In this document: positions 1 through 64,000 of the stretch, piece by piece
Layout of the letters: every line of letters begins with the position of its first letter
Position numbering within the stretch: the stretch's first letter is position 1
Virus record (IMG/VR): IMGVR_UViG_3300036770_003657
Location: 124,001-188,000 of that record
Strand: one strand, 5' to 3'
DNA: 64,000 nt
The notes under the pieces: generated by a model
Told to the model about the DNA's origin: nothing
The model's database searches: none
The model's input: the letters and a program-made list of their open reading frames with translations, nothing else
Translations under genes and position numbers: made by a program

Positions 1-1
1 T

Positions 2-613
2 ATGATTATTAATAGTAATCTATTTGTTAATGGTACTACAGTTGAAGTTAATACAGTTCAAACTACAATTGATGACCCAATCATTACTATTGGTGGTGAT
101 GCTCCTGCTACAGACACTAATGGTCAAACTGATCGTGGTATTGAATTCCGTTGGTGGGATCCTCTAGCTCTTGATGGACAAGGTGCAGCTAAAACAGGTT
201 TCTTTGGTTTTAAAGCCAGCACACGTACTTTTACATTCATCCCAAGTGGTCGTAATGAAAATGAAATTTTTATTGGTGATAGCGGTACAAGTGAAGGTGC
301 TTTTGAAGTTCCAAACTTACAGACTGAAAATATTACCACAGCTCTTAATCAGAACCTAAGAATAGCACCAAGTGGTACTGGTACTGTAGTTATTGAAAGT
401 GCTATTACACAAGGTACTTGGCAAGCTGATGTAATTGATGTTGCTTATGGTGGTACTGGTCGTGTAGAATTACCAGAAGGCGGTATATTATTTGGTAATA
501 ATGATGGTCCAGTAGGTGTTACAAATCCAGCACTAGCTAATGGTAGTTTATTACAAAGTGATTTAGGGGGCAGACCATACTTTAGTAACATAGTAGATTG
601 CGGAACATACTAA
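2..613 (+). CDS. Virion structural/fibre protein, C-terminal part (probably 5'-truncated by the window)
   Basis: Frame is open from the window start. Gly/Thr-rich beta sequence with a DRGIEFRW..AKTGFFGF motif and a C-terminal DCGTY end, typical of T4-like phage fibre proteins. Confidence 0.6.
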   Translation: MIINSNLFVNGTTVEVNTVQTTIDDPIITIGGDAPATDTNGQTDRGIEFRWWDPLALDGQGAAKTGFFGFKASTRTFTFIPSGRNENEIFIGDSGTSEGAFEVPNLQTENITTALNQNLRIAPSGTGTVVIESAITQGTWQADVIDVAYGGTGRVELPEGGILFGNNDGPVGVTNPALANGSLLQSDLGGRPYFSNIVDCGTY

Positions 614-623
614 CCAAAATTTG

Positions 624-630
624 TTAAATA
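624..630 (+). promoter_or_regulatory. T4-like late promoter box (TTAAATA)
   Basis: Variant of TATAAATA just after the stop at 613; the same TAAATA core precedes many structural genes in this window. Confidence 0.5.
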
Positions 631-694
631 GTCTGTAAAGGCTTTTTAGTTAAGAGTTGATATGAAACGTGATTCATTATCTATTATCCTGAAC

Positions 695-723
695 AAAAAA
701 GGGTCTGTAAAAGGCCCATTTTT
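695..723 (+). terminator. Intrinsic terminator-like hairpin
   Basis: A6, then GGGTCT(701-706), GTAAA loop, AGGCCC(712-717), then ATTTTT. Confidence 0.55.
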
Positions 724-757
724 GTATGTAGCGACAGAAAGGAGGCAGGGGTTCTAA

Positions 758-2863
758 ATGGCAGCGCAACAACGAGTAGAACTCTTTAGTGGCCGTGTAA
801 AAAAGGTCAAGCCTACACAAGTCAGCGAACAACGCTACGACTTTTTAAAGTTAAGTGAAGCAGAACCAGATCTAGGTGTACCTGAAACTACAGACAGTGC
901 CGATGTAAGACGTATATTGCTTACTGATAAGAATGGCAAACGCTATTGGAGTGACACTGTACAAATTGATGATAACGGTGATTTACAAAGTAGTGGTCAA
1001 ATACAGGCAGACGCTTTCCATACTGAACGATTAGAAGTAACAGATTCAGGACTTAATGCTAGATTTGTTGGTGAAGATATTAATCTTACAACAAATGGTA
1101 ACTTGCAAACCACTGGACTAGTTAAATTTAATAGTGCAATGGGCGTAAACATAGGTAACCCAGATCAAGGTGCTCTAGTAAGTAGAGCAGTTGCAATGAA
1201 TACAGCCACGCCTGTATCAAGAGGAATGGCACAAATGAATTTTATATTAGGTAAATTAGTACCTAAACCACCCCCAAACTTTCCTAAACTTAAAAATGGA
1301 ACTGATCAAACATTAGCTATACAAAATGTTAATAGTTATAGGATGTGTGATTTTGTTCAAACTGATAACACAAGCAGTAATCGTAATGTAGCAGGTGGTA
1401 CTACAGTAACCGTAGTTAGAAGAGCTGCTACTTATGAAACAAATTATATTAATAATTGTGGCCCAGGTGACAGAGGCACAGTAACAATTTATAAAAATGA
1501 TGTTGCTAGTGGCAGTAAAGCGTTAACAGATGGTCTAGTAGAAGATGAAGATGATACATCACCTAACTACTTATTGGGAACAGATAACGGTTTATACAGT
1601 AATTTACGCATAGCTGATGATAAAGATTATGCTCTGACAGCAGATCCAGCTATTGCTCCACTATTTTGGCAGACTTTTGATGCCAGAGCTGAGGGTACAG
1701 TAACAGAAGGATGGAATGAAGTATACATTGAACACGATCAATTGTTTACAGATCCTGTAACAACTGGAACAACTAATCTAGCTTATTGGTATTATGATGC
1801 TAGCACACCTGGCGTTCCAGTATTTTCTTCAGTTACCTTTACACCAAACGGTAGTCCTACGCTATCATATAGTAGTACTATTCCACATTATGCTAATGCT
1901 ACATCATTTACTTTAGGTTTTGATATTAGTAAACTAAGCGGTGATATGTATCCGACTAGCAATACCTTTATTACCAGTGCAGCAGGTGGTGCGTTTGATG
2001 CTCCTACTCCTTTGACATATGCCAGTGCAGGGATAACTACTCCATTACCTAGGAATTATCTAGCAAGTTCAACTTTACCATTAACAACAACTGTGGCAGT
2101 TAAGTCAGGATTTGGTTCAAGTACTAGCCCAGTAACATTGACAGCTCTAAATAGTTATGGAACTGCTACACAAAATTTTACACCAAGTGGTGGTGTATTA
2201 TTTAAAACTGGAACAAGTAATGCAAGTAGTGTAGAAGAGACAAATATCAGTGTGCCAACAACTAGTTTTGGTAGTGGTAGTGGTAATGCATATAGAATAG
2301 TAAATCCAGGTAGTGGTGATAATCCAAGTTTTACAGCCAACGCAGCAGCATTTAATAGCCAGTCAAGTACCCTACAAACATATGATGCAGTGGTAGTTGG
2401 TAGCGGTAGTCAAGGTGTTTTGAAACACGATGCAACAAATTATAGCACAGGGTTTTTACCACCAGGACCAAATTTAAGTGGACAGGATGCAGATCAATAT
2501 TTTACTTTTGCTTTTGTAAGAGGTGCTATTAGTAAGTTTAATATTAACATTACAGGAACTATAAGAGGTTTATGGGTAGCATTACCAGCCAGTAGCATAC
2601 AAACTAGCATTAATAATTGGTTAGATATGAGTCTTCCATATGCTGGTTCAGGTATTCCAGGTGATCAAGGTAGTGGAAATGGTTCAAATGGTTGCAGTAT
2701 TGGTGGTACAATAACTTTAGGAAGTAGTGTAGCTCAAAGTAAAACCTGTACATTTGGTATTGTAAGTAGTTCTAGTACTGGAACTAATGAAATTTATATA
2801 AGAATTAAACTACAGGCAGGTGATGAAGTTACAGCTCTAAGCTTATCAGGAGCAACTAACTAA
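758..2863 (+). CDS. Virion structural protein (701 aa)
   Basis: Long ORF with SD AGGAGG at 740-745; N-terminal LFSGRVK..RYDFL.L.EAEPDLG.P motif; Ser/Thr/Gly-rich beta composition; fibre gene context. Confidence 0.65.
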   Translation: MAAQQRVELFSGRVKKVKPTQVSEQRYDFLKLSEAEPDLGVPETTDSADVRRILLTDKNGKRYWSDTVQIDDNGDLQSSGQIQADAFHTERLEVTDSGLNARFVGEDINLTTNGNLQTTGLVKFNSAMGVNIGNPDQGALVSRAVAMNTATPVSRGMAQMNFILGKLVPKPPPNFPKLKNGTDQTLAIQNVNSYRMCDFVQTDNTSSNRNVAGGTTVTVVRRAATYETNYINNCGPGDRGTVTIYKNDVASGSKALTDGLVEDEDDTSPNYLLGTDNGLYSNLRIADDKDYALTADPAIAPLFWQTFDARAEGTVTEGWNEVYIEHDQLFTDPVTTGTTNLAYWYYDASTPGVPVFSSVTFTPNGSPTLSYSSTIPHYANATSFTLGFDISKLSGDMYPTSNTFITSAAGGAFDAPTPLTYASAGITTPLPRNYLASSTLPLTTTVAVKSGFGSSTSPVTLTALNSYGTATQNFTPSGGVLFKTGTSNASSVEETNISVPTTSFGSGSGNAYRIVNPGSGDNPSFTANAAAFNSQSSTLQTYDAVVVGSGSQGVLKHDATNYSTGFLPPGPNLSGQDADQYFTFAFVRGAISKFNINITGTIRGLWVALPASSIQTSINNWLDMSLPYAGSGIPGDQGSGNGSNGCSIGGTITLGSSVAQSKTCTFGIVSSSSTGTNEIYIRIKLQAGDEVTALSLSGATN

Positions 2864-4263
2864 TGGCTATCGTTGATAAACAAAAGGTTGACCTATTATA
2901 TAAGAAACTTTTTGGTGTAGCCAAGACTGATTTTAATACACTAAAAGGTGCTAGTAACGAGGTTATTCCTAGTCCAGCACTGATTCGTGGTGATACTGTA
3001 TGGACACAGGCTAATAGTATACCAGCCATACCTGCTGTGGTTCCTAATATTGTTGAATACTTAACAATACAGTGTGAACCTGATGATACAACTACACCAA
3101 TAAGTGGAGTATACCCAACTTGGATAGCTAAAGGTGGTAGTCCTTTAGAAAGATTAAAGTATTGGATACCACCTGAGTTTGGATCAGCTTATTTGATCGA
3201 AGTATATATAGGTGATCCTGATAATGGTGGAACAAGAATATTTGATGCTGGTATAAATGATAAAGGTGCTTATTACTTTGACTATATGTCAGGTATTTTA
3301 AACTTTACAAATTATACCGATAATGGTGGTAGTACAAATGTTATCCCAGATGGGTTAAGTGGTAATGATATTTGGGTAAGAGGTTATAGATATATAGGTT
3401 TTGTTGGTATAACAGATCAACAAGAGGGTAAGTTTGGTAACTTGCAACTTATCAATAATACTATAGTTGCCATAAACACTGATATAAATGATGATCCAGA
3501 TACTGGTGATGTAATAATTCAACCTAGATTAGATGGATATGTTAGGCTACAGGGCAGTAGATTTACTCAACATGCTACAGATACGGATACTGATGACACT
3601 TATGATTCAGGTAATCCTTATAATACTATATATGAAAAAACAAGTTTATTGGCGAGAGCCAGTACTCTTAATGGTGAGGAAGTAGAAGTCACACTAGATG
3701 GACTTAGTCCAAGTAGTACAAATAGATTTGTATTGGCTAATGATACAACTTATAAGGTACAGGTCAATATAACTGGTAGACTGGATGGCGGAACAGAAAG
3801 CGCTATCTGGAATATAGATTTTTTAGCAAGCAGAGGAGCTAATGCATCGACGACGTCAATAATTGGAAACACTATAACTGAGAAAGTTGCTGGGTCGCCA
3901 AGTACCGCAGTAACTATAGTTACGGTCGCCGCCGGAAGTTTTATCAATGGTAATGTTTATAAAATTAAGACATTAGGCACAACTAATTGGGCCAGTATAT
4001 CAAGTGATGGTGCTACTAGAGATTATGAAGTGGGTAGTGTATTCACTGCTATAGGTTCTGGCACTGGAGATGGTACTGCTGATGAATATTTAAGCCCTAC
4101 TGATCAACGTACTTATAGTTGGGCAGTAAAAGCAGAAGCAGATACTACTAATGGATTGATTAAAATATTGGTTAAAGGTCCTAGTAAATTGAGTGGATCA
4201 GATCCAGATAAAACCATCAAATGGTTGGCAGCGATAAATACATTGGACATTTATGAGACCTAA
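2863..4263 (+). CDS. Virion structural protein (466 aa)
   Basis: TAATG coupling to the upstream gene; Thr/Gly/Asp-rich; located between fibre-like genes. Confidence 0.6.
   Translation: MAIVDKQKVDLLYKKLFGVAKTDFNTLKGASNEVIPSPALIRGDTVWTQANSIPAIPAVVPNIVEYLTIQCEPDDTTTPISGVYPTWIAKGGSPLERLKYWIPPEFGSAYLIEVYIGDPDNGGTRIFDAGINDKGAYYFDYMSGILNFTNYTDNGGSTNVIPDGLSGNDIWVRGYRYIGFVGITDQQEGKFGNLQLINNTIVAINTDINDDPDTGDVIIQPRLDGYVRLQGSRFTQHATDTDTDDTYDSGNPYNTIYEKTSLLARASTLNGEEVEVTLDGLSPSSTNRFVLANDTTYKVQVNITGRLDGGTESAIWNIDFLASRGANASTTSIIGNTITEKVAGSPSTAVTIVTVAAGSFINGNVYKIKTLGTTNWASISSDGATRDYEVGSVFTAIGSGTGDGTADEYLSPTDQRTYSWAVKAEADTTNGLIKILVKGPSKLSGSDPDKTIKWLAAINTLDIYET
4234..4240 (+). promoter_or_regulatory. Possible late promoter (ATAAATA) for the 81-aa ORF and the giant fibre gene
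   Basis: GATAAATA inside the 3' end of the upstream CDS, 32 nt before the ATG at 4273. Could be chance in AT-rich DNA. Confidence 0.35.
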
Positions 4264-4272
4264 GGAACGACG

Positions 4273-4518
4273 ATGACGTTGCGCTGGAATATTGATTTTA
4301 AGCCCGCAGACGCAGATTTCTGCTATGTCGACACCTACACAACTCATAATTCTAAAACATTCTACGAGAATATTTTTTACTGTAAGCCAGTAAAATATGA
4401 TGTCGATAGCACCCTATTAAATTATAACAATAATAACAAGCTATTCTACTCAACCTATTGGCCAAATAACGATATAACTCGTCATGCTGTAAGCCAAGGT
4501 GGTAGAATAAGCAGATGA
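4273..4518 (+). CDS. Small hypothetical protein (81 aa)
   Basis: SD AAGGA before the ATG; fills the gap between genes; its TGA overlaps the giant gene ATG (ATGA). Confidence 0.55.
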   Translation: MTLRWNIDFKPADADFCYVDTYTTHNSKTFYENIFYCKPVKYDVDSTLLNYNNNNKLFYSTYWPNNDITRHAVSQGGRISR

Positions 4519-7500
4519 GTGTATTAAAGAGATATTTCCAAGGCGTACAAGGAGTCCAAGACGGTTGGCGCTCCATAATGATTGGCGAAAAGGGTGCCCA
4601 AGGTACTCAAGGCCTACAAGGTGACAGCGCAGTTGGTGGATTTTTCTTATGGGAACAAACTACACCAGCTGTAGTTTGGGAAATTCCTCATAACTTAGGA
4701 GCACGAATTGTAGTCGTGCAGTTGGCCAATACCGATGGTGAAAGTATTCAAGAAGGTTTACCAGGTAGTCCATATATAGAATTTATTGATTCTAGTAATT
4801 TAAAGGTATATTTTAGCACAGCTACAGCAGGATATGCAGCAATTACCAGTGGTGGTGGCTTACAGGGTATCCAAGGTATGCAGGGTATCCAAGGTATACA
4901 GGGTGATTTGGGACCACAAGGTATTCAAGGTCGTCAAGGTACACAAGGTTTACAGGGTATTCAGGGTCTAGGTTTTGTATGGCGTGGCCTTTGGAATATA
5001 AACGAAACTTATAATTTTAATGACGTAGTATACTATAATGGTGGTAGCTGGGTAGCCAAACAACCAAATAGTGGTCAAGCAGCTCCATTCCAAGGTAGCG
5101 CATATTGGGATATAATGACAGCCCAAGGACCACAGGGTATACAAGGTGTACAAGGTAGATTTGGTCCACAAGGACCACAAGGACCACAAGGAACACAGGG
5201 TTTACAAGGTGATTTAGGTATACAAGGTATACAAGGTATACAGGGTATTCAAGGTCGAAGCATTATTTGGAAAGGTTATTGGACTGACACTGATGAATAT
5301 TTTATCGGTGATATGGTATACTATAATGGTGGTAGCTGGGTTTCAACTAGAGATGCTAGTTTATCGGATCCAAACATTAATAAAGAGCCATATGTAGGCA
5401 GTCAATTTTGGGATAAGAGTACTAGCCAAGGTATTCAAGGTGTACAAGGCGTACAAGGTGTACAAGGCGTCCAAGGCGTACAAGGTGTACAAGGCGTCCA
5501 AGGTATACAGGGTGTTGGATTCCAATGGCGTGGTACTTGGAGTGCTACTGAAGAATATGATATTAACCATACAGTATACTATAACGGCTTTAGTTATGTA
5601 AGTTTAATAAGATTCAACACTGGAAATAGACCAGATGACCCAGCTCATGATGATAAATGGGATATTGTAGCAGCACAGGGTGTACAGGGTGTCCAAGGCG
5701 TACAGGGTGTACAAGGTGTCCAAGGTGTCCAAGGTGTACAAGGTGTACAAGGCGTTCAAGGTGTACAAGGCGTTCAAGGTGTACAAGGCGTACAAGGCGT
5801 ACAGGGTGTACAGGGTGTCCAAGGCGTACAGGGTGTACAGGGTGTACAGGGTGTACAGGGTATCCAAGGTTTCAGTATTTTATGGCAAGGACAGTGGCAA
5901 AATAATGTAACCTATAATACAAACCACGTTGTTTATTATGATGGCAACAGCTGGATAGCATTAGAGGATGGAATAGAAGGTATACATCCAGGACCAGAAG
6001 ATGATAACGGTTATTGGGGAAGAATGACCGCTCAAGGTATCCAAGGTCTACAAGGTGTCCAAGGTGTACAAGGTGTACAAGGTGTACAAGGTGTACAGGG
6101 CGTTCAAGGCGTACAAGGTGTACAGGGTGTACAGGGCGTACAAGGTGTACAGGGCGTACAAGGTGTACAGGGCGTACAAGGCGTACAGGGTGTACAGGGT
6201 GTACAGGGCGTTCAGGGCGTTCAGGGTGTACAAGGTGTACAAGGTGTACAGGGCGTACAAGGTGTACAAGGCGTACAAGGTGTACAGGGTGTACAGGGCG
6301 TACAAGGTGTACAAGGTGTACAAGGCGTACAGGGTGTACAGGGTGTACAGGGCGTACAAGGTGTACAGGGTGTACAAGGTGTACAGGGTGTACAAGGTGT
6401 ACAAGGTGTACAGGGCGTACAGGGCGTACAGGGTGTACAGGGTGTCCAAGGTGTACAAGGTGTACAAGGTGTACAAGGTATTCAAGGTATTCAAGGTCTT
6501 GGATTTAACTGGAAAGGTGTTTGGGATCCTAATACTACATATTTTACTAATGATGCAGTATTTTATAATGGTAGTGCTTATAATAGTCAATATGATTATA
6601 ATATAGGTAAACGTCCAGATCTAACATGGGACCCTGAAGCATGGAGTATGATTGCAAGCCAAGGTATTCAAGGCTTGCAGGGTGTACAAGGTGTACAAGG
6701 TGTACAAGGCGTACAGGGTGTACAAGGCGTACAGGGTGTACAGGGTGTACAAGGCGTACAGGGTGTACAAGGTGTCCAAGGTGTACAGGGTGTCCAAGGC
6801 GTTCAAGGTGTACAGGGTGTTCAAGGCAATCAAGGTGTACAAGGCGTACAAGGCGTACAAGGTGTACAAGGCGTTCAAGGTGTACAGGGTGTACAGGGCG
6901 TACAGGGTGTACAAGGTGTACAAGGTGTACAAGGTGTACAGGGTGTACAGGGTGTCCAAGGCGTACAAGGTGTCCAAGGTGTCCAAGGTGTACAAGGTGT
7001 ACAAGGCGTTCAAGGTGTACAAGGCGTTCAAGGTGTACAAGGCGTTCAAGGTGTACAAGGTGTACAGGGTATTCAAGGCTTTGGTATCATTTGGCGTGGT
7101 TTATACGATTTTGATACAAGATATTATCAAAATGAAGTTGTATTCTATAATGGCGCAAGCTGGATTGTAAAATATACTGGTGTAGAAGGGGTAACTCCAG
7201 GTAGTGAAAATCCAACTACTGTACCAGGACCAGAGTATAATGATACATTTTGGGAATTATTAGCTAGTCAAGGTATTCAAGGATTACAAGGTGTACAGGG
7301 TGTACAAGGTGTACAAGGTGTACAGGGTGTACAGGGTGTACAAGGTGTACAGGGTGTACAGGGTGTACAAGGCGTACAAGGTGTCCAAGGTGTACAAGGT
7401 GTCCAAGGTGTCCAAGGTGTACAAGGTGTACAAGGCGTACAGGGTGTACAGGGTGTACAGGGTGTACAGGGCGTACAGGGTGTACAAGGTGTACAGGGTG

Positions 7501-10500
7501 TACAAGGCGTACAAGGTGTACAGGGTGTACAGGGTTTACAGGGCGTTCAAGGCGTTCAAGGTGTACAGGGCGTACAAGGCGTTCAAGGTGTACAAGGTGT
7601 ACAAGGTGTACAGGGTGTCCAAGGCGTACAGGGCGTTCAAGGTGTACAAGGCGTTCAAGGTGTACAAGGTGTACAAGGTGTACAGGGCGTACAAGGCGTA
7701 CAGGGTGTACAAGGTGTACAAGGTGTACAGGGTGTACAAGGTGTCCAAGGTGTACAAGGTGTACAGGGTGTCCAAGGTGTACAGGGTGTCCAAGGTGTCC
7801 AAGGTGTACAAGGTGTACAAGGTGTACAAGGTGTACAGGGTGTACAAGGCGTACAGGGTGTACAAGGCGTACAGGGTGTACAAGGTGTTCAAGGTGTACA
7901 GGGCGTTCAAGGTGTACAAGGTGTCCAAGGTGTCCAAGGCGTTCAAGGTGTCCAAGGTGTCCAAGGCGTACAGGGTGTACAGGGTGTACAAGGCGTACAG
8001 GGTGTACAAGGTGTACAAGGCGTACAAGGTGTACAAGGAGTACAGGGTGTTCAAGGCGTCCAAGGTATCCAAGGTATTCAAGGTCGCGGACCTGTATGGC
8101 GCGGTGATTGGAGTTCTACTGAACAATATCAAACAGATGATATGGTATACTATGATGGTAATACTTTTATTGCTATCACAGGCGACGCTACAACAAGATT
8201 CAGTGGTGTAGAAACTAGACCATTATTAAGCCCAGTAGGAGCAGGTTATCCAGGTGATGTGAACGATACTTACTGGAATAGAATGACCGCTCAGGGTGTC
8301 CAAGGTTTACAGGGCGTACAAGGTGTACAGGGTGTACAGGGTGTACAAGGAGTACAAGGAGTACAAGGTGTACAAGGCGTACAAGGCGTTCAAGGTGTAC
8401 AGGGCGTTCAAGGTGTACAGGGCGTTCAAGGCGTACAGGGTGTACAAGGAGTACAAGGTGTACAAGGCGTACAGGGTGTACAGGGTGTACAAGGCGTTCA
8501 AGGCAATCAAGGTGTGCAAGGTGTACAAGGAGTACAGGGTGTACAGGGTGTACAAGGTGTACAGGGCGTTCAAGGTGTACAAGGTAATCAAGGTGTCCAA
8601 GGTGTACAAGGCGTACAGGGCGTACAAGGTGTACAGGGTGTCCAAGGCGTACAAGGTGTACAAGGTGTGCAAGGCGTACAAGGCGTACAAGGCGTACAAG
8701 GCGTACAAGGTATACAGGGTGTACAAGGCGTACAGGGTGTACAGGGTGTACAAGGCGTACAAGGTGTTCAGGGTGTACAAGGTGTACAGGGCGTACAGGG
8801 CGTACAGGGTGTCCAAGGTGTACAAGGTGTACAGGGCGTTCAAGGTGTACAAGGTGTCCAAGGTGTACAGGGTGTACAGGGTGTACAGGGTGTACAAGGC
8901 GTACAGGGTGTACAGGGTGTCCAAGGTGTCCAAGGTGTACAAGGTGTACAAGGTGTACAGGGTGTACAAGGCGTACAGGGTGTACAAGGCGTACAGGGTG
9001 TACAAGGCGTACAGGGTGTACAAGGCGTTCAAGGCAATCAAGGTGTCCAAGGTGTCCAAGGTGTTCAAGGTGTACAAGGTGTACAGGGCGTTCAAGGCGT
9101 TCAAGGCAATCAAGGTGTACAGGGCGTTCAAGGCGTACAAGGTGTACAAGGCGTACAAGGCGTACAAGGCGTACAAGGTGTACAAGGTGTACAGGGTGTT
9201 CAAGGTGTACAAGGTGTACAGGGCGTTCAAGGTGTACAAGGTGTACAAGGCGTACAGGGTATTCAAGGATTTGGATTACGTTGGAAAGGCGAGTACGATC
9301 CTTCCACAATTTACCAACAAAATGATGTAGTTTATTATGACGGTGATAGCTTTATAGCAGTATATCCAATTGACCATTATAATGCACCGTTTGGACAATT
9401 CAGTGGTCAAGTACCAGAATTTACTCCAGGCGATGTAAACACTACATATTGGAATAGAATAACAGCTCAAGGTATTCAAGGTGTACAGGGTGTTCAAGGT
9501 GTACAGGGTGTTCAAGGTGTACAGGGTGTCCAAGGTGTACAGGGTGTACAAGGTCTACAAGGCATTCAGGGACTACAAGGTGTACAGGGTGTACAGGGTG
9601 TTCAAGGCGTCCAAGGTGTTCAAGGCGTCCAAGGTGTACAAGGCGTCCAAGGTGTTCAAGGCGTCCAAGGTGTACAAGGCGTCCAAGGTGTTCAAGGTGT
9701 ACAGGGTGTACAGGGTGTACAGGGTGTACAGGGTGTACAGGGTGTACAAGGCGTTCAAGGTGTTCAAGGTGTACAGGGTGTACAAGGCGTACAGGGTGTA
9801 CAAGGTGTACAGGGTGTACAAGGCGTACAGGGTGTACAAGGTGTACAGGGTGTACAGGGTGTACAGGGCGTACAAGGTGTACAGGGCGTACAAGGCGTAC
9901 AAGGTGTACAAGGTGTACAAGGTGTACAAGGCGTCCAAGGTGTACAAGGTGTCCAAGGTGTCCAAGGTGTACAGGGTGTACAAGGCGTACAAGGCGTACA
10001 GGGTGTACAAGGCGTACAAGGTGTACAGGGTGTACAGGGTGTACAAGGTGTACAAGGCGTTCAAGGTGTTCAAGGTGTTCAAGGTGTTCAAGGTGTACAA
10101 GGCGTACAAGGTGTACAAGGCGTACAGGGTGTACAAGGCGTACAAGGTGTACAGGGTGTACAAGGCGTACAAGGTGTACAGGGTGTACAGGGTGTACAAG
10201 GTGTTCAAGGCGTCCAAGGTGTACAAGGTGTACAAGGTGTACAAGGTGTACAAGGTGTCCAAGGCGTACAGGGCGTACAAGGTATACAGGGCTTTGGTAT
10301 TATCTGGCGTGGAATGTATGATTTCACAACAAGATATTATCAAAACGAAGTTGTTTTCTACAATGGTGCCAGCTGGATAGTTCGTTATACTGGTGTAGAA
10401 GGATTAACACCTGGTATAGATGACCCAACTACAGTACCAGGACCAGAATATAATGACACATATTGGGAATTACTAGCCAGCCAAGGTATCCAAGGATTAC

Positions 10501-13500
10501 AAGGTGTACAAGGTGTACAGGGTGTACAAGGTGTACAGGGCGTTCAAGGTGTACAGGGCGTACAGGGTGTACAGGGCGTACAGGGTGTCCAAGGTGTACA
10601 GGGTGTACAGGGTGTACAGGGTGTACAAGGTGTACAAGGCGTTCAAGGTGTACAAGGCGTTCAAGGTGTTCAAGGTATACAAGGTGTACAAGGTGTACAA
10701 GGTGTACAGGGTGTACAAGGTGTACAAGGTGTACAAGGCGTTCAAGGTGTCCAAGGTGTCCAAGGCGTTCAAGGTGTCCAAGGTGTACAGGGTGTACAAG
10801 GTGTACAGGGTGTACAAGGTGTCCAAGGTGTCCAAGGTGTACAGGGTGTACAGGGTCAGCAAGGTATTCAAGGTCTTGGATTTAATTGGCGTGGAGACTG
10901 GAAAGTAGATGAAGTATATGCCAAGAACGATGCTGTAAGGTATGATGGAACATCTTGGGTTTCTCTAACAAAAGATAATATAGGTAATAACCCAAGGCTT
11001 ACAGAAGGTGTTGAATGGGACGTAATTGCTGCACAGGGTGTACAGGGTGTTCAAGGTATTCAAGGTGTACAGGGCGTACAGGGCGTACAAGGTGTACAAG
11101 GCGTTCAAGGTGTACAGGGTGTTCAAGGCATTCAAGGATTCAGCTTTGTTTGGAGAGGTGAATACGATCACACAGCTGATTATCAACAGAATGATGTAGT
11201 TTATTATAATGGCAGTAGTTTTGTAGCTATTTGGCCAATTAATTTTTATGATGTCATTGGTAGCCAATTCAGTGGTGAAGTACCAGAAGTTATCGGAGTA
11301 TACGGTGAGCCAGGAACATTAAACAGTACATATTGGGCAAGAATGTCAGCTCAGGGCGTACAAGGTGTACAGGGTGTACAAGGCGTACAGGGTGTACAAG
11401 GTGTACAGGGTGTACAAGGCGTACAGGGTGTACAAGGTGTACAGGGTGTACAAGGTGTACAGGGCGTACAAGGTGTACAGGGCGTACAAGGTGTACAGGG
11501 TGTTCAAGGTGTACAAGGTGTACAAGGCGTTCAAGGCGTACAGGGTGTACAAGGAGTACAAGGTGTACAAGGTGTACAAGGCGTTCAAGGCAATCAAGGT
11601 GTACAGGGCGTTCAAGGCGTACAAGGTGTACAAGGCGTACAAGGCGTACAAGGTGTCCAAGGTGTACAAGGCGTTCAAGGCGTTCAAGGCGTACAAGGTG
11701 TACAAGGTGTACAAGGTGTACAGGGTGTACAAGGTGTACAGGGCGTTCAAGGCGTGCAAGGTGTACAAGGTGTACAGGGTGTTCAAGGTGTACAAGGTGT
11801 ACAAGGTGTACAAGGTGTACAAGGCGTACAGGGTGTACAGGGTATACAGGGTGTCCAAGGTGTCCAAGGCGTACAGGGTATACAAGGTTTTGGTATTATT
11901 TGGCGTGGATATTACGACTTCAATACTACATATTTCCAAAACGAAGTTGTTTTCTATGATGGAAATAGTTGGATAGTAAAATACACTGGAGTAGAAGGTG
12001 TTCCTACAGGTATCAGTAATCCAGCAGCAGTTCCTGGACCAACCGATATTGATACTTGGTGGGAAAGATTAAGTAGCCAAGGTATTCAAGGTTTACAAGG
12101 CGTTCAAGGTGTACAAGGTGTACAAGGCGTTCAAGGTGTACAAGGCGTTCAAGGTGTACAGGGTGTACAGGGTGTACAAGGTGTACAAGGCGTACAGGGT
12201 GTACAGGGCGTTCAAGGCGTTCAAGGTGTACAGGGCGTACAAGGCGTACAGGGTGTACAAGGTGTACAAGGCGTACAAGGCGTACAAGGTGTACAAGGCG
12301 TACAAGGTGTACAAGGCGTTCAAGGTGTACAAGGTGTACAAGGCGTTCAAGGCGTACAAGGCGTTCAAGGCGTACAAGGCGTACAAGGTGTACAGGGTGT
12401 ACAAGGCGTCCAAGGCGTTCAAGGCGTCCAAGGCGTACAAGGTGTACAAGGCGTACAGGGTGTACAAGGCGTACAGGGTGTACAAGGTGTCCAGGGTATC
12501 CAAGGTATACAAGGCGGACAGGGTATACAAGGCGTACAGGGCGTTCAAGGTGTACAAGGTGTACAAGGCGTACAGGGTGTACAAGGCGTACAGGGTGTAC
12601 AAGGCGTACAGGGTGTACAGGGCGTACAGGGTGTACAAGGCGTACAGGGTGTACAAGGCGTACAGGGTGTACAAGGCGTTCAAGGCGTACAGGGCGTTCA
12701 AGGTGTCCAAGGTGTACAGGGTGTACAGGGTGTACAAGGTGTCCAAGGTGTACAGGGTGTACAAGGTGTACAAGGTGTACAGGGTGTACAAGGTGTCCAA
12801 GGTGTACAAGGACAACAAGGTATTCAAGGCGGCGGTGTAACTTGGAAAGGCATTTGGAATTCAACAACTAATTACATTGAAAATGATGCAGTATTTTACA
12901 ATGGTAATTCTTGGATCAGCGTATTAGAACCAAATATAGATAATGTACCTAATTTAATGTCAATTTATTGGGACATGCTTGCTAGCCAAGGTATTCAAGG
13001 CTTGCAAGGCGTACAGGGTGTACAGGGTGTACAGGGCGTTCAAGGTGTACAGGGCGTTCAAGGTGTACAGGGCGTTCAAGGTGTACAGGGCGTTCAAGGC
13101 GTACAGGGTGTACAGGGCGTACAAGGTGTACAGGGTGTACAGGGTGTACAGGGTGTACAGGGTGTACAGGGTGTACAGGGTGTACAGGGCGTACAGGGCG
13201 TACAGGGCGTACAGGGCGTACAAGGTGTACAGGGTGTACAGGGTGTACAAGGTGTACAAGGCGTACAAGGCGTACAGGGCGTTCAAGGTGTACAGGGCGT
13301 ACAGGGCGTTCAAGGTGTACAAGGTGTACAGGGTATTCAAGGTGTACAGGGTATTCAAGGTGTAGGATTAATATGGAAAGGTCAGTGGAGTGATTCAGTA
13401 TCTTACATAGCCAACGACATTGTATTTTACGATGGCAGTGCTTATATTTCAGTTCAGTCAACTAACCTAAATAATAATCCAACAATTGAAGATAGATCAA

Positions 13501-16500
13501 CTGAATTTACAACGCCTGGAACTTATACTTGGATAGCACCTCCAGGAGTTACCAGTGTAAGTGCTGTAGCAGTTGGTGGTGGATCTAGACCACAAATAAT
13601 AGGTAGTGGATTCAGCGCCAAGAGTTATGGTGGTGGCGGTGGTGGTTTAGGTTATAAGAATAATATACCAGTCGTTCCTGGCCAAGCTTATACAGTAGTA
13701 GTTGGTAGTGGAGCAGCCACAGGCACATATGGTGATGGTGGTGATAGCTACTTTATCAGTTCAATTACAGTAAAAGGTGGCGGAGCTACTGGCAGCACAG
13801 GTGGTACTTATGTAGGTGATGGCGGTGGTAGCGGTGGTAACGGTGGTGCACCAAACGGAAATTCAAGTGGCGGCGCAGGTGATGGCAGTGCTACATCAGG
13901 TGGTGGTGGTGGTGCAGGTGGTTATAGTGGCAACGGTGGCGTTGGCGGAACTATGTTGGTTGACAGTGGTAATGGAGCCAATTTTGGTGCTAACGGCAGT
14001 GGTGGCGGTGGTGCTGGTGGTGGCGGAAGAAATAGTCACGGTGGCGGCGGTGGCGGTGGTGTTGGTATCTATGGCGAAGGAGACAGTGGACTTGCCAATA
14101 CTACTGCTTATGTACCAAACGTAGGTGGCTGGGGCGGCAATGGTGGTAGTGGTGGTACTACTGGTGGTACTGGAACTCAATCAGGTGTTAATGGTGGTGG
14201 CGGCCTATACGGTGGTGGTGCTGGTGGTGGCTGGGCTGGATATGGTGATGCTGCTGGTGGTGGTGCAGTAAGAATCATATGGGGTGCAGGACGTAGTTTC
14301 CCAAGCACAAACGTCAGTACTGCTAGTGATTTTGTTGAAACATCTACCAATGTTCAATACTGGCAGCGATTTACCAGTCAAGGTATACAGGGCGTACAAG
14401 GTCTTCAAGGTGTACAGGGCGTACAGGGCGTACAGGGCGTACAGGGCGTACAGGGTGTACAAGGCGTACAGGGTGTACAAGGCGTACAAGGTATCCAAGG
14501 TGTACAAGGTGTACAGGGTATCCAAGGTGTACAGGGTGTACAAGGTGTACAGGGTGTACAAGGTGTACAGGGTGTACAAGGTATACAGGGTGTACAAGGT
14601 ATACAGGGTGTACAGGGTGTACAGGGCGTACAGGGCGTACAGGGTGTACAGGGTGTACAAGGTATCCAAGGTGTAAGTATAACTTGGAAGGGAGTTTATG
14701 ATAATGCCGCTCAATATAGCCAAAATGACGTAGTATTTGAAAACGGCAGTAGTTGGATAGCAGTTTATCCATATACAAGTGGAACGTTTAGTGGCATAAG
14801 ACCAGGTGAAACAGTAGGTTGGATCACATATTGGAATATGATGACCAGCCAAGGTATTCAAGGTGTACAGGGTGTACAGGGTGTACAAGGTATTCAAGGT
14901 GTACAGGGTGTACAAGGTATTCAAGGTGTACAGGGTGTACAGGGTATACAAGGTGTACAAGGCGTACAAGGTATTCAAGGTGTCCAGGGTGTACAGGGTA
15001 TACAAGGTGTACAAGGCGTACAAGGTATTCAAGGTGTACAGGGTGTACAAGGTATTCAAGGTGTACAGGGTATCCAAGGTGTACAGGGTGTACAGGGTAT
15101 ACAAGGTGTACAGGGTGTACAGGGTATACAAGGTGTCCAGGGTGTACAGGGTGTACAGGGTATACAAGGTGTACAGGGTGTACAGGGTATTCAAGGTGTA
15201 CAGGGTGTACAGGGTATTCAAGGTGTACAAGGCGTACAAGGTATCCAAGGCGGTCAAGGTATTCAAGGTGTACAGGGTGTACAAGGTATCCAAGGCGTCC
15301 AAGGTGTACAAGGTATTCAAGGTGTACAGGGTGTACAAGGCATCCAAGGTGTACAAGGTGTACAAGGTATTCAAGGCGGTCAGGGTATACAAGGTGTACA
15401 AGGTATACAGGGTGTCCAAGGCATCCAAGGTGTACAAGGTATTCAAGGCTTCCAAGGCACCAAGGGTGAGGGCTTTACATTCTTGGGAGATTGGAGTCCT
15501 GTAACAGAATATATTAAGAATGACAGTGTATACTATAATGGTTCAAGCTATACAAGCACTTACGGTGATATAACATATGCTGGAGGTGGATTTGCTAATA
15601 TTAATCAACGTCCAGGTGAACTAGTAACAATATCAAATGTTAGCCTAACTGCTAGTGGTGTATTCAGTTGCGATAGTGTAAACCTATATAAAGCAGAAGT
15701 TATTAGAGTAAGTGGTACAGTTCCAGCAGGATTTACAATTGAGAATCCAGATAGTCCTGCTCAAGCTCCAACTTACTATACAGCTGGTCAACAAGTTGAT
15801 AATGATTATTATGTAATCACATATCCAAATAATCCAACTACAACCTTTACATTAGGACGTAGTCAATTCTCTGTAGATCCAATTAGTACAACTGGTACAG
15901 GCAGTTTAAGTGGGTTAACATTTAAGGCTGTTCCATGGTTAATTATTAGTGCTCAAGGTATTCAAGGATTACAAGGTGTACAAGGTATACAGGGTGTACA
16001 AGGTATACAGGGTGTACAAGGTATACAGGGCGTACAGGGTGTACAAGGTATACAAGGTGTACAAGGTGTACAAGGTATTCAAGGTGTACAAGGTATTCAA
16101 GGTGGTCAGGGCATACAAGGTGTACAAGGTATTCAAGGTGTACAAGGTATACAGGGTATTATTGGTACTCCAGGTGGTTATACAGCAAATTATAATTGGG
16201 ATAGTAGCACAGCAGTTGCCGATCCAGGTGTAGGTAATGTAACTATTGAGCGTAGTTGGACAGATCAAACTGCTGGTCAAGTTTATATCAATCTTGACAA
16301 GTATGACGCAGATGGACAAGATCGTGCAGCGTGGGTCAATGCTATCAAGTTCTTTGGTAGCGCAAGTAGCTACTATGGTGTTATTACAATTATGCCAGAA
16401 GGTGCTACAAATCAGCGCTGGACCGGTGTTATCACCGTAGTAAATGATCTCAGTACACATTTTAGACTACAGCTAACCTTTGTTGATAGTCAAGGATCAG

Positions 16501-19500
16501 CCCCAACAGTTGGACAAAAATTAGGCGTCAGCTTCCAGCCAGCTGGTCAACAGGGTATCCAAGGCGTACAAGGTATCCAAGGCGTACAAGGTATCCAAGG
16601 TGTACAAGGTGTACAAGGTATCCAAGGTGGTCAAGGCATCCAAGGTGTACAGGGTGTACAAGGTATACAAGGCGTACAAGGCGTACAAGGTATCCAAGGC
16701 GTACAAGGTATCCAAGGTGTACAGGGTGTACAGGGTATACAGGGTGTACAAGGCGTACAAGGCATACAAGGTGGTCAAGGCATACAAGGCGTACAGGGTG
16801 TACAGGGTATCCAAGGTGTACAAGGTGTACAGGGTATACAGGGCGTACAGGGTGTACAAGGTATCCAAGGTGGTCAAGGCATCCAAGGTGTACAGGGTGT
16901 ACAGGGTATACAGGGCGTACAGGGTGTACAAGGTATACAAGGTGGTCAAGGTATACAAGGTGTACAGGGTGTACAGGGTATACAGGGCGTACAGGGTGTA
17001 CAAGGTATCCAAGGTGTACAAGGTATACAGGGTATTCAAGGTTCAAGTATCACGTGGAGAGGCCAATACAGTCCAACAACTGTATACAATACAAACGACG
17101 TAGTATTTGAAAATGGTCAAAGCTGGGTTGGTGTAAGAGGTACAGGTAATAGTCAAACATTAACTAGTGTAGCACACAGCGGTAGTGGTGTGTTTACTTG
17201 TGCTGCTGCTACATTATTTGTTGGTGACCAAGTTACTGTAAGTGGAACAAATGGTGGCAACGTAGTATTACCAGGATACAGTGCTAGTGGTACAAATTAT
17301 TATATTATAGCTACAAATGGTACTACACAATTTACTTTAAGTACTACACTAAACGGATCTGCTGCTACAGCTACCACAGGTACTACAGTCAGTGGATCAA
17401 TGATATTTGTTGTACCAACAGGATTTGGAAATGTAAGACCTAACCTAACACAAACTAATCATTGGAACTTAATGACTAGCCAAGGTATCCAAGGTGTACA
17501 GGGTGTACAGGGTGTACAAGGTATCCAAGGTGTACAGGGTGTACAGGGTATACAAGGTGGTCAAGGCATACAGGGTGTACAAGGTGTACAGGGTGTACAA
17601 GGCATACAAGGTGGTCAAGGTATCCAAGGTGTACAAGGTATACAGGGCGTACAAGGTGTACAAGGTATCCAAGGTGTACAGGGTATTCAAGGTATTACTG
17701 GTTTAGGTATTACTTGGAAAGGAACTTGGACTAGTTCAACAGTTTACAATAGCAATGACGTAGTATTCTACAACGGCAATAGCTGGATTGGTGTACGTGG
17801 AACAGGTAACAGTGTAGCATTAAGTGGTGTAAGTATCGGGGCTAGTGGCGTAATATCCTGTACTGCTACAAGCTTGCCAGCAGGATTCCAAGTAGGTGAT
17901 CAAGTTCTAGTTGCAGGCATTAATAGTGGAACTGGTGCATTACCAAGTTACAGCGCCAGCGGCACTTACTATTATATTATAGCTACAAATGGTAGCACAC
18001 AATTTACCATAAGTACAACAGCTGGTGGTGCTGCTGCTAGTACAACTTCTGGTACTGTAAGTGGTGCAATGACCTTTACTGTAGCAACAGGTTTTGTCAA
18101 TGTCATTCCAAACTTAACTAATACAAACCACTGGAACCAAATGACCAGCCAAGGTATCCAAGGCATCCAAGGTGTACAAGGTGTACAGGGCATACAAGGT
18201 GTACAAGGTGTACAGGGTATACAAGGTGTACAAGGACGTCAAGGTGTACAGGGTGTACAAGGTATCCAAGGTGTACAAGGTGTACAAGGTATACAAGGTG
18301 GTCAAGGCATTCAAGGTGTACAGGGCGTACAAGGTATACAGGGTGTACAAGGACGTCAAGGTGTACAGGGTGTACAGGGCATACAGGGTGTACAAGGCGT
18401 ACAAGGTATACAGGGTGTACAAGGCGTACAAGGTATACAAGGTGGTCAAGGCATTCAAGGTGTACAGGGTGTACAAGGTATACAGGGTGTACAAGGTGTA
18501 CAAGGTATCCAAGGCGTACAGGGTCAGCAAGGTATTCAAGGTTCAGGCTTTAAGTGGCGTGGTGTTTGGGCTCCACAATTTGACTATGCTGTTAGTGATA
18601 TGGTATCACACTTGGGTAGCACATATGTTAGCTTAACTCAGTATCTTCCACAAACACTAGCAAATGTTCAAATTATATCTGCTGGTAAAATAACTTGTAA
18701 CACTCCAACTAATGCATTAAATCCAGGTGATGGTCTTTATGCTATAGGTGTTAAAACTGGAACAGGGTCTATAACTGGTTATAATAGTGCAGGAACAAAT
18801 TATTTCATAACAACAGTTAGCAATAATGCTGGCACTACTACATTAACTTTAAGTGCCAATTATAATCCGTATGTAACAGTTAGTACCACAGCAGGTACAA
18901 GCACTGGTATTACTTTCTACGCACCAACTTTTGTACCAACTAGCTTTACTAAAGATCAATATGATAATGGTCAATCAAGTGTAGGTGCTTGGCAGTTAGC
19001 AGGTTCACAGGGTATTCAGGGTGTACAAGGCGTACAAGGTGTACAAGGTATACAGGGCGTACAAGGTATACAGGGCGTACAAGGAGTACAGGGTATACAA
19101 GGTGTACAAGGTATACAGGGTATTCAAGGTGCAAGCCCAACTTGGAGAGGAACATATACAAGTGGTGTAGCATACAATACTAACGATATGGTATTCCATA
19201 ATGGTAATACATATATGGCCATTTATGGTACAGGTAATACTGTAGCATTAAGTGGTGTAAGTATTGGAGCTAATGGAACATTTACTTGTACAGCAGCAAG
19301 CCCAGCTCTTGTAGTTGGTAATGGTGTTAGAATCGTGGGCGCTGCCAGTGGTACTGGTAGTATTAGTGGTTACACAGAAGGTGCAACTTATTATATCACA
19401 GCTACAAACGGTAGTACAAGCTTTACTTTAAGTTCCACAATCGGCGGTGCAGCAGTAACAACTACTGCTGGTACAAGCACAGGATTAACATTCCAACATC

Positions 19501-22500
19501 CAGTAAGTTTTGCTAATCAAGTTCCAGCAACAGGTCAACCCCCAGTAGTTAATACAACTTACTGGAATCAGATGACCAGCCAAGGTATCCAGGGTGTACA
19601 GGGTGTACAGGGTGTACAAGGTATCCAAGGTGTACAAGGCGTACAAGGTATACAAGGTGGTCAAGGTATACAGGGTGTACAGGGTATACAGGGCGTACAA
19701 GGTATACAAGGTATTCAAGGCTTTAGTGTAACTTACAGAGGACAATACAATCCTGCTACAGTATACACACAGAACGATGTGGTATTTGAAAATGGACAAA
19801 GCTGGATTGCTATATGGCCAATTACAACAAGTACATTTAGTAATGTAAGACCAGGAGTAACAGCAGGTTGGGCTAACTATTGGGGCAACTTAACTAGCCA
19901 AGGTATACAGGGTGTACAAGGTGTACAAGGTGTACAAGGTATTCAAGGTGTACAAGGACGTCAAGGTGTACAAGGTATACAAGGTGTACAAGGCGTACAA
20001 GGTATTCAAGGTGTACAAGGTGTACAGGGTATACAGGGATTAAGTATCAATTGGAAAGGCCAGTTTAATCCTGCTACAGCATATAGTCAAAACGATGTAG
20101 TATTTGAAAACGGCGCAAGCTGGATAGCAAAATGGCCATATGCTAGTGGAACCTTTACAGGAATCAGACCAGGAGTAACAGTAGGCTGGGCTACATACTG
20201 GGATCAAATGACCAGCCAAGGTATCCAAGGTGTACAGGGTGTACAGGGTATCCAAGGTGTACAGGGTGTACAGGGTATCCAAGGTGTACAGGGTGTACAA
20301 GGTATACAGGGTGTACAAGGTGTACAAGGTATCCAAGGTGGTCAAGGTATACAAGGCGTACAAGGTATTCAAGGTGTACAAGGCGTACAAGGTATTCAAG
20401 GTGTACAGGGTGTACAAGGTATACAGGGCTTTAGTGTAACTTATAGAGGAATCTATAACAATGCTACAGTTTATACTCAAAATGATGTAGTATTTGAAAA
20501 TGGACAAAGTTGGATAGCAGTGTATCCAATTACAACAGGTACATTTAGTGGTCAACGTCCAAGTTTAGCAAATACAACATATTGGGGTCAATTAACAAGT
20601 CAAGGTATACAGGGTGTACAAGGTGTACAAGGTATACAAGGTGGTCAAGGTATCCAAGGTGTACAAGGTGTACAAGGTATACAGGGCGTACAAGGTGTAC
20701 AAGGTATCCAAGGTGTACAGGGTGTACAGGGTATACAGGGTGTACAAGGACGTCAAGGTGTACAGGGCATACAAGGTGTACAGGGTGTACAAGGTATACA
20801 AGGTGTACAAGGTGTACAAGGTATCCAAGGTGGTCAAGGTATCCAAGGCGTACAAGGTATTCAAGGTGTACAAGGTGTACAGGGTATCCAAGGATTTAGC
20901 GTAACTTACAGAGGAATATATAATAACGCCACAGTTTACACTCAAAATGATGTAGTATTTGAAAATGGACAAAGTTGGATAGCAGTATATCCAATAACTA
21001 GTGGAACATTTAGTGGTCAACGTCCAAGTTTAGCAAACACAACATATTGGGGTCAGTTAACAAGTCAGGGTATACAAGGTGTACAGGGTGTTCAAGGTAT
21101 TCAAGGTGGTCAAGGTATACAAGGTGTACAAGGTATACAAGGTATCCAAGGTGGTCAAGGTATTCAAGGTGTACAGGGTGTACAGGGTATACAGGGTGGA
21201 CAAGGTATTCAAGGTCGTCAAGGTATACAAGGTATCCAAGGTGGACAAGGTATACAGGGTATTCAAGGTGGTCAAGGTATCCAAGGTGTACAAGGTGTAC
21301 AAGGTATCCAAGGTGGACAAGGTATCCAAGGTGTACAAGGCGTACAAGGTATACAGGGTGGACAAGGTATACAAGGAGTACAGGGTGTACAAGGTATACA
21401 AGGTGGACAAGGTATTCAAGGTATCCAAGGTATCCAAGGATTTAGTGTTACATATCAAGGTGTATACAATAATGCTACAGTGTACACTCAAAATGATGTA
21501 GTATTTGAAAATGGACAAAGCTGGATTGCAATATATCCAGTAACAACAGGAACATTTAGTGGAATACGTCCAGGTGTAACAGTAGGTTGGGCTACATATT
21601 GGGGTAGATTAAGTCAACAAGGTATACAGGGTATACAGGGTGGACAAGGTATACAGGGTGTACAAGGTATCCAAGGTATCCAAGGTGGACAGGGCATACA
21701 GGGTGTACAAGGTATCCAAGGTATCCAAGGAGGCCAAGGTATTCAAGGTATCCAAGGTGGCCAAGGTATACAGGGTGTCCAAGGTGTTCAAGGTATACAG
21801 GGTGGACAAGGTATACAAGGTAGACAGGGTATACAGGGTCAACAAGGACTACAGGGTACACAGGGTCAACAAGGTATCCAAGGACAGCAAGGTACACAGG
21901 GTATACAGGGTCAACAAGGACTACAGGGTACACAAGGACAACAAGGTATCCAAGGTCAACAAGGTACACAGGGTATACAGGGTCAACAAGGATTACAGGG
22001 TACACAAGGACAACAAGGTATACAAGGTCAACAAGGTACACAGGGTATACAGGGTCAACAAGGTACACAAGGACTACAGGGTACACAAGGACAACAAGGT
22101 ATACAAGGACAGCAAGGTACACAGGGTATACAGGGACAACAAGGTACACAAGGTCAGCAAGGTATACAGGGTACACAAGGTCAGCAGGGGACACAAGGTG
22201 TTCAAGGATTCCAAGGATTCCAAGGTTATCAAGGTGTACAGGGTGAACAAGGTATACAGGGTGTACAAGGTATTCAAGGATTCCAAGGATTTATTGGTGA
22301 TCAAGGTACAACAGGTTCACAAGGTACAACAGGTGATACAGGCTTACAGGGATTACCAGGACCACAAGGTACAGATGGACAAACTGGAGCACAAGGTCCA
22401 CAAGGTCCACAAGGTTTAGATGGAACAATTGGAACATTAAGTTTAGCAACATTCAAGAGCGTAGTAGCAGGTGCCGCAAACTTCCAAGACTTCCAAACAG

Positions 22501-22517
22501 CAGTAGCAGCACTATAA
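4515..22517 (+). CDS. Giant collagen-like (Gly-X-Gln)n fibre protein with repeated Trp-rich bead modules (6000 aa)
   Basis: Uninterrupted 18-kb ORF with Gly at every third residue in the tracts ([12 protein letters not shown]). Tracts are separated by 25 W(R/K)G.[WY]..Y..ND.V.(Y/F).G.S[WY]...P...YW modules, one of which holds a Gly-rich domain. Confidence 0.9.
5430..22220 (+). repeat. Degenerate 9-bp coding tandem repeats (GG[T/C] [G/A]T[A/T/C] CA[A/G])n in about 25 tracts
   Basis: Directly visible, e.g. ggtgtacaa/ggtgtacag/ggcgtacaa; variation is mostly at third codon positions. Confidence 0.95.
21828..22043 (+). repeat. 72-bp higher-order repeat x3 ([24 protein letters not shown])
   Basis: Units at 21828-21899, 21900-21971 and 21972-22043 encode the same 24 aa. 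Confidence 0.85.
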
Positions 22518-22531
22518 GGAGATGATGAGTA

Positions 22532-25372
22532 ATGCCAATTAATTTAGATCAGACGGGCCCAGCGCATTTATTAAGCACCGATGAAGATGGTCTGATCCTT
22601 AATGGCAGTCCAGTCATCTCAAAGAGTATTCACGTTAGTGATATCGAACCAAAAACTTATTTTGGTGATACTAATACTAAATTACTTTGGCTAGATACTG
22701 GTGTACAAGGTGTTAGTAGCTTCCCTAACGGTGGAGCAGCCAATTGGATATTGAGAACTAATGGCAATGGCACAGTAAGTTGGATTCCACCTAGTACTTT
22801 AGATGCTACAAAGTTTCATTATAGAACTAGTACTAATAATACAGCACCAGATCCATTAGGTTTAGGTCCAGGATCTGGGTATGTACGATTTGTCAGGGAT
22901 GAAGAAATAGATCCAATGAGTACTGCTACAAAACTTGTAATTAGTAGTTATAGTGTTGCAGGAGATCCTAATTACATTATGGGAGCTACACCTGGAGTAC
23001 CAAGTTATAATGACATTGGTAGTTTTATAAATGGGTTAAGTGCTTATGGTAATAATAGCCGTAGAGGATTTATCAAGGTAGAAAAGGAAAACGATCCTAA
23101 TCATTTTCAAATTTATAGTTTTAGTACCATAGTAGATAGAGTAGGTTGGTTTGAAATTGATGTTGAAATCGTAAGAGTTGAGACTGGGGATGAAAATTTT
23201 CCTAACGATGAGCCAGTCAGTGTGAACTTTAGTGTGGCAGGCCCCGAGGCATTGACTCAAGATTTAAGTAATTATGTCACTTTTACAGGAACTCAAACAC
23301 TAACGAACAAAACTATAACAACACCAATAATTACAGAACCATCAATTAATAATAAGAGCACTATGCTCACTGATGTTGCTATTGGAAGTAATGGGACCTT
23401 CACCTGTAATGCATCTACTCTTAGAGTACATGATGCTTTAAGAGTAACAGGCCTAAATGCAGGCGATGGATCTATTACTGGATACGATGATGTTAGTGCT
23501 GTATATTTTATTACAGCGACAAATGGTACCACAAGCTTTACCCTAAGTGATACTTTAGGTGGCGTAGCCATAACCACAGTCGCAGGAACAGTTAGTGGAG
23601 CAATGACTTTTACAAATAATGTAGGTGGGATAATTTCTTTTGATGATGCTGATCCAACTAATGGTTTTGAAACAAGGTTAACTGTAATTAGTAGCAGTGC
23701 AGATCATAAAATTATACTTCCAGATGCAACTACTACTCTTGTAGGTATTGATAACACTCAAACTTTAACTAATAAGACTATCATTGAGCCAATTATACAT
23801 GATCCTGAAGTAATTATTACAGATGATGATGTTAATATAACCATAAGCAGTAATATTGCAACAAGTTTCAATAGCAGAATTAATACAGCTGATGCTAAAA
23901 CATATAGTTGGGCAACAAATTATTATTTTGATGGCACGAATTGGCTTAAAGATAATGATAATAGAGGTGGATGGCGTCTAAGTAAAGTAGCAGATATAAC
24001 GCTAGATGCTAATAATAAAATAATTTTAGGCTATGCTCCAATAGGTAGTAATGTAGAAGATCAAAAATTAATATTAAATGGAGATGGTCAGTTAGAATTA
24101 ACTTCAAATATAGCTAGTACAACTACAAGCACTGGTACACTGGTTGTTGATGGCGGTGTTGGAATTAGTGCCGATGTTAATATCGGAGGTGATACTAATA
24201 TAACCGGAACACTTGAAGCAGGAGCAATTGAAAGTACACCGATAGGTTTATCATTCAGATCAACTGGCGCATTTACTTCTTTGGCAGCAAATGGTATACT
24301 GCAAGTAACTGATGCTACAGCCAGTATAAATCAAACAACTGGAGCAGCAGTTATTACTGGTGGACTAGGGGTAGGAGGTGCTGCTTATGTAAATGGTCCA
24401 GTATACTTAAATGCTATAGATCCATTAGACGAAACAGAACTAACAGGGTATAGTTTAGTAGTTCAAAATCCACAGGCTAAAGTAAGGGTAGGGCCTAATT
24501 ATATTGATGGTGCTGTAGATTATATTGATATTTTGACACTTGAAGATAACCCAACAATTACTACTACCAGTGTAAATTTTACATTGGATAATTTACAAAG
24601 TGGTGGTAATATTACATTAACTGCTACAGATGCTTCAGTAATAGTAACTGCAAATACTGCCTCTACAGATAAAGTAACAGGCGCATTAAAAGTAGCAGGT
24701 GGTATCGGTGTTGAGTTAGATATTCATGCTGATGATATCTATGTATATGGACAAACTGGATTAAATGACACTGCCAGTCAAGTAGTAAGTCTAGCAGCAA
24801 CTCAAACATTAACAAATAAAACAATTAATGCCCCTACTATTGATGATGTAGTACTTACTGGCACAGTTAGTGCTAATAGTAGCACAGGTATCGCAGGACA
24901 ATTATTATCAAGCACAGGAACTGGTGTCGAATGGGTTAATCCTGTAACTAATAGTGCTGTAGTATTTTATAAAGCCAGTGATCAAAACTTTTTTACAGCA
25001 GCTACAGTTACATTGCCTGCTAGTCCAACTATTGTAGTAGGATCAGATTTTGGTGATATGAATGCTGCTGGTAGTGGAATCTTTACTTTTAGTGTGGCTG
25101 GTACATATCAAATCATTATCAATTACAGTGTAAGTGATACGGGTGGTGGAGCAACTTATCCAACAGTAGATTTTTGGGTAAGAAAAAATAGCGCAGATAC
25201 TATAAAGTATTGTCAAATTTTAACAAATGGTTCACGAAGAGGTGCTGTAACTGAATATATTGAGTTTGATGTAAATGATACTGTACAATGGTATGTCAAT
25301 AGCACATTACGAGTAAACGGCGGTAGCCCTAGTGCTACAGGCAGTAGATTTACTATTGTTCGAGTAGAATAA
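22532..25372 (+). CDS. Fibre/structural protein (946 aa) sharing modules with the giant fibre
   Basis: SD AAGGAG at 22516-22521; LWLDT motif, repeated TQTLTNKT, GGxG(I/V) beta-repeats, and an ATNGTTSFTLS module also present in the giant protein. Confidence 0.75.
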   Translation: MPINLDQTGPAHLLSTDEDGLILNGSPVISKSIHVSDIEPKTYFGDTNTKLLWLDTGVQGVSSFPNGGAANWILRTNGNGTVSWIPPSTLDATKFHYRTSTNNTAPDPLGLGPGSGYVRFVRDEEIDPMSTATKLVISSYSVAGDPNYIMGATPGVPSYNDIGSFINGLSAYGNNSRRGFIKVEKENDPNHFQIYSFSTIVDRVGWFEIDVEIVRVETGDENFPNDEPVSVNFSVAGPEALTQDLSNYVTFTGTQTLTNKTITTPIITEPSINNKSTMLTDVAIGSNGTFTCNASTLRVHDALRVTGLNAGDGSITGYDDVSAVYFITATNGTTSFTLSDTLGGVAITTVAGTVSGAMTFTNNVGGIISFDDADPTNGFETRLTVISSSADHKIILPDATTTLVGIDNTQTLTNKTIIEPIIHDPEVIITDDDVNITISSNIATSFNSRINTADAKTYSWATNYYFDGTNWLKDNDNRGGWRLSKVADITLDANNKIILGYAPIGSNVEDQKLILNGDGQLELTSNIASTTTSTGTLVVDGGVGISADVNIGGDTNITGTLEAGAIESTPIGLSFRSTGAFTSLAANGILQVTDATASINQTTGAAVITGGLGVGGAAYVNGPVYLNAIDPLDETELTGYSLVVQNPQAKVRVGPNYIDGAVDYIDILTLEDNPTITTTSVNFTLDNLQSGGNITLTATDASVIVTANTASTDKVTGALKVAGGIGVELDIHADDIYVYGQTGLNDTASQVVSLAATQTLTNKTINAPTIDDVVLTGTVSANSSTGIAGQLLSSTGTGVEWVNPVTNSAVVFYKASDQNFFTAATVTLPASPTIVVGSDFGDMNAAGSGIFTFSVAGTYQIIINYSVSDTGGGATYPTVDFWVRKNSADTIKYCQILTNGSRRGAVTEYIEFDVNDTVQWYVNSTLRVNGGSPSATGSRFTIVRVE

Positions 25373-25374
25373 TC

Positions 25375-25402
25375 TTGACAATGTAAAAAAAATCTATATA
25401 AT
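25375..25402 (+). promoter_or_regulatory. Sigma70-type promoter
   Basis: Perfect TTGACA (25375-25380), 16-nt spacer, perfect TATAAT (25397-25402), upstream of the glycosyltransferase operon. Confidence 0.7.
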
Positions 25403-25424
25403 ACTAGCATAGATAACTATAATT

Positions 25425-26168
25425 ATGCTAGAATTAGGAATGTATTGCCTATGTTATGTAGGCCGAGAACCAAAAAATTATCAGTATAACCAACACAACT
25501 TAATGTGCGGGTCTGTTAATTATAATCAATTTGACGTTTTAGAAATGCAACGTCGAGGATTCTTAATGGATCATGTGGGTGAAAACATAAGTCATATGAA
25601 TAATGACTTTGGTAGTCTTACAGGATTGTATTGGGTTTGGAAAAATGCTGATCATGACTACAAAGGAACTAATACATATCGTATTTTTTGGAATGAAGAT
25701 TTTAATCTTAGACCAAATACTGTATATATTCCTGAAGCAAAAGATATAGTTACTGCTATAAAAGGATATGCTCCTAATGTAAACAGTGTATATGATCATT
25801 TTAGTCATTGTCATAATAGTTTAGGGTGGCAATTATTATATGGACTTGCTGGTGATCGACGTATACCTATTAGTATAGACATGATTGATGACCTTAGGAA
25901 TTACAAATATCTCATTCCTTTCCACATGTTTACAGCAGATAGAGTAACCTTTAATCGTATTTGTGAAATATTGTTTCAAATATTGTTTGAATTTCATGCT
26001 AATTATCAATACTTTTTACCAGAAATTCATAAACGTACTCAACAAGTAAGATTTTATGATTTTTTTGGTGAAAGAATATTACATATTATCCTAACAAATA
26101 ACTATTATTTTTTAGGAAATACAGATATAAGACATTTAAATATACTGGATATAGACCATCATGCTTGA
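25425..26168 (+). CDS. DUF4422-like putative glycosyltransferase
   Basis: GENISHMNNDFGSLTGLYWVWKN resembles the DUF4422 signature (DNISxxNxxxxELTxxYWxWKN); later GERIL motif. Confidence 0.65.
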   Translation: MLELGMYCLCYVGREPKNYQYNQHNLMCGSVNYNQFDVLEMQRRGFLMDHVGENISHMNNDFGSLTGLYWVWKNADHDYKGTNTYRIFWNEDFNLRPNTVYIPEAKDIVTAIKGYAPNVNSVYDHFSHCHNSLGWQLLYGLAGDRRIPISIDMIDDLRNYKYLIPFHMFTADRVTFNRICEILFQILFEFHANYQYFLPEIHKRTQQVRFYDFFGERILHIILTNNYYFLGNTDIRHLNILDIDHHA

Positions 26169-27414
26169 AAGCAATCGTATACAACCACATTTAGAAAAAT
26201 ATGTAGCCAACCCAACTGATCCAGAGCTTAATTTTATGATGGCTTTGGAATATGATCAAACGGGACAACATGCAAGTGCTGTTAGTTATTATCTGCGTAC
26301 GGCAGAAAGAGCTGAAGATGATTTACTCAAGTATGAATGTTTGATTAGAGCCAGTATTTGTTTTGAAAGACAAGGTAGTAGAAATTTTACTGTAAAAGGA
26401 TTACTACAACACGCTGTGGCCATTATGCCTCATAGACCAGAAGCATATTATCATCTAAGTAGATTTTATGAGCATAAACACGATGACGGTCATTGGAATG
26501 ATACTTATATGATTTCTACTATTGGTGAAAGTGTAGCAGATAATATTAATAGTGGATTACGCACTGATGTTAGCTATTTAGGCAAAGATCATTTAAGATT
26601 CCAAAAAGCTTTAAGTGGTTGGAACTGTGGACTATGCGATGAAAGTCGTAGTATATTCAAAGATCTAATGCGTAGTAAGCAACTTCCAGATGATTATAAA
26701 AAAATTGTGTACAATAATCTTAAGTTTATGAGTGGATATGTAGAGATTCCATTTGATGCTTATGACAAATCTAAATATAATAAATTAAGATTTAAGTTCC
26801 CTGGTGCAGAAAACATTGATGTTAATTACAGTGAAGCATATCAGGATATGTTTGTGCTTAGTATGCTTAATGGTAAAAACTATGGAACATTTATTGAGGT
26901 AGGTGCCGGTAGACCGTTTTATGGAAACAATACAGCCTTATTAGAAAAACAATTTAATTGGAGAGGTATTAGTATAGACTTGGATGAAAGACAGGTCAGT
27001 ACAGAAAGAAGTACACCATTCTTAATTAAAAATGCTTTAGAAATTGATTATGGTAAAATTATTAGAGAATTAAATTTAGGCCCAGTAGTAGATTACTTAC
27101 AATTAGATTGTGATCCACCAGAAGTCACTTTTGAAATACTGAAAAAGATTCCTTTTGATGAATACAAGTTTAAAGTAATAACTTATGAACACGATTATTA
27201 TAATACAGACAAAAAAGAATTAAGAGAAGAGTCTAGAAGATACTTACAATCAAAAGGATATAAGTTAGTGGTAAATGATATTGCTCCTGATGAATGGCGT
27301 AACTATGAAGATTGGTATGTACATCCTGATTATATTGATAAAAGCATATTAGATCGTATGACAGACCTTAGAGATAAGGTTAAGAAGGGCGAAGATTACA
27401 TTTTAGCAGGATAA
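26161..27414 (+). CDS. TPR-repeat plus FkbM-like SAM methyltransferase fusion
   Basis: N-terminal helical TPR-like repeats (PHRPEAYYHLSRFYE); C-terminal YSEAYQDMFV..FIEVGAG..GNNT..LE..WRGISID..VDYLQLDCD. Confidence 0.7.
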   Translation: MLESNRIQPHLEKYVANPTDPELNFMMALEYDQTGQHASAVSYYLRTAERAEDDLLKYECLIRASICFERQGSRNFTVKGLLQHAVAIMPHRPEAYYHLSRFYEHKHDDGHWNDTYMISTIGESVADNINSGLRTDVSYLGKDHLRFQKALSGWNCGLCDESRSIFKDLMRSKQLPDDYKKIVYNNLKFMSGYVEIPFDAYDKSKYNKLRFKFPGAENIDVNYSEAYQDMFVLSMLNGKNYGTFIEVGAGRPFYGNNTALLEKQFNWRGISIDLDERQVSTERSTPFLIKNALEIDYGKIIRELNLGPVVDYLQLDCDPPEVTFEILKKIPFDEYKFKVITYEHDYYNTDKKELREESRRYLQSKGYKLVVNDIAPDEWRNYEDWYVHPDYIDKSILDRMTDLRDKVKKGEDYILAG

Positions 27415-27420
27415 TAGATA

Positions 27421-28200
27421 ATGATTCCAGTAATAGGTACTTGCGTAGTTTTTACAACACATTGGGTAGAACGATTACTAGCCAGTGTAGATTTTCCTGT
27501 GGAGAATTTTCTTATCATTAATAATAATGGTAAAGGTGAGATCACAGAAAATTTAGATGCATTGGCAAAAATTAAAAGACATTTTATTAAAAATGTTCAT
27601 GTTGTTCATATGCCCTGTAATTTAGGAGTTCCTGCTAGTTGGAATCTTATTATTAAAAGTTATATAATGGCACCATATTGGCTAATTGTTAACGATGATG
27701 TAGCATTTGGGCCTGGTATACTAAAGGAAATTTATGATGCAGTCACAGAGGATCCAGAGTTAGGTATAATTCATGCCAATGAAGGAGACTTTAATGTAGG
27801 TAGTTGGGACTTATTTGTATTAAGAGATCATACAGTGGCTAAGTTTGGATTATTTGACGAAAATATGTATCCTGCTTATTGTGAGGATGATGACTATATC
27901 ATGCGTATGATGCATGCCGGTGTTAAGAAAAAATTAGGATTAACTAAAAATTATCTTCATGGAGCAGGAGATAAAACAGAATATCATTTCCATGGTGGTA
28001 ATACACGTAGACACAATCCAGAAATTATGAAAAAGTTGGATGAGGCAAGAGATATGAATATAGAATATCTCACAGCCAAATGGGATAAGCATTGGCGTAC
28101 TTGTTGGCCTACTTTTGAACCATGGCAAGGTCAGCCTCATGTATTAAATGAACAAAGATTTGATTTAGAATTTTTACGTAAGAAATATATAGGATTCTAA
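27421..28200 (+). CDS. GT-A fold (GT2-like) glycosyltransferase
   Basis: NLGVPASWN, LIVNDDV (DxD-like) and GLFDENMYPAYCEDDDY motifs. Confidence 0.75.
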   Translation: MIPVIGTCVVFTTHWVERLLASVDFPVENFLIINNNGKGEITENLDALAKIKRHFIKNVHVVHMPCNLGVPASWNLIIKSYIMAPYWLIVNDDVAFGPGILKEIYDAVTEDPELGIIHANEGDFNVGSWDLFVLRDHTVAKFGLFDENMYPAYCEDDDYIMRMMHAGVKKKLGLTKNYLHGAGDKTEYHFHGGNTRRHNPEIMKKLDEARDMNIEYLTAKWDKHWRTCWPTFEPWQGQPHVLNEQRFDLEFLRKKYIGF

Positions 28201-28631
28201 ATTAGGTTTATAATTTGAAATACTGTTTGTAATTTATTTCTTATTGATTTATTGCTAAAACTACTACGTAATCCTTGATGCAATGGTTTAGGACTCATAT
28301 CTATATTAGTCCAACAATATCCACAGTGTTCATCACTTAGAATAGGAATAAATTCTTTTTCTACTACACATAAAAATGTATGAAAATTGAACACTTTATC
28401 ATTACTTACAAAAGTTTCTAAGGGTATACTTTTTATAATAGTAGGACTGAAACCTATTTCTTCTTTAATTTCTCTGTTTAGGCTTTGCCAAGGATTTTCA
28501 CTTTGTTGGGCAGTACCGCCAACCAAGCTCCAAGTACCTTTATGTTTACCATCTGCTTTTTGTAATAGTAAAACACGTTTTGATTCTTTGCTGTAAAATA
28601 AAGCGCCACTGCAAATAATTTGATCTTTCAT
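28197..28631 (-). CDS. NUDIX hydrolase
   Basis: Nudix box G-x5-E-x7-REIKEEIGF (GGTAQQSENPWQSLNREIKEEIGF). Confidence 0.9.
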   Translation of the reverse strand: MKDQIICSGALFYSKESKRVLLLQKADGKHKGTWSLVGGTAQQSENPWQSLNREIKEEIGFSPTIIKSIPLETFVSNDKVFNFHTFLCVVEKEFIPILSDEHCGYCWTNIDMSPKPLHQGLRSSFSNKSIRNKLQTVFQIINLI

Positions 28632-30256
28632 AAAACTAAACGCCAGCTACCTTTTCTATATTCGCCCTCAAAACTTTTTACCCAAGTTATACCATCCCAT
28701 TTGTATTGTACGTTTGTAGTTATATTAGTCTGGTATCTAATAATGTCACTGCTATTTGTACTATCAAAAACTACAGCCCAATTTGATCCATTCCATTCTA
28801 TAAGATCATTAGCATTGGCTATAAAATCACTGCCGTCTAAATTTTTCCAGGCATCAGGACCATCATCGTTTACATAAATTATATAGGTAATTATATCACC
28901 TTCTTCTGCATCTCTTAATAGTCTTAAAACTAATTTACCATCAATATTTAAATCTTTATAGCTTACAGATGTGTTATTAACAAAAACTTCTATGTCTCTA
29001 ACACGATCAAAATCTATTGTAGTATCAATTCTATTACTACTTACTTCAGCAATTAACGTTTCTCTCAACCCACCACCTATGTTGTTTATAATAAGATATC
29101 TTGTACCAGGTGTAGGAATTGGTAACCCACTATTGGGACCTGTTTCTGTAGGATCAATAATAGCATCAAAAGTTCCTGGACTAGTTCTATTTGATGTAGT
29201 TATATCTGTATTACTTGGGTATGTATCGCTATCCCAATTAATATCTAGTATATCACTGTCTAAAGGATTAACGGCTATAGTTCCAACTACATCAAATCCT
29301 GTACTTTGTAATAAAAATATTTTACTTTCCCCAGCTCTATAAGCATTAGGGTATTTGTCTAATATTTCATACCAATTAACAGGGTTCAAACTGTCTAATC
29401 CTGTTTCTCTTATTCTAAAATTTAAATGACCTTTTTCTGTTGGACTAAAAACTTTGGCTTGTCCATTGAATACTATAATATTATATGGTAGAGGCTCAAC
29501 AGCTATAGGTGAAGGTATTTGATCATACAAGCCAACACTGCCTTCATTGGGATCTTGAACAAATCCTTCAAGATATCCTTCAGCAGGTTCTGTAGAATTA
29601 TTATACATGGTCATAATAATACTAGAAACTACACCAAGTTTTTTAACTTTACTGGGTGGACTGATCCAAATTGGCATACTAAAAGTTAAACTGGCTATAT
29701 CTATAGGTGTATCATTACCAACTGGTATTTGACGATTACTAAAATCAACTTGGTCCAAGTATACTACACTTAAACTAGTCCAATCAATGTAATTGTCTGT
29801 TGTCTGTATTTCTAAACTTGGATTAAACAACATCAATATTTGTTCTAATATTTGTAATTTTTGTTCTGTATTAGTTGCCCATATATCTGCTTTAACTGTA
29901 AGTGTATAAGGACTAGGCATCAATCTTTCTACAGTATAGTTTGAACCTTCAGTGGTGGTATAAACACCATTTTCCACAGCACGTTCTCTAATATGTATTT
30001 TACCTACATATGTAGGATCAGCTAGACGTTCCTTATCCATCTGTAAACCAGTAATATAAACTGCTATACGTGGTGCACCATTAATTTTATTTTCACTATT
30101 CTGTTTGATAAGATTAGCTACTTGACGATCCATATCACCGTACATAACAGGTACTTTACTTAAACGACCGTCACCGAATTTTACTACAAAATTACTGAGT
30201 AATCTTATAGTCTGTACTAGATAACGTCTTATCTGACCATCGTAGAAAAATTGCAT
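28628..30256 (-). CDS. gp15: Tail sheath stabiliser/terminator (T4 gp15-like) with C-terminal extension
   Basis: N-terminal FFYDGQIRRY..KVPVMYG..PRIAVYITGL and PSPYTLTVKADIW; adjacent to gp14 and gp13. Confidence 0.7.
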   Translation of the reverse strand: MQFFYDGQIRRYLVQTIRLLSNFVVKFGDGRLSKVPVMYGDMDRQVANLIKQNSENKINGAPRIAVYITGLQMDKERLADPTYVGKIHIRERAVENGVYTTTEGSNYTVERLMPSPYTLTVKADIWATNTEQKLQILEQILMLFNPSLEIQTTDNYIDWTSLSVVYLDQVDFSNRQIPVGNDTPIDIASLTFSMPIWISPPSKVKKLGVVSSIIMTMYNNSTEPAEGYLEGFVQDPNEGSVGLYDQIPSPIAVEPLPYNIIVFNGQAKVFSPTEKGHLNFRIRETGLDSLNPVNWYEILDKYPNAYRAGESKIFLLQSTGFDVVGTIAVNPLDSDILDINWDSDTYPSNTDITTSNRTSPGTFDAIIDPTETGPNSGLPIPTPGTRYLIINNIGGGLRETLIAEVSSNRIDTTIDFDRVRDIEVFVNNTSVSYKDLNIDGKLVLRLLRDAEEGDIITYIIYVNDDGPDAWKNLDGSDFIANANDLIEWNGSNWAVVFDSTNSSDIIRYQTNITTNVQYKWDGITWVKSFEGEYRKGSWRLVL

Positions 30257-31560
30257 TATAAATCTGCCTTAGGTCTTAGAACCTTACTTAGAGCTTGACG
30301 TTCAGGAACATCTTCGCCATTAATTCTATTTACATTGACGTTGTTAATAAATCCAGTTTTCTGAGTAGTTCTAACCTGCTTCCAATATTCTGGATTCTCT
30401 AAAGGGTTCTTACCTTGGCTTGGAGTGATGGCAACATATTGTACATTGCCGTATTCTATTAGGTCATTGATTACATATGATACTAGATCATTGTAAACAC
30501 CTTTTGGTGTAGCAAAATTAGCACTAGTGTTAGTTAATGTATGACGTATAGCGTCTTCCATCTTAACCCATCTAAAACCATCAAACCTAAATAATCTATT
30601 AGGAGCAAAATCAATGCGTAAAAAATAATCGTTTTTATATGGGTTAGCAGGAAACATTATCCCGTGCCCAAACTGATATCCATTAGGTGGAAATCCATCA
30701 CCTAAAAGATATCCTGCGTATCCACTGCGTATAGCACGACCATGAATTCTACTGGCATCTAATCCTACAGTACTAGCATCAATATCCATTTGATCAGCAG
30801 TTTCAATTACAGGATTGCCCGTAGTTCTATCTATAGCCAATGTATAAAATTGTCTAGTTTCAAAGCCATTCATTGATGCATCTGCTTCAGCTTGGGCTAA
30901 TATGCTATCATTAATTTGTAGTTCTTGACCCTTAGTACTTAAAATATCACGTAGTGTTTGATCTGTATTTTCACCTGCTGGCTGATCTAGTATATCAGCA
31001 AAAGCTTGACCATCAACTATTTTCTTAAGTTTTAATCTATATAAATGTGGCCACCAAGTTTGACTAAATCCTTCACTAGCTCTAGCAACATCCTCAATAA
31101 CAAAATATCGAGGCAGTGCTATGTTATAATCATTTAGAGCAAACTGATCAACAAGATGAGGCAATTCTATTACATCACCACTTAATGGTTTTCGCCCCAC
31201 TGTTCGTATCCAGTCGTTTATATGTACAGTGGCAAATATAGTATCATTATCTATGAATAAGCCAAATTGACTTAGGTTAAAGTCTAAATTTTGTACTTGG
31301 TAATGACCTCTTATTTTATAAATGCTAGGGTCATATTTGCGATCACGATTCTCCAGTAGAAGTAAGTCTTGTATATTACTTTCTTTAGTTTCAGCATAGT
31401 GAGGCTGATCTGCTGTGGCATTTTCTGGAGCCGTATTCGAACCAACATATTTGTGTAGATAAAAATCTGTACCGCCAACTTGAAACATTTCACTGATTTG
31501 ACGATCAATGAATTTGTAGTCATTTCCACGTTCTGGACGATATAAACTTATGCGGGGCAT
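30256..31560 (-). CDS. gp14: Neck protein (T4 gp14-like)
   Basis: Synteny with gp13/gp15; DLLLLENRDRKYD, FGLF..DTIFATVH and GDVIELPHL motifs typical of gp14-like proteins. Confidence 0.6.
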   Translation of the reverse strand: MPRISLYRPERGNDYKFIDRQISEMFQVGGTDFYLHKYVGSNTAPENATADQPHYAETKESNIQDLLLLENRDRKYDPSIYKIRGHYQVQNLDFNLSQFGLFIDNDTIFATVHINDWIRTVGRKPLSGDVIELPHLVDQFALNDYNIALPRYFVIEDVARASEGFSQTWWPHLYRLKLKKIVDGQAFADILDQPAGENTDQTLRDILSTKGQELQINDSILAQAEADASMNGFETRQFYTLAIDRTTGNPVIETADQMDIDASTVGLDASRIHGRAIRSGYAGYLLGDGFPPNGYQFGHGIMFPANPYKNDYFLRIDFAPNRLFRFDGFRWVKMEDAIRHTLTNTSANFATPKGVYNDLVSYVINDLIEYGNVQYVAITPSQGKNPLENPEYWKQVRTTQKTGFINNVNVNRINGEDVPERQALSKVLRPKADL

Positions 31561-31564
31561 AAGG

Positions 31565-31584
31565 TATTTATCAGCAGATAAATA
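31565..31584. promoter_or_regulatory. Back-to-back divergent late promoters
   Basis: ATAAATA on the minus strand (31565-31571) for gp14 and on the plus strand (31578-31584) for gp13. Confidence 0.7.
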
Positions 31585-31601
31585 TCATGGAGACAGCAAA
31601 T

Positions 31602-32366
31602 ATGACTACTACAACAATGCAGGAACGTGAAAAAATCTACAAATATTGTAGACTAATGTTAGGTGATGGGATGGTTGATGTTGAATTAGATCCAGATCAC
31701 TATGAAATAGCCCTAGATCGTGCCCTAAGTCGTTATCGTCAAAAAAGTCCAAATGCTGTAGAAGAAGCTTTTTATTTCTTAGAACTAAAAGAAGATACCA
31801 ATGATTATAGATTGCCTAAGGAAATCATAGAAGTTCGTAGTATATATCGTCGCACTATAGGCAGTAGAACAGCAGGTGGTAGTGGTGGTACACAGTTTGA
31901 GCCATTTAATTTAGCCTATACAAACACTTATCTTTTGAACAGCACTATGTTAGGCGGTATTGCCACTTATGATATGTTTGCTCAATATCAGGAATTAGTG
32001 GGACGTATGTTTGGTGCTTTTATTGAGTTTCAATGGATACCAACTACACATACACTGCGTATCCTACAACGTAGTTATGGTGATGGTGAGCAAGTTTTAA
32101 TACGTGGCTATAATTATAGACCAGATTATATCTTATTACAAGACACCTATGCCAGTCAGTGGTTTAAGGATTATACATTGGCTAATTGTAAATTAATGTT
32201 AGGTGAAGCACGTGGTAAGTTTAGTCAAATAGCAGGACCAGGTGGATCGGGTGGATTAAACGGTGCAGACCTAAAATCAGCAGCTAAAGAAGAAATTGAG
32301 AAGTTAGAAAAAGAAATAGATACCTATGTAGCAGGTGGTACAGGATATACGCTAGTCATCGGTTAA
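31602..32366 (+). CDS. gp13: Neck protein (T4 gp13-like)
   Basis: YCRLMLGDGMVDVELD..ALDRAL motif. Start moved from 31587 to 31602 because SD GGAG (31589-31592) precedes it and 31587 is only 2 nt from the promoter box. Confidence 0.7.
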   Translation: MTTTTMQEREKIYKYCRLMLGDGMVDVELDPDHYEIALDRALSRYRQKSPNAVEEAFYFLELKEDTNDYRLPKEIIEVRSIYRRTIGSRTAGGSGGTQFEPFNLAYTNTYLLNSTMLGGIATYDMFAQYQELVGRMFGAFIEFQWIPTTHTLRILQRSYGDGEQVLIRGYNYRPDYILLQDTYASQWFKDYTLANCKLMLGEARGKFSQIAGPGGSGGLNGADLKSAAKEEIEKLEKEIDTYVAGGTGYTLVIG

Positions 32367-32374
32367 TATATTGC

Positions 32375-32403
32375 TTGACTTTATCAAATAAATCTATTAT
32401 TAT
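32375..32403 (+). promoter_or_regulatory. Sigma70-type (early) promoter of the dNMP kinase gene
   Basis: TTGACT (32375-32380), 17-nt spacer, TATTAT (32398-32403); SD GAAAGGAG at 32408-32415. Confidence 0.7.
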
Positions 32404-32421
32404 CATAGAAAGGAGTAAACT

Positions 32422-33093
32422 ATGATTGTAGGTATTTGTGGCTTGATTGGTAGTGGTAAAGACACTATTGCTGATTATCTTGTTAATTTTCATGAATTTC
32501 GTAGGGAAAGTTTTGCTCGTAGTTTGAAGGATGCAGTAGCAGCCGTATTTGGTTGGGACCGTGACTTGTTAGAAGGTCGAACTAAAGAAAGTAGAGAGTG
32601 GCGAGAACAAGTAGACTTTTGGTGGAGTAATAGACTAGGAATAAAAATTACACCACGATGGGTACTACAGAACTGGGGTACTGAAGTATGTCGTCAAAAC
32701 TTCCACGATGATATATGGATAGCCAGTTTAGAAAATAAGCTACGAACCAGTAAGGATAATGTGGTAATTAGCGATTGTAGATTCCCTAACGAAATCAGTG
32801 CAATAAAAAATGCTAATGGAATAATACTTTGGGTACAGCGAGGTGAATTACCTGATTGGTATGATATTGCCTTGGACGCTAATAGTGGCAATTTAAAGGC
32901 ATTTAATTATATGCAGGATATAGGAATACACCCCAGTGAATGGAAATGGATTGGTACAGAGTTTGACATTATTATTGATAATAATAGCAGTTTAAATAAC
33001 TTATATAATCAAATTGAAAGTGTCATATTAAATAGACTAAAGTTTAGTGTTGATAACAAGGTGACTTTTATATATTCAACCGTATCAGAATAG
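32422..33093 (+). CDS. Deoxynucleoside monophosphate kinase (T4 gp1-like)
   Basis: P-loop GLIGSGKDT; TPRWVLQNWGTEVCR; VISDCRFPNE; HPSE. Confidence 0.9.
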   Translation: MIVGICGLIGSGKDTIADYLVNFHEFRRESFARSLKDAVAAVFGWDRDLLEGRTKESREWREQVDFWWSNRLGIKITPRWVLQNWGTEVCRQNFHDDIWIASLENKLRTSKDNVVISDCRFPNEISAIKNANGIILWVQRGELPDWYDIALDANSGNLKAFNYMQDIGIHPSEWKWIGTEFDIIIDNNSSLNNLYNQIESVILNRLKFSVDNKVTFIYSTVSE

Positions 33094-33104
33094 CCTTATA
33101 AGTT

Positions 33105-33176
33105 GATTTCTCCTAGTTTTAGGCAGCATTTTTTACCAAATCAAGCTAAATACTTGAGTAAGATTTAGGAGAAATC
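33105..33176 (+). promoter_or_regulatory. Anti-SD/SD inverted repeat with a late promoter between the arms
   Basis: GATTTCTCCTA (33105-33115) is the exact reverse complement of TAGGAGAAATC (33166-33176, containing the sheath SD); CTAAATA lies at 33146-33152. Confidence 0.75.
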
Positions 33177-33181
33177 TAAGA

Positions 33182-36100
33182 ATGGCTCAACTTAACTCAC
33201 CTGGCGTCGTAGTCACAGTTGTCGACGAAAGTTTTTATACACCGGCAGCCCCAAGCACAGTACCTTGTATAGTAGTAGCAACAGCAGAAAACAAACCTAA
33301 TGGAGCCAACACTGGTATCGCTCCAGGTACATTAAAAAGTAATGCAGGGCTAGCATACTTAATCACTAGTCAAAGAGACTTATCTGAAACATTTGGAGTC
33401 CCAATTTTTAGGACTGATTCAAATAATAATCCTGTACATGCTGGTGAACAAAACGAATATGGTTTACAGGCTGCTTATAGTTTATTAGGAGTCAGTAATA
33501 GAGCATATGTGGTTAGAGCAGATGTTGACTTAGGTGCATTAGATCCACAAGCACTTGCTCCACAAGCTGAACCAGAAGCAGGTACTTATTGGTTTGACGT
33601 TGTTAAAAGTTCTTGGGGTATTTTTGAGTGGAATGGTGATGTTAAAGGCGTAGGTAGAGGTCAAACATTTACTAAAAAAGTACCAACAATTGTAACAGAT
33701 CCTGCTAAAGTTGATAGTATAACAGGTGCTCCTAAAGCCAGTGTAGGGACAGTAGGTGATTATGCTGTAGTAAGTTTAATGAACCTAGCAACAAGCTACA
33801 GTGGTGCAGATGTGATGTGGTATAGAAATAGTACAGAATGGGTTAAAGTTGGTAGTGATGATTGGCGTATTAGTTGGCCAGCTGCTATTAGTACTAAATC
33901 TACAATTAATATACCAATAGGCGATGACGATCTAAGTATTGAGATTGATGGTGTTTCAGGATTTGATCCTCTAACTGAAACTATTACATTACCAACAGGT
34001 ACTGTTAGTGCAAGTACTATAGCGTCAGCAATTAATACTTGGAGCCCAGGACCACAACCTCTTGTAGAAGCTCGTGTAAATTCTAGTGGCCGTCTTGAGC
34101 TTTATAGTAGAACTGGGAGTTTTACAATAGGTGGAGCAGCAGCCCAACATATAGGAATAAATGCAGGAACTTATAATAGTCCAAAATTAGAAGTAGCTCC
34201 TCATACAAGAGTTCCATTATTTAAAACAGGTGATCCTGCACCAAGACCAACAGGTAGTGTATGGATTAAGACAACAACAGCCAACGGCGGAGCAGAATTT
34301 GCTCTTAAAAAATATAATGCTGATTCAGATATATTTGAATCAATAACAGCTCCGATGTATCCTAATGCAGCAGAAGCGATTTATGCTCTGGATAAAACAG
34401 GTGGTGAAAGATTACCAGTAGGTAGTGTTTATGTAAAAACAAATCAAACAGAATATCTTTATACATACCCAACTAGTGATAAAGGTCCTTTAAGTGCAGA
34501 CTTTAAGTTTTATAGAAAAAACACTATGGGTGCGACCACTATAACTAGTAAGAAAATTGAAAATGCAACACTGGCTCCTAATATTCTTGATTTAGTTTTT
34601 CAAGAAACAAAAGCAGGTATGGCAGGATATGGATCACCTGTAACTGTTACTGTAGAAGTGTATGGTGTTGCAAGCGATGCAGAAGATATTGCTAAGGCAA
34701 TTAATGATCAAACAGATCTAGTAAATGTTAGAGCACAAGTTGATAGTCAAAACAGACTAGTAATTCAACACTTGTTAGGTGGTGATATTAGAATTGAGGA
34801 AAGTAGCGTATCAGCAGAAAAATTAATAACAATTTTATTTTCAGGTCAAAAAAATGCTCAGTTACATGCTAGTGATTTTGATGATTCCACAGCAAGTTTT
34901 CAACCACAATGGGAAGTAAGCCATTGGGATGCATTAAGATTTACAGCAAGTACTGATGCACCAACTACATTAACTTTGGACCAAACATTATGGTATAATA
35001 GTGTAGTTGATGAAGTTGATATTATGGTACATGATGGTCAAAAATGGAGAGGATATAAAGAAATATTCCCACTTACAGACGATAATGGTCCACAAGTGGC
35101 AGCAACTAGACCGCTTACCCAAAGCACAGGATCTCCATTAGTTGATGGTGATTTATGGATAGATACTAGTGATATTGATAATTATCCAATGATTTATAGA
35201 TTTGATACAAGTAGACCAGGAACTACTTTTACAAAGTGGGTACTGTTAGATAAGACAGATCAAAGTAGTGAAGATGGTGTCTTATTTGCAGATGCACGAT
35301 GGACTGATATCGGTGTAGGGGCTACATATGGATCAAGCACTATACAAGAACTTTTACAGAGTAGTTTTGTAGATCCAGATTGTCCAGATCCTGCATTATA
35401 TCCAAAAGGTATGTTGCTATGGAATATGCGTCGCAGCGGTTTCAATGTTAAGAAATTTGTACAAAATTATATCGATGTAAATGAAGTTAATACACGTTAT
35501 GAAGTTTTAGGTATTAGCGGATTTATGATAGATGAATCCATGACTGATTATTATCCACATCGTTGGGTAACAATTAGCGGTAACCAAGAAAATGGTGCCG
35601 GATACTTTGGTCGCCATGCACAACGTAGAGTAGTAGTACAAAGTTTACAAGCAGTAACAAATAGTTCACGTGATATACGTGAAGAAGCCAGAGTGTTTAA
35701 CTTATTATCTTGTCCAGGATATCCAGAATTGATTGGTGAACTAATTAATCTAAACTTTGATCGTGGACTAACAGCGTTTATTGTAGGTGATACACCTGCT
35801 AGGTTAACTCCAGATGCAACAAGCTTAAAAGCTTGGGGTGATAACTTAAGACTAAGTGTAGAGGACAATGAACAAGGTGCTCCTAGTTATGATGAATACA
35901 TGGGTATGTTTTATCCATGGGGATTCACTAGTGACTTGTCAGGACGTAATATTGTAGTTCCACCAAGTCATATGATGCTAAGAACAATAGCATTAAGTGA
36001 TAGTGTAAGTTATCCTTGGTTTGCCCCAGCAGGTACACGACGTGGTGGTATTACAAATGCTAGTAACGTAGGTTATATTGATGACGAAGGCGAATTTGTA

Positions 36101-36547
36101 GTAGTTGCTCTAAATACTGGACAGCGTGATACATTATATGATGTTAAGATTAATCCAATTACATTCTTTACAGGCGCTGGTCTTGTAAACTATGGTCAAA
36201 AAACTCGTGCTAAAAATGCAAGTGCTCTAGATCGTATCAACGTAGCAAGACTAGTAATTTATCTACGTAGGCAGCTAGATATTTTAGCTAAACCATATGT
36301 ATTTGAACCTAATGATAAGATTACAAGAGATGAAATTAAAGGTGCAGTGGAAAGTTTATTGTTAGAACTAGTAGGTCAAAGAGCATTATATGATTATATT
36401 GTAGTGTGTGATGAGTCAAATAATACTCCTGCTAGAATTGATAGAAACGAGTTGTATGTTGATGTTGCTATTGAGCCTGTTAAAGCAGTTGAATTTATCT
36501 ATATTCCACTGAGACTAAAGAATACGGGTGAAATTGCTGGTCTATAA
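33182..36547 (+). CDS. gp18: Contractile tail sheath protein (T4 gp18-like, 1121 aa)
   Basis: N-terminal SPGVVVTVVDES; C-terminal PWFAPAGTRRG, INPI, GQKT, ALDRINVARL, FEPND..TR, PVKAVEFIYI. Confidence 0.95.
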   Translation: MAQLNSPGVVVTVVDESFYTPAAPSTVPCIVVATAENKPNGANTGIAPGTLKSNAGLAYLITSQRDLSETFGVPIFRTDSNNNPVHAGEQNEYGLQAAYSLLGVSNRAYVVRADVDLGALDPQALAPQAEPEAGTYWFDVVKSSWGIFEWNGDVKGVGRGQTFTKKVPTIVTDPAKVDSITGAPKASVGTVGDYAVVSLMNLATSYSGADVMWYRNSTEWVKVGSDDWRISWPAAISTKSTINIPIGDDDLSIEIDGVSGFDPLTETITLPTGTVSASTIASAINTWSPGPQPLVEARVNSSGRLELYSRTGSFTIGGAAAQHIGINAGTYNSPKLEVAPHTRVPLFKTGDPAPRPTGSVWIKTTTANGGAEFALKKYNADSDIFESITAPMYPNAAEAIYALDKTGGERLPVGSVYVKTNQTEYLYTYPTSDKGPLSADFKFYRKNTMGATTITSKKIENATLAPNILDLVFQETKAGMAGYGSPVTVTVEVYGVASDAEDIAKAINDQTDLVNVRAQVDSQNRLVIQHLLGGDIRIEESSVSAEKLITILFSGQKNAQLHASDFDDSTASFQPQWEVSHWDALRFTASTDAPTTLTLDQTLWYNSVVDEVDIMVHDGQKWRGYKEIFPLTDDNGPQVAATRPLTQSTGSPLVDGDLWIDTSDIDNYPMIYRFDTSRPGTTFTKWVLLDKTDQSSEDGVLFADARWTDIGVGATYGSSTIQELLQSSFVDPDCPDPALYPKGMLLWNMRRSGFNVKKFVQNYIDVNEVNTRYEVLGISGFMIDESMTDYYPHRWVTISGNQENGAGYFGRHAQRRVVVQSLQAVTNSSRDIREEARVFNLLSCPGYPELIGELINLNFDRGLTAFIVGDTPARLTPDATSLKAWGDNLRLSVEDNEQGAPSYDEYMGMFYPWGFTSDLSGRNIVVPPSHMMLRTIALSDSVSYPWFAPAGTRRGGITNASNVGYIDDEGEFVVVALNTGQRDTLYDVKINPITFFTGAGLVNYGQKTRAKNASALDRINVARLVIYLRRQLDILAKPYVFEPNDKITRDEIKGAVESLLLELVGQRALYDYIVVCDESNNTPARIDRNELYVDVAIEPVKAVEFIYIPLRLKNTGEIAGL

Positions 36548-36551
36548 AAAG

Positions 36552-36559
36552 TATAAATA
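36552..36559 (+). promoter_or_regulatory. T4 late promoter TATAAATA
   Basis: Exact consensus 21 nt upstream of the tail tube ATG. Confidence 0.8.
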
Positions 36560-36580
36560 ATAAGAACGGAGCAAAGAACT

Positions 36581-37207
36581 ATGGCAATTGCAACATTAAA
36601 TAGATTTACAGTGCCTTTATCAACAGACGCTAGTGCTAGTAACCAAGGCATGTTAATGCCCAAACTCAAATATCGTTTTAGAATTATGTTTGAGAATTTT
36701 GGTGTTACTAGTCCTTCAACAGAGTTGACCAAGCAGGTACAAACAGCAGCTAAACCCACTGTACAGTTTCAAAATATGGTAATTGAGACATATAACAGTA
36801 AAATTAATTATGCAGGTAAACCAACTTGGAATCCAATTACAGTGGTTATTAGAGATGATGCTACAGGTATTGTAAGCAAGTTAGTTGGTGAGCAGATGCA
36901 GAAACAGTTCGATTTCTTCGAACAGGCCAGTGCTGCTAGTGGTGTAGATTACAAGTTCTTAATGCGTATTGAAATAACAGAAGGCGGAAACGGTATTCAC
37001 GTTCCAACTGTATTAGAAACTTGGGAGTGCTATGGTTGCTATATCCAACAGGCTAATTGGCAATCATTGAGTTATGCAGAAGCAGCTCCACAAACAATTG
37101 ACCTTAATATTCAACCAGATAATTGTATCCAAATTCCACAAGGCAGTGGTGTTGGTGCAGCTATTGGCAGAAGTGTGCGTACAATGGCAACTGGTTCTGG
37201 TGCTTAA
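36581..37207 (+). CDS. gp19: Tail tube protein (T4 gp19-like)
   Basis: Follows the sheath gene; PKLKYRFR..AAKPTV..INYAGKPTWNPITVVIRDD..ETWECYGC. Confidence 0.85.
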   Translation: MAIATLNRFTVPLSTDASASNQGMLMPKLKYRFRIMFENFGVTSPSTELTKQVQTAAKPTVQFQNMVIETYNSKINYAGKPTWNPITVVIRDDATGIVSKLVGEQMQKQFDFFEQASAASGVDYKFLMRIEITEGGNGIHVPTVLETWECYGCYIQQANWQSLSYAEAAPQTIDLNIQPDNCIQIPQGSGVGAAIGRSVRTMATGSGA

Positions 37208-37220
37208 TATTAGAACAAAT

Positions 37221-37244
37221 AAAAAGGGGCTTAGGCCCTTTTTT
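37221..37244 (+). terminator. Intrinsic (bidirectional-type) terminator
   Basis: AAAAAGGGGC-TTAG-GCCCTTTTTT after the tube gene. Confidence 0.85.
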
Positions 37245-37281
37245 ATTGACTTTTTATAATAATAGCATATTTTGAACTATA

Positions 37282-37288
37282 CTAAATA
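37282..37288 (+). promoter_or_regulatory. Late promoter box (CTAAATA), 5 nt before the ATG
   Basis: CTAAATA-atatt-ATG(37294); no SD. Confidence 0.6.
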
Positions 37289-37293
37289 ATATT

Positions 37294-38376
37294 ATGGCGA
37301 GTCCGTTTAATGGATTATTGAATCAAATTGGTAATGGGTTATTAAGACCCAAAGGCCAAATGGGTGACTGGCAACATGCTGCTCGCACCTTTGTGGATGA
37401 TTATTTTAGACTAGCTCCTAAAGCCAAGTTTTTATATCATGTCTTTTTTAAGATTAATAGAAGTGCAGTGTTTTTTCAAGCACTTACAGAACGACATCAA
37501 AATGAAGTTGGGTTATTAGTTAAGGCAGTTGAGCTGCCGAAATTCAATATGAAAACTCAAACTTTAAATCAGTATAATAGAAAGAAAGTAGTTCAAACTA
37601 GTCATAACTTCGGACCAATGACTCTACGTTTTCATGATGATAGATCACATATTGTAAACATTTTATGGCAGGCATATTACAAATATTATTATGCAGATCC
37701 AACAACTGCCACTCAAAAGGAAGCGTATCTACGTAATGCTATGAAATCATGGAGTTATGTAAAAGGAGCACACGGGTTTGATAACAATTCATCTATTCCA
37801 TTTTTTGACTATATTAGTTTATATCAGTTAAACAAGAGAGAGTTTGTTCAATATAAACTAATTAATCCAGTAATACAAGCGTTCAACCATGATAATGCAT
37901 CTAGTAGTGATCAAGGAACAGCAGGTGCTGAATGTACTATGACCATAAATTACGAAGCAGTAACCTATGATATGGGAAGTATAAGTGGTGGTAAGGTAGA
38001 AGGGTTTGCACAGGAACACTACGATAAAAGCCCAAGTCCATTAAGTGCTGCGGGCGGCGGAACAGGTAGCTTACTAGGAGCAGGTGGAGTGTTAGAAGGA
38101 GCTGCTGGAGTATTTGGTGCAATTAGCAATATGAATGAAAATGGATATACCTTAGGTGGAATTTTAGATGCGGGTATCGCTGCCAAAAATACTATTGACA
38201 ATGCTAAAAAGTTAAATAAAGCAGGCTTAAAACAGGAAGGTTTAGGACTAGCTACAGGTTTACTTGTTGGCGGCACAGGATTAGCTGTTCAGGCATTAAA
38301 GGGAGTTAATTTTTCAACTCCATCTAGCACACCTAAAACAGAGGCTAAACCCCTTAATATAGACTACGGAACATGA
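37294..38376 (+). CDS. Tail tube-like baseplate protein (gp19/gp54/gp48 fold)
   Basis: LLVKAVELPKF..LNQYNRKK..MTLRFHDD resembles the tube fold; Gly/Ala-rich C-terminus; position after the tube gene. Confidence 0.6.
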   Translation: MASPFNGLLNQIGNGLLRPKGQMGDWQHAARTFVDDYFRLAPKAKFLYHVFFKINRSAVFFQALTERHQNEVGLLVKAVELPKFNMKTQTLNQYNRKKVVQTSHNFGPMTLRFHDDRSHIVNILWQAYYKYYYADPTTATQKEAYLRNAMKSWSYVKGAHGFDNNSSIPFFDYISLYQLNKREFVQYKLINPVIQAFNHDNASSSDQGTAGAECTMTINYEAVTYDMGSISGGKVEGFAQEHYDKSPSPLSAAGGGTGSLLGAGGVLEGAAGVFGAISNMNENGYTLGGILDAGIAAKNTIDNAKKLNKAGLKQEGLGLATGLLVGGTGLAVQALKGVNFSTPSSTPKTEAKPLNIDYGT

Positions 38377-38738
38377 ACACTAATTTACCTTTAAACACAC
38401 AGGATTCAAATAAAGAAGTACGTCAATTTTTTGATAGCTATTTTACTGCTGAAGTAACATTCCCTACAGCGCAAATAGATGCAGTGTTAGGGTTTTTTCA
38501 AAAAAGAGGGTTTGAAGAACAAGCAAGTAGAAGTGTAAGTATTGTACTAATGAATCAAGCTAAAATAGATAATGTTAATGTGTTTGAACTATTAGATAAG
38601 CTAAAAAACTATAATAATGTACAATTGAATAAAGTGGTCACGCAGATACTTAATTTTTATAGAACCAAAACCAGTGTATTGGGTTATAAAACCGTCGTAC
38701 AAGATGACACTTTTGAGAGTCGTAATATTCTTATATGA
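38373..38738 (+). CDS. Hypothetical protein (121 aa)
   Basis: ATGA-coupled on both sides within the morphogenesis cluster. Confidence 0.7.
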   Translation: MNTNLPLNTQDSNKEVRQFFDSYFTAEVTFPTAQIDAVLGFFQKRGFEEQASRSVSIVLMNQAKIDNVNVFELLDKLKNYNNVQLNKVVTQILNFYRTKTSVLGYKTVVQDDTFESRNILI

Positions 38739-39172
38739 GTAAATTTGCCAAAGGTAAATTCACTCCAAAAAATCCAGCAAAATATGTAGGTAATAGAGAA
38801 CCTACTTATCGTAGTAGCTGGGAATGGGCCTTTATGAACTTTTGTGATACGCACCCTAATATACAGCGTTGGGCCAGTGAAGCTGTTAAAATACCCTATA
38901 AAAATCCATTGACAGGAAGACAAACAATATATGTTCCAGACTTTTTTATACAATATATGGATAAAAAAGGTAAACTATTAACAGAAATAATAGAGATCAA
39001 ACCACAAAATCAACAACTTGTAGAGAAGGTAGGTCGTAATAGCGCAAGAGCCAGTGCCTATGTAGTCAATCAAGCTAAATGGGCTGCTGCTAGTCAATGG
39101 TGCCGTAATGCAGGACTAACTTTTCGTGTACTTAATGAAACAGATATTTTCCATCAAGGCGGAGTAAGATAA
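38735..39172 (+). CDS. gp4: Head completion nuclease-like protein (T4 gp4-like)
   Basis: KYVG..PTYRSSWE..FM.FCD..WASE..IPY..YVPDF..EIKP (PD-(D/E)xK type). Confidence 0.85.
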   Translation: MSKFAKGKFTPKNPAKYVGNREPTYRSSWEWAFMNFCDTHPNIQRWASEAVKIPYKNPLTGRQTIYVPDFFIQYMDKKGKLLTEIIEIKPQNQQLVEKVGRNSARASAYVVNQAKWAAASQWCRNAGLTFRVLNETDIFHQGGVR

Positions 39173-39175
39173 ATA
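39169..39175 (+). promoter_or_regulatory. Late promoter box (ATAAATA) overlapping the gp4 stop, 4 nt before the ATG
   Basis: ATAAATA-aggt-ATG(39180). Confidence 0.6.
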
Positions 39176-39179
39176 AGGT

Positions 39180-39659
39180 ATGACTAAGAAATTAGAAGAA
39201 GTACTCAATTTACCTGAAAATAAAAAAATTATTAAGGAAGAGAAGAAGGAACGTGAAAAGCCTGAACCCTTCCTACGTGACATAGCAGAGTTTGACAAGA
39301 TTAGTGCGGCACTGCCACAAGTTAAAGGTCTTGGAGATCTAAGTGATAGTGAGTTTGATGCCCTAGCAGATAGAGCTACTAATGCCTATGATGACCTAAT
39401 GGATCTAGGAATGAATGTAGATTCACGTTATAGTGGGCGTATTTTTGAAGTAGCTGGAACCATGTTAAAAAATGCCATTGATGCGAAAGCAGCTAAAGTA
39501 GATAAAAAGTTAAAAATGATCGAGCTACAACTTAAAAAGGCAAAGTTAGATCAGGATGCTGAGTCAGATGCTAATAAAGGGGTCAATATTCCAGGCGATG
39601 GATATATAGTAGCAGATCGTAATAGTCTGCTTGAAAAACTAAAAAATATGAATAAATAA
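39180..39659 (+). CDS. Probable terminase small subunit (gp16-like)
   Basis: Helical DLMDLGMNV..RIFEVAGTMLKNAIDAK coiled-coil segment; lies upstream of the large terminase. Confidence 0.5.
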   Translation: MTKKLEEVLNLPENKKIIKEEKKEREKPEPFLRDIAEFDKISAALPQVKGLGDLSDSEFDALADRATNAYDDLMDLGMNVDSRYSGRIFEVAGTMLKNAIDAKAAKVDKKLKMIELQLKKAKLDQDAESDANKGVNIPGDGYIVADRNSLLEKLKNMNK

Positions 39660-39676
39660 TGTATATTGGATATAAT

Positions 39677-40234
39677 ATGGCTACTTTTAAGGATTATCTA
39701 GCAGAAAGCAAAAAAGTCTATAACTTTAAAGTCAAAGTTGCAGGTGACTGTGCTCCTAAAGCACATGACATTTTAAAAGTGTCATTAAGTGAGTTTGAGT
39801 GTAATAGTGTAAGCAAACCTAAGCGTACGCCTATTACTGAAACACCTTTAGACTTTCCACATCAAAAGTTTAGTCATATAAACATTTTTGACATTAGTTG
39901 TAATTACCCAACTACCAGTCAAGTAATGGCAGCTAGAGTAGCTGAAGCATTAAAAATAAGCAATGCCTGTGTAATTGTAAAAAGTGAATTTGAAGAATTA
40001 GAGCAAACTAATAACTTAGAAGGATTTAAAAGGATTGGCACTAAAGCAGAATCTATATTGAATAAACCTTTAGAGGATGTTAGTGGACAAGACTTAGTAG
40101 GCGAAAAACGTCTAAGTTTTTTGAAAGAGTTAAACAAAGTTAAACACGCAGGTGAACAAGTTAAAGGTGTAAATGATCAATTATTAGCCAAGAGCGTGCC
40201 TACAGGATCATCACCAGAAAAGAAAGGACGCTAA
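39677..40234 (+). CDS. Hypothetical, probable head-internal protein
   Basis: Start MATFKDYLAES (in-frame ATG at 39677; 39659 abuts the ATAAATA box at 39652-39658). Confidence 0.6.
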   Translation: MATFKDYLAESKKVYNFKVKVAGDCAPKAHDILKVSLSEFECNSVSKPKRTPITETPLDFPHQKFSHINIFDISCNYPTTSQVMAARVAEALKISNACVIVKSEFEELEQTNNLEGFKRIGTKAESILNKPLEDVSGQDLVGEKRLSFLKELNKVKHAGEQVKGVNDQLLAKSVPTGSSPEKKGR

Positions 40235-40235
40235 T

Positions 40236-40820
40236 ATGGATTTTAATAAATTATACAAAAAGATAGCAGATTTAGATCAAGGTCGTCAAATCCTAAAAGA
40301 GAGTGAACAACCTATTGAAGAATGTGGTATGATGGGTATGAGCCCAATGGGTGGTATGGATGATCGTCCTACCACAATGAGTGTAAACATGAATGCCAGT
40401 GGTGCAGAAGGTATTCGTGAACTATTAAACATCCTACAAGGTCAAGGTGATGATATGCCAGGTGGTATGGATGGTCCAGATGGCGGCCCAGCAGGTGTAC
40501 TAGTAGGTATGGATGGCCCAGATGGAGGAGATGATATAGGTCCCGACGGTGCTCCAGATATGCATGATCATGGTGATGAAGATCCAGGTCAAAAACCCAT
40601 GCTTGGTAAAGGTCCAGAAATGGATGAAGAATTTGCTAACACACCATCCCCTAGTATGGGATCAGTAGCTGATATGACTCCAACTGGTGATGATTTGAGT
40701 AGTAAAGGCGGTAATGAGGTTGGTCAAGTTGCAGGCGGTGGTAATCCATATACACAACCAATGGCAGAAAGTCTTCGCGGTAAATTGGCAGCATTATATC
40801 ACGAAATAAAAACTAGATAA
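40236..40820 (+). CDS. Hypothetical acidic low-complexity protein, probable head-internal protein
   Basis: GMDGPDGG repeated twice; ILKES, IEEC and MAES motifs. Confidence 0.6.
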   Translation: MDFNKLYKKIADLDQGRQILKESEQPIEECGMMGMSPMGGMDDRPTTMSVNMNASGAEGIRELLNILQGQGDDMPGGMDGPDGGPAGVLVGMDGPDGGDDIGPDGAPDMHDHGDEDPGQKPMLGKGPEMDEEFANTPSPSMGSVADMTPTGDDLSSKGGNEVGQVAGGGNPYTQPMAESLRGKLAALYHEIKTR

Positions 40821-42403
40821 TGGCCAAGTCGCTTGATGGTGTACTAACCAAAAAAGCACATAAGAAGGAAAAGTACACCGAGGATCAAATAGAACATTTA
40901 TTATTATGTAGTGATCCTGAAACTGGCTACTTACATTTTAGTAAACATTTTTATTTCATTCAACACCCAGTAAAGGGTAAACTATTATTTGAGCCTTTTG
41001 GATTCCAAGAAAGGCTTATGTATGCTTACCATAATCATAGATTCACTGTAAACATGCTACCACGTCAGATGGGCAAGACTACTTGTGCGGCCTGTTATCT
41101 TTTATGGTATGCCATGTTTATTCCAGATCAAACAATCCTTATAGCAGCCCACAAGTACACAGGTGCATATGAAATTATGCAGCGTATTAGATATGCGTAT
41201 GAATTATGCCCTGACTTTATTCGTAGTGGTGTTATTAACTATAACAAAGGTAGTATAGAATTTGACAACGGTAGTCGTATTGTTAGTGCTACAACTACTA
41301 ACAATACTGGTCGTGGTATGAGTATATCCTTACTATATTGTGATGAGTTTGCGTTTGTACAACCTAATATAGCAGATGAGTTTTGGACTAGTATAAGCCC
41401 AACACTAGCCACTGGTGGTCGTGCTATTATCACCAGCACACCAAATAGTGACGAGGATACATTTGCTAACATATGGAAAGAAGCTAATAATAAGTTTGAT
41501 GAGCATGGAAATGAGCAAGAATTAGGGTTGAATGGATTTTTCCCATTTACCTGTAGTTGGAATGAACACCCAGATCGTGATGAAAAATGGGCTAGAGAAG
41601 AACAAGGTCGTATTGGTGAAGAACGATTTCGTCGTGAATATGGCTGTGAGTTCTTGATCTATGATGAAACATTAATTAACAGTATTAGATTAAGTGAACT
41701 TGTAGGTAGAGAACCAATATTTAAAATGGGTCAAACACGTTGGTATAATAAGGTTAATCCTGAAATGTTATATCTTGTAGCAGTTGATCCTAGTTTAGGA
41801 ACAGGTGGAAACTATAGTGCCATTGTGGTATTTGAATTACCTTCATTTAAACAGGTAGCAGAGTGGTATCATAACACTACACCTATACAAGGTCAAATCA
41901 AAGTACTTAAGGATATACTAGATTATCTTGAAGATCAAATGGAAGGCAATACCAATAATATATATTGGAGTATAGAAAATAATACTGTTGGCGAAGCTGG
42001 ACTAGTTGTTATACGTGACTTAGGTGAAGAAAAATTTCCTGGGCTTATGATCAGTGAACCAATACGTAAAGGTCACGTACGCAAGTTTCGTAAAGGATTT
42101 AACACCACGCACAATGCTAAAATTGCTGCCTGTGCTAGACTAAAACACTTAATTGAAACTGGGCAAATGACCATATGTAGTAAGCCCATGATCAGTGAAT
42201 TAAAGACATTTGTTGCTCATGGATTCAGTTTCAAAGCTAAAGAAGGTGATAATGACGATCTTGTCAGTGCCTTATTATTACTGTGTAGAATGAGCGCTCT
42301 AGTAGCAGATTGGGATCCAAGAGTGTTTGAAAGCTTGAGTGGTGTACACAATGAGGATGATTTTATAGCACCATTACCAATATTCCTTTCCCAAAGTTTC
42401 TAA
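40820..42403 (+). CDS. gp17: Terminase large subunit (T4 gp17-like)
   Basis: Walker A MLPRQMGKTT, Walker B LLYCDEFAF, IITSTPN, nuclease AVDPSLG..NYSA and DNDDLV. Confidence 0.95.
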   Translation: MAKSLDGVLTKKAHKKEKYTEDQIEHLLLCSDPETGYLHFSKHFYFIQHPVKGKLLFEPFGFQERLMYAYHNHRFTVNMLPRQMGKTTCAACYLLWYAMFIPDQTILIAAHKYTGAYEIMQRIRYAYELCPDFIRSGVINYNKGSIEFDNGSRIVSATTTNNTGRGMSISLLYCDEFAFVQPNIADEFWTSISPTLATGGRAIITSTPNSDEDTFANIWKEANNKFDEHGNEQELGLNGFFPFTCSWNEHPDRDEKWAREEQGRIGEERFRREYGCEFLIYDETLINSIRLSELVGREPIFKMGQTRWYNKVNPEMLYLVAVDPSLGTGGNYSAIVVFELPSFKQVAEWYHNTTPIQGQIKVLKDILDYLEDQMEGNTNNIYWSIENNTVGEAGLVVIRDLGEEKFPGLMISEPIRKGHVRKFRKGFNTTHNAKIAACARLKHLIETGQMTICSKPMISELKTFVAHGFSFKAKEGDNDDLVSALLLLCRMSALVADWDPRVFESLSGVHNEDDFIAPLPIFLSQSF

Positions 42404-42409
42404 TAAATA
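42403..42409 (+). promoter_or_regulatory. Late promoter box (ATAAATA), 5 nt before the ATG
   Basis: ATAAATA-atact-ATG(42415); no SD. Confidence 0.6.
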
Positions 42410-42414
42410 ATACT

Positions 42415-44616
42415 ATGAGTGCAAATTTCGAACGAATAGCTATAGATTTGGGTCGTCAATTACAGACTAGATTTCCTAGCCTACAAAAAAGTACAGGTGA
42501 TGACAAACCTATAGATGGAGTAAATTTAACGGACAAAGACGCACGTAAGTTTAACTTTGATTTTGTTGATGAAAATGGGCAAAAACTAGTCAATGTCACA
42601 GTAAGCCTTAATGAAAAAGAAGAAGATGGTGATGGTCCAGGATTGGACGTAAGTTGGAATGATCGTGTTAATAGTAGAGCATGGGATAGGTTTATACGCA
42701 GCATATTGCCCAAGTTTGCTCAAACACATGGATTAAATTTTAACGCACAAAATCCTAGTCAAAGTAATCTAGTAAAAAGAAGTTCCGTTGGGGAAGGTAA
42801 GATGAATGAATCAAAATTGTTTGGTACCAGTAAAACTAGCTACCAAGAAATAGGTGAAGCTAAAATTATTGTAAGGCACAGTCAGCCTATTAATTTTAAT
42901 GCTCCAAATGGAAGAACACAGCATATTGAAAACATTTATGTGGAAAACAGCATAGGTGAAAGATTTCGTTATCCTATTAAACACTTGAACGGTGCTAGGG
43001 CAATGGGTCGTCATATTGCAGAAGGTGGCAGCTTCTTTGACGATATTGGAAATTATATTATTGGACTAAGCGAGGAACTCAGTAAGCTAAGAGTGTTTAA
43101 ACACTATGTTGATCGTAGTCCAGTTGTTAGCGAAAGTATGAGCAATATACAAGCTAAAGTTATTGATCGTATTACAGGTATTAAAGAAGAAATACATAGC
43201 TTACAAACTAACAAATATTATGGTCAATTTAAAGAAAGTTTTAGAAAAAGTAAAAATGTTGACGTACCAGAAGATATCTTAAATGATTGGATTGATCGTT
43301 TAACTGTACGCAGTTTTAATGAAGAACTTAAGGATGCGTTTCCATATATCTACAGACTAGTTGATGAAACACAGATACCTATTAAAGAACTTACAGCTGA
43401 TGATATATTGGAAGATGATAAAGAGAAGGAATACGATGACAATGATCCACCATTTGATCCAGACCCACCTAAGAAAAAGAAGGAAGCTGGTGATAAAGCA
43501 GAACACGGTGGACATAGTCGTGCCAAACATCTTGCTAAGAGCGCAATGAAAGATGTTAAAGAATTTAGTACTTTTGAACGTTATCTAAATCAAATTGTCA
43601 GTGAGACAGATGATTTATTCAATGCTGATGAGGAAGTACAAGCACAGGCAATGGAAAGTTTAAAGAATTTATTTGCCAGTGAAGTACCTTTAGGAACAAA
43701 TGGTAATAATGCTGTAGATAGTATATCTGGCGTCATTGATGAGAAAAAGTTGAATAAGGCTTTTGAATTGTTAGCAGAACTTGGTTTAGATGAAATGGAT
43801 GCTAGACCAATCATTAATGAGTTTCTAAAATCATATGATGCAGAAAATGGAACAGATTTAAGTGGGAAGTTAGGATATGAACCAGGAGTTTCATCCACTC
43901 CACCACCTGCACCAGAACCTGCTGCACCACCTCCTGAAGCAGCAGCTCCAGAACCTGCAGCAGCTCCAGAACCTGCAGCTCCACCTCCTGAAGCAGCAGC
44001 CCCTCCAGCAGCCCCACCTGTTGATCCTATGGCAGGCGGAGCAGCACCTGGACCAATGATACCAAATCCAGCAGCTCCACCTATGATGGAGGGAAGGATG
44101 ATGCATCGTATTGTGGATGAAATTTTTAGTAGAGTCAGTGGCTTCTTCAATGAGAACAATGGTACATTTACTATTGGTGAAGAAGGGTTTGTTACCAAGA
44201 TGTGTAAAGAGCTTAAGGAAAAATATCATATTGATCCAAAACATCCTAAGTCAGAAATGTTTGATCGTATGGTAGAAGGTGCCTGTGCTCGTATTATGGA
44301 AAAGATGAAGCAAAAGCATCAAGCAGAAAGTGATCACGCCCGTATGTTAGAACTTTCTGGTATGATGCCAAATCAAGATGTGGCGGAAAATAGAGCTGCT
44401 ATGCTAACACCTGATGAAATGGTCGCTATTTTTACTAAAGAAAAAACCCAGGATCAAATAGATGCAGAAAGAGTAGCGAAAGGTCTTCCACCAAGCAGAC
44501 CAGGTTGGACACCACCACCTACTACAGGACAAGCAAAGAAACCAGTTCAAGGTCAAGGTAATGTTAGAGAAGGTGATGAGTTAGGTAGAGTATTAAAAAT
44601 AGCAGGATTACGATAG
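42415..44616 (+). CDS. Hypothetical 733-aa protein with Pro/Ala-rich linker, probable processed head protein
   Basis: Long ORF; PEPAAPPPEAAA repeats; recurring xES/xEG motifs plus RMLELSGM and RVLKIAGLR. Confidence 0.7.
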   Translation: MSANFERIAIDLGRQLQTRFPSLQKSTGDDKPIDGVNLTDKDARKFNFDFVDENGQKLVNVTVSLNEKEEDGDGPGLDVSWNDRVNSRAWDRFIRSILPKFAQTHGLNFNAQNPSQSNLVKRSSVGEGKMNESKLFGTSKTSYQEIGEAKIIVRHSQPINFNAPNGRTQHIENIYVENSIGERFRYPIKHLNGARAMGRHIAEGGSFFDDIGNYIIGLSEELSKLRVFKHYVDRSPVVSESMSNIQAKVIDRITGIKEEIHSLQTNKYYGQFKESFRKSKNVDVPEDILNDWIDRLTVRSFNEELKDAFPYIYRLVDETQIPIKELTADDILEDDKEKEYDDNDPPFDPDPPKKKKEAGDKAEHGGHSRAKHLAKSAMKDVKEFSTFERYLNQIVSETDDLFNADEEVQAQAMESLKNLFASEVPLGTNGNNAVDSISGVIDEKKLNKAFELLAELGLDEMDARPIINEFLKSYDAENGTDLSGKLGYEPGVSSTPPPAPEPAAPPPEAAAPEPAAAPEPAAPPPEAAAPPAAPPVDPMAGGAAPGPMIPNPAAPPMMEGRMMHRIVDEIFSRVSGFFNENNGTFTIGEEGFVTKMCKELKEKYHIDPKHPKSEMFDRMVEGACARIMEKMKQKHQAESDHARMLELSGMMPNQDVAENRAAMLTPDEMVAIFTKEKTQDQIDAERVAKGLPPSRPGWTPPPTTGQAKKPVQGQGNVREGDELGRVLKIAGLR
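43913..44001 (+). repeat. Coding direct repeat (Pro/Ala/Glu)
   Basis: cagaacctgc(t/a)gc(a/t)ccacctcctgaagcagcagc occurs twice, with shorter ccagaacctgcagc units between. Confidence 0.7.
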
Positions 44617-44635
44617 ATTTAATCTACCTTTTTAC

Positions 44636-44664
44636 TTGATTTTATAAATACAAACGCATACAAT
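44636..44664 (+). promoter_or_regulatory. Nested sigma70-type and late promoters of gp32
   Basis: TTGATT (44636-44641), 17-nt spacer, TACAAT (44659-44664); TATAAATA (44643-44650) lies in the spacer. Confidence 0.65.
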
Positions 44665-44744
44665 ACAAGTATGCGTTTTGTTTGACAGGGCGTCAGACAT
44701 ATAGGCAAATTTTAAACAACATAGGCAAATATAGGAGAAACACT

Positions 44745-45725
44745 ATGGCAACTTTGGCAGAAATTAGGGCAAAACTTAAAGAGCAAGAACTTAAAGGCGG
44801 ATCAACAGGAGGCGGAGACCTCACAATTTATCCCTTCTGGAACTTAAAAGAAGGTGGCGAAAGCACAGTAAGATTCCTTCCAGATGGCGATTCAAGCAAC
44901 ACATTCTTTTGGGTAGAGCGTGCTGTAATCAAACTTGAATTCGCTGGAATCAAAGGTGAAACAGATAACAAAAAAGCAAGTGTACAAGTTCCTTGTATGG
45001 AAATGTATGGCGAATCTTGCCCAATTCTTAATGAAGTGCGTCCTTGGTTTAAGGATCCCAACCTTGAAGCAATGGGTCGTAAGTATTGGAAGAAGCGTAG
45101 TTATTTGTTCCAAGGTTTTGTAGTGGAAGATGGCCTTAAGGAAGATACACTTCCAGAAAATCCTGTGCGTAGATTCATTATTGGTCCACAAATCTTTACT
45201 CTTATCAAAGGTGCTTTGATGGATCCAGAGATGGAAGATCTACCCACTGACGTAGTTAATGGTGTAGATTTTAAACTAATCAAATCAAGCAAAGGTGGTT
45301 ATGCTGATTATGGTACAAGCAAGTGGAGTCGTCGTAGTCGTCCACTAAATGAGAAGGAACAAGCAGCATTAAAAGAGCATGGCTTGTTTAATCTTAAAGA
45401 TTTCCTTCCCAAGAAGCCCACTGAAGTTGAACTCAAGGTTATCAAAGAAATGTTTGAAGCCAGTGTAGATGGTGAAGCATTTGATATGGATCGTTGGGGT
45501 CAATATTACAAGCCCAGCGGAGCAAGTGCCCGTACTGGTGATCCAATGGCTACTGGTCGTAATAGTGATACTACAACAGTAGAAGAGCCAGATATGGATG
45601 AGGACGTTAAATCAACACCTAAGGCAGTGTCTAAACCTGCCCCAAAGGCTACAGATGATTCAAAGAGCCCAGACAGTCGTGCTGGTGACATCTTAGCAAT
45701 GATTCGCAATCGTAACAAGCAATAA
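44745..45725 (+). CDS. gp32: Single-stranded DNA-binding protein (T4 gp32-like)
   Basis: SD AGGAG before the ATG at 44745; STVRFLPD, FWVER, PCMEMYGESCPI, YWKKRSY, GVDFKLIKS.KGGYADY; acidic linker. Confidence 0.9.
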   Translation: MATLAEIRAKLKEQELKGGSTGGGDLTIYPFWNLKEGGESTVRFLPDGDSSNTFFWVERAVIKLEFAGIKGETDNKKASVQVPCMEMYGESCPILNEVRPWFKDPNLEAMGRKYWKKRSYLFQGFVVEDGLKEDTLPENPVRRFIIGPQIFTLIKGALMDPEMEDLPTDVVNGVDFKLIKSSKGGYADYGTSKWSRRSRPLNEKEQAALKEHGLFNLKDFLPKKPTEVELKVIKEMFEASVDGEAFDMDRWGQYYKPSGASARTGDPMATGRNSDTTTVEEPDMDEDVKSTPKAVSKPAPKATDDSKSPDSRAGDILAMIRNRNKQ

Positions 45726-45734
45726 AAAACTATA

Positions 45735-45765
45735 TGACTCGGGCTTTACGCTCGAGTCACCTTTT
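45735..45765 (+). terminator. Stem-loop between gp32 and uvsX (terminator or processing hairpin)
   Basis: TGACTCGGGC-TTTAC-GCTCGAGTCA (10 bp, one G-U) followed by CCTTTT. Confidence 0.7.
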
Positions 45766-45776
45766 GGGAGATTTGT

Positions 45777-46835
45777 ATGGCTACAAAGGCATTCGATTTA
45801 AGTAAATTTCGTAAAACATTAACAAAGAGCATTGATGGACTTGGTGTAGGCTTTAATGATCCTACTGATTGGGTCAGCACCGGCAATTATGCTCTAAACT
45901 ATTTGATTAGTAGTGACTTTAAGAAAGGTGTACCACTTGGTAAGGTCACTGTATTTGCTGGTGAGAGTGGTGCAGGTAAGAGTTATATCTGTAGTGGTAA
46001 TTTGATTAAAAATGCTCAAGAACAAGGTATTTTTGTTGTATTAGTTGACAGTGAAAATGCCTTGGATAAGGCATGGCTTGAAGCGTTGGGTGTTAGCACT
46101 GATGAGTCAAAACTTCTTAAGCTTAATATGGCAATGATTGATGATGTTGCTAAGACTATAAGTGAGTTTATGAAGGAATATAAGGCCATGCCAGAAGATT
46201 CTAAGCCTAAAGTATTGTTTGTAATTGATAGTTTGGGTATGTTATTGACTCCTACTGATGTTGATCAGTTCGAAGCAGGCAATATGAAGGGTGACATGGG
46301 CCGTAAGCCTAAGGCATTGACCAGTTTAGTTCGTAACTGTGTTAATATGTTTGGTAGTCACAATGTAGGTCTTGTTGCTACCAATCATACATATGCTAGT
46401 CAAGACATGTTTGACCCAGATGACAAGATCAGTGGTGGTCAAGGTTTTATATATGCATCAAGTATTGTAGTTGCCATGAAGAAGCTTAAGTTAAAAGAAG
46501 ATGAAGATGGTAACAAGATCAGTCAAGTTAAGGGTATACGTAGTGCCTGTAAGATTATGAAGACTAGATATGCTAAACCTTTTGAGAATATTCAAATTAA
46601 GATTCCTTATGAGACAGGAATGGATCCTTATAGTGGTCTAGTAGACTTATTTGAAGAAAAGGGTATCTTAGTACAGCAAGGTAATAGGCTTAAGTTCGTT
46701 GATAGTACTGGTAAAGAGCATTTATTTTACAGAAAAGAATGGAAAAGTGATAAATTAGATATGATAATGGCGGATTTTCCCAATATCAAAATAAAAGATG
46801 AAGTCATTTTAGAGGAAACTGTAGAACATGAATGA
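45777..46835 (+). CDS. uvsX: RecA-like recombinase (UvsX)
   Basis: Walker A GESGAGKS; VDSENA, VIDSLG, DMGRKPK, ISGGQGFIYASSIV, KTRYAKPF. Confidence 0.92.
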   Translation: MATKAFDLSKFRKTLTKSIDGLGVGFNDPTDWVSTGNYALNYLISSDFKKGVPLGKVTVFAGESGAGKSYICSGNLIKNAQEQGIFVVLVDSENALDKAWLEALGVSTDESKLLKLNMAMIDDVAKTISEFMKEYKAMPEDSKPKVLFVIDSLGMLLTPTDVDQFEAGNMKGDMGRKPKALTSLVRNCVNMFGSHNVGLVATNHTYASQDMFDPDDKISGGQGFIYASSIVVAMKKLKLKEDEDGNKISQVKGIRSACKIMKTRYAKPFENIQIKIPYETGMDPYSGLVDLFEEKGILVQQGNRLKFVDSTGKEHLFYRKEWKSDKLDMIMADFPNIKIKDEVILEETVEHE

Positions 46836-47067
46836 TACACAAATTGGAGAAGTATGGTTATTCTTCAAGGAATATTTGCGTAAGGAAGATATTAGCAATG
46901 CTGCGGAAGCTTTTGTAGATCTATTAGCAGATTTTAACATTAAAGATAAGGTATTACAAGGTGCAGTAGGTTTTGACCCAGACTTAGACACAGCTATTGA
47001 ATATTATTTAGAAGATGATAGTGAAGAAGAATACGAAGAGGATTATGACGAAGACGACGAGTACTAA
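46828..47067 (+). CDS. Small very acidic hypothetical protein (79 aa)
   Basis: Overlaps the uvsX end; 27 Asp/Glu against 5 Lys/Arg. Confidence 0.7.
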   Translation: MNDTQIGEVWLFFKEYLRKEDISNAAEAFVDLLADFNIKDKVLQGAVGFDPDLDTAIEYYLEDDSEEEYEEDYDEDDEY

Positions 47068-47069
47068 TT

Positions 47070-47522
47070 ATGTGGTACTCTAAAATATTAAAAGATATTA
47101 CTGTATTACCTGATGCTATTGATTACTATACTAACGAGTTAAGTGAAGCTAAACTAGATGCTCGTATAACGGGAAATATTGAAAAGGCAGCTGCCAGCAT
47201 GCCTGGTATAGTAGAACATAGGTTTGGACAATTACAGGAAATTGAAGCAATTTTAGAGTACCTCAATATAGAACTAAGACAACTTAAAAGTCAGCATTTT
47301 CGTAAATATTTAGAAAATTATCAAAGAGCATTGAGTAGTAGGGATTGTGACCGTTATGTAGAAGGTGAATCAGATGTAGTTGATATGGAAAAAATCATCA
47401 ACGAGTTTGCCCTTCTACGTAATAAATGGTTAGGAATCACAAAGGCGTTGGATGTCAAGCAGTGGCAGCTAAGTAATGTAATTAAATTACGAACTGCGGG
47501 AATGGAAGATGCAACATTATGA
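47070..47522 (+). CDS. uvsY: Recombination mediator (UvsY-like)
   Basis: Helical 150-aa protein; YLE.Y.RALSSRD.DRYVEGE and KALDVKQWQLSNVIKLR.AG resemble UvsY; next to uvsX. Confidence 0.7.
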   Translation: MWYSKILKDITVLPDAIDYYTNELSEAKLDARITGNIEKAAASMPGIVEHRFGQLQEIEAILEYLNIELRQLKSQHFRKYLENYQRALSSRDCDRYVEGESDVVDMEKIINEFALLRNKWLGITKALDVKQWQLSNVIKLRTAGMEDATL

Positions 47523-47865
47523 ACAAGTAGATAAGACTTGGGGTTATTATCGTGTATTTTACGAAAATGGTCCTGAAACTAAGGTTAAAGAGTTAGTCTG
47601 CAATCCACATAGCAAATTAAGCCTTCAACGACACTTTGATCGTAAGGAGTTTTGGTTCTTTATGGAAGGTGAAGGATATATTAATACACTTAATAGCAAT
47701 GGTGAACTTGTATGTATGGGACCTTATAAACAGTTTGACACTGCATTTATTGACTACGAAGAATGGCATCAATTAGTTAATGAAGGTGATATACCTATAA
47801 AAATTGTAGAAATACAATATGGGCGCAAATGTATAGAAGAGGACATAGAAAGAAAGGTACTATGA
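47509..47865 (+). CDS. Cupin, mannose-6-phosphate isomerase type II C-terminal-like
   Basis: KTWGYY..KVKEL..P..KLSLQRH..R.EFW..WHQL.N..IVEIQYG..EEDIER. Confidence 0.85.
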   Translation: MQHYEQVDKTWGYYRVFYENGPETKVKELVCNPHSKLSLQRHFDRKEFWFFMEGEGYINTLNSNGELVCMGPYKQFDTAFIDYEEWHQLVNEGDIPIKIVEIQYGRKCIEEDIERKVL

Positions 47866-48209
47866 ACGAAGATCTTAAAAAAGTATTTGAAATAGCTAAT
47901 TATATGACCACTTTAAATCTTCAAAAGAGGGAATTATATGAAGAATTTGAGCAGAGCTGTTATTATCATAAAGATGGCCATACATTTAAAGCTTCAGAAC
48001 AAATGATAACCTTTTTAACTTCATTATTAAATAGAAACTTGGAATCTTTCTTAATTTTGGATAGTAACAATGAGCCTTATAACATTGAAAATATTGACGA
48101 ATTTTTAAAAGATATTATAGCAGTACATACTGAAGCAATGAATGCTTATTATTATAGTTACAAAAAATTAGTGCAGCAAAGAAGTGTTGAATCAATAATT
48201 ACAAAATGA
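47862..48209 (+). CDS. Hypothetical protein (115 aa)
   Basis: SD GAAAGG and ATGA coupling support a start at 47862. Confidence 0.7.
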   Translation: MNEDLKKVFEIANYMTTLNLQKRELYEEFEQSCYYHKDGHTFKASEQMITFLTSLLNRNLESFLILDSNNEPYNIENIDEFLKDIIAVHTEAMNAYYYSYKKLVQQRSVESIITK

Positions 48210-49003
48210 ATAATGGAGTTTTAATTTTTGCTCAAAATGGAAATTTTGATTATGTTAAGCTAGCTGAATTATCTGCACTTAGAGTAAAAGAATACTTGGA
48301 CTTACCAGTTAGCTTAGTAACTAATATTAAGTATCAGAATAAAGATAGTGTTTTTGATAAAATTATTAATATAAAGTCTAAACAGTCGCAAATTAGAAAT
48401 ATACACGATGGAAACAATTCAAATAGAGTTAAATGGCTAAACTTTGATCGTCATTTAAGTTATGAACTTAGCCCTTATGACAAAACTTTAGTTATTGATG
48501 CAGATTATTTAGTTTCTTCAAACAATCTAATGTATTGCTTTGAATCTAATAAAGAATTTCTGATCTATAATAAAGATTATTATTTCATTGAAAATGTATT
48601 TGAAAAGAATTTTAAGTATATTAATGAATTTGGAATACCTTTTTATTGGGCCACTGTATTTTATTTTACTAAGACAGAAAAAAATAAATTATTTTTTAAA
48701 TTTATAGAGTATATTAAGGATAATTGGGACTATTATAGGGTGTTGTATTCAATTATAGATAGTAAGTTTAGGAACGACTTTGCTTTTAGCATAGCAATTA
48801 ATCTATTACATAATCAATTATCAAATAAAGAGTTTGGATTTATTCCTGGTAAGCTATTTTATACAATAGATAAAGATAGTTTAATTATGAATGAAAGTGA
48901 AACTATGGGATTTTATCTTCACAATAACTCTTGTGTTAAGACTAAAGGGTTAGATGTTCATGTAATGAACAAAAAAAGTATAGTTAGGGTATTAAATGAA
49001 TAA
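48206..49003 (+). CDS. Putative nucleotide-sugar transferase (GT-A like)
   Basis: GVLIFAQN..YVKLA..SPYDKTLVIDADY (DxD)..YWATVFYF..RNDFAFSIA. Confidence 0.55.
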   Translation: MNNGVLIFAQNGNFDYVKLAELSALRVKEYLDLPVSLVTNIKYQNKDSVFDKIINIKSKQSQIRNIHDGNNSNRVKWLNFDRHLSYELSPYDKTLVIDADYLVSSNNLMYCFESNKEFLIYNKDYYFIENVFEKNFKYINEFGIPFYWATVFYFTKTEKNKLFFKFIEYIKDNWDYYRVLYSIIDSKFRNDFAFSIAINLLHNQLSNKEFGFIPGKLFYTIDKDSLIMNESETMGFYLHNNSCVKTKGLDVHVMNKKSIVRVLNE

Positions 49004-49814
49004 AGGTCATCTTATTTTTGCCCAAAATTCTTCAATAAATTATGTCAGACAGGCGTATGCTCTTGCTTTGAGTATTAAAAAGTTTAATAAAATCAACAAA
49101 GTCTGTTTAGTAACTAATGATGCAGTTCCGTTAGAGTACATTAAAGCCTTTGATCATATAGTTCCTATACCCTGGGGAGATATGTCATCTAATTCTGAAT
49201 GGAAAATAGAGAATAGATGGAAATTAATATATGCTAGCCCCTTCAAAGAAAATTTAGTTTATGATTCTGACATGATTTTACTGAGTAGCAATGATCATTA
49301 TTGGTATCATTTAGATAGTTATGATATAGCATTAACTCAAAATGTTAGAGATTATAAAGGAAATAAAATAACTTCAAGTAATAATCCTTATAGAAAAGTC
49401 TTCTTTAATAACAATTTACCAGATGTTTATTTTGGCTTACATTATTTTAAAAAAAATAGTATAAGTTTTGAGTTTTACAAATGGTTAGAACACATAATAA
49501 AAAATTGGGACTTATTTTCTCAAGAATTTACTAAAAAATCTAGACAAAAAACTGCTAGTTTAGATGTGGCAAGTTCGCTTGCTGTTAATTTTGGGGATTT
49601 TAAAATTGCTAATGATATATTGTCCTTTGTACATATGAAACCTTTAATACAAGGTTGGGAAATAAGTAATATAGAATCTTGGACAGATCATATAATATAT
49701 GATTTTAATCAGAATTGTGTGTTAAGTATGGCCAATACAATTCAATCAGGAATATTTCATTATACTGATGACAAATTTTTATCAAATGATATCATTAAGT
49801 TCTTAGAGAAGTAA
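48996..49814 (+). CDS. Putative nucleotide-sugar transferase, paralogue of the upstream gene
   Basis: GHLIFAQN..YVRQA..SPFKENLVYDSDM (DxD)..YFGLHYF. Confidence 0.55.
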   Translation: MNKGHLIFAQNSSINYVRQAYALALSIKKFNKINKVCLVTNDAVPLEYIKAFDHIVPIPWGDMSSNSEWKIENRWKLIYASPFKENLVYDSDMILLSSNDHYWYHLDSYDIALTQNVRDYKGNKITSSNNPYRKVFFNNNLPDVYFGLHYFKKNSISFEFYKWLEHIIKNWDLFSQEFTKKSRQKTASLDVASSLAVNFGDFKIANDILSFVHMKPLIQGWEISNIESWTDHIIYDFNQNCVLSMANTIQSGIFHYTDDKFLSNDIIKFLEK

Positions 49815-49815
49815 T

Positions 49816-50349
49816 ATGAATAATGAAATTATATTAGAACCTATTATATTACCTACTCAAGTGTTTTATTTATATTATAATAATGAAGGTTATATTACTG
49901 AGTTATTGAATTATAAAAAAGACACTGGAAATTATATTGAGGTTAGTGATGAATTTGTAGTCAGTTTTAGAGAAAGTAATAAAGATCTATCTAATTTTAA
50001 AGTTGAAATTGATAATAGCTGTAGAATTATTAGGAATGATAATTTATATAATCAACGTTTTTATTTTATAATATATGAAACAGATGATATTACAGATTTA
50101 GTTATTCTTATAGGTAAAAAGGAACTTTTGTTTACATTGTCATCTAACTTAGGATATAATTTACAAGATAGTGCAACATTCTCCTTTTATATAGTAAGTA
50201 AAATTAATCCTAATTTTTTACTAGTTAACATTCCTATTAAGTATGGAGATTTAAAAAAAGGATATAGATTTAAATATAAGTTTGACAACCAAAAAGAAAT
50301 AATAACGACAGTCAAATATTTTAATTCTTATAAAATAAAATATGAGTAA
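49816..50349 (+). CDS. Hypothetical protein (177 aa)
   Basis: Operon-embedded ORF; no recognisable motif. Confidence 0.65.
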   Translation: MNNEIILEPIILPTQVFYLYYNNEGYITELLNYKKDTGNYIEVSDEFVVSFRESNKDLSNFKVEIDNSCRIIRNDNLYNQRFYFIIYETDDITDLVILIGKKELLFTLSSNLGYNLQDSATFSFYIVSKINPNFLLVNIPIKYGDLKKGYRFKYKFDNQKEIITTVKYFNSYKIKYE

Positions 50350-51271
50350 AAAAATAAAGCTAATTGATTGTGATTTAATTTATTTAAGTTACGATGAACC
50401 AAACAAAGAACGCAATTATGCTGATTTGAAGAAAAAATTTCCTTGGGCTAAACGTGTAGATGGGGTGCATGGTAGCGATAGTGCTCATAAGGCCTGTGCT
50501 AGACTGGCTGAAACTGATCGTGTAACTATTATTGATGGTGATAATATCGTTAAACCTGAGCTAATGAATCAAGTTATTGAGTTAATTGATACGGCAGATA
50601 CTAGCATATGTGTTTTAAGTTTTCCTGCACAAAATATTATCAATGGTTTAATATATGGCAACGGTAGTATTAAAAATTGGCCTACACAGTTAGTGTTAGA
50701 TATGCGTACGCATGAAAATGCAGATCCCTCTAATGATAAAACACAGGTAGATTTTTGTTGGGAAATAAAATATCTTCAAATGAATAATTGGATGAGTTGG
50801 GTTCATAATAATTCTAGTCCACATCAAGCATGGAGAGCAGGATTTCGTGAAGGTGTTAAAATGAGCTTGTTAGAAGGATCCAAACCTAGTTTAGATAAAC
50901 CATTTGATAAACAGGTACATTGGAAAAACTATCATAGACTACTAGCTTGGATGAACGTAGGTAGTGATGCAGATAATGGACTATGGGCAATTTACGGGGC
51001 AAGGCTAGGATGTTATATGACCTTGCTAACAGATTGGGATCATTTAAATGTTAGGACCTTTAGTTATCTCAATGATTTATATGCTAGAATTCAACCTTCA
51101 AGTACTGAAGCATTAATATTAGAAATTAGTAGATTGGGAAAGGAGCTTAAGGAAGGTCTTGGTATTCTTACAGGTCCAAGTTTTTTAGATGTAGATCAAT
51201 CTAAATATTTTAAGTCTGTATACACTAATCCACCAAGGCTTAAAAGTGATTGGATAGTAGAAAATGTATGA
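50342..51271 (+). CDS. Putative glycosyltransferase-like protein (DGD motif)
   Basis: LSYDEPN..RVDGVHG..AHKACA..IIDGDN..YGNGSIK..AWRAGFREGVK. Confidence 0.5.
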   Translation: MSKKIKLIDCDLIYLSYDEPNKERNYADLKKKFPWAKRVDGVHGSDSAHKACARLAETDRVTIIDGDNIVKPELMNQVIELIDTADTSICVLSFPAQNIINGLIYGNGSIKNWPTQLVLDMRTHENADPSNDKTQVDFCWEIKYLQMNNWMSWVHNNSSPHQAWRAGFREGVKMSLLEGSKPSLDKPFDKQVHWKNYHRLLAWMNVGSDADNGLWAIYGARLGCYMTLLTDWDHLNVRTFSYLNDLYARIQPSSTEALILEISRLGKELKEGLGILTGPSFLDVDQSKYFKSVYTNPPRLKSDWIVENV

Positions 51272-51959
51272 TATGGTCTTCATAAGTTACTCGGAGCCAA
51301 ATGCAGAAGATAATTGGACAAAATTAAAAACAAGGTTTTCTCTAGCAAAACGTGTTCATGGAGTAAAAGGTATACATCAAGCTCATATATTTGCTGCTAA
51401 AAAAGCGTTAACAAATATGTTTTGGGTTATTGATGGTGATGCTGAAATATTAGACACTTTTGATTTTAATTTTAGAATAAAGCAATATGATACCGTTTAT
51501 GTTTGGCGTAGTCTAAATCCTATTAACGACTTAGAATATGGAAATGGCGGAGTAAAGTTATTACCTAGAACAATGACAATAAATATGGATACTAGTAAAC
51601 CAGATATGACTACTAGTATAAGCAATAAATTTGTTCCTATGCATCAAGTTAGTAATATAACACGATTTAATACAGATGAGTTTAATACATGGAAAAGTGC
51701 TTTTAGAGAATGTGCTAAATTAGCAAGTAAGATTATTGACAGACAAAAAGTAGCTGAAACTGAATATAGATTAGATACTTGGTGTAAAATAGGTAAAGAT
51801 AGAACATATGGCATTTATGCATTGGAAGGTGCTATTCAAGGTAAAGCCTATGGGTTGGAATGCATGTCCAATAAAAGTAATTTATCCTTAATTAACGATT
51901 TTGAATGGCTTCGATCAAGATTTAATTTATATTATGAAACAGAACGAATCAAGCAGTGA
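51264..51959 (+). CDS. Putative glycosyltransferase-like protein, paralogue of the upstream gene
   Basis: ISYSEPN..RVHGVKG..AHIFAA..VIDGDA..YGNGGVK..TWKSAFRECAK. Confidence 0.5.
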   Translation: MYDMVFISYSEPNAEDNWTKLKTRFSLAKRVHGVKGIHQAHIFAAKKALTNMFWVIDGDAEILDTFDFNFRIKQYDTVYVWRSLNPINDLEYGNGGVKLLPRTMTINMDTSKPDMTTSISNKFVPMHQVSNITRFNTDEFNTWKSAFRECAKLASKIIDRQKVAETEYRLDTWCKIGKDRTYGIYALEGAIQGKAYGLECMSNKSNLSLINDFEWLRSRFNLYYETERIKQ

Positions 51960-52872
51960 AATAGATTGTTTTTATGGTTTAGAAGAATACTACAAATATA
52001 TTAGGAGATATAATATTAGTAGCTTCATACATGAATTAATTAATCTTACAATATTAGAAGATCCGTATCCGACTTTAAAAAGATTATTAGTTCAAGCTCA
52101 TAATCTTAAAAGTGAAGAATGGGTATATACAAAAAGTGTAACATTTTTTTTAAAATTATTAAAAAAAGAGTATTCACTAGTCGATTTGGCTAGTGTAGCA
52201 AGAAATTACTTTGAAAATGAAAAACTGTTTAGAATTATTCATGCTTATGAACGTAGTGGGAATGATTTACAAGGAATTGCAGATGGATTGAGTAGAGGTC
52301 AAGTCAAAAGTAAAATTTGGCTGATTAAGGAACTTATTCCTATTAAAAAACATTTTGATAATATACTAGTATTAGCTGGATGGTTTGGACAATTTAAGAT
52401 GTTATACGCTAACAGATGTACATATAAAAAAATGCGTATCATTGATATTGATAAAAATAATTGTAAAATTGGTGATGAAATATTTAATAATCAAGATTTA
52501 CAAGATTATAAAGTTAAAAGTATATGCGGTGATATCAATAATTTAGTATGTCATAAAAATGGGTATGAATTTGAGATAGAAAATTTTAAAACAGAGTCTT
52601 CATATAAGGAAAAATATCTTCCTAACTTAATTATTAATACAAGTTCTGAACATATGACTGAGGAATGGTTTTTTCAACTTAAATCTAAAAAGCTAGAAAG
52701 TAACCCACTAGTAGCTATACAGAGTAATAACTTATTTGATATTCCAGAACATATTAATTGTGTTTATAGTATTAATCATATGAAGAAAAAATTTCCTATG
52801 ACAGAGATATTATTTGAGGGAGAGCTTCAGTTAAAGGGATATAAGCGAGTAATGTTAATAGGAAGACCATGA
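51934..52872 (+). CDS. Class I SAM-dependent methyltransferase-like protein
   Basis: SRGQVKSKIWL..ILVLAGWFG (motif I-like), IIDID (motif II), LIINTSSEH. Start moved from the TTG at 51901 to the ATG at 51934. Confidence 0.6.
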   Translation: MKQNESSSEIDCFYGLEEYYKYIRRYNISSFIHELINLTILEDPYPTLKRLLVQAHNLKSEEWVYTKSVTFFLKLLKKEYSLVDLASVARNYFENEKLFRIIHAYERSGNDLQGIADGLSRGQVKSKIWLIKELIPIKKHFDNILVLAGWFGQFKMLYANRCTYKKMRIIDIDKNNCKIGDEIFNNQDLQDYKVKSICGDINNLVCHKNGYEFEIENFKTESSYKEKYLPNLIINTSSEHMTEEWFFQLKSKKLESNPLVAIQSNNLFDIPEHINCVYSINHMKKKFPMTEILFEGELQLKGYKRVMLIGRP

Positions 52873-53093
52873 TAGATTTAGATAAATTAGAACTGCGTGA
52901 TTTACAAAAGGAATCAGCTAGGGCATTGAGTGTTATGGAAGCTACCAATAATAATATATATAAATACAATATACAAGCTTATCATAACAGTCAAAATTGG
53001 TATAAAGCTGTAATAAAGGATTATATAAACCAATATGGAGATTTACCAAGTAAAACTGGACCTGCTAATTCAATAATACTTATTTTAGACTAA
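52869..53093 (+). CDS. Small hypothetical protein (74 aa)
   Basis: ATGA and TAATG coupling to both neighbours. Confidence 0.65.
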   Translation: MIDLDKLELRDLQKESARALSVMEATNNNIYKYNIQAYHNSQNWYKAVIKDYINQYGDLPSKTGPANSIILILD

Positions 53094-54268
53094 TGCTTTA
53101 TACATATCAAGAAATAAAAACAGTTCATCTAGAAATTACAGATTCTTGTAATGCTGCTTGTCCTATGTGTGCAAGGAATATTAATGGCGGAGAGGATAAT
53201 CCCCAGATGCCTAACACTGAACTAAGTATAAATGATATTAAAAAAATTTTTAAACCTATATTTATTAAACAACTTGAAAGAATATATATGTGCGGTAATT
53301 ATGGAGACCCAATTGCCGCTAAGGATACACTAGAAGTATTTGAATATTTTAGGCAGCATAATGAAAAGATTATGCTTAGTATGCATACCAATGGTAGTGC
53401 AAAAAAATCAGAATGGTGGACAAAGTTAGCTAAGGTATTAGGTCGTAAGGGATATGTTGTTTTTAGCATAGATGGCTTGGAAGATACTAATCATTTGTAT
53501 AGACAAAATACAATATGGTCTAAAATTATGGAAAATGCACAAGCGTTTATTAACGCAGGTGGTCGTGCTAGGTGGGACTATATTGTATTTGCTCATAATG
53601 AGCATCAAGTAGAACAAGCAGAGTTATTGGCTAAAGAAATGGGATTTGAACGTTTTCAATATAAAAAGTCTGCTAGATTTTTCAGTAATGTAGCAGGAAC
53701 AACTAAAGAAATGCATCAAGCTAGTAATCGTAAAGGTATGCAAACTGCTTTGCTTCAAATACCTTCTAGTCCTAAATATAGAAATGCTGCTTTAGATAAA
53801 ATGTCAGAAGTTGCAAAGGATAATACGGAAAAAATTAATTTCCTACCATCAAGAGTTAAAGATATTGAAGGAACATTAACTAAACAATATTTTAGTAAAG
53901 ATTCTAGTAAAAAAAAGCCAATGGAAAAAGAATGGGATAATGTTCCTATTAAGTGCAAAGTGTCAGAGGAAAAAAGTCTTTATATTTCAGCAGAAGGAAT
54001 AGTGCAACCATGTTGTTGGACAGCTGGCCAAATGTATCTTTGGTATTATGAACCTGAAGGGGGACAAATTTGGGATTATATTAAACAAGTAGGAAAAGAA
54101 AACCTTTCTGCGATACATTACGATTTAGAATCTATTGTAAATGGTAAATACATGCAAGAACTAATACCTAATAGCTGGAGTAAGCCTAGCTGTGCAGATG
54201 GTAAATTAGCTGTTTGTGCTAAGATATGTGGTACAAAATTTGACGCTTTTGCAGAACAATTTAAATGA
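53093..54268 (+). CDS. Radical SAM protein with C-terminal twitch/SPASM-like domain
   Basis: CNAACPMC; C-terminal IKC..SLYISAEGIVQPCCW..C..C...C. Confidence 0.9.
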   Translation: MLYTYQEIKTVHLEITDSCNAACPMCARNINGGEDNPQMPNTELSINDIKKIFKPIFIKQLERIYMCGNYGDPIAAKDTLEVFEYFRQHNEKIMLSMHTNGSAKKSEWWTKLAKVLGRKGYVVFSIDGLEDTNHLYRQNTIWSKIMENAQAFINAGGRARWDYIVFAHNEHQVEQAELLAKEMGFERFQYKKSARFFSNVAGTTKEMHQASNRKGMQTALLQIPSSPKYRNAALDKMSEVAKDNTEKINFLPSRVKDIEGTLTKQYFSKDSSKKKPMEKEWDNVPIKCKVSEEKSLYISAEGIVQPCCWTAGQMYLWYYEPEGGQIWDYIKQVGKENLSAIHYDLESIVNGKYMQELIPNSWSKPSCADGKLAVCAKICGTKFDAFAEQFK

Positions 54269-55251
54269 AACCTATAGCTATAAATTATGTTGATACTAGA
54301 AGGTATGATACAGTATATATAGATTGGACGTTGGGTAATTTTTGCAATTTTAAATGTAGTTATTGTCCAGATAATTTGCATAATAATTCAAATCCTATGG
54401 TAGAAATTGAAAAGGTAAAAAAATTTGTTAAACTAATGTTTGGTCATTATGCAAAACATCTGAATAAAAAATATTTTGTGTTTAATTTAATGGGCGGTGA
54501 ACCAACACTTTGGAAAAGTATAGAACCATTTATCATATGGGTTAAAGAGTATAGTAAAGATTTAGGAATAGTTTCATATATTGAAGTATTAACAAACGCT
54601 AGTAGAACTTTACGTTGGTGGAATGACTATGTAAAATATTTTGACTTTATAAAAATTACTCATCATACTGAATTCGCTAACCCTATTCATACGAGAACAG
54701 TTGCTGATCTTGCTATAGATAATGGAATAAACGCTACAGTGCAAGTTACTATGATACCTGCATTATGGAATAATTGTATAGAACATTTAGATCAAATTAA
54801 ACAAAGTAAACATGAATTCCAAATTGATGTAAAACCTTTACGTTTAGATTTCGGACCTCATCTATACGATTACACATCAGACCAACTTGCTTTCTTTAAA
54901 AAACTATATAGAAAAAATAACATTAAAAGTAGATTGTCAGGATCAATTGGAATGGGAAGTAAATTTTTATTTCCTGATAATACAGAAAAGCAAATTAGGT
55001 ATCAAGACTTGATTTCTAATAAAGAAAACTCTTGGGTAGACTGGAAATGTTGGGCAGGTTTAGATATACTTACTATAAGATCAGATGGATCTCTTAGAAT
55101 GGGAGGTGCTTGTCTAATGAAAGATAATGGGTTTTTTGATAAAAAAATTACAGATGATGATATTGTATTTAGAATTGACCCTATAATTTGTAAACAACAA
55201 TGGTGTAGTTGCTCACCTGATATGGAAACAAGGAAAGAAAATGTTAGATAA
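54265..55251 (+). CDS. Radical SAM protein with C-terminal Cys cluster
   Basis: CNFKCSYC, MGGEPT; WKCWAG..IRSDG..GGAC..ICKQQWCSC. Confidence 0.9.
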   Translation: MKPIAINYVDTRRYDTVYIDWTLGNFCNFKCSYCPDNLHNNSNPMVEIEKVKKFVKLMFGHYAKHLNKKYFVFNLMGGEPTLWKSIEPFIIWVKEYSKDLGIVSYIEVLTNASRTLRWWNDYVKYFDFIKITHHTEFANPIHTRTVADLAIDNGINATVQVTMIPALWNNCIEHLDQIKQSKHEFQIDVKPLRLDFGPHLYDYTSDQLAFFKKLYRKNNIKSRLSGSIGMGSKFLFPDNTEKQIRYQDLISNKENSWVDWKCWAGLDILTIRSDGSLRMGGACLMKDNGFFDKKITDDDIVFRIDPIICKQQWCSCSPDMETRKENVR

Positions 55252-56413
55252 TACAGTAATCTGTATGGTTCCATTTAGAGAATTACACATTAACAATAAT
55301 GGAAAATATAGAAATTGTTGTATACAACAAAATACAATGGGTAAAATTAATTTAAAAGTTAAGGATCCTAATTTGTGGTTTCAAATGCAACAAGACATGG
55401 TTGAGCTAAGAGCTGATTTAGAGCAAAATAAACGTCACTTAAATTGTATTAAATGCTGGAAATTAGAGGATGAAGGGCTATCATCTTATAGAATGAATTG
55501 GAATAATCAATACATATCTAATGGAGATACAGATCTTATACCTAGAATAGAAGTAATTGATTTAAGATTGGGTAATAGATGTAATCTTAAATGCAAAATG
55601 TGTAACTCAACTTGGAGTAATTTGATTTCTTCAGAAGTAGAAGAATTAAAAAAAATAGGAATTGATAATACTTATACTCAAATGCCAGTAATTGGTATAG
55701 TTAAACAATCTGATGATTTTATGGATGGATTATTTAACTTTATAAAACGCACTCCTACCATTAAAGAAATTAAGTTGGCAGGCGGTGAACCTTTTGTCAT
55801 GTCAGAAGTAGAGGAATTTATTCATAGGTTAGTTAAAGAAAATTTGACCAATTTTGAAATTAGTTTACTTACTAATGTGACTATTGTAAAAGATAGAATA
55901 ATAGAGGATTTAGAAAAATTTAAGAGCACTCATATACAATGTAGCATTGATGGTATTGGAAAATATTTAGAATATCAGCGAAGTCCTTCTAAATGGGAAG
56001 TAATTAGTAGAAATTTTGAAAGATTATATAATTCAAAGTTAACAGTAAATTTAACACCTTGCTGGAGTAATTTAAATATACTATCTGTAGCAGATTTTTT
56101 AGAATGGACTGCTAATTTCCCCAAAAGTCATGTTGCATACAACGAAGTAAATAAACCATCATACCTTGATTGGAGATTAGTTCCTATAAAAGAAAGAAAT
56201 GAAGTTATTGATAAATTAAAAAAATTAAAATTACATACTAAAGTACATAGGGATTATACCAAATTAATCAATAAGTTTCAGTATGAAGTAAGAGATTATC
56301 TACAAGAAGAAATAATACAGTATTCTGATGCAATTATAGCATGGAATAGATTCGGTAAAGTACAATATCAAGAGTTATATCCTTGGAACTCAAGAATATT
56401 AAATAGCATATGA
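55241..56413 (+). CDS. Radical SAM protein with N-terminal twitch-like domain
   Basis: CMVPF..NGKYRNCC..CIKC precedes DLRLGNRCNLKCKMC; AGGEPF. Confidence 0.9.
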   Translation: MLDNTVICMVPFRELHINNNGKYRNCCIQQNTMGKINLKVKDPNLWFQMQQDMVELRADLEQNKRHLNCIKCWKLEDEGLSSYRMNWNNQYISNGDTDLIPRIEVIDLRLGNRCNLKCKMCNSTWSNLISSEVEELKKIGIDNTYTQMPVIGIVKQSDDFMDGLFNFIKRTPTIKEIKLAGGEPFVMSEVEEFIHRLVKENLTNFEISLLTNVTIVKDRIIEDLEKFKSTHIQCSIDGIGKYLEYQRSPSKWEVISRNFERLYNSKLTVNLTPCWSNLNILSVADFLEWTANFPKSHVAYNEVNKPSYLDWRLVPIKERNEVIDKLKKLKLHTKVHRDYTKLINKFQYEVRDYLQEEIIQYSDAIIAWNRFGKVQYQELYPWNSRILNSI

Positions 56414-57813
56414 ATAATTCATACCCTTCAAAGACTTGGTGTATACTTCCCTGGGTGCATTTAAGTACAAGACCAGATGGTAGTATGCGTGTTTGTTGTA
56501 CAGCCAATGCAAGTGGTGTAGGACCTAGTAATGATTTTAAAATAGGTGGTCCACAAGTTGGTGTTTTAAAAGATGATCAAGGGTTACCTAGTAATTTAAA
56601 CATATTAGACTTTAAAAGTGCTTGGAATAGTACTTATATGAAAAATGTACGAAAGCAAATGCTAGCGGGTGAAAAGCCTGCTAGTTGTTTAAAATGTTAT
56701 AAAGAAGAAGATGCTGGTCATAATAGCAAAAGAATGTGGGAAACTGAATACTGGAAGCAAAGAGTTAGTATAGATAAATTAATAGAAAATACTGAAGACG
56801 ATGGATCTGTTCCACCTGAGTTAACTTATATAGATTTAAGATTTGGAACTAAATGTCAATTAGCTTGTATTATGTGCAGTCCACATGATAGTTCAGGATG
56901 GATTAAGGATTGGCAAACTGTTTATCCTACATTAGAAAATCAAGGTGTAAAAAAGATTTGGCAATGGGATAATAAAGGTAGTATTAATGGCAGTAGTTAT
57001 AACTGGCATAAAAATAATCCTGTATTTTGGAAACAGTTTTACGAACAAATACCGCACATGCAGCAGGTGTATTTTGCAGGGGGTGAACCTTTAATTATTG
57101 ATGAGCATTACGAAATACTTGAAGAAATTATAAGACAGGGCAAAGCCAAAGATATAGAAATTCGTTATAATAGTAACGGTGTAGAATGGAGGGATGATTT
57201 ATTTGACTTATGGAAACATTTTAAAATAGTGAGATATCATTATAGTGTAGATAGCATAAATTCAATGAATGAATATATCCGCTACCCAAGTAAATGGGAA
57301 AGGACATCTGAAGTATTTAAGATTTTAGATGAACAAACATCTGATAATGTTGAGGTTACTGTAGCCTGTGCAGTGCAAGCGTTAAATATATATTATATCC
57401 CTGATTTTTTACGTTGGAAATTAGAACAAAATTTTAAGAAAGTTAATATGTGGCCGTTAGGTGCTGGAGGAATAAACTATCACTTTGTGTACTGGCCTGC
57501 TTTTTTAAACGTAAAGGTTTTACCTAACTGGTTCAAAGACGAATGTGAAAGAAAATACAAAGAGTTTATACCTTGGTTTGAAAATAACTGGGAGTTATGT
57601 TTAGCTGAAAAAGATAGAGGTAAAGTTTCCAAAGATAAGTGGTTAACTAATTCCTATGGTATTAAACGACTTAGAGGAATGATAAGTTTTATGAAATCTG
57701 AAGATTGGAGTCAACGTTTACCAGAAATGAAAGACTATTTAGAAAAAATTGACAGACACAGAGATACTAGTTTTTATCAAATTTTTCCAGAAATGGCTAA
57801 AATTTTTACTTAG
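56410..57813 (+). CDS. Radical SAM protein with N-terminal twitch-like domain
   Basis: CILPW..DGSMRVCC..CLKC precedes DLRFGTKCQLACIMC; AGGEPL. Confidence 0.9.
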   Translation: MNNSYPSKTWCILPWVHLSTRPDGSMRVCCTANASGVGPSNDFKIGGPQVGVLKDDQGLPSNLNILDFKSAWNSTYMKNVRKQMLAGEKPASCLKCYKEEDAGHNSKRMWETEYWKQRVSIDKLIENTEDDGSVPPELTYIDLRFGTKCQLACIMCSPHDSSGWIKDWQTVYPTLENQGVKKIWQWDNKGSINGSSYNWHKNNPVFWKQFYEQIPHMQQVYFAGGEPLIIDEHYEILEEIIRQGKAKDIEIRYNSNGVEWRDDLFDLWKHFKIVRYHYSVDSINSMNEYIRYPSKWERTSEVFKILDEQTSDNVEVTVACAVQALNIYYIPDFLRWKLEQNFKKVNMWPLGAGGINYHFVYWPAFLNVKVLPNWFKDECERKYKEFIPWFENNWELCLAEKDRGKVSKDKWLTNSYGIKRLRGMISFMKSEDWSQRLPEMKDYLEKIDRHRDTSFYQIFPEMAKIFT

Positions 57814-57821
57814 GATAGTTT

Positions 57822-58829
57822 ATGTACGAATCTTTACACGGAGATCCAATAGTTTTTGCTAAAGTAGAAAAGGATTTAAGATTTCTTCATTCTAGATGGC
57901 AAAAAAGTGATACTTATGCTGAACCTCATGAAGGTTATATGATGCATTTAAGAAATCCTGATGTAGTAGACAATATAGCAAAAAACCTTGAACCTGCTAA
58001 GATGTTCACAGATGAACAAAGTTCTTTTAATCGAGATGAGTTATCTTGGCTTTATGGATTTGCTTTTAGTCAATGTTTGAATGTAAGGCATAATGCAAAT
58101 GGAACAATATTTTTGTCCGGTAATTTACATAAAATTGCCGAAAAGTTTATAGATAAGTTATCTAAAATTTTGCCAGGTTGTGAAAATAGTCCTAGTGTAG
58201 CAGGAAATTTTTTAATTACGCCTAGTCAATATGGTCTTCATACAGATAGTACTAGAGAGACAGATTGGATGGATAGTTTAAATAAAATTTCTGTAAATGA
58301 TTCAAGAAGAAGATATGTGCCATGGAGAAATATTCTAATACCAATATGGATAGGGGGAAACCCAGACACTGTAAGTCATGCTGTATTTTTTGATCAGCGT
58401 CATATAGATTTTGCTCATGTTTATCTTCATGGAAGACCTTACGCTAAGGATCCAGCAACTACATACCCTATTGTTTACAATCATTCTGATGTAGTTTTTC
58501 ATAATGAATTAGGAGAAATTATACCTAATGAGAGAAATCTTTTATCTTATGATAAAGAACATCATAAAAAATATTTGTATTATACACCATATAGCAGATT
58601 AACTGGGTTAACACCATCTTTAACTACAGAATGGATACCAGGTAAACCATTTGTTTTTGATGCATTTCAATTACATGCTACTAATAAAGGTACAGAAGTT
58701 GAATATGGGTATAAACATGTAAGTATAAACAAAGAAGGAAAGGAACTCTCATCAAGAATAGAATTTAAGCATAAAACATGGGACGTTAAAATGGGACTTC
58801 TATTAACTTTTTTACGTGAGGTAGTATGA
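57822..58829 (+). CDS. Putative 2OG-Fe(II) oxygenase-like protein
   Basis: HxD (GLHTDS) and distal His (FVFDAFQLHAT) in a DSBH-like spacing. Confidence 0.5.
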   Translation: MYESLHGDPIVFAKVEKDLRFLHSRWQKSDTYAEPHEGYMMHLRNPDVVDNIAKNLEPAKMFTDEQSSFNRDELSWLYGFAFSQCLNVRHNANGTIFLSGNLHKIAEKFIDKLSKILPGCENSPSVAGNFLITPSQYGLHTDSTRETDWMDSLNKISVNDSRRRYVPWRNILIPIWIGGNPDTVSHAVFFDQRHIDFAHVYLHGRPYAKDPATTYPIVYNHSDVVFHNELGEIIPNERNLLSYDKEHHKKYLYYTPYSRLTGLTPSLTTEWIPGKPFVFDAFQLHATNKGTEVEYGYKHVSINKEGKELSSRIEFKHKTWDVKMGLLLTFLREVV

Positions 58830-60028
58830 AATCTAAAACATTTTGTGTTATGCCTTGGAATAGTATTGCTACTAATGCTTCTGGAATTTATAGAGTTTGT
58901 TGCAATAGTACTCCTGGGAAAAACGTAATTAATGATGATAATGGACAACCAACAAAAATTTTTAAAAATAGTCCTAGCCAAATTTGGAACTCTTATACAT
59001 ATAAAAAAATAAGGGCAGAAATGTTATCTAATGTTCGTCCTGAAATGTGTGAAAGATGTTTTAAGGAAGAAGATTCTGGAATCGAATCTGCTAGAATGAA
59101 TTGGAATAAACGTTGGTATAACGAGTCAAAAAATTACGATGTGATAGAAAAAAATATGGACATTCAGTATATAGATTTAAGATTAGGAAATCTATGTAAC
59201 CTAAAATGTAGAATGTGCAATCCTTACAGTAGTAGCCAATGGGTAGATGAATGGAATCAGGTAGTCGATACTGCTGAACTTGTTCCTAATTTTAAAATTT
59301 CGGATGATGAGAGTGTACGTTTATCTAGCCTAGATTGGCCTACTCGTTCTAAAACTTGGGAAAATATTATAGAAATTGCAGATACTATAGAAGAGATATA
59401 TCTAACTGGTGGAGAACCAACTCTTGCTATAGAGCAATATAAACTATTTGAAATTTTGAAACAAAAAAAATTAACAAAGAAAATTAAGTTAAAATATAAT
59501 ACAAATTTAACAAATATCCCTAAAAAAATGATAGATTATTGGAGATATTTTAAGAAGATTCAAATTAATGCTAGTATAGATGCGTTTGCTGATTTAAATC
59601 GTTATATTAGGTTTCCTACTTCATGGGATATGGTAGACAAAAATATAGAAAAATTTGTAAATATGAAAAATGTTGAAGTACAGTTGCACTGTACTGTTCA
59701 AATGTATAATATATTAAAGCTTCATGAATTATTTGAATGGATGAAAAAGTTTCAATCTATAAAACTGTATTTAAATATTTTAAATCATCCAAGATCTATG
59801 AATATTAGAGTCCTACCAAAAGAACTTAAAATTATAGCAGAAGAAAATTTGCAAGATTATTTAGATCTTCCTAAGGTGGAGCAAGTGATAAAATATATGA
59901 ATGATAAGGATGAGAGTGAATTTTTAAATGAATTTTTTAATTACACAATAAAGTTAGACCAATTACGTAAACAAAATCTATTTAACTTGGTACCAGAACT
60001 AGAAAAATATTATGTTCGGAGCGAGTAA
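58826..60028 (+). CDS. Radical SAM protein with N-terminal twitch-like domain
   Basis: CVMPW..SGIYRVCC..CERC precedes DLRLGNLCNLKCRMC; TGGEPT. Confidence 0.9.
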   Translation: MKSKTFCVMPWNSIATNASGIYRVCCNSTPGKNVINDDNGQPTKIFKNSPSQIWNSYTYKKIRAEMLSNVRPEMCERCFKEEDSGIESARMNWNKRWYNESKNYDVIEKNMDIQYIDLRLGNLCNLKCRMCNPYSSSQWVDEWNQVVDTAELVPNFKISDDESVRLSSLDWPTRSKTWENIIEIADTIEEIYLTGGEPTLAIEQYKLFEILKQKKLTKKIKLKYNTNLTNIPKKMIDYWRYFKKIQINASIDAFADLNRYIRFPTSWDMVDKNIEKFVNMKNVEVQLHCTVQMYNILKLHELFEWMKKFQSIKLYLNILNHPRSMNIRVLPKELKIIAEENLQDYLDLPKVEQVIKYMNDKDESEFLNEFFNYTIKLDQLRKQNLFNLVPELEKYYVRSE

Positions 60029-61254
60029 TGAAACATTTGGTTTGTAGTAAAATGTGGACAGATGTTAATATCAATATTCCCACTAAGGAAATTAAAAATT
60101 GTTGTAAACGTCAATCGGCTAAAATTTCCTTAGAAGATTTAAAAACATATGGTAAAAATATCTTCACTAAACACGAGTTATTAGAAAACGATAAAAGATT
60201 TATGATACAGGAAAACAAGTTACCAGACGCTTGTTATGGTTGTAAAATTACATGGCCAAATTCTCTTTGGTCAGTTTGGAACTTATGGAAGGAAAAAGAA
60301 TGGTCTAAAGATGAATTGTATAGACTAATTGATGAAGATAAGGTATACCAAATAGAAATAATGTTAGGTATTACTTGTAATCAAGCCTGTATGTATTGTA
60401 CAGAATATGTAAGTAGTAAATGGGCAGACATAAAAAGAATTGATATAAAGCCTGATGACGAATGGGAAAACCTCGCTTTAACGAATTTATACAATTATAT
60501 AGAGAATGATAGATATAATGATAGCAACTCTATATTATATAATTTTTTAGGAGGAGAGCCTTTTTTAGAACCTAAGATTTTTGAAGTCATTGAAAATTTA
60601 ATTAAAATTCATAAAGATAAAAATGTTCAATATAAAAGAATTAATATAAACATGACTACAAATCTTAATATCAAACCTAAAACTATTGATAGATATTTAG
60701 AAATGGTTTCAGGCAATCGAGAAATTTCTTGGAGTTTAAGTGCTAGTATAGATTCTTTAGGTAAACAAGGTGAGGAAATTAGAGACGGTTTAATTTTTTC
60801 TAGATTTGAGCATAATTTAGAAAAGATTTATGAATCAAATATGTTTACAACTATAAGTTTGTTACCATCTGTAAGTGCTTTAAGTATACCAAATAAGATT
60901 GATTTAATTAAATGGTTTTTTAATTTGTCTTTTAGATATAAAAAACCTAACGAATTTGGACATTCATTTAATATTGCTTCTAATATTGTTACATGGCCTG
61001 ATGCCATGCACCCAGGTATACTCACTGATGAATATAAGTCTGAAATTGACAAATGTATTAATTACATTGATAATTTAGATTCAACTAGTAATACTCAAAA
61101 ATATAAAAACCATCTTATTAATTTACGTAATATAATTGGTACTAAAAGGCAGACAAGTTATTTGGAAAGTTCAAGAAAATGGTATCAAGATCAAGGTAGA
61201 TTAAAAGGAAAAGATTATTTTGAAATTTTTCCGTTTTTAAATGTAATTTTATGA
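60028..61254 (+). CDS. Radical SAM protein with N-terminal twitch-like domain
   Basis: CSKMW..IKNCC..CYGC precedes MLGITCNQACMYC; LGGEPF. Confidence 0.88.
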   Translation: MKHLVCSKMWTDVNINIPTKEIKNCCKRQSAKISLEDLKTYGKNIFTKHELLENDKRFMIQENKLPDACYGCKITWPNSLWSVWNLWKEKEWSKDELYRLIDEDKVYQIEIMLGITCNQACMYCTEYVSSKWADIKRIDIKPDDEWENLALTNLYNYIENDRYNDSNSILYNFLGGEPFLEPKIFEVIENLIKIHKDKNVQYKRININMTTNLNIKPKTIDRYLEMVSGNREISWSLSASIDSLGKQGEEIRDGLIFSRFEHNLEKIYESNMFTTISLLPSVSALSIPNKIDLIKWFFNLSFRYKKPNEFGHSFNIASNIVTWPDAMHPGILTDEYKSEIDKCINYIDNLDSTSNTQKYKNHLINLRNIIGTKRQTSYLESSRKWYQDQGRLKGKDYFEIFPFLNVIL

Positions 61255-62645
61255 GCAATATCTCTATTAATTTTGTTACAGTAAAACAAAATAGATTAGA
61301 CAAGATACTTTTTGTATTTTGGAATGATTATTTTTATAATTCAAAAAAGTATTCTAATGATTTTAATTATGCCAATGACTTCATGCTTATGACACAAATG
61401 CTATCTAATAGCATGTTATATCATAATTATGATAGAATATTATGTTATAATTTAGAAGAAGCTTTAGAATTAGGACGAGCAGCAGGATTTAAACATGCTG
61501 TAATTCAGACTCCAGGGAGTGTTATTAATAAAAATTTTGATAAAATAATTTTAGATTATGTTAAAAGTAAGGACTATTTTTTAATTGGTCATATTTTAGA
61601 TGGTAAGCCTAAGAACAAATACTTATATATACACGAACAACTGTTTGTTATAAATTTAGAAAAAATATTAAATTTTGATTATATTATTGACAAGGAATGT
61701 AAGACAGAAAGAACATTTAATAATTATATTAGAAGTGAGTATAATTTTCATGATGATTATACACCTTTATGGATTAAGAAAACAAATGGCAGTATTACAA
61801 CAAAAAATTATAATTGGTCTGCTTCATATTTGAGTTATGGACTTGAAGTAGATGGGCTTTTCACATTTAGTCATAATATAAGATCCAGTAAACTGCATAT
61901 GTATCCTGAAAATAAAAACCATAAAGAAACATGGTATAGTGAGATCAATGAAAATAATCAATTAAAAAATATTATAGATAATGCATATAAAGTTGATAGA
62001 ACTAATCATATTTTTAATAATGAGAATTTTTCTAAAATATCAGCAAAAGCAGTTAGTTCTAAAATAGATACGTTAGTCTTGCCTGCTAGTGGATTTTATT
62101 CAGTTCATGCTTTTTCTCATTTTAGGCCTACTAAAATAATTTATTATGATATAGACAATGTTACTCTTAAGGCTAGAAAGTTAATTAATGAAACTTGGAA
62201 TGGTGTTGATAATATTGACTTCGGCGATCTTTCTGTAAATATTTTTCAAGATAAAAATGTCAACAATATACAACTTGTTGATAATGAATGGATTAAAACT
62301 AGAGAAGAAGCTTTAGAAATATGGAAAGATTTTCAAAAAGTTGACAAAGTGTACCATAATATTGATATTATAGAAGATTATGATAAACTTTTAGGAATTT
62401 TGCCTGATAATAATATGTTTATTTGGTTAAATAGTATATATACTTATAGTACAAATATTTGGAACCATAGACCTAGTAAGATATTTAAATCTTATTTTTC
62501 TCTTGTATATAGACTTATTGATTTCAAAAGTCAAATTTGGATAGATGTAAAAGAGCCTATGGGACAATATCGTTGTTTTGAAGTACATAAATATAGTCCA
62601 GATGCTGTAGCTATGTCTTATGCTAATTATAAAAAATTTATATGA
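61251..62645 (+). CDS. Hypothetical 464-aa protein, possible Rossmann/methyltransferase-like C-terminal half
   Basis: ATGA-coupled ORF; LVLPASG..IIYYDID segment. Confidence 0.5.
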   Translation: MSNISINFVTVKQNRLDKILFVFWNDYFYNSKKYSNDFNYANDFMLMTQMLSNSMLYHNYDRILCYNLEEALELGRAAGFKHAVIQTPGSVINKNFDKIILDYVKSKDYFLIGHILDGKPKNKYLYIHEQLFVINLEKILNFDYIIDKECKTERTFNNYIRSEYNFHDDYTPLWIKKTNGSITTKNYNWSASYLSYGLEVDGLFTFSHNIRSSKLHMYPENKNHKETWYSEINENNQLKNIIDNAYKVDRTNHIFNNENFSKISAKAVSSKIDTLVLPASGFYSVHAFSHFRPTKIIYYDIDNVTLKARKLINETWNGVDNIDFGDLSVNIFQDKNVNNIQLVDNEWIKTREEALEIWKDFQKVDKVYHNIDIIEDYDKLLGILPDNNMFIWLNSIYTYSTNIWNHRPSKIFKSYFSLVYRLIDFKSQIWIDVKEPMGQYRCFEVHKYSPDAVAMSYANYKKFI

Positions 62646-63184
62646 TTATTGCTGGTAATAAAAACTATGGGCTCGCTAAAGAATTATATAAATATTATCC
62701 TGATGCCTTTTTTGCTAGTAGAACTACAGGATTTGATTTAACTAATTCTACTGATCAAAAAAAGTTAGCAGATTTAGTTTTGGAAAACAAAGTTTTTATT
62801 AATTGTAGTGCTTTATGGAAGTTTAATCAAACTGTTTTATTAGACATAGTTTATAAAAAATGTTTAGAAAATAGTCATAGACCTTACATAATAAATGTTG
62901 GATCAACAACAGATCGTGTAAAAAAAGGGGGGTCTTGGTTATATAATGCTGAAAAGAAAGCATTGAGAGATTATAGTAATACTTTAGGTATAAATGGAGT
63001 ATGGGATAAGGGACCGAAAGTGACCTTAATAAGTTTTGGGTCATTATCAAATGTACAGCAAAAGCATCCTAGTAGAAAATGTATTCCTATTGATATTGCT
63101 GCTTCCTATATAAAATGGATTTTAGAACAGCCTGAAAGTTTATGCATAAATGAAATAAGTATTGACCCGGTACAGTTTATATGA
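62642..63184 (+). CDS. Short-chain dehydrogenase/reductase-like protein
   Basis: IIAGNKNYGLA, FINCSA, IINVGST, catalytic YxxxK (YNAEK), VTLISFG. Confidence 0.75.
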   Translation: MIIAGNKNYGLAKELYKYYPDAFFASRTTGFDLTNSTDQKKLADLVLENKVFINCSALWKFNQTVLLDIVYKKCLENSHRPYIINVGSTTDRVKKGGSWLYNAEKKALRDYSNTLGINGVWDKGPKVTLISFGSLSNVQQKHPSRKCIPIDIAASYIKWILEQPESLCINEISIDPVQFI

Positions 63185-64000
63185 AAATTAAAATAGGAAT
63201 ATTATTTAATGAACTAAATGTTGATAAGGAAATACTTTTTGTAAGGAATTATCTAGAAAATACATTAAGAGCATTCAATACAGATTCTTTTTTTTGGCAA
63301 AAAATTTCTGATATAGAAGAATCAGTAGACTATTTATTAGTTGTTAAAAATGATTTTGTCATTATAAATGCTGATTTATTTGTTCAAAATTTGATAAATT
63401 TATGTGATAATTCTACTTATGAAACAGAAGAGTTTGTATTTACTAAAAAAAATAATTCTGTAGAAACGAGCAAAAAGTTAGAATTATATTATTCCAGTAC
63501 TTATCTTGCATATGATAGATTCAAAAGAGAGTATGACGGTCACGGTAGTAAATTTTTTTTAAAATATTGGGCGTATAATTCTGAAGTTATACCTTATCAA
63601 ATTCCACCACGAACAGATTGCTTGCTAGTTATAGGTGCAGGATTATTGCCTTTGGCTGCTATATCGCATTTAGAAAATCCTGCTACAATAATTATAATTG
63701 ATCATAATAAAAATTGCATTGATTTTCAAAAATTTTTAATAAACAATTTTGATTACATTAAGAATAGTAATTCTTACCACAATTTAGTTGATAACTATAC
63801 AATAGAAAATAGACAAGATTATTGTAATATCAAAAATAATAATAATTTAGAAGTTATTTTAAAAAATTTAGATAAAATACGGAAAAGATTAAATGATAGT
63901 AATATTTTATATTTTTATAATGATATTACTGAACCAAATTTAGAAATATTAGATATTATAAGAAAATCTAATAACCCATATGTATATTTTAGTAATGTAT
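63181..64000 (+). CDS. Partial ORF running off the window, SAM-methyltransferase-like
   Basis: Translated by hand from the ATG at 63181 (ATGA overlap), no stop up to 64000; LLVIGAGLL..IIIIDHN motif I/II-like. Absent from the supplied ORF track. Confidence 0.6.
   Translation, partial: MKIKIGILFNELNVDKEILFVRNYLENTLRAFNTDSFFWQKISDIEESVDYLLVVKNDFVIINADLFVQNLINLCDNSTYETEEFVFTKKNNSVETSKKLELYYSSTYLAYDRFKREYDGHGSKFFLKYWAYNSEVIPYQIPPRTDCLLVIGAGLLPLAAISHLENPATIIIIDHNKNCIDFQKFLINNFDYIKNSNSYHNLVDNYTIENRQDYCNIKNNNNLEVILKNLDKIRKRLNDSNILYFYNDITEPNLEILDIIRKSNNPYVYFSNV

What the first reader, a model, noticed from the sequence alone, without database searches (positions are those of the whole stretch)
13362..19582. 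One bead loop acts as a socket for nested passenger domains
Seen: between the NG.SW strand and the terminal P..YW, the bead at 13362 holds a ~280-aa Gly-rich domain (about 13480-14330: [25 protein letters not shown]). Five later beads hold an ~85-aa beta module (V.I..G.FTC..YYI.ATNG.T.FTLS..GT..G.TF) at about 15624-15923, 17160-17408, 17820-18077, 18657-18917 and 19248-19493. Inference: a cassette architecture in which receptor-binding domains are inserted at one permissive loop without breaking the collagen register.
Basis: partly seen in the sequence, partly recalled or inferred. Interest (0 to 1): 0.65.

Follow-up and report, generated by a model that had tools for sequence, protein, structure and literature searches.

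The report
Domain-display knots on a phage collagen fibre
A 400-kb phage encodes a 6000-residue collagen-like fibre whose small chitin-binding-type knots carry whole extra domains spliced into their last loop region, and related phages show the same knots empty or holding other domains, so they look like a natural display scaffold.

Summary
The interval lies in one 6000-aa ORF (4515-22517, +) of a 399,796-bp jumbo myovirus. It has 28 Gly-X-Gln collagen runs (1187 triplets) interrupted by 25 CBM5/12-fold beads. Six beads are split by an inserted domain at the stated coordinates. One holds a 270-aa Gly_rich_2 domain, homologous to the TNF-like/polyglycine receptor-binding tip of cyanophage Pam3 gp24. 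Five hold an 87-104-aa six-stranded beta-barrel of a large family with no Pfam match, mostly free-standing elsewhere.

An AF2 model of one nested bead (pLDDT 93) shows the two bead halves re-forming a chitin-binding fold around the barrel.

The "one loop" claim is only partly right. In this window the inserts enter at two points, before and after the conserved Arg-Pro. Relatives show a third point.

The cassette idea is supported by comparison. IMG/VR holds a family of such fibres, with about 190 plain and 31 interrupted distinct beads. Recognisable bead lineages occur empty, with a barrel, with a doubly nested barrel, or with another bead. Other beads in relatives carry one or two Gly-rich domains or a fourth "IDNEY" tail module.

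Receptor binding and preservation of the collagen register remain inferred. Verdict: new variant of known principles.

The parts
4515..22517 (+). Giant collagen-like fibre gene, 6000 aa (P0001). It has 28 Gly-X-Gln runs and 25 CBM5/12-like beads. It also has an N-terminal 76-aa domain (aa 39-114), one 121-aa non-bead domain and a 25-aa C-terminal tail.
   Evidence: Collagen PF01391 scores 80.7 and 146.1 bits against a cut-off of 27.2.
13368..14381 (+). Bead aa 2952-3289, split by a Gly-rich domain. The N-part runs 13368-13493 and includes the conserved Pro (NNNPTIED). The C-part is 14304-14381 (..[12 protein letters not shown]). Entry point B, after the conserved Pro.
   Evidence: L076 aa 2165-2215 is the positionally corresponding bead without an insert.
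13494..14303 (+). Passenger 1: a TNF-like plus glycine-rich (polyglycine-II lattice) domain of 270 aa.
   Evidence: PF21722 at 31.6 bits and phrog_4474 at E 2e-47. The AF2 core is confident. Fold matches are Pam3 fibre 7ypx_A (Z 16.2, 173 residues aligned, 27% identity), Bxb1 tail tip 9d93 (Z 11.3) and ALK GRD (Z 6.4-6.7).
14679..14852 (+). Plain 58-aa bead (aa 3389-3446). It is an example of the uninterrupted form with [16 protein letters not shown] between strand 3 and the terminal YW.
15474..15956 (+). Bead aa 3654-3814 (the 'FTFLGDW' lineage), split after RPGE. Entry point B.
   Evidence: Relatives of this lineage are empty (L074), hold a barrel (L002, L076, L077, L080, L084) or hold a second bead (L075).
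15621..15932 (+). Passenger 2: a divergent beta-barrel module of 104 aa.
   Evidence: With its L002 ortholog it forms a separate, long-branched pair (SH-aLRT 100) in the quick tree.
16182..16544 (+). 121-aa non-bead domain between two collagen runs (aa 3890-4010). It has no family match.
   Evidence: It is conserved in L002 and present seven times in L076.
17049..17483 (+). Bead aa 4179-4323, split before TGFGNVRP. Entry point A. This is the bead that was modelled.
17157..17417 (+). Passenger 3: a six-stranded beta-barrel module of 87 aa.
17709..18152 (+). Bead aa 4399-4546 with a barrel passenger at 17814-18086. Entry point A.
18549..19001 (+). Bead aa 4679-4829 (the '[18 protein letters not shown]' lineage) with a barrel passenger at 18654-18926. 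Entry point probably A.
   Evidence: The lineage is empty in L074 and L075. It holds a single barrel here and in L077, L083, L084 and L090. It is doubly nested in L002 and L076.
19137..19583 (+). Bead aa 4875-5023 with a barrel passenger at 19242-19502. Entry point A.
23369..23617 (+). Free-standing copy of the same barrel module, not inside a bead. It lies in the neighbouring 946-aa virion protein (ORF 22532-25372, aa 280-362).
   Evidence: The ORF matches phrog_692/697 structural proteins.

Best explanation
The interval is the middle and distal part of a giant homotrimeric collagen-like fibre of a jumbo contractile-tailed phage.

Its collagen runs would span about 1 micrometre if fully extended. 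They are tied together at 25 knots, each made of small CBM5/12-fold (chitin-binding-type) domains.

The stretch of the knot between its third strand and its final Trp tolerates the insertion of whole domains whose two ends lie close together.

In this phage six knots are occupied:
- One carries a TNF-like/polyglycine domain of the kind that forms the receptor-binding tip of other phage fibres.
- Five carry a small beta-barrel that is common in phage tail and fibre proteins.

In the predicted trimer the knot cores and the collagen flanks make the contacts around the axis, and no passenger residue is among the confident contacts. Each occupied knot would therefore display three copies outward.

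The likely job is multivalent, low-affinity adhesion to host or environmental surface glycans along the length of the fibre. Specificity would change when passengers are gained, lost, duplicated or exchanged.

Shown: the architecture, the split fold for one bead, the homologies, and the variable occupancy in relatives. Inferred: trimer geometry, virion location, ligand binding, and the mechanism of exchange.
For: Architecture:
- A single ORF with 28 collagen runs and 25 beads.
- Collagen PF01391 lies well above threshold.

Bead identity:
- The plain-bead profile hits ChiA1 ChBD 1ed7 at E 0.0017 and aligns to ChiC 2d49.
- The bead halves of the AF2 model superpose on CBM5/12 of 4ny2 (Z 6.8, rmsd 1.4 A, 47 residues). 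They also superpose on 2d49, 1ed7 and 8yug, and on the fibres of phages 7-7-1 (9rkv) and Pa193 (9b45).

Nested fold:
- pLDDT 93.4 and pTM 0.86.
- The 47 aligned residues cover a contiguous 49-residue stretch of 4ny2. The two ends of the passenger must therefore sit within loop-closing distance.

Passengers:
- The Gly-rich domain matches Pam3 gp24 at Z 16.2. That domain is described as the receptor-recognising tip (PMC9608196).
- The barrel matches FNR/EF-Tu-domain-2/E1-FCCH-type barrels. It also matches barrels inserted in phage proteins: the Mystique tail tube 9n71 and the phi92 endosialidase 4hiz (Z 5.9-7.0).

Trimer:
- Three copies of aa 4155-4347 score ipSAE 0.43 against a best control of 0.00. 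That mark was reached by 21 of 30 solved pairs and 0 of 23 single chains. Runs agree in at least 92% of contacts, and partner pLDDT is at least 73.
- The confident contacts are the collagen flanks in a one-residue stagger plus bead residues 4179-4183, 4194-4207 and 4318-4323. None falls in the passenger, aa 4215-4301.

Cassette behaviour:
- 35 fibre-like ORFs (at least 300 aa of collagen) were examined, from IMG/VR plus the window. The 27 that carry beads give about 190 distinct plain beads and 31 interrupted ones.
- The interrupted beads carry four passenger types, or five counting the doubly nested barrel.
- The same bead lineage occurs in different occupancy states.

Mobility of the barrel:
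- It is mostly free-standing or tandem in non-collagen phage proteins.
- It is also found inside Gly-rich domains (P0095, P0114) and directly between collagen runs (P0133).
- Free copies occur in two other structural ORFs of this same genome.

Virion context:
- The gene sits among genes for the neck adaptor, a gp15-like protein, the sheath, the tube and the terminase.
Against: - No experiment or proteome shows that the protein is in the virion, that it trimerises, or that it binds anything.
- Every bead falls below Pfam's CBM_5_12 gathering score (best 20.5 bits against 26.2).
- An aromatic residue at the position aligned to ChiC's Trp pair is present in only 12 of 19 plain beads. The knots may therefore be purely structural.
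- Refolding of the bead around the large Gly-rich insert was not resolved. The bead halves have pLDDT below 50, probably because that alignment held no bead rows.
- No bead with a site-B or site-A' insert was modelled successfully.
- In Pam3 the Gly-rich domain is a terminal, axial trimer. Here it is internal, so it may not work in the same way.
- The barrel's fold matches are of middling strength (Z below 8) and carry no functional information.
- The module tree is poorly resolved. The number of independent insertion events is therefore only estimated.
- Array lengths in repetitive 9-bp DNA could be mis-assembled. The repeats are imperfect, at 70-89% matches.
Confidence: 0.7

Rival explanations
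1. The knots and passengers are architectural rather than adhesive. The CBM-fold trimers act as registration and nucleation staples. They let very long, proline-poor Gly-X-Gln helices fold segment by segment and give the fibre hinges. The passengers mediate fibre-fibre bundling or docking onto the capsid, neck or sheath.
For: - In the trimer model the bead cores sit on the threefold axis between two staggered triple helices.
- Beads recur every 10-109 triplets along the whole protein.
- The aromatic residue expected at a ligand-binding position is absent in 7 of 19 plain beads.
- The same barrel fold occurs as an insertion in tail-tube and connector proteins, where it is structural (9n71 and 9jlf; connector cluster).
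- The gene lies next to neck genes.
Against: - The Gly-rich passenger belongs to a family whose solved member is a receptor-recognising fibre tip.
- Occupancy and passenger type vary between close relatives, which is typical of host-interaction parts rather than conserved scaffolding.
- No passenger residue is among the confident contacts in the trimer model.
Confidence: 0.2
2. The fibre is an environmental anchor rather than a host-receptor device. Many weak chitin- or polysaccharide-binding knots would tether the virion to particles, exoskeletons, mucus or biofilm matrix where hosts are dense. This resembles Ig-like capsid decorations that bind mucus. The passengers would only broaden the range of matrices bound.
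For: - The beads have the CBM5/12 chitin-binding fold.
- There are 25 knots, which in a trimer would be 75 CBM copies.
- The calculated length is extreme, about 1 micrometre.
- The fibre family comes from environmental viral contigs.
Against: - No ligand was tested.
- Sequence matches to CBM5/12 are sub-threshold.
- The presence of a bona fide fibre-tip domain argues for at least one specific receptor contact.
- The host and habitat of this phage were not identified.
Confidence: 0.2
3. There is no nesting. The long interruptions are simply a degenerate half-bead, a separate domain and a short linker in tandem. The apparent C-terminal bead piece would be a chance YW..Q motif that precedes every collagen run.
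For: - For two beads (aa 3654 and aa 4679) the profile gives no significant C-terminal hit.
- The L075 'bead in bead' can also be read as a half-bead followed by a whole bead.
Against: - The C-terminal pieces of beads 4179, 4399 and 4875 align to profile nodes 35-60 at E 4e-5 to 8e-5.
- The AF2 model packs both pieces into one domain. That domain superposes on a contiguous solved CBM at 1.4 A.
- Ortholog alignments show clean insertions relative to empty beads.
Confidence: 0.05

Closest known systems
Cyanophage Pam3 tail fibre gp24 (PDB 7ypx/7yfw) and the related Bxb1 tail-tip protein (9d93); more distantly S16 gp38 and the ALK/LTK glycine-rich domain
   Same: The 270-aa passenger shares the TNF-like sandwich plus glycine-rich lattice. 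Against Pam3 gp24 it scores Z 16.2, with 173 residues aligned and 27% identity. It also carries the family motifs YT.PGTY.W..P.GV..V and [16 protein letters not shown].
   Different: In Pam3, and in 30 or more IMG/VR loci, the domain is C-terminal or in tandem at the end of a protein. Here it is internal, spliced into a CBM5/12 bead at the midpoint of a collagen fibre, and the chain returns to collagen after it. No Pam3 gp25-like chaperone was looked for.
CBM5/12 chitin-binding domains of chitinases (ChiA1 1ed7, ChiC 2d49, ChiB 8yug, V. cholerae deacetylase 4ny2) and small CBM5/12-like domains in phage 7-7-1 and Pa193 fibres
   Same: The fold and the sequence pattern W...Y..GD.V.Y.G..Y......P....W are shared.
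   Different: - The beads fall below the Pfam gathering score.
- They are used as repeated interruptions of a collagen helix.
- In the model they sit on the trimer axis.
- They serve as hosts for inserted domains.
- Ligand binding is untested.
'Evolved' Dit and Tal proteins of lactococcal and streptococcal siphophages (CBMs inserted in loops of baseplate proteins), and the beta-barrel inserted in the propeller of endosialidases (4hiz, endoNF)
   Same: The principle is the same: an accessory binding-type domain is spliced into a loop of a phage adhesion-device protein, with variable presence between related phages (PMC7533335 and PMC9692632 listed; 4hiz).
   Different: Here the host domain is itself a 50-70-aa CBM-fold bead repeated many times in a collagen fibre. 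The passengers are different families. Several different passengers occur along one polypeptide.
Collagen-like surface fibres: B. anthracis BclA and Pasteuria fibres, Streptococcus phage collagen-like receptor-binding regions, mimivirus fibrils, and animal collectins, C1q and ficolins
   Same: A Gly-X-Y trimeric stalk presents globular recognition domains.
   Different: Those fibres carry one globular head at an end. This one has 25 internal globular nodes, six of them carrying extra domains. It uses almost only Gly-Val-Gln and Gly-Ile-Gln triplets. This comparison rests on general knowledge, not on a test made here.
E1 ubiquitin-activating enzyme FCCH domain (PF16190) / EF-Tu domain 2 / FNR FAD-binding barrel
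   Same: The passenger is a six-stranded closed barrel of this general shape (Z 5.4-7.0). One viral Atlas cluster near it is auto-named E1_FCCH.
   Different: None of the 94 members scanned matched PF16190 at E<=0.01. The likeness is at the fold level only.

Membership tests
Collagen triple-helix repeat (PF01391) | Long uninterrupted Gly-X-Y repeats scoring above the Pfam gathering threshold | tested here: met
   There are 28 runs and 1187 triplets. Scores are 80.7 and 146.1 bits against a cut-off of 27.2.
Collagen triple-helix repeat (PF01391) | Three parallel chains in a one-residue stagger | tested here: inconclusive
   The predicted trimer scores ipSAE 0.43 against a best control of 0.00, with staggered contacts such as 4162 with 4163. 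This is a model only, and its calibration used two copies, not three.
CBM5/12 (PF02839) | Sequence score above the Pfam gathering threshold (26.2 bits) | tested here: not met
   The best window bead scores 20.5 bits at E 4.9e-4. The best relatives score 23.2 bits.
CBM5/12 (PF02839) | The compact three-stranded-plus-hairpin chitin-binding fold | tested here: met
   4ny2 gives Z 6.8, rmsd 1.4 A and 47 aligned residues. 2d49 aligns 46 of its 53 residues and 1ed7 aligns 42 of its 45. The bead profile hits 1ed7 at E 0.0017.
CBM5/12 (PF02839) | Exposed aromatic residues that bind chitin | tested here: inconclusive
   The position aligned to ChiC W59 is Tyr or Trp in 12 of 19 plain beads and 2 of 6 nested beads. 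The role of that Trp pair is from my recollection of the literature. No binding data exist.
Gly_rich_2 (PF21722) / Pam3 gp24-type fibre tip | Sequence score above the Pfam threshold, and the TNF-like plus glycine-rich-lattice fold | tested here: met
   The score is 31.6 bits against 24.3. 7ypx_A gives Z 16.2 and 9d93 gives Z 11.3.
Gly_rich_2 (PF21722) / Pam3 gp24-type fibre tip | Position at the distal (C-terminal) end of the fibre | tested here: not met
   The domain lies at aa 2994-3263 of 6000 and is followed by 2700 further residues. In 30 IMG/VR loci it ends the protein or is in tandem.
Gly_rich_2 (PF21722) / Pam3 gp24-type fibre tip | A dedicated trimeric chaperone encoded next to the fibre gene | not tested
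   The neighbouring ORFs were scanned against Pfam and PHROGs only, and none was named a fibre assembly protein.
E1_FCCH (PF16190) | Sequence match to the family profile | tested here: not met
   None of 94 barrel sequences matched at E<=0.01. None of the window's copies matched at E<=1.
Evolved Dit/Tal-type CBM insertions | The host protein is a distal-tail (Dit) or tail-associated lysin (Tal) baseplate protein | tested here: not met
   The host here is a collagen-like fibre with CBM5/12 beads. This family is an analogy of principle only.

The most novel reading that the evidence does not exclude
The CBM5/12 bead of these collagen fibres is a dedicated natural display scaffold. It would be a minimal, trimer-forming knot whose last loop region accepts almost any domain with adjacent termini. 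One fibre could then carry several different receptor specificities in series, each in three copies. Phages would retune or widen what they stick to by inserting, deleting, duplicating or nesting passengers, through recombination within and between fibres and with other structural genes of the same genome.
Probability: 0.35. Interest if true: 0.75.

Novelty: new variant of a known kind. Interest (0 to 1): 0.58.

Why it matters
Phage host recognition is usually pictured as one binding domain at the tip of a fibre. Here a single polypeptide about a micrometre long would present dozens of small lectin-fold knots and, spliced into some of them, complete extra domains. One of those is a bona fide fibre-tip type.

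Relatives show the same knots empty, occupied, doubly occupied or holding other domains. That makes three things directly testable:
- How modular adhesion devices evolve.
- What the "hairs" seen on some jumbo phages might be made of.
- Whether a 50-residue trimeric knot can serve as a general insertion scaffold for displaying foreign domains on collagen-like stalks.

The work also defines a large beta-barrel family with no Pfam match (449 representative proteins at E<=1e-3) that recurs in phage structural proteins.

Tried and rejected
- Megablast of the interval and of the sheath gene against 50,697 phage records found nothing.
- tblastn of bead aa 4179-4323 against the same records found nothing at E<=1e-3, possibly because of the low-complexity filter.
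- Pfam and PHROGs give no family for the barrel passenger or for the 121-aa domain.
- AF2 of the Gly-rich bead left the bead halves unmodelled, at pLDDT below 50.
- hmmalign in global mode misplaced the C-terminal bead pieces. Local hmmsearch replaced it.
- The careful maximum-likelihood tree of 75 barrel modules did not finish. The quick tree has 45 of 72 inner branches unresolved. I use it only for the separate placement of the site-B module pair.
- A Gly-rich HMM built from A4 found nothing among the genome's ORFs, not even the known copy. I treat this as a composition-correction artefact and draw no conclusion from it.
- The idea that nested beads have lost the ligand-binding aromatic residue is not supported. 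The residue is present in 12 of 19 plain beads and 2 of 6 nested beads.
- Foldseek against the PDB gave no hit at E<=0.001 for the nested bead model. The VIA-align wide search was needed.
Distances between entry points A and B, and between passenger termini, could not be measured. Adjacency of the termini is inferred from the contiguous CBM superposition.
- No sequencing-run tools, alternative genetic codes, or the large word-index protein search were used.

Full report
**Where the finding lies**

The window is bases 124001-188000 of a single 399,796-bp contig with 36.6% G+C. Several genes mark it as a jumbo contractile-tailed phage:
- a 1121-aa tail sheath, 41-48% identical to those of Sinorhizobium phage Phosso, Agrobacterium phage Atu_ph07 and Pseudomonas phage PA5oct;
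- two tail-tube genes;
- a gp15-like sheath stabiliser;
- a head-tail adaptor;
- a large terminase.

The whole finding sits in one ORF, 4515-22517 on the + strand, of 6000 aa (P0001). Genes matching glycosyltransferase families (DUF4422, GT2) follow it.

**Anatomy of the protein**

Segmentation gives 28 collagen runs with 1187 Gly-X-Y triplets. Of these, 813 are GVQ and 212 are GIQ. Run lengths range from 5 to 109 triplets. The runs score far above Pfam's collagen threshold.

At 0.286 nm per residue (a textbook value) the helices alone would span about 1.0 micrometre.

The DNA consists of imperfect 9-bp repeats with 70-89% matches.

Between the runs lie 25 beads of 51-70 aa with the pattern W.G.[WY].....Y...D.V.Y.G.S[WY]......P....YW...Q. 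Other non-collagen parts are:
- an N-terminal 76-aa domain (phrog_21918);
- one unrelated 121-aa domain at nt 16182-16544;
- a 25-aa C-terminal tail.

**What the beads are**

Every bead gives a sub-threshold Pfam match to CBM_5_12, at E 5e-4 to 0.03. Beads also match tail-fibre PHROGs 5073 and 9851.

A profile of 20 plain beads finds the chitin-binding domain of Bacillus chitinase A1 (1ed7, E 0.0017). It also finds a baseplate protein of the Anabaena contractile injection system (7b5h, E 1e-4), and it aligns to the ChiC domain 2d49.

The beads therefore have the CBM5/12 fold. By Pfam's own score they are not members.

**The inserted domains**

Six beads are far longer than the rest.

(a) Bead aa 2952-3289 contains a 270-aa glycine-rich domain.
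- It passes the Pfam threshold for Gly_rich_2 and matches phrog_4474 at E 2e-47.
- Its AF2 core is confident.
- It matches the cyanophage Pam3 fibre gp24 strongly (7ypx_A: Z 16.2, 173 residues aligned, 27% identity).
- It also matches the Bxb1 tail tip (Z 11.3) and the ALK glycine-rich domain (Z 6.4-6.7).
- In Pam3 this TNF-like plus glycine-rich unit is the distal part, described as recognising the host receptor (PMC9608196).

(b) Beads aa 3654, 4179, 4399, 4679 and 4875 contain an 87-104-aa module (alignment A2).
- A profile of it finds 449 representative proteins at E<=1e-3 and 159 at E<=1e-10.
- No Pfam family matches it, in the window copies or in the 94 rows of alignment A3 (the nested beads plus stand-alone relatives).

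**Do the bead halves refold?**

For bead aa 4179-4323, the answer in silico is yes.
- With a 94-row alignment, AF2 gives pLDDT 93.4 and pTM 0.86.
- Structural alignment splits the model cleanly in two.
- Residues 3-144 contribute only 42-47 aligned residues, and these superpose on solved CBM5/12 domains: 4ny2 (Z 6.8, rmsd 1.4 A), 4tx8, 4hmc, 8yug, 2d49 and 1ed7. They also superpose on the fibres of phages 7-7-1 and Pa193.
- Residues 34-126 form a six-stranded barrel. It resembles the FNR FAD-binding domain, EF-Tu domain 2 and the E1 FCCH domain. It also resembles the barrels inserted in the phage Mystique tail tube and the phi92 endosialidase (Z 5.9-7.0).
- The matched stretch of 4ny2 is contiguous: 49 residues, 47 of them aligned. 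The two ends of the barrel must therefore nearly touch.

For the Gly-rich bead the test failed. The bead flanks were modelled at pLDDT below 50, and the alignment contained no bead rows.

**One socket or several?**

I built a 60-node profile from the 19 plain beads. The conserved Arg-Pro sits at nodes 45-46.
- In beads 4179, 4399 and 4875 the N-terminal hit ends at nodes 35-44 and the C-terminal hit starts at nodes 35-40.
- The insert therefore enters before the G.F.G.RP element, for example [12 protein letters not shown] ^ ... ^ [11 protein letters not shown].
- In beads 2952 and 3654 the N-terminal hit runs through the Arg-Pro to nodes 48-49.
- There the insert enters just before the terminal YW, for example [12 protein letters not shown] ^ ... 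^ PWLIISAQ and NNNPTIED ^ ... ^ TNVQYW.
- Bead 4679 is probably of the first kind.

There are two entry points here, about 12 profile positions apart, on either side of the most conserved loop residue.

**Trimer model**

Three copies of aa 4155-4347 score ipSAE 0.43 against a best control of 0.00.
- That mark was reached by 21 of 30 solved pairs and 0 of 23 single chains.
- The calibration used two copies, not three.
- The runs agree in at least 92% of contacts, and partner pLDDT is at least 73.

The confident contacts are the collagen flanks in a one-residue stagger, together with bead residues 4179-4183, 4194-4207 and 4318-4323. No residue of the passenger (4215-4301) or of the entry-point segments is listed. 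This fits knots on the axis with passengers pointing outward. It is a model, not a measurement.

**Where else the passengers occur**

In IMG/VR the barrel is mostly free-standing or tandem in proteins without collagen (L004-L017). Among the 150 best representative proteins:
- only 5 have 36 aa or more of collagen;
- only one (P0042) is clearly a nested bead;
- 82 of 151 neighbouring module pairs lie 15 aa or less apart.

The barrel also occurs inside Gly-rich domains (P0095, P0114) and directly between collagen runs (P0133).

In this genome, free copies lie in two other ORFs:
- the neighbouring 946-aa virion protein (window 23369-23617);
- a 6682-aa ORF just upstream of the window.

The Gly-rich domain in 30 IMG/VR loci is C-terminal or tandem, ending [19 protein letters not shown].

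Both passengers are therefore independent, mobile domains. It is their adjacent termini, as much as the bead loop, that make nesting possible.

**Homologous fibres**

A scan with the plain-bead alignment returned 72 loci. Together with the window protein, 35 ORFs have at least 300 aa of collagen, and several are longer than 3000 aa. The 27 of them that carry beads contribute about 190 distinct plain beads and 31 distinct interrupted beads.

- **L001.** A 99% identical fragment of the window fibre.
- **L002.** The same fibre at about 64% identity, with the same order of beads.
- **L076 (5654 aa).** An ortholog whose bead at the position of the Gly-rich bead is empty (aa 2165-2215).
  - Three of its distal beads carry a different passenger of about 65-80 aa, with the motif IDNEY..L.GLTRG..GT.A..H..GA.V. 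This passenger matches pieces of tail and baseplate PHROGs.
  - It enters at a third point, between G.F.G and RP.
- **FTFLGDW bead lineage.**
  - Holds the barrel in six fibres.
  - Holds a second CBM-like unit in L075. That bead is 78% identical over the N-half by my count. It could alternatively be read as a half-bead followed by a whole bead.
  - Is empty in L074.
- **FKWRG..W.LA bead lineage.**
  - Empty in L074 and L075.
  - Singly occupied here and in four other fibres.
  - Doubly nested in L002 and L076, with a further insert of about 72 aa inside the barrel.
- **L074.**
  - One bead holds a Gly-rich domain.
  - Another holds two in tandem; Pfam confirms two stretches.
  - By inspection both are entered after the conserved Pro.

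BFVD and the ESM Atlas also contain uncultured-phage proteins annotated ChiC_BD or CBM5/12 that align across both bead and barrel.

**How many insertion events?**

The four site-A beads of the window resemble each other over flanks and passenger alike (47-65% identity over the whole bead for the three clear ones, 35% for aa 4679). They are best read as duplications of one nested bead.

The site-B barrel is a long-branched lineage of its own, with SH-aLRT 100 for the window-plus-L002 pair. The rest of that tree is unresolved. With the Gly-rich insertion, this gives at least three events in this protein.

**Interpretation**

The architecture is well supported: a collagen-like fibre with CBM-fold knots whose last loop region hosts passenger domains. 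So is its cassette-like variability among relatives.

Function is inferred. The Gly-rich passenger points to receptor recognition. The CBM fold and the barrel, which resembles the barrel domain of endosialidases, point to glycan adhesion. The number of copies points to avidity.

The main alternatives are a purely architectural role, as registration staples and docking sites, and environmental anchoring.

"Without breaking the collagen register" cannot be evaluated. Every bead, occupied or not, interrupts the helix. The trimer model merely shows staggered helices on both sides.

**Novelty**

Each ingredient is known:
- collagen-like phage proteins;
- CBM5/12-like domains in fibres;
- the Pam3-type tip;
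- domains inserted in loops of adhesion-device proteins (evolved Dit/Tal, the endosialidase barrel).

I found no description of this combination: a repeated minimal knot in a giant collagen fibre used as an insertion site for several domain families, with nesting up to two levels. The searches included two jumbo-phage reviews that do not mention collagen at all. The library is incomplete, so this is absence of evidence only.

I rate it a new variant of a known kind.

Noticed in passing
window 53093-60028 (within the 25-30% G+C block 48000-64000): At least five consecutive genes encode radical-SAM proteins (PF04055), one of them with a SPASM domain. The flanking genes have no family match. The block is much lower in G+C than the structural region.
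   Followed up: no
genome (G000:C1) 103124-123169 (+) and 52846-67248 (-), outside the window: There are two more giant ORFs, of 6682 aa and 4801 aa. The first carries two free-standing copies of the barrel module. The second has weak bead-like hits.
   Followed up: partly
window 16182-16544: A 121-aa globular domain that is not a bead sits between two collagen runs. It has no Pfam or PHROG family. It is conserved in L002 and present seven times in the L076 fibre.
   Followed up: partly
window 25425-26168 and 27421-28200: Genes matching glycosyltransferase families (DUF4422; GT2 / phrog galactosyl transferase) lie directly downstream of the fibre and its neighbour. This raises the question of whether the Ser/Thr-rich passengers are glycosylated.
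   Followed up: no
window 30256-31560 (-): A 434-aa virion structural protein (phrog_11591) ends with a CBM5/12-like bead (phrog_5073 match at aa 351-399). The bead is therefore also used outside collagen fibres in this phage.
   Followed up: no
L074:2538-4322 and L076:10760-11437 (also L002:4224-4892): Relatives show higher-order nesting. One has two tandem Gly-rich domains inside a single bead. Others have a second insert of about 72 aa inside the barrel passenger of the FKWRG bead lineage.
   Followed up: partly
window 33182-36547: The tail sheath is unusually long at 1121 aa and contains a flagellin-IN-type motif, suggesting extra surface domains.
   Followed up: no
window 4629-4856 (aa 39-114): The N-terminal 76-aa domain (phrog_21918, E 1e-8) also appears, by eye, in another collagen-containing protein, P0133 (..W.V.HNLG......V...G......Y....F.......L.F......GYAA.TSGG). 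It may be the attachment or trimerisation end.
   Followed up: no

What the first reader, a model, noticed from the sequence alone, without database searches (positions are those of the whole stretch)
32375..33184. Anti-Shine-Dalgarno switch keeps the sheath gene silent on early read-through RNA
Seen: the dNMP kinase gene has a sigma70 promoter and no strong terminator before the sheath gene. GATTTCTCCTA (33105-33115) pairs perfectly over 11 bp with TAGGAGAAATC (33166-33176), which contains the sheath SD, and the late box CTAAATA (33146-33152) lies between the arms. Established: T4 genes e, soc and 49 are controlled by RBS-sequestering hairpins present only on early transcripts. Inference: the same logic, applied here to a major tail protein.
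Basis: partly seen in the sequence, partly recalled or inferred. Interest (0 to 1): 0.65.

Follow-up and report, generated by a model that had tools for sequence, protein, structure and literature searches.

The report
Transcript-specific masking of sheath ribosome site

Summary
GATTTCTCCTA (33105-33115) is a perfect 11-bp complement of TAGGAGAAATC (33166-33176), which holds the sheath Shine-Dalgarno. CTAAATA (33146-33152) lies between the arms.

The window is part of a complete 399,796-bp uncultured jumbo myophage, distantly related to the Rak2/Atu_ph07/PA5oct group.

CTAAATA looks like a real late promoter. All 57 distinct upstream sequences from 80 metagenomic relatives have [C/A]TAAATAC 29-34 nt before the sheath ATG. 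A second clade has canonical TATAAATA at the same position. The genome also encodes a gp55-like late sigma factor.

The upstream arm is the only conserved block in an otherwise variable spacer. Ten cultured distant relatives have a different arm that matches their own ribosome site. Across seven independent lineages, the true arm/site assignment is the best of all 5040 permutations.

The complementarity is absent in all 29 relatives where a convergent gene separates kinase and sheath (0/29 versus 18/28).

The kinase's sigma70-type promoter is conserved, and no terminator-like site precedes the sheath.

No RNA data could be obtained, so read-through and silencing remain inferred.

Verdict: interpretation supported. 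It is a new member of the T4 e/soc/49/I-TevI kind.

The parts
32375..32403 (+). Sigma70-type promoter of the dNMP kinase gene (TTGACT, 17 nt, TATTAT). It is the presumed source of early transcripts that run on towards the sheath gene.
   Evidence: 10 of 12 matches. TTGAC plus a -10-like hexamer is conserved in front of the kinase gene in nearly all relatives.
32422..33093 (+). dNMP kinase gene (223 aa), a nucleotide-metabolism gene sitting between late structural genes on the same strand.
   Evidence: phrog_139 E 3e-52 and PF21448. Adaptor-kinase-sheath synteny is conserved.
33105..33115 (+). 5' arm (anti-Shine-Dalgarno), GATTTCTCCTA. It is present only on RNA that starts upstream of the late promoter.
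   Evidence: Apart from a T-run, it is the only conserved block in the variable spacer of 16 close relatives.
33129..33134 (+). T-run inside the loop, conserved in close relatives (ATTTTTTGC type). Its role is unknown. It is not placed as a terminator tail.
33146..33152 (+). Late-promoter box CTAAATA. The late transcript is predicted to start near 33158, by the T4 rule of about 6 nt after the box.
   Evidence: [C/A]TAAATAC sits 29-34 nt before the sheath ATG in all 57 distinct relatives, with TATAAATA in a second clade. A gp55-like sigma factor is present in the genome.
33161..33177 (+). Local mini-hairpin of the short leader (AGATTT / AAATCT) that shows AGGAG in a 5-nt loop.
   Evidence: fold of 33158-33225.
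33166..33176 (+). 3' arm TAGGAGAAATC, which contains the sheath Shine-Dalgarno (GGAG at 33168-33171).
   Evidence: It is invariant in close relatives.
33182..36547 (+). Tail sheath gene (1121 aa).
   Evidence: phrog_10581 E 2e-234 and PF17482. tblastn finds sheath proteins of jumbo phages at 34-48% identity.

Best explanation
This is a transcript-of-origin switch on the translation of the tail-sheath gene. RNA that starts upstream carries GATTTCTCCTA. That includes early RNA from the kinase's sigma70-type promoter, and also any read-through from the adaptor gene's late promoter. The sequence pairs with the sheath Shine-Dalgarno region about 50 nt downstream and hides it from 30S subunits. RNA started at the late promoter CTAAATA, which lies in the loop, begins near 33158 and lacks the 5' arm, so its ribosome site is open. 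The sheath protein is therefore made only from its own late transcript. Shown here: the pairing, its conservation, the change of both arms together between lineages, the homology of the late box, and the conserved upstream promoter. Inferred: that read-through occurs, the exact late start site, and the size of the translational effect.
For: Geometry and fold. The computed cost of opening the Shine-Dalgarno-to-AUG stretch is 3.5 kcal/mol on the short leader and 10.4-11.2 on long leaders; in close relatives it is 4-6 versus mostly 10-16. The long-minus-short difference is 6.8 kcal/mol against a genome mean of 1.1 (sd 2.5), rank 16 of 438. Late box: conserved position and sequence in all relatives, with CTAAATA and TATAAATA interchanging. 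ATAAATA is enriched 8.5-fold upstream of genes in this genome. A gp55-like sigma factor is present. 5' arm: RNAalifold on 16 close relatives predicts only this stem. Eight of the nine substitutions at the two variable C positions paired with G are C to U, which keeps a G-U pair. 85.7% of cells are paired, against 42-66% in slid registers. Thirteen of 16 close relatives have p<0.05 against shuffles. Between lineages: SP27, Atu_ph07, Phosso, PA5oct, Vibrio 2.275.O, CBB, XaC1 and Muenster each have a different arm next to ATAAATA that matches their own ribosome site. Cognate pairs average -14.3 kcal/mol against -9.6 for non-cognate pairs, permutation p 5e-5. For seven independent lineages the true assignment is the best of 5040. 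The distance from arm to late box varies from 6 to 30 nt, which does not fit a fixed DNA promoter element. Natural experiment: 0 of 29 relatives with a convergent minus-strand ORF between kinase and sheath have significant complementarity, against 18 of 28 without it. The upstream promoter is conserved and no terminator-like site is found. Precedent: T4 e, soc, 49 and I-TevI, with a 100-fold effect for e (PMC3014915).
Against: There is no transcript or translation data: no RNA run was listed, and the phage is an uncultured IMG/VR record. The late start site is not mapped. Within the close clade there is no two-sided compensatory change, because the 3' arm is invariant; covariation is seen only between clades. 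CTAAATA is the less gene-proximal box variant in this genome: 9 of 92 copies lie near gene starts, against 33 of 90 for ATAAATA. The stem is only 11 bp across a 50-nt loop. The absolute opening cost ranks 46 of 438. Three close relatives are weak (L003, L015, L017). The kinase stop codon lies 11 nt before the arm, and 5-8 nt before it in the closest relatives read, so terminating ribosomes could open the stem transiently. The 0/29 versus 18/28 contrast is not corrected for phylogeny. Rho-dependent termination cannot be excluded.
Confidence: 0.7

Rival explanations
1. Translational coupling. The stem keeps the sheath site closed unless ribosomes finishing the kinase gene melt the 5' arm, so that on long RNA sheath synthesis depends on kinase translation rather than being silenced.
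For: The kinase stop codon is 11 nt before the arm in the window, and 5-8 nt before it in the closest relatives read. That is within reach of a terminating ribosome, on general knowledge of ribosome footprints.
Against: The stop-to-arm distance is not conserved; it is about 25-30 nt in SP27 and CBB. What is conserved is the arm's relation to the late box and the ribosome site. A few relatives with a convergent gene upstream still keep a relic of the arm. Coupling an enzyme to a protein needed in bulk has no obvious logic.
Confidence: 0.08
2. An RNA processing or stability element. The long-range stem is a nuclease site or a protective 3' structure for the kinase mRNA, and its overlap with the ribosome site is secondary.
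For: Phage intergenic stems often serve as processing sites (general knowledge). No terminator marks the kinase 3' end.
Against: The stem is 11 bp, shorter than typical RNase III substrates. In every lineage the 3' arm is specifically the Shine-Dalgarno and spacer, whatever its sequence. No Rfam family matches.
Confidence: 0.07
3. A DNA-level element. The inverted repeat is an operator or an upstream part of the late promoter, and its complementarity to the ribosome site is incidental.
For: In Rak2-like phages the arm abuts ATAAATA, and a pyrimidine-rich CCTC-type core recurs before other late boxes.
Against: The distance from arm to box varies from 6 to 30 nt. The arms extend into gene-specific flanks. 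Cognate arm/site pairs beat non-cognate ones. In this genome only 4 of 41 late-box genes show the complementarity.
Confidence: 0.05
4. A chance inverted repeat with no function.
For: About 15 of the 41 repeats of 11 bp or more in the genome are expected by chance.
Against: The per-gene chance is 0.0007. The arm is conserved in 16 relatives. The same layout occurs with different sequences in distant phages.
Confidence: 0.03

Closest known systems
Phage T4 gene e (lysozyme) translation-initiation hairpin
   Same: The Shine-Dalgarno and/or AUG is sequestered on longer early transcripts. TATAAATA-type late promoters lie so that late transcripts lack the 5' strand and are well translated (PMC3014915, section 29).
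   Different: The T4 structure is a compact local hairpin in front of a lysis gene. Here the pairing is long-range (50-nt loop that holds the promoter), it sits in front of the major tail-sheath gene, and the upstream neighbour is a kinase gene with its own sigma70-type promoter. The effect is measured in T4 (100-fold) and not measured here.
T4 soc, gene 49 and intron-encoded I-TevI; Aeh1 mobE
   Same: Inhibitory RNA helices at the ribosome site act only on transcripts started upstream. A late promoter lies next to the 5' strand (PMC3014915, which also cites Gibb & Edgell for mobE).
   Different: The target genes differ (decoration protein, endonucleases). No sequence similarity to those hairpins was seen. 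Those cases are experimentally shown.
ATAAATA late-promoter motif of Rak2-like jumbo phages (CBB, GAP32)
   Same: The same box, with a gp55-like sigma factor, precedes structural genes (PMC5259590). This genome has both.
   Different: The CBB and PA5oct papers describe the motif or promoters, but the passages returned for my promoter/terminator term searches do not mention a complementary arm masking the ribosome site. The window's box is the CTAAATA variant.
Shine-Dalgarno-masking RNA thermometers (fourU / ROSE types)
   Same: A U/C-rich strand pairs with the Shine-Dalgarno.
   Different: Those are single-transcript sensors opened by heat. Here the switch is set by which promoter made the RNA. 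No Rfam match was found.

Membership tests
T4-type transcript-specific masking of a ribosome site (e / soc / 49 / I-TevI kind) | The Shine-Dalgarno and/or start codon lies in a helix on the long transcript. | tested here: met
   There is an 11-bp perfect stem over the Shine-Dalgarno in the MFE and centroid of 131-nt and 326-nt RNAs. The opening cost is 10.4-11.2 versus 3.5 kcal/mol. This is in silico only.
T4-type transcript-specific masking of a ribosome site (e / soc / 49 / I-TevI kind) | A late promoter is placed so that late transcripts lack the 5' strand. | tested here: met
   CTAAATA at 33146-33152 lies 30 nt downstream of the 5' arm. The box is conserved in all relatives and alternates with TATAAATA. 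The start site itself is not mapped.
T4-type transcript-specific masking of a ribosome site (e / soc / 49 / I-TevI kind) | The phage has a gp55-type late sigma factor that uses such promoters. | tested here: met
   G000:C1:76907-77677 is 39% identical to the CBB late sigma factor, E 1e-46. ATAAATA is enriched 8.5-fold upstream of genes.
T4-type transcript-specific masking of a ribosome site (e / soc / 49 / I-TevI kind) | Earlier transcripts from an upstream promoter extend into the gene. | not testable with these tools
   A conserved sigma70-type promoter and the absence of a terminator-like site make this plausible. No RNA run was listed.
T4-type transcript-specific masking of a ribosome site (e / soc / 49 / I-TevI kind) | The long transcript is translated much less than the short one. 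| not testable with these tools
   This needs reporters, toeprinting or ribosome profiling.
T4-type transcript-specific masking of a ribosome site (e / soc / 49 / I-TevI kind) | The pairing is maintained in evolution. | tested here: met
   Within the clade there is conservation with C-to-U changes only. Between clades the arms differ but match their own ribosome site.
Intrinsic (rho-independent) terminator | A G+C-rich stem, a short loop and a U-tract directly after the stem. | tested here: not met
   No site was found between 33093 and 33182. The T-run at 33129-33134 lies inside the loop and not after a stem.
Any curated RNA family (Rfam 15) | A match at or near the gathering score. | tested here: not met
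   The only hit is a chance one, at 14.6 bits against a gathering score of 60.

The most novel reading that the evidence does not exclude
The sheath switch may be one half of an old, clade-wide system that gates translation by where the transcript started, at the boundary between the kinase gene and the late structural genes. The sheath ribosome site is masked on RNA from upstream in lineages as far apart as Asteriusvirus, Mimasvirus, Alcyoneusvirus, Polybotosvirus, Wroclawvirus and this metagenomic clade. In some relatives the mirror image also exists: the kinase's own ribosome site pairs with a sequence between the -35 and -10 boxes of its sigma70 promoter, so late read-through RNA would not make kinase. 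The masking is lost when a convergent HNH-like gene breaks the read-through.
Probability: 0.45. Interest if true: 0.6.

Novelty: new member of a known kind. Interest (0 to 1): 0.5.

Why it matters
If true, the T4 device for keeping late proteins off early RNA is not a peculiarity of a few T4 genes. It would be an ancient, selectively maintained feature in front of the major tail protein of a large group of jumbo phages. It would explain how an early-type enzyme gene can sit inside a late structural operon without causing premature sheath synthesis. For annotation and expression work, it means RNA coverage alone would overestimate early sheath production. Several relatives with the same layout are cultured (CBB, GAP32, SP27, PA5oct, Atu_ph07), so the idea can be tested directly.

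Tried and rejected
- **RNA evidence:** The look-up of sequencing runs listed no RNA run.
- **Rfam:** no family matched.
- **Terminator between kinase and sheath:** none was found by scan or fold.
- **5' arm read as a Shine-Dalgarno for a minus-strand gene:** no start codon follows it on that strand (read).
- **T-run plus late box read as a sigma70 promoter:** the spacing is only 8-12 nt.
- **Within-clade covariation:** none is possible, because the 3' arm is invariant.
- **General rule for all late genes in this genome:** not supported by the strict test, which gave 4 of 41 at p<0.05. A looser opening-energy comparison gave p 0.004, but it is confounded by the type of upstream sequence.
- **Genome-wide tendency of ribosome sites to pair with upstream sequence:** none was seen.
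- **Mirror switch at the kinase gene:** absent in the window (p 0.56), in close relatives, and in Rak2-like phages.
- **Literature:** the CBB and PA5oct passages returned by my term searches do not mention the arm.
Full report
**1. What is in the sequence**

The window is bases 124001-188000 of a single 399,796-bp contig with 36.6% G+C. It is an IMG/VR virus record that CheckV rates as 100% complete.

The gene order around the finding is:
- a head-tail adaptor gene at 31587-32366 (phrog_211);
- a dNMP kinase gene at 32422-33093 (phrog_139, PF21448);
- a 1121-aa tail sheath gene at 33182-36547 (phrog_10581, E 2e-234);
- a tail tube gene at 36581-37207.

By tblastn, the sheath is 34-48% identical to the sheaths of the jumbo phages Phosso, Atu_ph07, PA5oct, SCTP-2 and the Rak2-like group.

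- arms at 33105-33115 and 33166-33176, 11 nt, 100% complementary, 50 nt apart;
- CTAAATA at 33146-33152;
- GGAG at 33168-33171, and the ATG at 33182.

TTGACT-17 nt-TATTAT lies at 32375-32403. No terminator-like site lies between the kinase stop codon and the sheath start. The first strong terminator downstream is at 37218-37247, after the tube gene.

**2. Is it more than chance?**

An 11-bp inverted repeat alone is weak evidence. The genome has 41 such repeats with loops of 3-100 nt, against 15.5 +/- 4 in two kinds of shuffle.

The specific configuration is much rarer:
- A complement of 11 bp or more between the 52 nt upstream and this ribosome site arose in 14 of 20,000 shuffles.
- By duplex energy against shuffled upstream sequence, the sheath is second of 41 late-box genes (p 0.007). 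Genes without a late box give exactly 5.0% at p<0.05, so the test is calibrated.
- The stem is present in the MFE and the centroid of a 326-nt RNA.
- The computed cost of exposing the Shine-Dalgarno-to-AUG stretch is 3.5 kcal/mol on a leader starting at about 33158, and 10.4-11.2 on long leaders.
- The long-minus-short difference of 6.8 ranks 16 of 438 genes, against a mean of 1.1 and sd of 2.5.
- On the short leader, a weak local hairpin (AGATTT/AAATCT) displays AGGAG in its loop.

**3. The late box is real**

In this genome, ATAAATA is the most enriched 7-mer upstream of genes: 48 observed against 5.6 expected. The two flanking late genes have canonical copies, near 31578-31584 and 36553-36559.

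Within this genome CTAAATA is less gene-proximal: 9 of 92 copies lie near gene starts, against 33 of 90 for ATAAATA. Alone it would be doubtful.

Comparison settles the question. 80 IMG/VR loci encode sheaths that are 50-78% identical over the N-terminal 300 residues. All 57 distinct upstream sequences carry [C/A]TAAATAC 29-34 nt before the ATG. The nearest clade has GCTAAATA. A second clade has canonical TATAAATA at the homologous position.

The genome also encodes a gp55-like late sigma factor, 39% identical to that of phage CBB with E 1e-46. ATAAATA has been proposed as the late motif of CBB and GAP32 (PMC5259590).

**4. The 5' arm is under selection in close relatives**

In the 16 closest sequences, the stretch from the late box to the ATG is almost invariant, while the spacer upstream is highly variable. 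The exceptions are the block (A)TTTCTCC(T) and a T-run (alignment A1).

- RNAalifold predicts one consensus helix only, and it is exactly this stem.
- At the two variable C positions paired with G, eight of nine substitutions are C to U, which keeps a G-U pair.
- 85.7% of cells are paired, against 42-66% when the partner is slid by 1-3 columns.
- There is no two-sided compensatory change inside this clade, because the 3' arm never varies. This is conservation compatible with pairing, not covariation.
- Thirteen of 16 close relatives and 5 of 12 in the second clade beat shuffles at p<0.05.

**5. The arms change together between distant lineages**

Ten annotated phages were fetched. Nine keep a dNMP-kinase-sized gene immediately upstream of the sheath on the same strand, annotated as dNMP kinase in CBB, GAP32, XaC1 and Muenster; in Phosso a hypothetical gene lies between kinase and sheath.

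Each has ATAAATA 46-62 nt before the sheath ATG. At or within about 30 nt upstream of that box, each has a segment complementary to its own ribosome site:

| Phage | Upstream arm | Ribosome-site partner |
|---|---|---|
| SP27 | AATTAAATCCTTCA | TTGGAGGATTTAAT |
| Atu_ph07 | ATATAACCCC | GGGGTTATAT |
| Phosso | ATAAGAACGG | CGTTCTTAT, next to its GGGG |
| PA5oct | GTGTTATATCT | GGGAGATTATAACAC |
| CBB | GATTTAATCCTCTA | TTGGAGGATTAAATG |

XaC1, Muenster and Vibrio 2.275.O behave likewise. GAP32 (p 0.11) and SCTP-2 (p 0.08) are weak.

Cognate arm/site duplexes average -14.3 kcal/mol, against -9.6 for non-cognate combinations (permutation p 5e-5). Taking one representative from each of seven independent lineages, the true assignment is the single best of all 5040 permutations.

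The arm-to-box distance is about 30 nt in the window's clade, 6-8 nt in the second clade, and from 0 to about 30 nt in the cultured phages (0 in the Rak2-like ones). The arms reach into lineage-specific flanks of the Shine-Dalgarno. Both facts argue for RNA pairing and against a fixed DNA promoter element.

**6. Link to read-through**

The kinase's TTGAC...TAnnAT promoter is conserved across nearly the whole family. This marks the kinase as a host-polymerase (early-type) gene embedded in a late module.

In 29 relatives, a convergent minus-strand ORF lies between kinase and sheath. It is Cys-rich, 111-138 aa, with only a weak HNH_3 match below Pfam's cut-off. None of the 29 has significant arm/site complementarity. 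Of the relatives where the kinase directly precedes the sheath, 18 of 28 do (Fisher p 4e-8).

Some of the 29 keep a decayed relic, such as TTTTCTCC or GATTTTATC. This is what relaxed selection would produce once same-strand read-through is interrupted. The test is not corrected for shared ancestry.

**7. Mechanism proposed**

RNA started at the kinase promoter carries the 5' arm and folds so that the sheath Shine-Dalgarno is paired. The same holds for any RNA started further upstream, including late read-through from the adaptor gene's promoter. RNA started at the late box, at about 33158 by the T4 rule, lacks the arm and is translated.

This is the logic established for T4 genes e, soc, 49 and I-TevI, with a 100-fold effect measured for e (PMC3014915, section 29).

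Three steps were not shown here: that early RNA crosses the junction, the position of the late start site, and the size of the effect. No RNA run was listed for this sequence.

**8. Caveats and rivals**

- The kinase stop codon is 11 nt before the arm, and 5-8 nt before it in the closest relatives read. Terminating ribosomes could therefore open the stem briefly. That would make the block leaky, or in the rival view make it a coupling device. The stop-to-arm distance is not conserved (about 25-30 nt in SP27 and CBB), which counts against coupling as the selected function.
- A nuclease site or stability element cannot be excluded. It would not explain why the 3' partner is always the ribosome site.
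- A chance origin is contradicted by sections 4-6.

**9. How general is it in this genome?**

It is not a rule for all late genes: 4 of 41 late-box genes reach p<0.05. A looser opening-energy comparison favours late-box genes (p 0.004), but it is confounded by the type of upstream sequence.

A few other genes show a late box inside a hairpin that masks the ribosome site:
- a 484-aa virion structural protein (G000 261366-262820, minus strand; 13-bp stem; opening difference 14.9 kcal/mol);
- a 203-aa gene directly after a nine-tRNA array (318496-319107, minus strand);
- an 812-aa gene (238214-240652, minus strand).

In Rak2-like phages, the gene after the sheath also has a complementary segment just before ATAAATA (p 0.04-0.12).

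**10. Comparison with known systems, novelty and score**

It works like the T4 e/soc/49/I-TevI hairpins, and it meets every defining feature that could be tested in silico. The features that need RNA or protein data are untested.

It differs from those cases in three ways: the target is the major tail sheath gene, the geometry is a long-range stem with the promoter in the loop, and it is conserved across several jumbo-phage genera.

The CBB and PA5oct passages that I read describe the late motif or promoters, but not this arm. My literature search was limited to the held library.

I rate it a new member of a known kind, with interest 0.5.

Noticed in passing
L036:1388-1453, L042:1070-1135, L058, L059, L067, L069, L072, L076 (upstream of the dNMP kinase gene in distant relatives): This is the mirror image of the sheath switch. 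The kinase's own Shine-Dalgarno pairs with a sequence between the -35 and -10 boxes of its sigma70-type promoter. The changes are truly compensatory (CTCCTAG/CTAGGAG, CCCCTGTA/TACGGGGG, CCTAGTTAG/CTAACTAGG). The duplexes are -16 to -25 kcal/mol and beat all 300 shuffles in each locus. RNA read through from the adaptor's late promoter would then not make kinase. The feature is absent in the window itself (p 0.56) and in Rak2-like phages.
   Followed up: partly
G000:C1:261366-262870 (= L094:1370-2870, minus strand), outside the window: This gene has the strongest ribosome-site masking in the genome. A 13-bp stem (TGGGGTTTTGATA / TATCAAAACCCCA) carries GATAAATA in its loop and 3' arm, in front of a 484-aa virion structural protein. 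The opening-cost difference is 14.9 kcal/mol.
   Followed up: partly
G000:C1:318496-319930 (= L095:1497-2930, minus strand), outside the window: A 203-aa gene with no PHROG match lies directly after an array of nine tRNA genes. Its late box sits inside a hairpin whose 3' arm covers TAGGAG, which suggests masking on tRNA-array read-through RNA. There are 18 tRNA genes in this 5-kb stretch.
   Followed up: partly
window 4515-22517 (+): A single 6000-aa ORF is made of collagen triple-helix repeats with CBM_5_12 carbohydrate-binding modules, probably a giant fibre protein. A second very long ORF (4094 aa) lies at G000 354502-366786.
   Followed up: partly
L029:2051-2386 and L036:2055-2471 (minus strand), and 27 other relatives: A Cys-rich 111-138-aa ORF is inserted convergently between kinase and sheath and overlaps the kinase 3' end. 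It has only a weak HNH_3 match below Pfam's cut-off. It may be a mobile endonuclease. Its presence coincides with loss of the sheath anti-Shine-Dalgarno arm.
   Followed up: partly
L081:2141-2160, and the same place in L087-L090 (sheath leaders of Rak2-like phages): A conserved palindrome (TATACGAATATTCGAATA type) lies a few nt after the late box. It would form a stem-loop at the very 5' end of the late sheath mRNA. It has no counterpart in the window.
   Followed up: no
window 33129-33134 and alignment A1 columns 39-45: A T-run (ATTTTTTGC type) is conserved in the loop between the 5' arm and the late box. In several relatives it lies in the loop of a small inner hairpin whose stem changes in a compensatory way (for example TTGAGC/GCTCAA and ATTGGG/CCCAAT). 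Its function is unknown.
   Followed up: no
window 31547-31563: The palindrome CTTATGCGGGGCATAAG lies between the divergent 434-aa structural gene (minus strand, start at 31560) and the adaptor gene, just upstream of the adaptor's late box. It overlaps the minus-strand gene's start.
   Followed up: no

What the first reader, a model, noticed from the sequence alone, without database searches (positions are those of the whole stretch)
47509..64000. At least 16.5 kb of AT-rich, tightly coupled modification genes attached to the recombination module
Seen: 19 same-strand ORFs, nearly all joined by ATGA/TAATG or short overlaps, with no terminator noticed. Spot counts give 22-25% GC in 60-mers at 48361 and 49981, against 38-48% in uvsX. 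Content is a cupin, four GT-like genes, three MTase-like genes, six radical SAM enzymes, an oxygenase-like gene and an SDR; it continues past the window. Inference: a horizontally assembled biosynthetic island making an unusual glycan or protein/DNA modification.
Basis: partly seen in the sequence, partly recalled or inferred. Interest (0 to 1): 0.75.

Follow-up and report, generated by a model that had tools for sequence, protein, structure and literature searches.

The report
Hypervariable phage glycosyltransferase and radical-SAM island
A 400-kb aquatic jumbo phage carries a 19.9-kb block of 22 tightly packed genes (four sugar-transferring enzymes, seven radical SAM enzymes, oxygenases, methylases); about 18 kb of it differs sharply between otherwise near-identical phages, its core is shared by hundreds of uncultured phages, and its product, most likely a heavily tailored sugar coat, has never been identified.

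Summary
From 47509 to window-equivalent 67372, 22 same-strand ORFs are joined by overlaps or gaps of at most 31 nt, with no excess of terminators. GC is 28.6% against 37.0% for the rest of the 399,796-bp genome.

The content calls are mostly right. There is one cupin. Four genes have a GT-A fold: two GT8-like and two from an unnamed GT2-like family. There are six radical SAM genes in the window and a seventh beyond it; three score as N-terminal-twitch NF033640 members and a fourth falls just short. There are two 2OG oxygenases, one firm methyltransferase with others tentative, and a weak SDR.

"Horizontally assembled" is only partly right. The core order 06-07-08-09-10...13 recurs in most of 80 fetched IMG/VR loci (at least 557 exist). 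A short version sits in the cultured Ralstonia phage RsoM2USA.

Against a relative with 96-98% identical flanks, identity drops at about 47,900 to 60-83%, with gene gains and losses.

Best reading (about 0.5): a cytoplasmic pathway that builds a glycan from host sugars and tailors it with radical SAM enzymes, under diversifying selection. The acceptor is unresolved. Protein or peptide modification and DNA modification remain rivals.

The parts
47509..47865 (+). ORF01, a 118-aa cupin of the mannose-6-phosphate-isomerase C-terminal type. It belongs to the conserved left flank, not the variable part.
   Evidence: PF01050 E 7.7e-19; TIGR01479 C-terminal region; 97% identical to L008; found in only 1 of 80 related loci.
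47829..48209 (+). ORF02, 126 aa, unknown function. It is the first gene of the variable island and travels with ORF03/04.
   Evidence: No Pfam, PHROG or NCBIfam hit; homologues in 12 of 80 loci and in RsoM2USA; identity to L008 falls to 63% here.
48206..49814 (+). ORF03 (48206-49003) and ORF04 (48996-49814): paralogous GT8-like retaining GT-A glycosyltransferases.
   Evidence: AF2 model of ORF04 has pLDDT 93.2. Top 50 Foldseek PDB hits are glycogenin, UGGT, LARGE1, a GT8 protein and GlyE, at E from 1e-7. The family profile hits glycogenin at E 0.04, and the DxD motif is invariant. No Pfam hit in any member.
49816..50349 (+). ORF05, 177 aa, unknown function and poorly conserved.
   Evidence: No family hit; homologues in 4 of 80 loci.
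50342..51959 (+). ORF06 (50342-51271) and ORF07 (51264-51959): paralogous GT-A-fold glycosyltransferases of a large unnamed viral family. They are part of the cassette core.
   Evidence: AF2 model has pLDDT 92.6. Foldseek hits include PcManGT, K4CP, RmlT, PBCV-1 A64R and SunS (E from 3e-4), named GT2 clusters, and the phage Che8 GT. The aspartates of IDGDN/VDGDA (D65, D67) are conserved. PF00535 scores 19.1 bits, below its cut-off. Present in 69 of 80 loci. At least 7,903 database clusters, none with a Pfam domain.
51901..52872 (+). ORF08: class I SAM-methyltransferase fold, in a virus-only family. The real start is probably the ATG at 51934. Part of the cassette core.
   Evidence: Atlas: nearest clusters are viral, and the structural neighbours are Methyltransf_11/25/31 families at TM 0.54-0.65. 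Present in 68 of 80 loci. First ATG found.
52869..53093 (+). ORF09: a 74-aa protein conserved evenly along its length and translationally coupled to ORF10. Its role is unknown.
   Evidence: Alignment A7 has 75% mean column identity with no variable core. Present in 48 of 80 loci. No family hit. The complex prediction with ORF10 gave no answer.
53093..54268 (+). ORF10: radical SAM enzyme with a C-terminal twitch-like Cys cluster. Part of the cassette core.
   Evidence: PF04055 E 7e-10. CxxxCxxC at residue 19. Invariant C288, C307, C308, C375 and C379. Present in 78 of 80 loci.
54265..55251 (+). ORF11: a radical SAM enzyme that varies between relatives and has no counterpart in L008.
   Evidence: PF04055 scores 27.2 bits, just under its cut-off. 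CxxxCxxC at residue 27. No alignment to L008.
55241..57813 (+). ORF12 (55241-56413) and ORF13 (56410-57813): N-terminal-twitch radical SAM enzymes of family NF033640. ORF13 is the conserved anchor of the cassette.
   Evidence: NF033640 scores 243.8 and 424.6 bits against a cut-off of 170. ORF13 orthologues at 54-87% identity lie in all 80 loci, at least 557 IMG/VR loci match, and 3,677 database proteins reach E <= 1e-5.
57822..58829 (+). ORF14: 2OG-Fe(II) oxygenase, DUF6445-like. Accessory.
   Evidence: Atlas feature and structure neighbours are 2OG-FeII_Oxy_3/5 and DUF6445 families. The sequence has an HxD (LHTDS) and a distal His (QLHAT). Present in 10 of 80 loci.
58826..61254 (+). ORF15 (58826-60028) and ORF16 (60028-61254): further N-terminal-twitch radical SAM paralogues.
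   Evidence: NF033640 scores 381.2 bits for ORF15 and 152 bits for ORF16, the latter below the cut-off of 170. The paralogue alignment A1 shows shared Cys positions.
61251..62645 (+). ORF17: a 464-aa two-domain protein in a virus-only family. The N-terminal part may be GT-A-like and the C-terminal part Rossmann-like. The MTase-like call is tentative.
   Evidence: Atlas: nearest clusters are viral and unnamed. Structural matches are weak: GT2/GT8 at TM 0.35-0.37, and DUF7790 at TM 0.58 measured by the hit. Present in 8 of 80 loci.
62642..63184 (+). ORF18: a 180-aa short SDR-like Rossmann protein.
   Evidence: YNAEK matches the YxxxK motif. The NCBIfam SDR hit is E 0.0014, 18 bits. Present in 16 of 80 loci at 34-80% identity.
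63181..64000 (+). ORF19 (515 aa), which runs out of the window to window-equivalent 64728 (L002:181-1728). It has an N-terminal Rossmann-like part and a C-terminal Asp/Asn beta-hydroxylase-type 2OG oxygenase. Beyond the window follow ORF20 (Methyltransf_24, L002:1725-2459), ORF21 (unknown, L002:2428-3135) and ORF22 (radical SAM, L002:3167-4372), then thyX on the - strand.
   Evidence: PF05118 E 3.7e-8, PF13578 at 26.1 bits (cut-off 26.3), PF04055 E 1.5e-12, and Thy1 E 1.7e-43. ORF19-21 have no counterpart in L008. ORF22 is 93% identical to L008 and has 4,717 database homologues, the best 120 at 80-93% identity.

Best explanation
The island is a soluble, cytoplasmic pathway that builds and then chemically diversifies a glycan.

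Proposed steps:
- Four GT-A glycosyltransferases (ORF03/04 GT8-like, ORF06/07 GT2-like) assemble a short oligosaccharide from the host's own nucleotide sugars. The acceptor is available in the cytoplasm.
- A SAM methyltransferase (ORF08, perhaps also 17, 19 and 20), 2OG oxygenases (ORF14, ORF19), a short SDR-like protein (ORF18) and a set of single-auxiliary-cluster (twitch-type) radical SAM enzymes (ORF10-13, 15, 16) then tailor the sugars in place. Likely reactions are oxidation, epimerisation, deoxygenation or methylation at unactivated carbons.
- The core (06-07-08-09-10-13) is kept across phages. The tailoring set is reshuffled by recombination, so closely related phages make different products, much as at a serotype locus.

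I favour a virion protein as acceptor, giving a glycan coat that changes how hosts, defences or grazers see the particle. The acceptor is not established.

What is shown: gene families, folds, motifs, packing, conservation and hypervariability. What is inferred: sugar chemistry for the radical SAM enzymes, use of host NDP-sugars, the acceptor, and the selective force.
For: Enzyme families.
- Four GT-A folds with conserved DxD motifs.
- ORF20 is a Methyltransf_24 (TylF-type) hit. ORF17's nearest named viral clusters carry HtrL_YibB, TylF, GT2, GT8 or GT25 domains.
- All seven radical SAM proteins have CxxxCxxC, and none has the full SPASM CX2CX5CX3C motif. By my own knowledge, most characterised twitch enzymes (BtrN, HygY, BlsE, MoaA) act on sugars or nucleotides. 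BlsE and MoaA are among the PDB profile hits.

What is missing.
- No island protein has a clear membrane-spanning segment (one borderline hydrophobic stretch, in ORF19's Rossmann-like part), and no match to an initiating transferase, flippase, polymerase or ligase family turned up.
- The genome has no sugar nucleotidyltransferase.

Context in cells. NF033640 genes are rare in bacteria (over the family cut-off in 3 of 301 Bacteroidota). In the loci examined they sit beside an MTase-GT2 fusion, a GT-C, a polysaccharide deacetylase, arrays of 2OG oxygenases and T9SS surface proteins.

Conservation and variability.
- Syntenic core in 48-80 of 80 loci.
- 1-12 radical SAM genes per locus, median 7.
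- A sharp identity break against L008 and in metagenome contigs.

Precedents. Pelagimyophage hypervariable regions with GT8 genes and radical SAM cassettes (PMC7029224). Virus-encoded capsid glycosylation by GT-A enzymes (PBCV-1 A64R and phage Che8 GTs appear among the fold hits).
Against: - No sugar-specific enzyme was found: no aminotransferase, 4,6-dehydratase, nucleotidyltransferase or acetyltransferase.
- The GT2-like assignment of ORF06/07 rests on weak fold matches (E about 3e-4, TM 0.3-0.5) and a sub-threshold Pfam hit.
- The nearest solved sequence relatives of the N-twitch profile are TigE (peptide cyclopropyl synthase), GDGT-MAS (lipid) and SkfB (peptide), not sugar enzymes.
- Accessory genes seen in other copies of the cassette also suit protein, peptide or nucleobase chemistry: Asp/Asn beta-hydroxylase-like, nitroreductase-like and PP-loop ATPase-like.
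- The island lies in the replication/nucleotide module (gp32, uvsX, thyX), not the structural module.
- No acceptor was identified.
Confidence: 0.5

Rival explanations
1. The island modifies a protein or peptide, in the manner of RiPP or proteusin pathways. The radical SAM, 2OG hydroxylase and methyltransferase enzymes act on amino-acid side chains, and the GTs add sugars to the product, as in glycocins or mycofactocin. The substrate would be either the small conserved ORF09 or a phage structural protein. In this phage one candidate is the 6000-aa (Gly-Val/Ile-Gln)n collagen-like protein at 4515-22517.
For: - The N-twitch profile's best solved relatives are TigE (Ile to methyl-cyclopropylglycine in repeat peptides; 8VPO, E 3.5e-8) and SkfB.
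- The order GT-GT-MTase-small protein-rSAM (06-07-08-09-10) recalls mycofactocin genes (small peptide, rSAM-SPASM, GT2, MTase); this comparison is from my own knowledge.
- PF05118 Asp/Asn beta-hydroxylase domains occur in ORF19 and in 8 other loci. Nitroreductase-like genes occur in 13 loci.
- SunS and ThuS S-glycosyltransferases are among the fold hits for ORF06.
- A giant collagen-like ORF with 1,194 G-X-Y triplets lies 25 kb upstream on the same strand. The relative G304 also has giant collagen-like ORFs near its cassette.
Against: - ORF09 is conserved evenly along its whole length, with no leader/core pattern. There is no room for unannotated small ORFs, since gaps are at most 31 nt.
- No RRE or peptidase was detected.
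- The GYW motif and the full SPASM motif that mark cyclopropyl synthases are absent from all seven enzymes. The mycofactocin maturase model scores 26.6 bits against a cut-off of 265.
- (G[VI]Q)4 is absent from five large cassette-bearing contigs. Any collagen repeat is absent from four of them, including a complete 328-kb genome.
- The ORF09-ORF10 complex prediction gave no answer.
Confidence: 0.2
2. The island hypermodifies the phage DNA. A base is derivatised, then glycosylated by the GT-A enzymes and further tailored, which protects the genome from host nucleases.
For: - The island sits between gp32/uvsX and thyX. thyX directly follows or is embedded in the cassette in several divergent loci: L062, L067, L082, L085 and L086.
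- From my own knowledge, T4 places its DNA beta-glucosyltransferase beside uvsX.
- Phage GT-A enzymes that glycosylate 5hmC, and thousands of such clusters, have been described (10.1101/2023.12.21.572611).
- 2OG oxygenases are present in the island.
- A PP-loop ATPase-like family, of a type that often acts on nucleobases, occurs in 33 related loci.
- Hypervariability would suit an arms race with restriction systems.
Against: - The genome has no ThyA-family hydroxymethylase and no C5 cytosine methyltransferase.
- No island protein hits Tet_JBP in the Pfam scans.
- The 2OG oxygenases are accessory (ORF14 in 10 of 80 loci), whereas the GTs are core.
- The GT fold neighbours are protein, polysaccharide and teichoic-acid transferases, not JGT or TarP-like DNA enzymes with the R...DDD...EDY/F motifs.
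- No DpdA- or QueC/D/E-type match appeared among the island proteins scanned.
Confidence: 0.13
3. The island alters the host's own surface polysaccharide (O-antigen, capsule or LPS core) during infection. This would block superinfection or slow adsorption of progeny, as proposed for pelagimyophage glycosyltransferases.
For: - GT8 is a common LPS-core family, and this is the reading given for the pelagimyophage GT8 and radical SAM hypervariable region (PMC7029224).
- In bacteria, NF033640 genes lie near surface-glycan genes.
- Viral clusters related to ORF17 carry HtrL_YibB domains.
Against: - No clear membrane protein, no lipid-carrier transferase, flippase, polymerase or ligase match, and no Gtr-type genes.
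- A lytic jumbo phage gains little from seroconversion.
- The same core occurs in phages whose GC content ranges from 27% to 53%. These presumably infect very different hosts with different surface glycans.
Confidence: 0.12

Closest known systems
Pelagimyophage host-recognition hypervariable cluster (GT8 glycosyltransferases plus radical SAM cassettes; Zaragoza-Solas et al. 2020, PMC7029224), and the T4-like marine genome with 12 radical SAM genes (Nishimura et al. 2017, PMC5332604)
   Same: An uncultured aquatic myovirus, a hypervariable region, GT8-type transferases, and radical SAM genes gained and lost as cassettes. Function is uncharacterised in both.
   Different: In pelagimyophages the region lies in the structural module with the tail fibres. 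Here it lies between uvsX and thyX in a 400-kb Rak2/Atu_ph07-like jumbo phage. Those papers do not describe the conserved core order found here, the N-terminal-twitch family or the unnamed ORF06/07 GT-A family. Whether the genes are orthologous was not tested: the phage-collection search with ORF13 listed no pelagiphage.
Virus-encoded virion glycosylation (chlorovirus PBCV-1 A64R and partners; mycobacteriophage Che8 glycosyltransferases)
   Same: Soluble virus-encoded GT-A enzymes that use host nucleotide sugars and work without the host's membrane-bound glycosylation route. Both appear among the fold matches of ORF06.
   Different: Sequence identity is about 12% and TM 0.3-0.4. To my knowledge those systems have no radical SAM enzymes. 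Glycosylation of this phage's virion has not been shown.
Phage DNA glycan hypermodification clusters (C5-MT or ThyS, plus 5mYOX, plus GT; Pyle et al., 10.1101/2023.12.21.572611)
   Same: Phage gene clusters with several GT-A enzymes next to DNA-metabolism genes, variable between phages.
   Different: The precursor-forming enzymes were not found: ThyA-family and C5-MT are absent. That paper's text does not mention radical SAM enzymes (0 occurrences).
Twitch-domain radical SAM enzymes (NCBIfam NF033640, N-terminal twitch subfamily)
   Same: ORF12, 13 and 15 score well above the family cut-off. They have CxxxCxxC plus a second conserved Cys set for one auxiliary cluster.
   Different: No member of NF033640 has a known substrate as far as I could find (no paper cites the accession). 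Here the genes occur as 4 paralogues per island, and related loci carry up to 12 radical SAM genes of all types.
Ralstonia phage RsoM2USA genes 354-347 (cultured jumbo phage)
   Same: The gene order is 02-03-04-x-06-(N-twitch rSAM)-07-08, at 23-45% protein identity.
   Different: It has only one radical SAM gene and lacks ORF09/10, the 2OG oxygenases and the SDR-like gene. All of its genes are annotated as hypothetical.

Membership tests
Radical SAM superfamily (PF04055) | CxxxCxxC motif that binds the SAM-cleaving 4Fe-4S cluster | tested here: met
   The motif is present once in each of ORF10, 11, 12, 13, 15, 16 and 22.
Radical SAM superfamily (PF04055) | Score above the Pfam gathering cut-off (29.5 bits) | tested here: met
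   ORF10 39.7, ORF12 46.0, ORF13 41.5, ORF15 54.0, ORF22 48.5 bits. ORF11 (27.2) and ORF16 (25.3) fall just below the cut-off but carry the motif.
NF033640 N-terminal-twitch radical SAM | Whole-protein score above the curated cut-off (170 bits), covering the N-terminal Cys-rich domain | tested here: met
   ORF13 424.6, ORF15 381.2, ORF12 243.8 bits, all full length. ORF16 scores 152, below the cut-off, so it is a divergent relative and is not filed as a member. ORF10, 11 and 22 match only the core.
NF033640 N-terminal-twitch radical SAM | Conserved Cys ligands for one auxiliary cluster, placed N-terminal to the radical SAM core | tested here: met
   C11, C29, C30, C93 and C96 are invariant in the four paralogues. 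The full SPASM motif is absent. Cluster binding itself cannot be tested here.
GT8 (glycogenin/LgtC-type retaining GT-A) | GT-A fold whose closest matches are GT8 structures | tested here: met
   ORF04 model has pLDDT 93. The top Foldseek PDB hits are glycogenin, at E from 1.4e-7 and TM 0.42-0.52.
GT8 (glycogenin/LgtC-type retaining GT-A) | DxD metal and nucleotide-sugar binding motif | tested here: met
   D90 and D92 (ORF04 numbering) are invariant across 31 sequences of ORF03/04.
GT8 (glycogenin/LgtC-type retaining GT-A) | Sequence-profile membership (Pfam PF01501) | tested here: not met
   None of 16 family members hits any GT Pfam model. The profile against PDB sequences gives only E 0.04. 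The proteins are therefore GT8-like by fold and are not filed as GT8 members.
GT2 / GT-A inverting transferases | GT-A fold with DxD, and a Pfam PF00535 score above cut-off | tested here: inconclusive
   Fold matches are to GT2 enzymes at E 3e-4 to 1e-7. Of the two aspartates, D67 is invariant and D65 is at least 90% conserved. PF00535 scores 19.1 bits against a cut-off of 23.3. Nucleotidyltransferases of the same fold also appear among the hits.
Phage DNA glycan hypermodification cluster (Pyle et al.) | An enzyme that makes the 5-hydroxymethyl pyrimidine handle: a ThyA-family hydroxymethylase, or a C5-MT plus a TET-like 5mYOX | tested here: not met
   PF00303 and PF00145 are absent from the whole genome, with positive controls ringing. 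The Tet_JBP genome search was uninformative because no control rang, but no island protein hit it in the Pfam scans.
RiPP biosynthetic cluster | A precursor peptide with a conserved leader and a variable or repeat core, plus a recognition element or peptidase | tested here: inconclusive
   The only small ORF (ORF09) is conserved evenly along its length. No RRE or peptidase family hit was found. No dedicated RRE finder was available.
Radical SAM cyclopropyl synthases (TvgB/TigE) | Gly-Tyr-Trp motif ligating auxiliary cluster I, and a full SPASM domain | tested here: not met
   Neither GYW nor CX2CX5CX3C occurs in any of the seven proteins. The defining feature is taken from PMC10878394.
O-antigen or capsule assembly, or seroconversion loci | Membrane components: an initiating polyprenyl-phosphate transferase, Wzx/Wzy or ABC transporter, GtrA/B/C | tested here: not met
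   Maximum 19-residue hydropathy is below 1.6 in all island proteins except ORF19, where the segment (1.79) is a Rossmann-like beta strand. No such Pfam family was hit.

The most novel reading that the evidence does not exclude
Large aquatic phages carry a widespread, so far uncharacterised locus that works like a serotype locus. A conserved trio of unnamed GT-A transferases, a methyltransferase and two anchor radical SAM enzymes builds a scaffold on a virion component. A rapidly exchanged set of N-terminal-twitch radical SAM enzymes and oxygenases then rewrites it after assembly. In this way rare sugars, or modified residues on fibres such as this phage's 6000-aa (Gly-Val-Gln)n collagen-like protein, could be made without any dedicated nucleotide-sugar pathway. 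That would give NF033640 its first function and reveal a new route to glycan diversity.
Probability: 0.3. Interest if true: 0.85.

Novelty: new variant of a known kind. Interest (0 to 1): 0.62.

Why it matters
Phage-encoded glycosylation is known for DNA, for a few virions and for host O-antigen, and hypervariable islands are known in marine myoviruses. This particular cassette has no known product, yet its parts are very common:
- ORF06-type proteins: at least 7,903 database clusters, none with a Pfam domain.
- ORF13: 3,677 homologues at E <= 1e-5.
- ORF22: 4,717 homologues at E <= 1e-5.

The sharp identity break between near-identical phages implies strong diversifying selection on the product. 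That product is therefore likely to matter for host range, defence evasion or particle survival.

A cultured carrier (RsoM2USA) makes the question testable now. It could also assign a first function to the N-terminal-twitch radical SAM family.

Tried and rejected
- Near-identity DNA search of the island against 50,697 phage records found no match.
- PHROGs found nothing for ten unknown ORFs.
- Profile searches of ORF06 and ORF08 against PDB sequences gave nothing meaningful.
- Single-sequence PDB searches with ORF13, ORF10 and ORF22 gave only weak core hits or none.
- The genome-contig scan with the paralogue alignment failed. With ORF13 alone it gave one weak locus.
- The ORF09 + ORF10 complex prediction scored 0.00, which is no evidence either way.
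- Collagen co-occurrence was rejected as a general link. (G[VI]Q)4 occurs in 0 of 5 large cassette contigs and Pfam Collagen in 1 of 5.
- Cyclopropyl-synthase membership was rejected on motifs.
- Prokaryotic viperin was rejected for ORF11 and ORF22: 39-40 bits against a cut-off of 180, N-terminal core only.
- The mycofactocin maturase model was rejected for ORF10: 26.6 bits against 265.
- There are no direct or inverted repeats of 12 nt or more shared by the two island borders.
- The moraphage lineage paper (PMC12619734) concerns different phages.
- The TET/JBP genome search was uninformative because no control genome rang.

Full report
**Where the window lies.** The window is bases 124001-188000 of a 399,796-bp IMG/VR virus record that CheckV rates 100% complete. 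Genome GC is 36.6%. Its UvsX (45777-46835) is 59-70% identical to those of Rak2/Atu_ph07/Phosso/CBB-type jumbo myoviruses. The sequence is held almost whole by one subsurface metagenome and in part by freshwater, lake and aquaculture metagenomes. The host is unknown.

**The observation.**
- From 47509 onward all long ORFs are on the + strand.
- The block continues past the window for four more ORFs to window-equivalent 67372. There it overlaps thyX tail to tail. That makes 22 ORFs in 19.9 kb.
- Eighteen of 21 junctions are overlaps, and the three gaps are 1, 8 and 31 nt.
- Terminator-like hairpins are no more frequent than in shuffled sequence, and the single + strand one is intragenic.
- The two spot GC values reproduce (0.25 and 0.22). 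The island has 28.6% GC against 37.0% for the rest of the genome.

**What the low GC means.** All three codon positions are lower in the island. Its codon usage is in the most deviant 5% of 21-gene blocks. Three points weaken the reading that the island is foreign:
- GC3 of about 0.18 is shared by the neighbouring 100-160 kb, which holds core genes. The difference in total GC there comes from amino-acid composition.
- Another island at 300-316 kb is equally deviant.
- Across the 58 related loci with enough flank to compare, the cassette's GC (27-53% over all loci) follows that phage's own GC, with a median difference of 0.6 points.

**Gene content.**

| ORF | Assignment | Evidence |
|---|---|---|
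| 01 | Cupin, PMI C-terminal type | PF01050 E 8e-19 |
| 03, 04 | Paralogous GT8-like GT-A transferases | AF2 model of ORF04 pLDDT 93. Its best PDB fold matches are glycogenin and other GT8/GT24-type retaining transferases, at E from 1e-7. DxD invariant. No Pfam model matches any member. |
| 06, 07 | Paralogous GT-A fold, GT2-like, unnamed family | AF2 model of ORF06 pLDDT 92.6. It matches GT2-type enzymes more weakly, among them PBCV-1 A64R, the SunS/ThuS S-glycosyltransferases, RmlT and the phage Che8 transferase. At least 7,903 database clusters, none with a Pfam domain. |
| 08 | Class I methyltransferase fold | |
| 10, 11, 12, 13, 15, 16, 22 | Radical SAM, all with CxxxCxxC | |
| 12, 13, 15 | NF033640 members (N-terminal twitch) | 244-425 bits against a cut-off of 170 |
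| 16 | Divergent NF033640 relative | 152 bits, below cut-off |
| 14 | 2OG oxygenase, DUF6445-like | |
| 19 | C-terminal Asp/Asn beta-hydroxylase domain | |
| 20 | Borderline Methyltransf_24 | |
| 17 | Two-domain, virus-only family; MTase call tentative | |
| 18 | Weak SDR-like | |
| 02, 05, 09, 21 | Unknown | |

ORF10 carries the same type of Cys cluster as the NF033640 proteins, but at its C-terminus. None of the seven radical SAM proteins has the full SPASM motif. No island protein has a clear membrane segment.

**The cassette elsewhere.** A scan of IMG/VR with the four N-twitch paralogues found at least 557 loci encoding a relative of ORF13. The best 80 loci are 54-87% identical to it. Mapping all island proteins onto these loci shows a recurring order: (02-03-04)-06-07-08-09-10-[variable radical SAM genes]-13-[variable]-(18)-22, often followed by thyX.

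| ORF | Loci with a homologue (of 80) |
|---|---|
| 06 | 69 |
| 07 | 69 |
| 08 | 68 |
| 09 | 48 |
| 10 | 78 |
| 13 | 80 |
| 22 | 42 |

The number of radical SAM genes per locus runs from 1 to 12. Other copies of the cassette carry accessory families that this island lacks: a PP-loop ATPase-like protein (33 loci), further rSAM-SPASM genes, nitroreductase-like genes (13 loci) and Asp/Asn hydroxylase-like genes (8 loci).

Among cultured phages only RsoM2USA has a version of the cassette: 02-03-04-x-06-rSAM-07-08, its genes 354-347. Vibrio phage K566 has an unrelated cluster of distant radical SAM genes.

**Hypervariability.** L008 is a 23-kb contig of a very close relative.
- Left flank proteins are nearly identical: UvsX 99%, the two following ORFs 100% and 98%, and the cupin 97%.
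- Island proteins are only 23-88% identical. ORF11 and ORFs 19-21 have no counterpart.
- On the right, ORF22 is 93% and ThyX 91% identical.
- At the DNA level identity is 96-98% up to about 47,900. It then falls within one 300-nt step to 69%, stays at 60-83% across the island, and is 82-91% on the right.

Contigs from four metagenomes show the same pattern. Depth is high over gp32-uvsX-cupin, collapses at about 47,900, and partly recovers at ORF06. One 8.2-kb contig is 96.5% identical up to 47,907 and 82-88% identical beyond.

The variable island proper is therefore about 47,866-66,135 (ORF02-ORF21). No repeats mark its borders. The pattern fits old, divergent alleles exchanged by homologous recombination in conserved flanks, as at bacterial surface-antigen loci. 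That comparison is my inference.

**What it does.** The firmest statement is that this is a set of soluble enzymes with four glycosyltransferase folds plus methyl, oxygen and radical chemistry. It has no lipid-carrier or export machinery, and the genome has no sugar-nucleotide synthesis. That fits a glycan assembled in the cytoplasm from host NDP-sugars and then tailored in place.

From my own knowledge, most characterised single-auxiliary-cluster radical SAM enzymes oxidise, epimerise or decarboxylate sugars or act on nucleotides (BtrN, HygY, BlsE, MoaA). BlsE and MoaA are among the profile's PDB hits.

In bacteria the NF033640 family is rare: it scores over the family cut-off in 3 of 301 sampled Bacteroidota, always in tandem copies. 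In the loci examined it lies beside an MTase-GT2 fusion, a GT-C, a polysaccharide deacetylase, arrays of PhyH/WelO5 oxygenases and T9SS surface proteins.

A conserved scaffold-building core plus an exchangeable tailoring set would explain both the synteny and the variability. I put this at about 0.5.

**Rivals.**
- *Protein or peptide modification (0.2).* This is kept alive by the top PDB sequence relatives (TigE, SkfB), the Asp/Asn hydroxylase domains, and the mycofactocin-like order GT-GT-MTase-small protein-rSAM. Against it: ORF09 is conserved evenly along its length, no recognition element or peptidase was found, and the motifs that define cyclopropyl synthases are absent.
- *DNA hypermodification (0.13).* The position next to uvsX and thyX and the hypervariability favour it. 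However, the genome lacks a ThyA-family hydroxymethylase and a C5 methyltransferase, the oxygenases are not core, and the GT neighbours are not the DNA-acting type.
- *Host surface conversion (0.12).* This lacks any membrane component. The core is also shared by phages of very different GC content, which presumably infect very different hosts.

**A candidate acceptor that did not generalise.** The window also holds a 6000-aa ORF (4515-22517) with 1,194 collagen-like triplets, 86% of them GVQ or GIQ. It is an attractive substrate for hydroxylases, transferases and Val/Ile-directed radical enzymes. The relative G304 also has giant collagen-like ORFs about 25-35 kb from its cassette. However, four of five large cassette-bearing contigs, including a complete 328-kb genome, have no collagen repeat. 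It stays a lineage-specific possibility only.

**Novelty.** Two papers have noted GT8 genes and radical SAM cassettes in marine T4-like phages, without any assigned function. No paper cites NF033640. I did not find the following described anywhere: the conserved core order, the unnamed ORF06/07 family, the N-twitch paralogue arrays, the exact recombination boundary, and the occurrence in a Rak2-like jumbo phage and in cultured RsoM2USA. I class it as a new variant of a known kind, namely phage hypervariable glycosylation islands. Whether it is something more depends on the unknown product.

Noticed in passing
window 4515-22517 (+): A single 6000-aa ORF with 29 collagen-like runs. It has 1,194 G-X-Y triplets: 68% GVQ, 18% GIQ, and Gln at position Y in 95.5%. 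The runs are separated by roughly 55-aa Trp/Tyr-rich modules. This accounts for the 44-50% GC and strong G-skew of this part of the window.
   Followed up: partly
genome 103124-123172 (+), ending just before the window; genome 52843-67248 (-) = L003:2843-17248: Two more giant ORFs of 6682 aa and 4801 aa. The second is AT-rich (28-29% GC) and lies next to a 362-aa GPQ/GEQ collagen-like ORF (genome 51752-52840, - strand).
   Followed up: no
genome 300-318 kb (L004): A second AT-rich island (27-31% GC, GC3 0.19) with codon usage as deviant as the island studied here. Its small genes lie on mixed strands, and its content was not examined.
   Followed up: no
L102:2072-3429 (-) = genome 385072-386429: The genome's eighth radical SAM gene (289 aa, STM4011-like, weak) lies next to a 170-aa ORF with an HNH/IscB-like nuclease domain.
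   Followed up: no
L087-L091 (Flavobacterium MAG contig, 7.6 kb): Four NF033640 radical SAM genes in tandem on one short contig of a bacterial MAG. The contig could be a mis-binned phage fragment or a bacterial island.
   Followed up: partly
L099:2613-8034 (Bacteroidota chromosome, G079): Six consecutive PhyH/WelO5-type 2OG oxygenase genes plus a methyltransferase lie beside two N-twitch radical SAM genes. Nearby is a T9SS-sorted protein with an endosialidase-chaperone domain.
   Followed up: no
L062, L067, L082, L085, L086: In divergent, GC-richer phages thyX lies directly downstream of the ORF13 orthologue on the same strand, in some cases inside the cassette. The linkage with thyX recurs across divergent loci and is unexplained.
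   Followed up: partly
L002:3167-4372 (window-equivalent 66167-67372): ORF22, a 401-aa radical SAM protein, is unusually conserved: the best 120 of 4,717 database homologues are 80-93% identical. JGI labels several of them 'organic radical activating enzyme'. It may belong with thyX and nucleotide metabolism rather than with the island.
   Followed up: partly
window 42415-44616 (+) and 44682-45725 (+): A 733-aa ORF with no Pfam match lies upstream of a gp32-like gene. The gp32-like gene is listed with a TTG start and scores just under the Pfam cut-off.
   Followed up: no

Follow-up and report, generated by a model that had tools for sequence, protein, structure and literature searches.

The SPASM and twitch domains of radical SAM enzymes, which hold auxiliary iron-sulfur clusters, are described as C-terminal extensions (PMC9012708). 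The archetypal twitch enzyme, BtrN (2-deoxy-scyllo-inosamine dehydrogenase of the butirosin pathway; PDB 4M7S/4M7T), acts on an aminocyclitol and the other well-studied member, MoaA, acts on GTP, whereas SPASM enzymes, with a 7-8 Cys two-cluster motif, are mostly peptide maturases (PMC9012708), such as SkfB, CteB, SuiB, anSME and PqqE. BlsE (cytosylglucuronic acid decarboxylase of blasticidin S; PDB 7VOB) acts, like MoaA and viperin, on a nucleotide or sugar nucleoside, and both BlsE and MoaA have C-terminal auxiliary clusters. An uncharacterised subfamily with the twitch domain at the N-terminus is catalogued as NCBIfam NF033640 (‘twitch domain-containing radical SAM protein’, N_Twi_rSAM); as no function is assigned to it, membership explains nothing about chemistry. 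Phage genomes with several radical SAM genes have already been noted: a marine T4-like genome with 12 (PMC5332604), Aeromonas phage 332-Vera with eight inside its structural cluster (PMC12390700), Campylobacter CP220-group phages with several copies resembling protein A of the present work, and Vibrio phage K566 with five N-terminal-twitch genes. Those reports only count the genes: none identifies the permuted twitch domain, the constant gene core, the link to Bdellovibrionota, or a function.

Six radical SAM genes with two domain orders

We analysed a 64,000-nt window (positions 124,001 to 188,000 of IMG/VR record IMGVR_UViG_3300036770_003657), in which the initial annotation had reported six radical SAM enzymes within 8 kb, two with the auxiliary Cys cluster C-terminal and four with it N-terminal. 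This observation is confirmed. The six ORFs, here called A to F, each contain exactly one CxxxCxxC (Table 1), and of 122 stop-to-stop frames of 100 aa or more in the whole window only these six carry the motif, so that it is not due to chance. C to F all display the N-terminal pattern C-x17/18-CC-x42..62-CxxC, including the C..P[WF] / C..MW detail described initially. A seventh intact radical SAM was found just past the window end.

Table 1. Features of the island (window coordinates; Cys positions are residue numbers)
Feature	Coordinates	Strand	Length	Description
Cupin	47509..47865	+		Mannose-6-phosphate isomerase C-terminal type; first gene of the low-GC island
GT8-like pair	48206..49814	+		Two paralogous putative glycosyltransferases, 48206-49003 and 48996-49814
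GT-A-like pair	50342..51959	+	309 and 231 aa	Two paralogues, 50342-51271 (309 aa) and 51264-51959 (231 aa), with a conserved DxD
MTase-like	51934..52872	+	312 aa	Rossmann/methyltransferase-like core partner (tentative); 312 aa from the ATG at 51934, 323 aa from the TTG at 51901
74-aa protein	52869..53093	+	74 aa	Immediately upstream of A
A	53093..54268	+	391 aa	Core first (CxxxCxxC at 19), then C-terminal twitch-like domain (C288, C307, C308, C375, C379); core gene of the module
B	54265..55251	+	328 aa	Core first (motif at 27), then C-terminal Cys cluster (C262, C283, C309, C314)
C	55241..56413	+	390 aa	N-terminal twitch domain (C8, C26, C27, C69, C72), then core (motif at 114); variable accessory member
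D	56410..57813	+	467 aa	N-terminal twitch domain (C11, C29, C30, C93, C96), core (motif at 149), C-terminal helical extension
X	57822..58829	+	335 aa	Non-radical-SAM protein between D and E; invariant H140-x-D142...H285
E	58826..60028	+	400 aa	N-terminal twitch domain (C7, C25, C26, C75, C78), then core (motif at 124)
F	60028..61254	+	408 aa	N-terminal twitch domain (C6, C25, C26, C69, C72), then core (motif at 117); divergent accessory member
Y	61251..62645	+	464 aa	
Z	62642..63184	+	180 aa	Short SDR-like oxidoreductase; invariant Ser88, Tyr101 and Lys105
Seventh radical SAM	about 66167-67372			Past the window end (19758-20963 of L007)

We first compared the six proteins with family models. 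Pfam Radical_SAM (PF04055) scored above its gathering cutoff for A (39.7 bits), C, D and E, and just below it for B (27.2) and F (25.3, cutoff 29.5). The N-terminal-twitch family mentioned in the initial annotation indeed exists: against NF033640 (cutoff 170 bits) C scored 243.8, D 424.6 and E 381.2, all over the full model length; E, aligned over 1-398 of 398 positions, is the most typical member here. F scored 152, below the cutoff but aligned over 4-395 of 398 profile positions, while A and B are not members and matched only the core part of the model. Pfam SPASM gave weak hits on the auxiliary domains, at residues 288-358 of A and, above its cutoff (22.4 bits), at 7-78 of E.

That the six might all fall in characterised families with routine functions, or be inactive remnants, had been named beforehand as what would refute the initial reading; neither was the case. 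None of the six reached the cutoff of any characterised (equivalog) NCBIfam family (MoaA 39 bits or less against about 284, viperin 39 or less against 180), and B reached the cutoff of no NCBIfam family. PADLOC returned only partial viperin-core matches. Every cluster-ligand Cys is conserved in orthologues down to 22–30% identity: those of A are invariant, and ligand Cys are conserved in 37–41 of 42 sequences for B, 8 of 8 for C (all eight Cys), 20 of 20 for E and 12–13 of 14 for F. The AF2 models of A (pLDDT 93) and D (pLDDT 88.6) are confident and fall among the SPASM/twitch radical SAMs, although the closest solved structures had TM-scores of only 0.3–0.5. The best PDB match of A was BlsE (E=1.2e-12, TM 0.45–0.54, TMt 0.54), with further matches to SuiB, SkfB and anSME; those of D were SkfB, CteB, BlsE and MoaA at TM 0.3–0.35. 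Sequence identity to BlsE, MoaA and viperin is 13–16%.

We then examined the auxiliary domain separately. A profile of the N-terminal domain alone hit in the PDB only the C-terminal twitch domain of BtrN (residues 165-239, E=3.8e-4), with all four ligand Cys aligned and the same C-x17-C...CxxC spacing. The same domain is homologous to the C-terminal domain of A (hhalign 89%, E=2.3e-6), and the two domain orders therefore use one domain type. For B, the first hairpin of the C-terminal region aligned with the twitch profile (P=4.6e-4 against 0.41 for the control). Like BtrN, these proteins have two clusters and a fully Cys-ligated auxiliary site, as judged from sequence. In BtrN, however, the twitch domain follows the core, while in C to F it precedes it; the cores share only generic similarity and BtrN did not appear among the whole-protein fold or sequence hits. 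The proteins are also longer (390–467 aa against about 250 aa) and have extra C-terminal helices. In contrast to the SPASM peptide maturases, only 4–5 auxiliary Cys are present, enough for one cluster.

A constant core in a variable island

The block forms the centre of a ~20-kb, probably co-transcribed, low-GC island (about window 47.5 kb to 67.4 kb) in a 399,796-bp contig of a jumbo myovirus, carrying sheath, tube, terminase, gp32, UvsX and UvsY genes. Genes in the block overlap by 1–11 nt and no + strand terminator was found inside it. The island is bounded by UvsX/UvsY and ThyX, the cupin having a UvsY-like upstream neighbour.

The cupin matched PF01050 (E=7.7e-19) and TIGR01479 GMP_PMI in the C-terminal part only. 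The GT8-like family profile hit glycogenin-1 and glycogenin-2 (GT8) at E=4e-4 over the nucleotide-sugar half, including invariant D90 and D92. For the GT-A-like pair, a weak Pfam Glycos_transf_2 match (E=0.0013) covered the DxD region of the first protein, and D57 and D59 are nearly invariant; none of 4558 homologues is named and no PDB hit was obtained. The only PDB hits of the MTase-like profile were weak (spermidine synthase and MJ0882 over the nucleotide-binding motif, E about 0.2). X matched nothing in Pfam, NCBIfam, PHROG or PDB; its triad, invariant in 13 orthologues, is compatible with a non-haem Fe(II) oxygenase, but this is inference only. Y had no family or PDB match and reciprocal best hits in 10 loci. 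Z gave weak NCBIfam SDR hits, a profile match to PDB SDRs at E=0.044, and reciprocal best hits in 24 loci at a median of 68% identity. Just past the window lie Methyltransf_24 and an Asp/Arg-hydroxylase-like fusion, and the proteins of the island include 2OG-oxygenase-like ones.

Eighty related viral loci carry a median of 8 and up to 12 radical SAM genes per 21 kb, and the core gene set occurs in hundreds of uncultured phages. Among 83 related loci, reciprocal best hits were found for A in 76 (median 52% identity), for B in 54 (median 26%), for the MTase-like protein in 61 and for C in only 8. D is the most conserved gene of the island, with 3677 homologues, many at 71–87% identity, across hundreds of contigs. 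A, D and usually B, with one GT-A-like and one MTase-like protein, form a constant core, while C, E and F belong to a rapidly exchanged pool of at least 67 radical SAM orthogroups.

The same core sits in chromosomes of Bdellovibrionota, predatory bacteria, where D orthologues reach 52–60% identity and an adjacent GT-A-like gene about 41%. Of 30 full bacterial loci, 17 hold a reciprocal best hit of the MTase-like protein and only 14 have the GT-A-like gene within 8 kb of D; the GT8-like genes are almost absent from the bacterial versions. A mini-version was found in the cultured Ralstonia phage RsoM2USA, in which GT-like genes (the GT8-like homologues being syntenic, at 35–38% identity), one N-terminal-twitch radical SAM and the MTase-like gene lie beside virion genes.

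The interpretation offered initially, a multi-step radical pathway in a virus, is partly supported. The element is viral, SPASM/twitch domains are described as C-terminal and the N-terminal-twitch family is catalogued; what is not shown is that the six act as one sequential pathway. A constant core plus alternative tailoring enzymes fits the data at least as well as a linear six-step route. The 74-aa protein, proposed initially as a substrate, is an unlikely obligatory one: its 26 orthologues (59% mean column identity) have 14 invariant residues spread over the whole length, no Cys and no variable core, and it is present in only 28 of 83 loci and absent from the Bdellovibrionota loci inspected.

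Candidate substrates of the module

Protein or peptide modification is possible but less likely than action on sugars. In this view, the enzymes would modify a ribosomal product (the 74-aa protein, a virion protein such as the 6000-aa collagen-like fibre, or a precursor encoded elsewhere) by cross-linking, epimerisation or C-H functionalisation, as in RiPP and anSME-type maturases. The fold matches to SkfB, CteB, SuiB and anSME, the conserved ORF abutting A, the Asp/Arg beta-hydroxylase-like, nitroreductase-like and PP-loop/Asn-synthase-like genes of related loci (all of which also occur in peptide pathways), the protein-glycosylating glycogenin in GT8, the location of the radical SAM genes among structural genes in 332-Vera and a giant (G-V/I-Q)n protein encoded 30 kb upstream speak for it. 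However, no PqqD/RRE-like domain, leader peptidase or exporter was detected by the Pfam and NCBIfam searches, the auxiliary Cys correspond to a twitch rather than to a SPASM domain, no convincing precursor peptide was found, the genes are packed too tightly to hide another short ORF, and the neighbouring giant structural protein of RsoM2USA is not collagen-like; the properties of the 74-aa protein described above also argue against it.

Nucleotide or DNA hypermodification, giving a modified and possibly glycosylated base that protects phage and predator DNA from nucleases, seems more doubtful. The UvsX/UvsY and ThyX borders, QueC-like PP-loop ATPases and carbamoyltransferases in related loci, and fold matches to the nucleotide-acting MoaA, viperin, TYW1 and BlsE would agree with it, and jumbo phages and predatory bacteria may both have reason to mark their own DNA. 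Yet in the island we found no DpdA/TGT-like transferase, QueD or QueE equivalog, hydroxymethylase, or base- or DNA-binding domain; the QueE and viperin matches cover only the generic core, far below the cutoffs, the QueC-like hits are weak or faint, and ThyX, UvsX and UvsY are ordinary T4-type neighbours. Equally doubtful is lipid or lipopolysaccharide remodelling, or synthesis of a free nucleoside- or aminoglycoside-like compound during infection or predation. The similarity to BtrN and BlsE points to antibiotic-type sugar chemistry, carbamoyltransferase, halogenase-like and AMP-binding genes sit near some arrays, the Asp/Arg-hydroxylase family includes the lipid A hydroxylase LpxO, a PagP gene lies inside the K566 array region, and B, C and D gave weak matches to the tetraether lipid synthase model; but all these matches are weak and generic, and the island has no transporter, resistance, acyl-carrier or lipid A genes. 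Finally, public annotations call relatives ‘MoaA/NifB/PqqE/SkfB family’, ‘QueE’ or ‘heme biosynthesis domain’, but routine housekeeping enzymes (MoaA, QueE, NrdG, viperin) or inactive duplicates are contradicted by the equivalog scores, the Cys conservation and the high identity of D across contigs, and are very unlikely.

We tentatively favour BtrN-like oxidative tailoring of sugars in a glycan pathway, without considering it more likely than not. Our analysis establishes that the six ORFs are intact twitch-type enzymes by sequence, that in C to F a BtrN-type domain with four invariant Cys, enough for one fully ligated auxiliary [4Fe-4S] cluster, sits before the core while a homologous domain follows it in A, and that a constant core shared with Bdellovibrionota is accompanied by quickly exchanged radical SAMs; catalysis, substrate and pathway are inferred. 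The twitch similarity to BtrN, the BlsE match of A and the sugar context in the same gene string (GT8-like and GT-A-like pairs, PMI-type cupin, SDR-like Z with Ser-Tyr-Lys, the genes just past the window, carbamoyltransferase and TauD in related loci) support this view, as do the operon-like packing, the constant core with its variable periphery and the location of the RsoM2USA and 332-Vera genes beside or among virion genes. On the other hand, similarity of the twitch domain does not determine the substrate, the best fold matches of D are peptide maturases, the GT assignments rest on weak or partial matches, the GT8-like genes are almost absent from the bacterial loci and the GT-A-like gene lies close to D in only some of them, as counted above, and no nucleotidyltransferase, 4,6-dehydratase, aminotransferase, flippase or polymerase typical of sugar pathways was found in the island.

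In this model, the island would build and tailor a carbohydrate. Each radical SAM enzyme would cleave SAM to the 5′-deoxyadenosyl radical and abstract one specific sugar C-H hydrogen, the auxiliary cluster taking the second electron, as proposed for BtrN, to give a keto-sugar or a rearranged sugar. The SDR-like, methyltransferase-like and oxygenase-like proteins would finish the sugar, and the GT8-like and GT-A-like proteins would attach it to an acceptor, which we consider most likely to be a virion surface protein and otherwise the cell envelope. The exchangeable paralogues would then vary the decoration between phage lineages.

The radical SAM genes and their auxiliary domain

We first examined the six adjacent + strand ORFs A to F, which are separated only between D and E by one further ORF, X. 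Neighbouring genes overlap by 1-11 nt or are 8 nt apart, and no + strand terminator candidate lies inside the block; promoter and terminator scans were at chance level. Each of the six proteins carries exactly one CxxxCxxC, the motif providing three Cys to the SAM-binding [4Fe-4S] cluster, and among all 122 stop-to-stop frames of 100 aa or more in the 64-kb window only these six carry it. In A and B the motif is located at residues 19 and 27 with further Cys near the C-terminus, while in C-F it lies at residues 114-149 and is preceded by C-x17/18-CC-x42..62-CxxC. The initial annotation, which had described six radical SAM ORFs in two opposite domain orders, is thus confirmed in its observation.

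Scores against Pfam Radical_SAM (PF04055, gathering score 29.5 bits) were 39.7 for A, 46.0 for C, 41.5 for D and 54.0 for E, whereas B (27.2) and F (25.3) fell just below; their motif, their NF033640 or PHROG radical SAM matches and their conserved Cys still place both in the superfamily. The N-terminal-twitch family mentioned in the initial annotation exists as NCBIfam NF033640, 'twitch domain-containing radical SAM protein'. C (243.8 bits), D (424.6) and E (381.2) pass its 170-bit whole-protein cutoff. F, with 152 bits, does not, although it is aligned over 4-395 of 398 positions and keeps the five N-terminal Cys: it behaves like a member without formally being one. A and B reach no family cutoff.

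An alignment restricted to the N-terminal ~100 residues of 28 diverse members shows exactly four invariant Cys (C11, C29, C93 and C96 in D numbering). Searched as a profile against all PDB sequences, it hits only BtrN (4M7S/4M7T; E=3.8e-4), over residues 165-239, the C-terminal twitch domain of this enzyme, with all four Cys in register. The same profile matches that of the C-terminal domain of A, in which C307, C308, C375 and C379 are invariant and C288 is conserved in at least 90% of sequences (hhalign, 89% probability, E=2.3e-6 over 70 columns). A narrower comparison gave P=6e-4 against 0.57 for a control segment. The C-terminal region of B matches only in the first hairpin (P=4.6e-4 against 0.41 for the control). 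SPASM/twitch domains are described as C-terminal extensions, the twitch being the one-cluster form studied in BtrN (an aminocyclitol substrate) and MoaA (GTP) (PMC9012708). In C-F, however, the domain occupies residues 1 to about 100, before the core, so that these proteins are natural permutants of a BtrN-type architecture, while A keeps the canonical order with a related domain. With only 4-5 conserved auxiliary Cys per protein, none has the seven- to eight-Cys, two-cluster SPASM motif including CX2CX5CX3C, and Pfam SPASM scores are mostly below the gathering score.

We then asked whether the six could be routine enzymes or inactive remnants, the condition set beforehand as refuting the interpretation of the initial annotation. 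Both possibilities are rejected. All ligand Cys are conserved in reciprocal-best-hit orthologues down to 22-30% identity. Equivalog-level profiles of prokaryotic viperin (pVip), QueE, MoaA and NrdG score far below their cutoffs, and a PADLOC scan for known defence families gave only partial viperin-core matches, covering about the first 100 of 257 pVip positions. Sequence searches of D and A against the PDB returned only generic, weak hits. AF2 models of D (pLDDT 88.6) and A (93.0) are confident, and Foldseek against the PDB places both among SPASM/twitch radical SAMs, but only at TM-scores of about 0.3-0.5: A matches BlsE (1.2e-12), then SuiB, SkfB, MoaA, anSME and viperin, and D matches SkfB, CteB, BlsE, MoaA, TYW1 and viperin. 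In BFVD the predicted fold of D is common among uncultured Caudovirales (TM 0.6-0.8) and present in KVP40, always under generic names. ESM Atlas look-ups returned only unnamed viral clusters.

Genomic context of the block

The window belongs to IMGVR_UViG_3300036770_003657, a contig of 399,796 bp. It is a myovirus, with a 1121-aa sheath 40-48% identical to those of PA5oct, Atu_ph07 and Phosso, a tube protein, a large terminase, gp32, UvsX and UvsY. Megablast of the block and of the structural region against 50,697 phage records found nothing, that is, no close cultured relative. The block lies in a low-GC island (25-31%, against 35-50% in the structural and replication region), which keeps the same strand and the same positive GC skew, starts after UvsY and, as read from L007 (a sequence of the same contig), runs past the window's end up to ThyX. 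Coordinates are collected in the table below.

Features of the window, of its continuation and of related loci
Feature	Sequence	Coordinates	Strand	Description
Giant ORF	window	4515-22517	+	single 6000-aa collagen-like protein
Low-GC island	window	47500-64000		begins at about 47.5 kb and runs past the window's end
GT8-like paralogue	window	48206-49003		putative glycosyltransferase
GT8-like paralogue	window	48996-49814		putative glycosyltransferase
312-aa protein	window	51901/51934-52872		Rossmann/MTase-like; ambiguous start: TTG at 51901 gives 323 aa and overlaps the previous gene by 59 nt, ATG at 51934 gives 312 aa
A	window	53093-54268	+	radical SAM
B	window	54265-55251	+	radical SAM
C	window	55241-56413	+	radical SAM
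D	window	56410-57813	+	radical SAM
X	window	57822-58829		inserted in the radical SAM row
E	window	58826-60028	+	radical SAM
F	window	60028-61254	+	radical SAM
Z	window	62642-63184		SDR-like, 180 aa
TATAAATA copies	window	36552, 44643, 52959, 62687	+	T4 late-promoter motif
TATAAATA copy	window	49867	-	T4 late-promoter motif
Island continuation	L007 (same contig)	16772-20963 (about window 63181-67372)		mostly beyond the window end
Mini-module	L006 (Ralstonia phage RsoM2USA, MG752970.1)	6247-12608		ORFs 347-354
N-twitch genes	L005 (Vibrio phage K566, OZ196521.1)	155157-180284		locus holding five N-twitch radical SAM genes in 17 kb
Double N-twitch fusion	L042 (related locus)	12646-15198		850-aa protein with two complete N-twitch radical SAM units

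Upstream of the radical SAM genes the island holds a PMI-type cupin, two GT8-like paralogues, two GT-A-like paralogues, the 312-aa protein and a 74-aa ORF. The family profile of the GT8-like pair hits glycogenin at E=4e-4, over about 100 residues only, with invariant D90 and D92 in a DxD motif, while Pfam, NCBIfam and PHROGs gave no match. Profiles of the GT-A-like family, of X and of Y found no solved relative, and that of the 312-aa protein gave only E of about 0.2 to spermidine synthase and a methyltransferase. X nevertheless keeps an invariant His140-x-Asp142...His285 across 13 orthologues, the pattern of a non-haem iron oxygenase, although no family or PDB match was found. Downstream lie Y, without assignment, and Z, in which G5, N6, G10, S88, Y101 and K105 are invariant, but which gave only weak SDR profile matches (E=0.001-0.04) and is short for an SDR. 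Past the window end the island continues with a 515-aa fusion protein carrying a C-terminal Asp/Arg beta-hydroxylase-like domain, a Methyltransf_24 protein, a 235-aa protein with an N-terminal GDS motif and a seventh radical SAM, of the B type; ThyX, on the opposite strand, ends the island.

The 74-aa ORF is uniformly conserved and has no Cys, and no RRE/PqqD match was found with Pfam or NCBIfam. A role as a RiPP precursor is not supported, although a precursor encoded elsewhere cannot be excluded. The T4 late-promoter motif TATAAATA is under-represented rather than enriched (5 copies against 13 expected). Two + strand copies sit just upstream of gene starts, 36581 (after the sheath gene) and 44682 (gp32), and one lies inside the 74-aa ORF, 134 nt before A.

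The giant collagen-like protein is 26% Gly, 21% Gln and 17% Val, with 3597 residues in 30 runs of G-x-y triplets (mostly GVQ/GIQ) separated by about 29 globular segments, which explains the high GC, the strong GC skew and the many shadow ORFs of this region. A link between such a fibre and the module was considered and rejected: the structural protein of more than 288 kDa adjacent to the RsoM2USA module has no G-x-y runs and no similarity to the giant ORF.

Related loci in viruses and Bdellovibrionota

D has 3677 homologues, many at 71-87% identity, on contigs of up to 353 kb; this unusually high conservation suggests that D may be an interaction hub. Eighty IMG/VR loci and four assembly loci were analyzed. 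Radical SAM-motif ORFs number a median of 8 and up to 12 per ~21 kb, and of 605 such ORFs 329 have the N-twitch pattern and 231 C-terminal Cys clusters. Besides D (the query, present in 80 of 83 loci), the constant partners are A (76 of 83), the 312-aa protein (61) and B (54). The two GT-A-like paralogues are found in 43 and 37 loci, and C, E, F, X, Y, Z and the 74-aa ORF in 8-28 loci each. The radical SAM repertoire turns over fast: the median Jaccard index of radical SAM orthogroups is 0.50 between loci whose D proteins are 85-95% identical and 0.27 at 75-85%, with 67 orthogroups in 43 loci. Accessory genes elsewhere encode carbamoyltransferase, TauD, Asp/Arg hydroxylase-like, nitroreductase-like and PP-loop/QueC-like proteins. 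Gene fusions also exist, namely the double N-twitch protein of L042 and a viral Atlas cluster of 699-aa carbamoyltransferase-radical SAM proteins.

A scan of one genome per species revealed full-length D orthologues at 52-60% identity in Bdellovibrionota, including complete 2-3-Mb chromosomes and a cultured Bdellovibrio isolate (genome-contig loci L103, L110, L113, L126, L129, L132 and about 40 further loci). They sit with A-like (46-48% identity), B-like, GT-A-like (about 41%) and 312-aa-like genes and with extra N-twitch paralogues. Of 30 full loci, 23 have A, 26 have B, 17 the MTase-like gene and 14 the GT-like gene, with a median of 4 radical SAMs; second loci in the same genomes hold 30%-identical N-twitch paralogues. 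The neighbours of the bacterial modules gave no informative Pfam hits. Higher-identity hits on contigs binned into MAGs labelled Neisseriaceae, Crocinitomicaceae, Rickettsiales, Gammaproteobacteria, Acidimicrobiaceae, Chloroflexota and others (among them L087, L088, L111, L120, L138 and L141) carry phage-type arrays, with 7-10 radical SAMs, 28-36% GC and the 74-aa gene, and are probably mis-binned jumbo-phage DNA. A quick tree nested the main viral clade within the bacterial sequences, but the AU test does not reject a single bacterial clade (p=0.74, the constrained tree being slightly better), so that no direction of transfer can be claimed.

Among cultured phages, RsoM2USA (343.8 kb) holds a syntenic mini-module with homologues of the window genes starting at 47829, 48206, 48996, 50342, 51264 and 51934 and a single N-twitch radical SAM, all annotated as hypothetical; it lies next to genes whose products were found in virions. 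In K566 the five N-twitch genes lie in 17 kb, with a PagP (lipid A palmitoyltransferase) gene and a nicotinamide phosphoribosyltransferase gene between them. KVP40-like phages have one N-twitch gene, and Campylobacter CP220-group phages have several A-like copies. Earlier papers only counted such genes: 12 in a marine T4-like genome (PMC5332604) and 8 in Aeromonas phage 332-Vera (PMC12390700), the latter not found by tblastn in the phage collection. Literature searches on the N-terminal twitch, the family name, radical SAM enzymes in jumbo or huge phages or in Bdellovibrio, and RsoM2USA found no functional study; the Bdellovibrio hits were irrelevant.

Possible roles of the island

The analysis itself establishes that the six genes encode intact twitch-type radical SAM enzymes, that the twitch domain is permuted between C-F and A, that the genes are packed like an operon, and that a constant core, shared with Bdellovibrionota, sits beside a variable periphery. 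What the enzymes do, including reductive cleavage of SAM by a bound [4Fe-4S] cluster, is inferred. We tentatively read the island as a carbohydrate-tailoring and carbohydrate-transfer system, in which the radical SAMs would carry out BtrN-like C-H abstraction or oxidation on sugars and the GT-like proteins would attach the products to a virion or envelope acceptor. The interpretation of the initial annotation is partly supported: a virus, an unknown substrate and a catalogued N-terminal-twitch family all hold, but that the enzymes form one multi-step pathway is not shown.

Modification of a peptide or protein seems less likely, and that of a nucleotide or DNA less likely still, but neither can be excluded, since the top fold matches include peptide maturases and nucleotide enzymes, no classical sugar-nucleotide pathway genes are present in the island, and the GT assignments are weak. 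The 74-aa protein is an unlikely obligatory substrate. A wider and more speculative view, which we consider less likely than not, although not excluded, is that the N-terminal-twitch radical SAMs and their C-terminal-twitch partners form a large, mostly viral toolbox of C-H-functionalising enzymes (at least 67 orthogroups in 43 loci) built around a constant D+A core shared with predatory Bdellovibrionota. It would make a so-far undescribed, lineage-variable hyper-modified biopolymer decoration (glycan, protein or DNA) that matters for attacking Gram-negative cells, and several of the subfamilies would catalyse reaction types not yet known for radical SAM enzymes.

Multi-radical-SAM phage islands and the NF033640 family have been noticed before but never explained. 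New here are the BtrN-type identity and permutation of the auxiliary domain, the constant core, its presence in predatory bacteria, and the identification of cultured carriers. Radical SAM enzymes carry out some of the hardest reactions in biology, and almost everything known about the twitch/SPASM branch comes from a dozen bacterial enzymes whose auxiliary domain lies at the C-terminus. As judged from sequence, a BtrN-type twitch domain works at either end of the core, a natural permutation that can be used to ask what the auxiliary cluster does. Uncultured jumbo phages devote 10-20 kb to as many as 12 such enzymes, and the constant core of the system is shared with predatory bacteria. As cultured carriers exist (RsoM2USA with its one-enzyme mini-module, K566 and Bdellovibrio isolates, for example strain HCB2-146, which carries the D/A module), the function is directly testable. 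If the product is a virion or envelope decoration, it would be a new layer of phage-host surface variation; if it is a DNA or peptide modification, it would be new chemistry.
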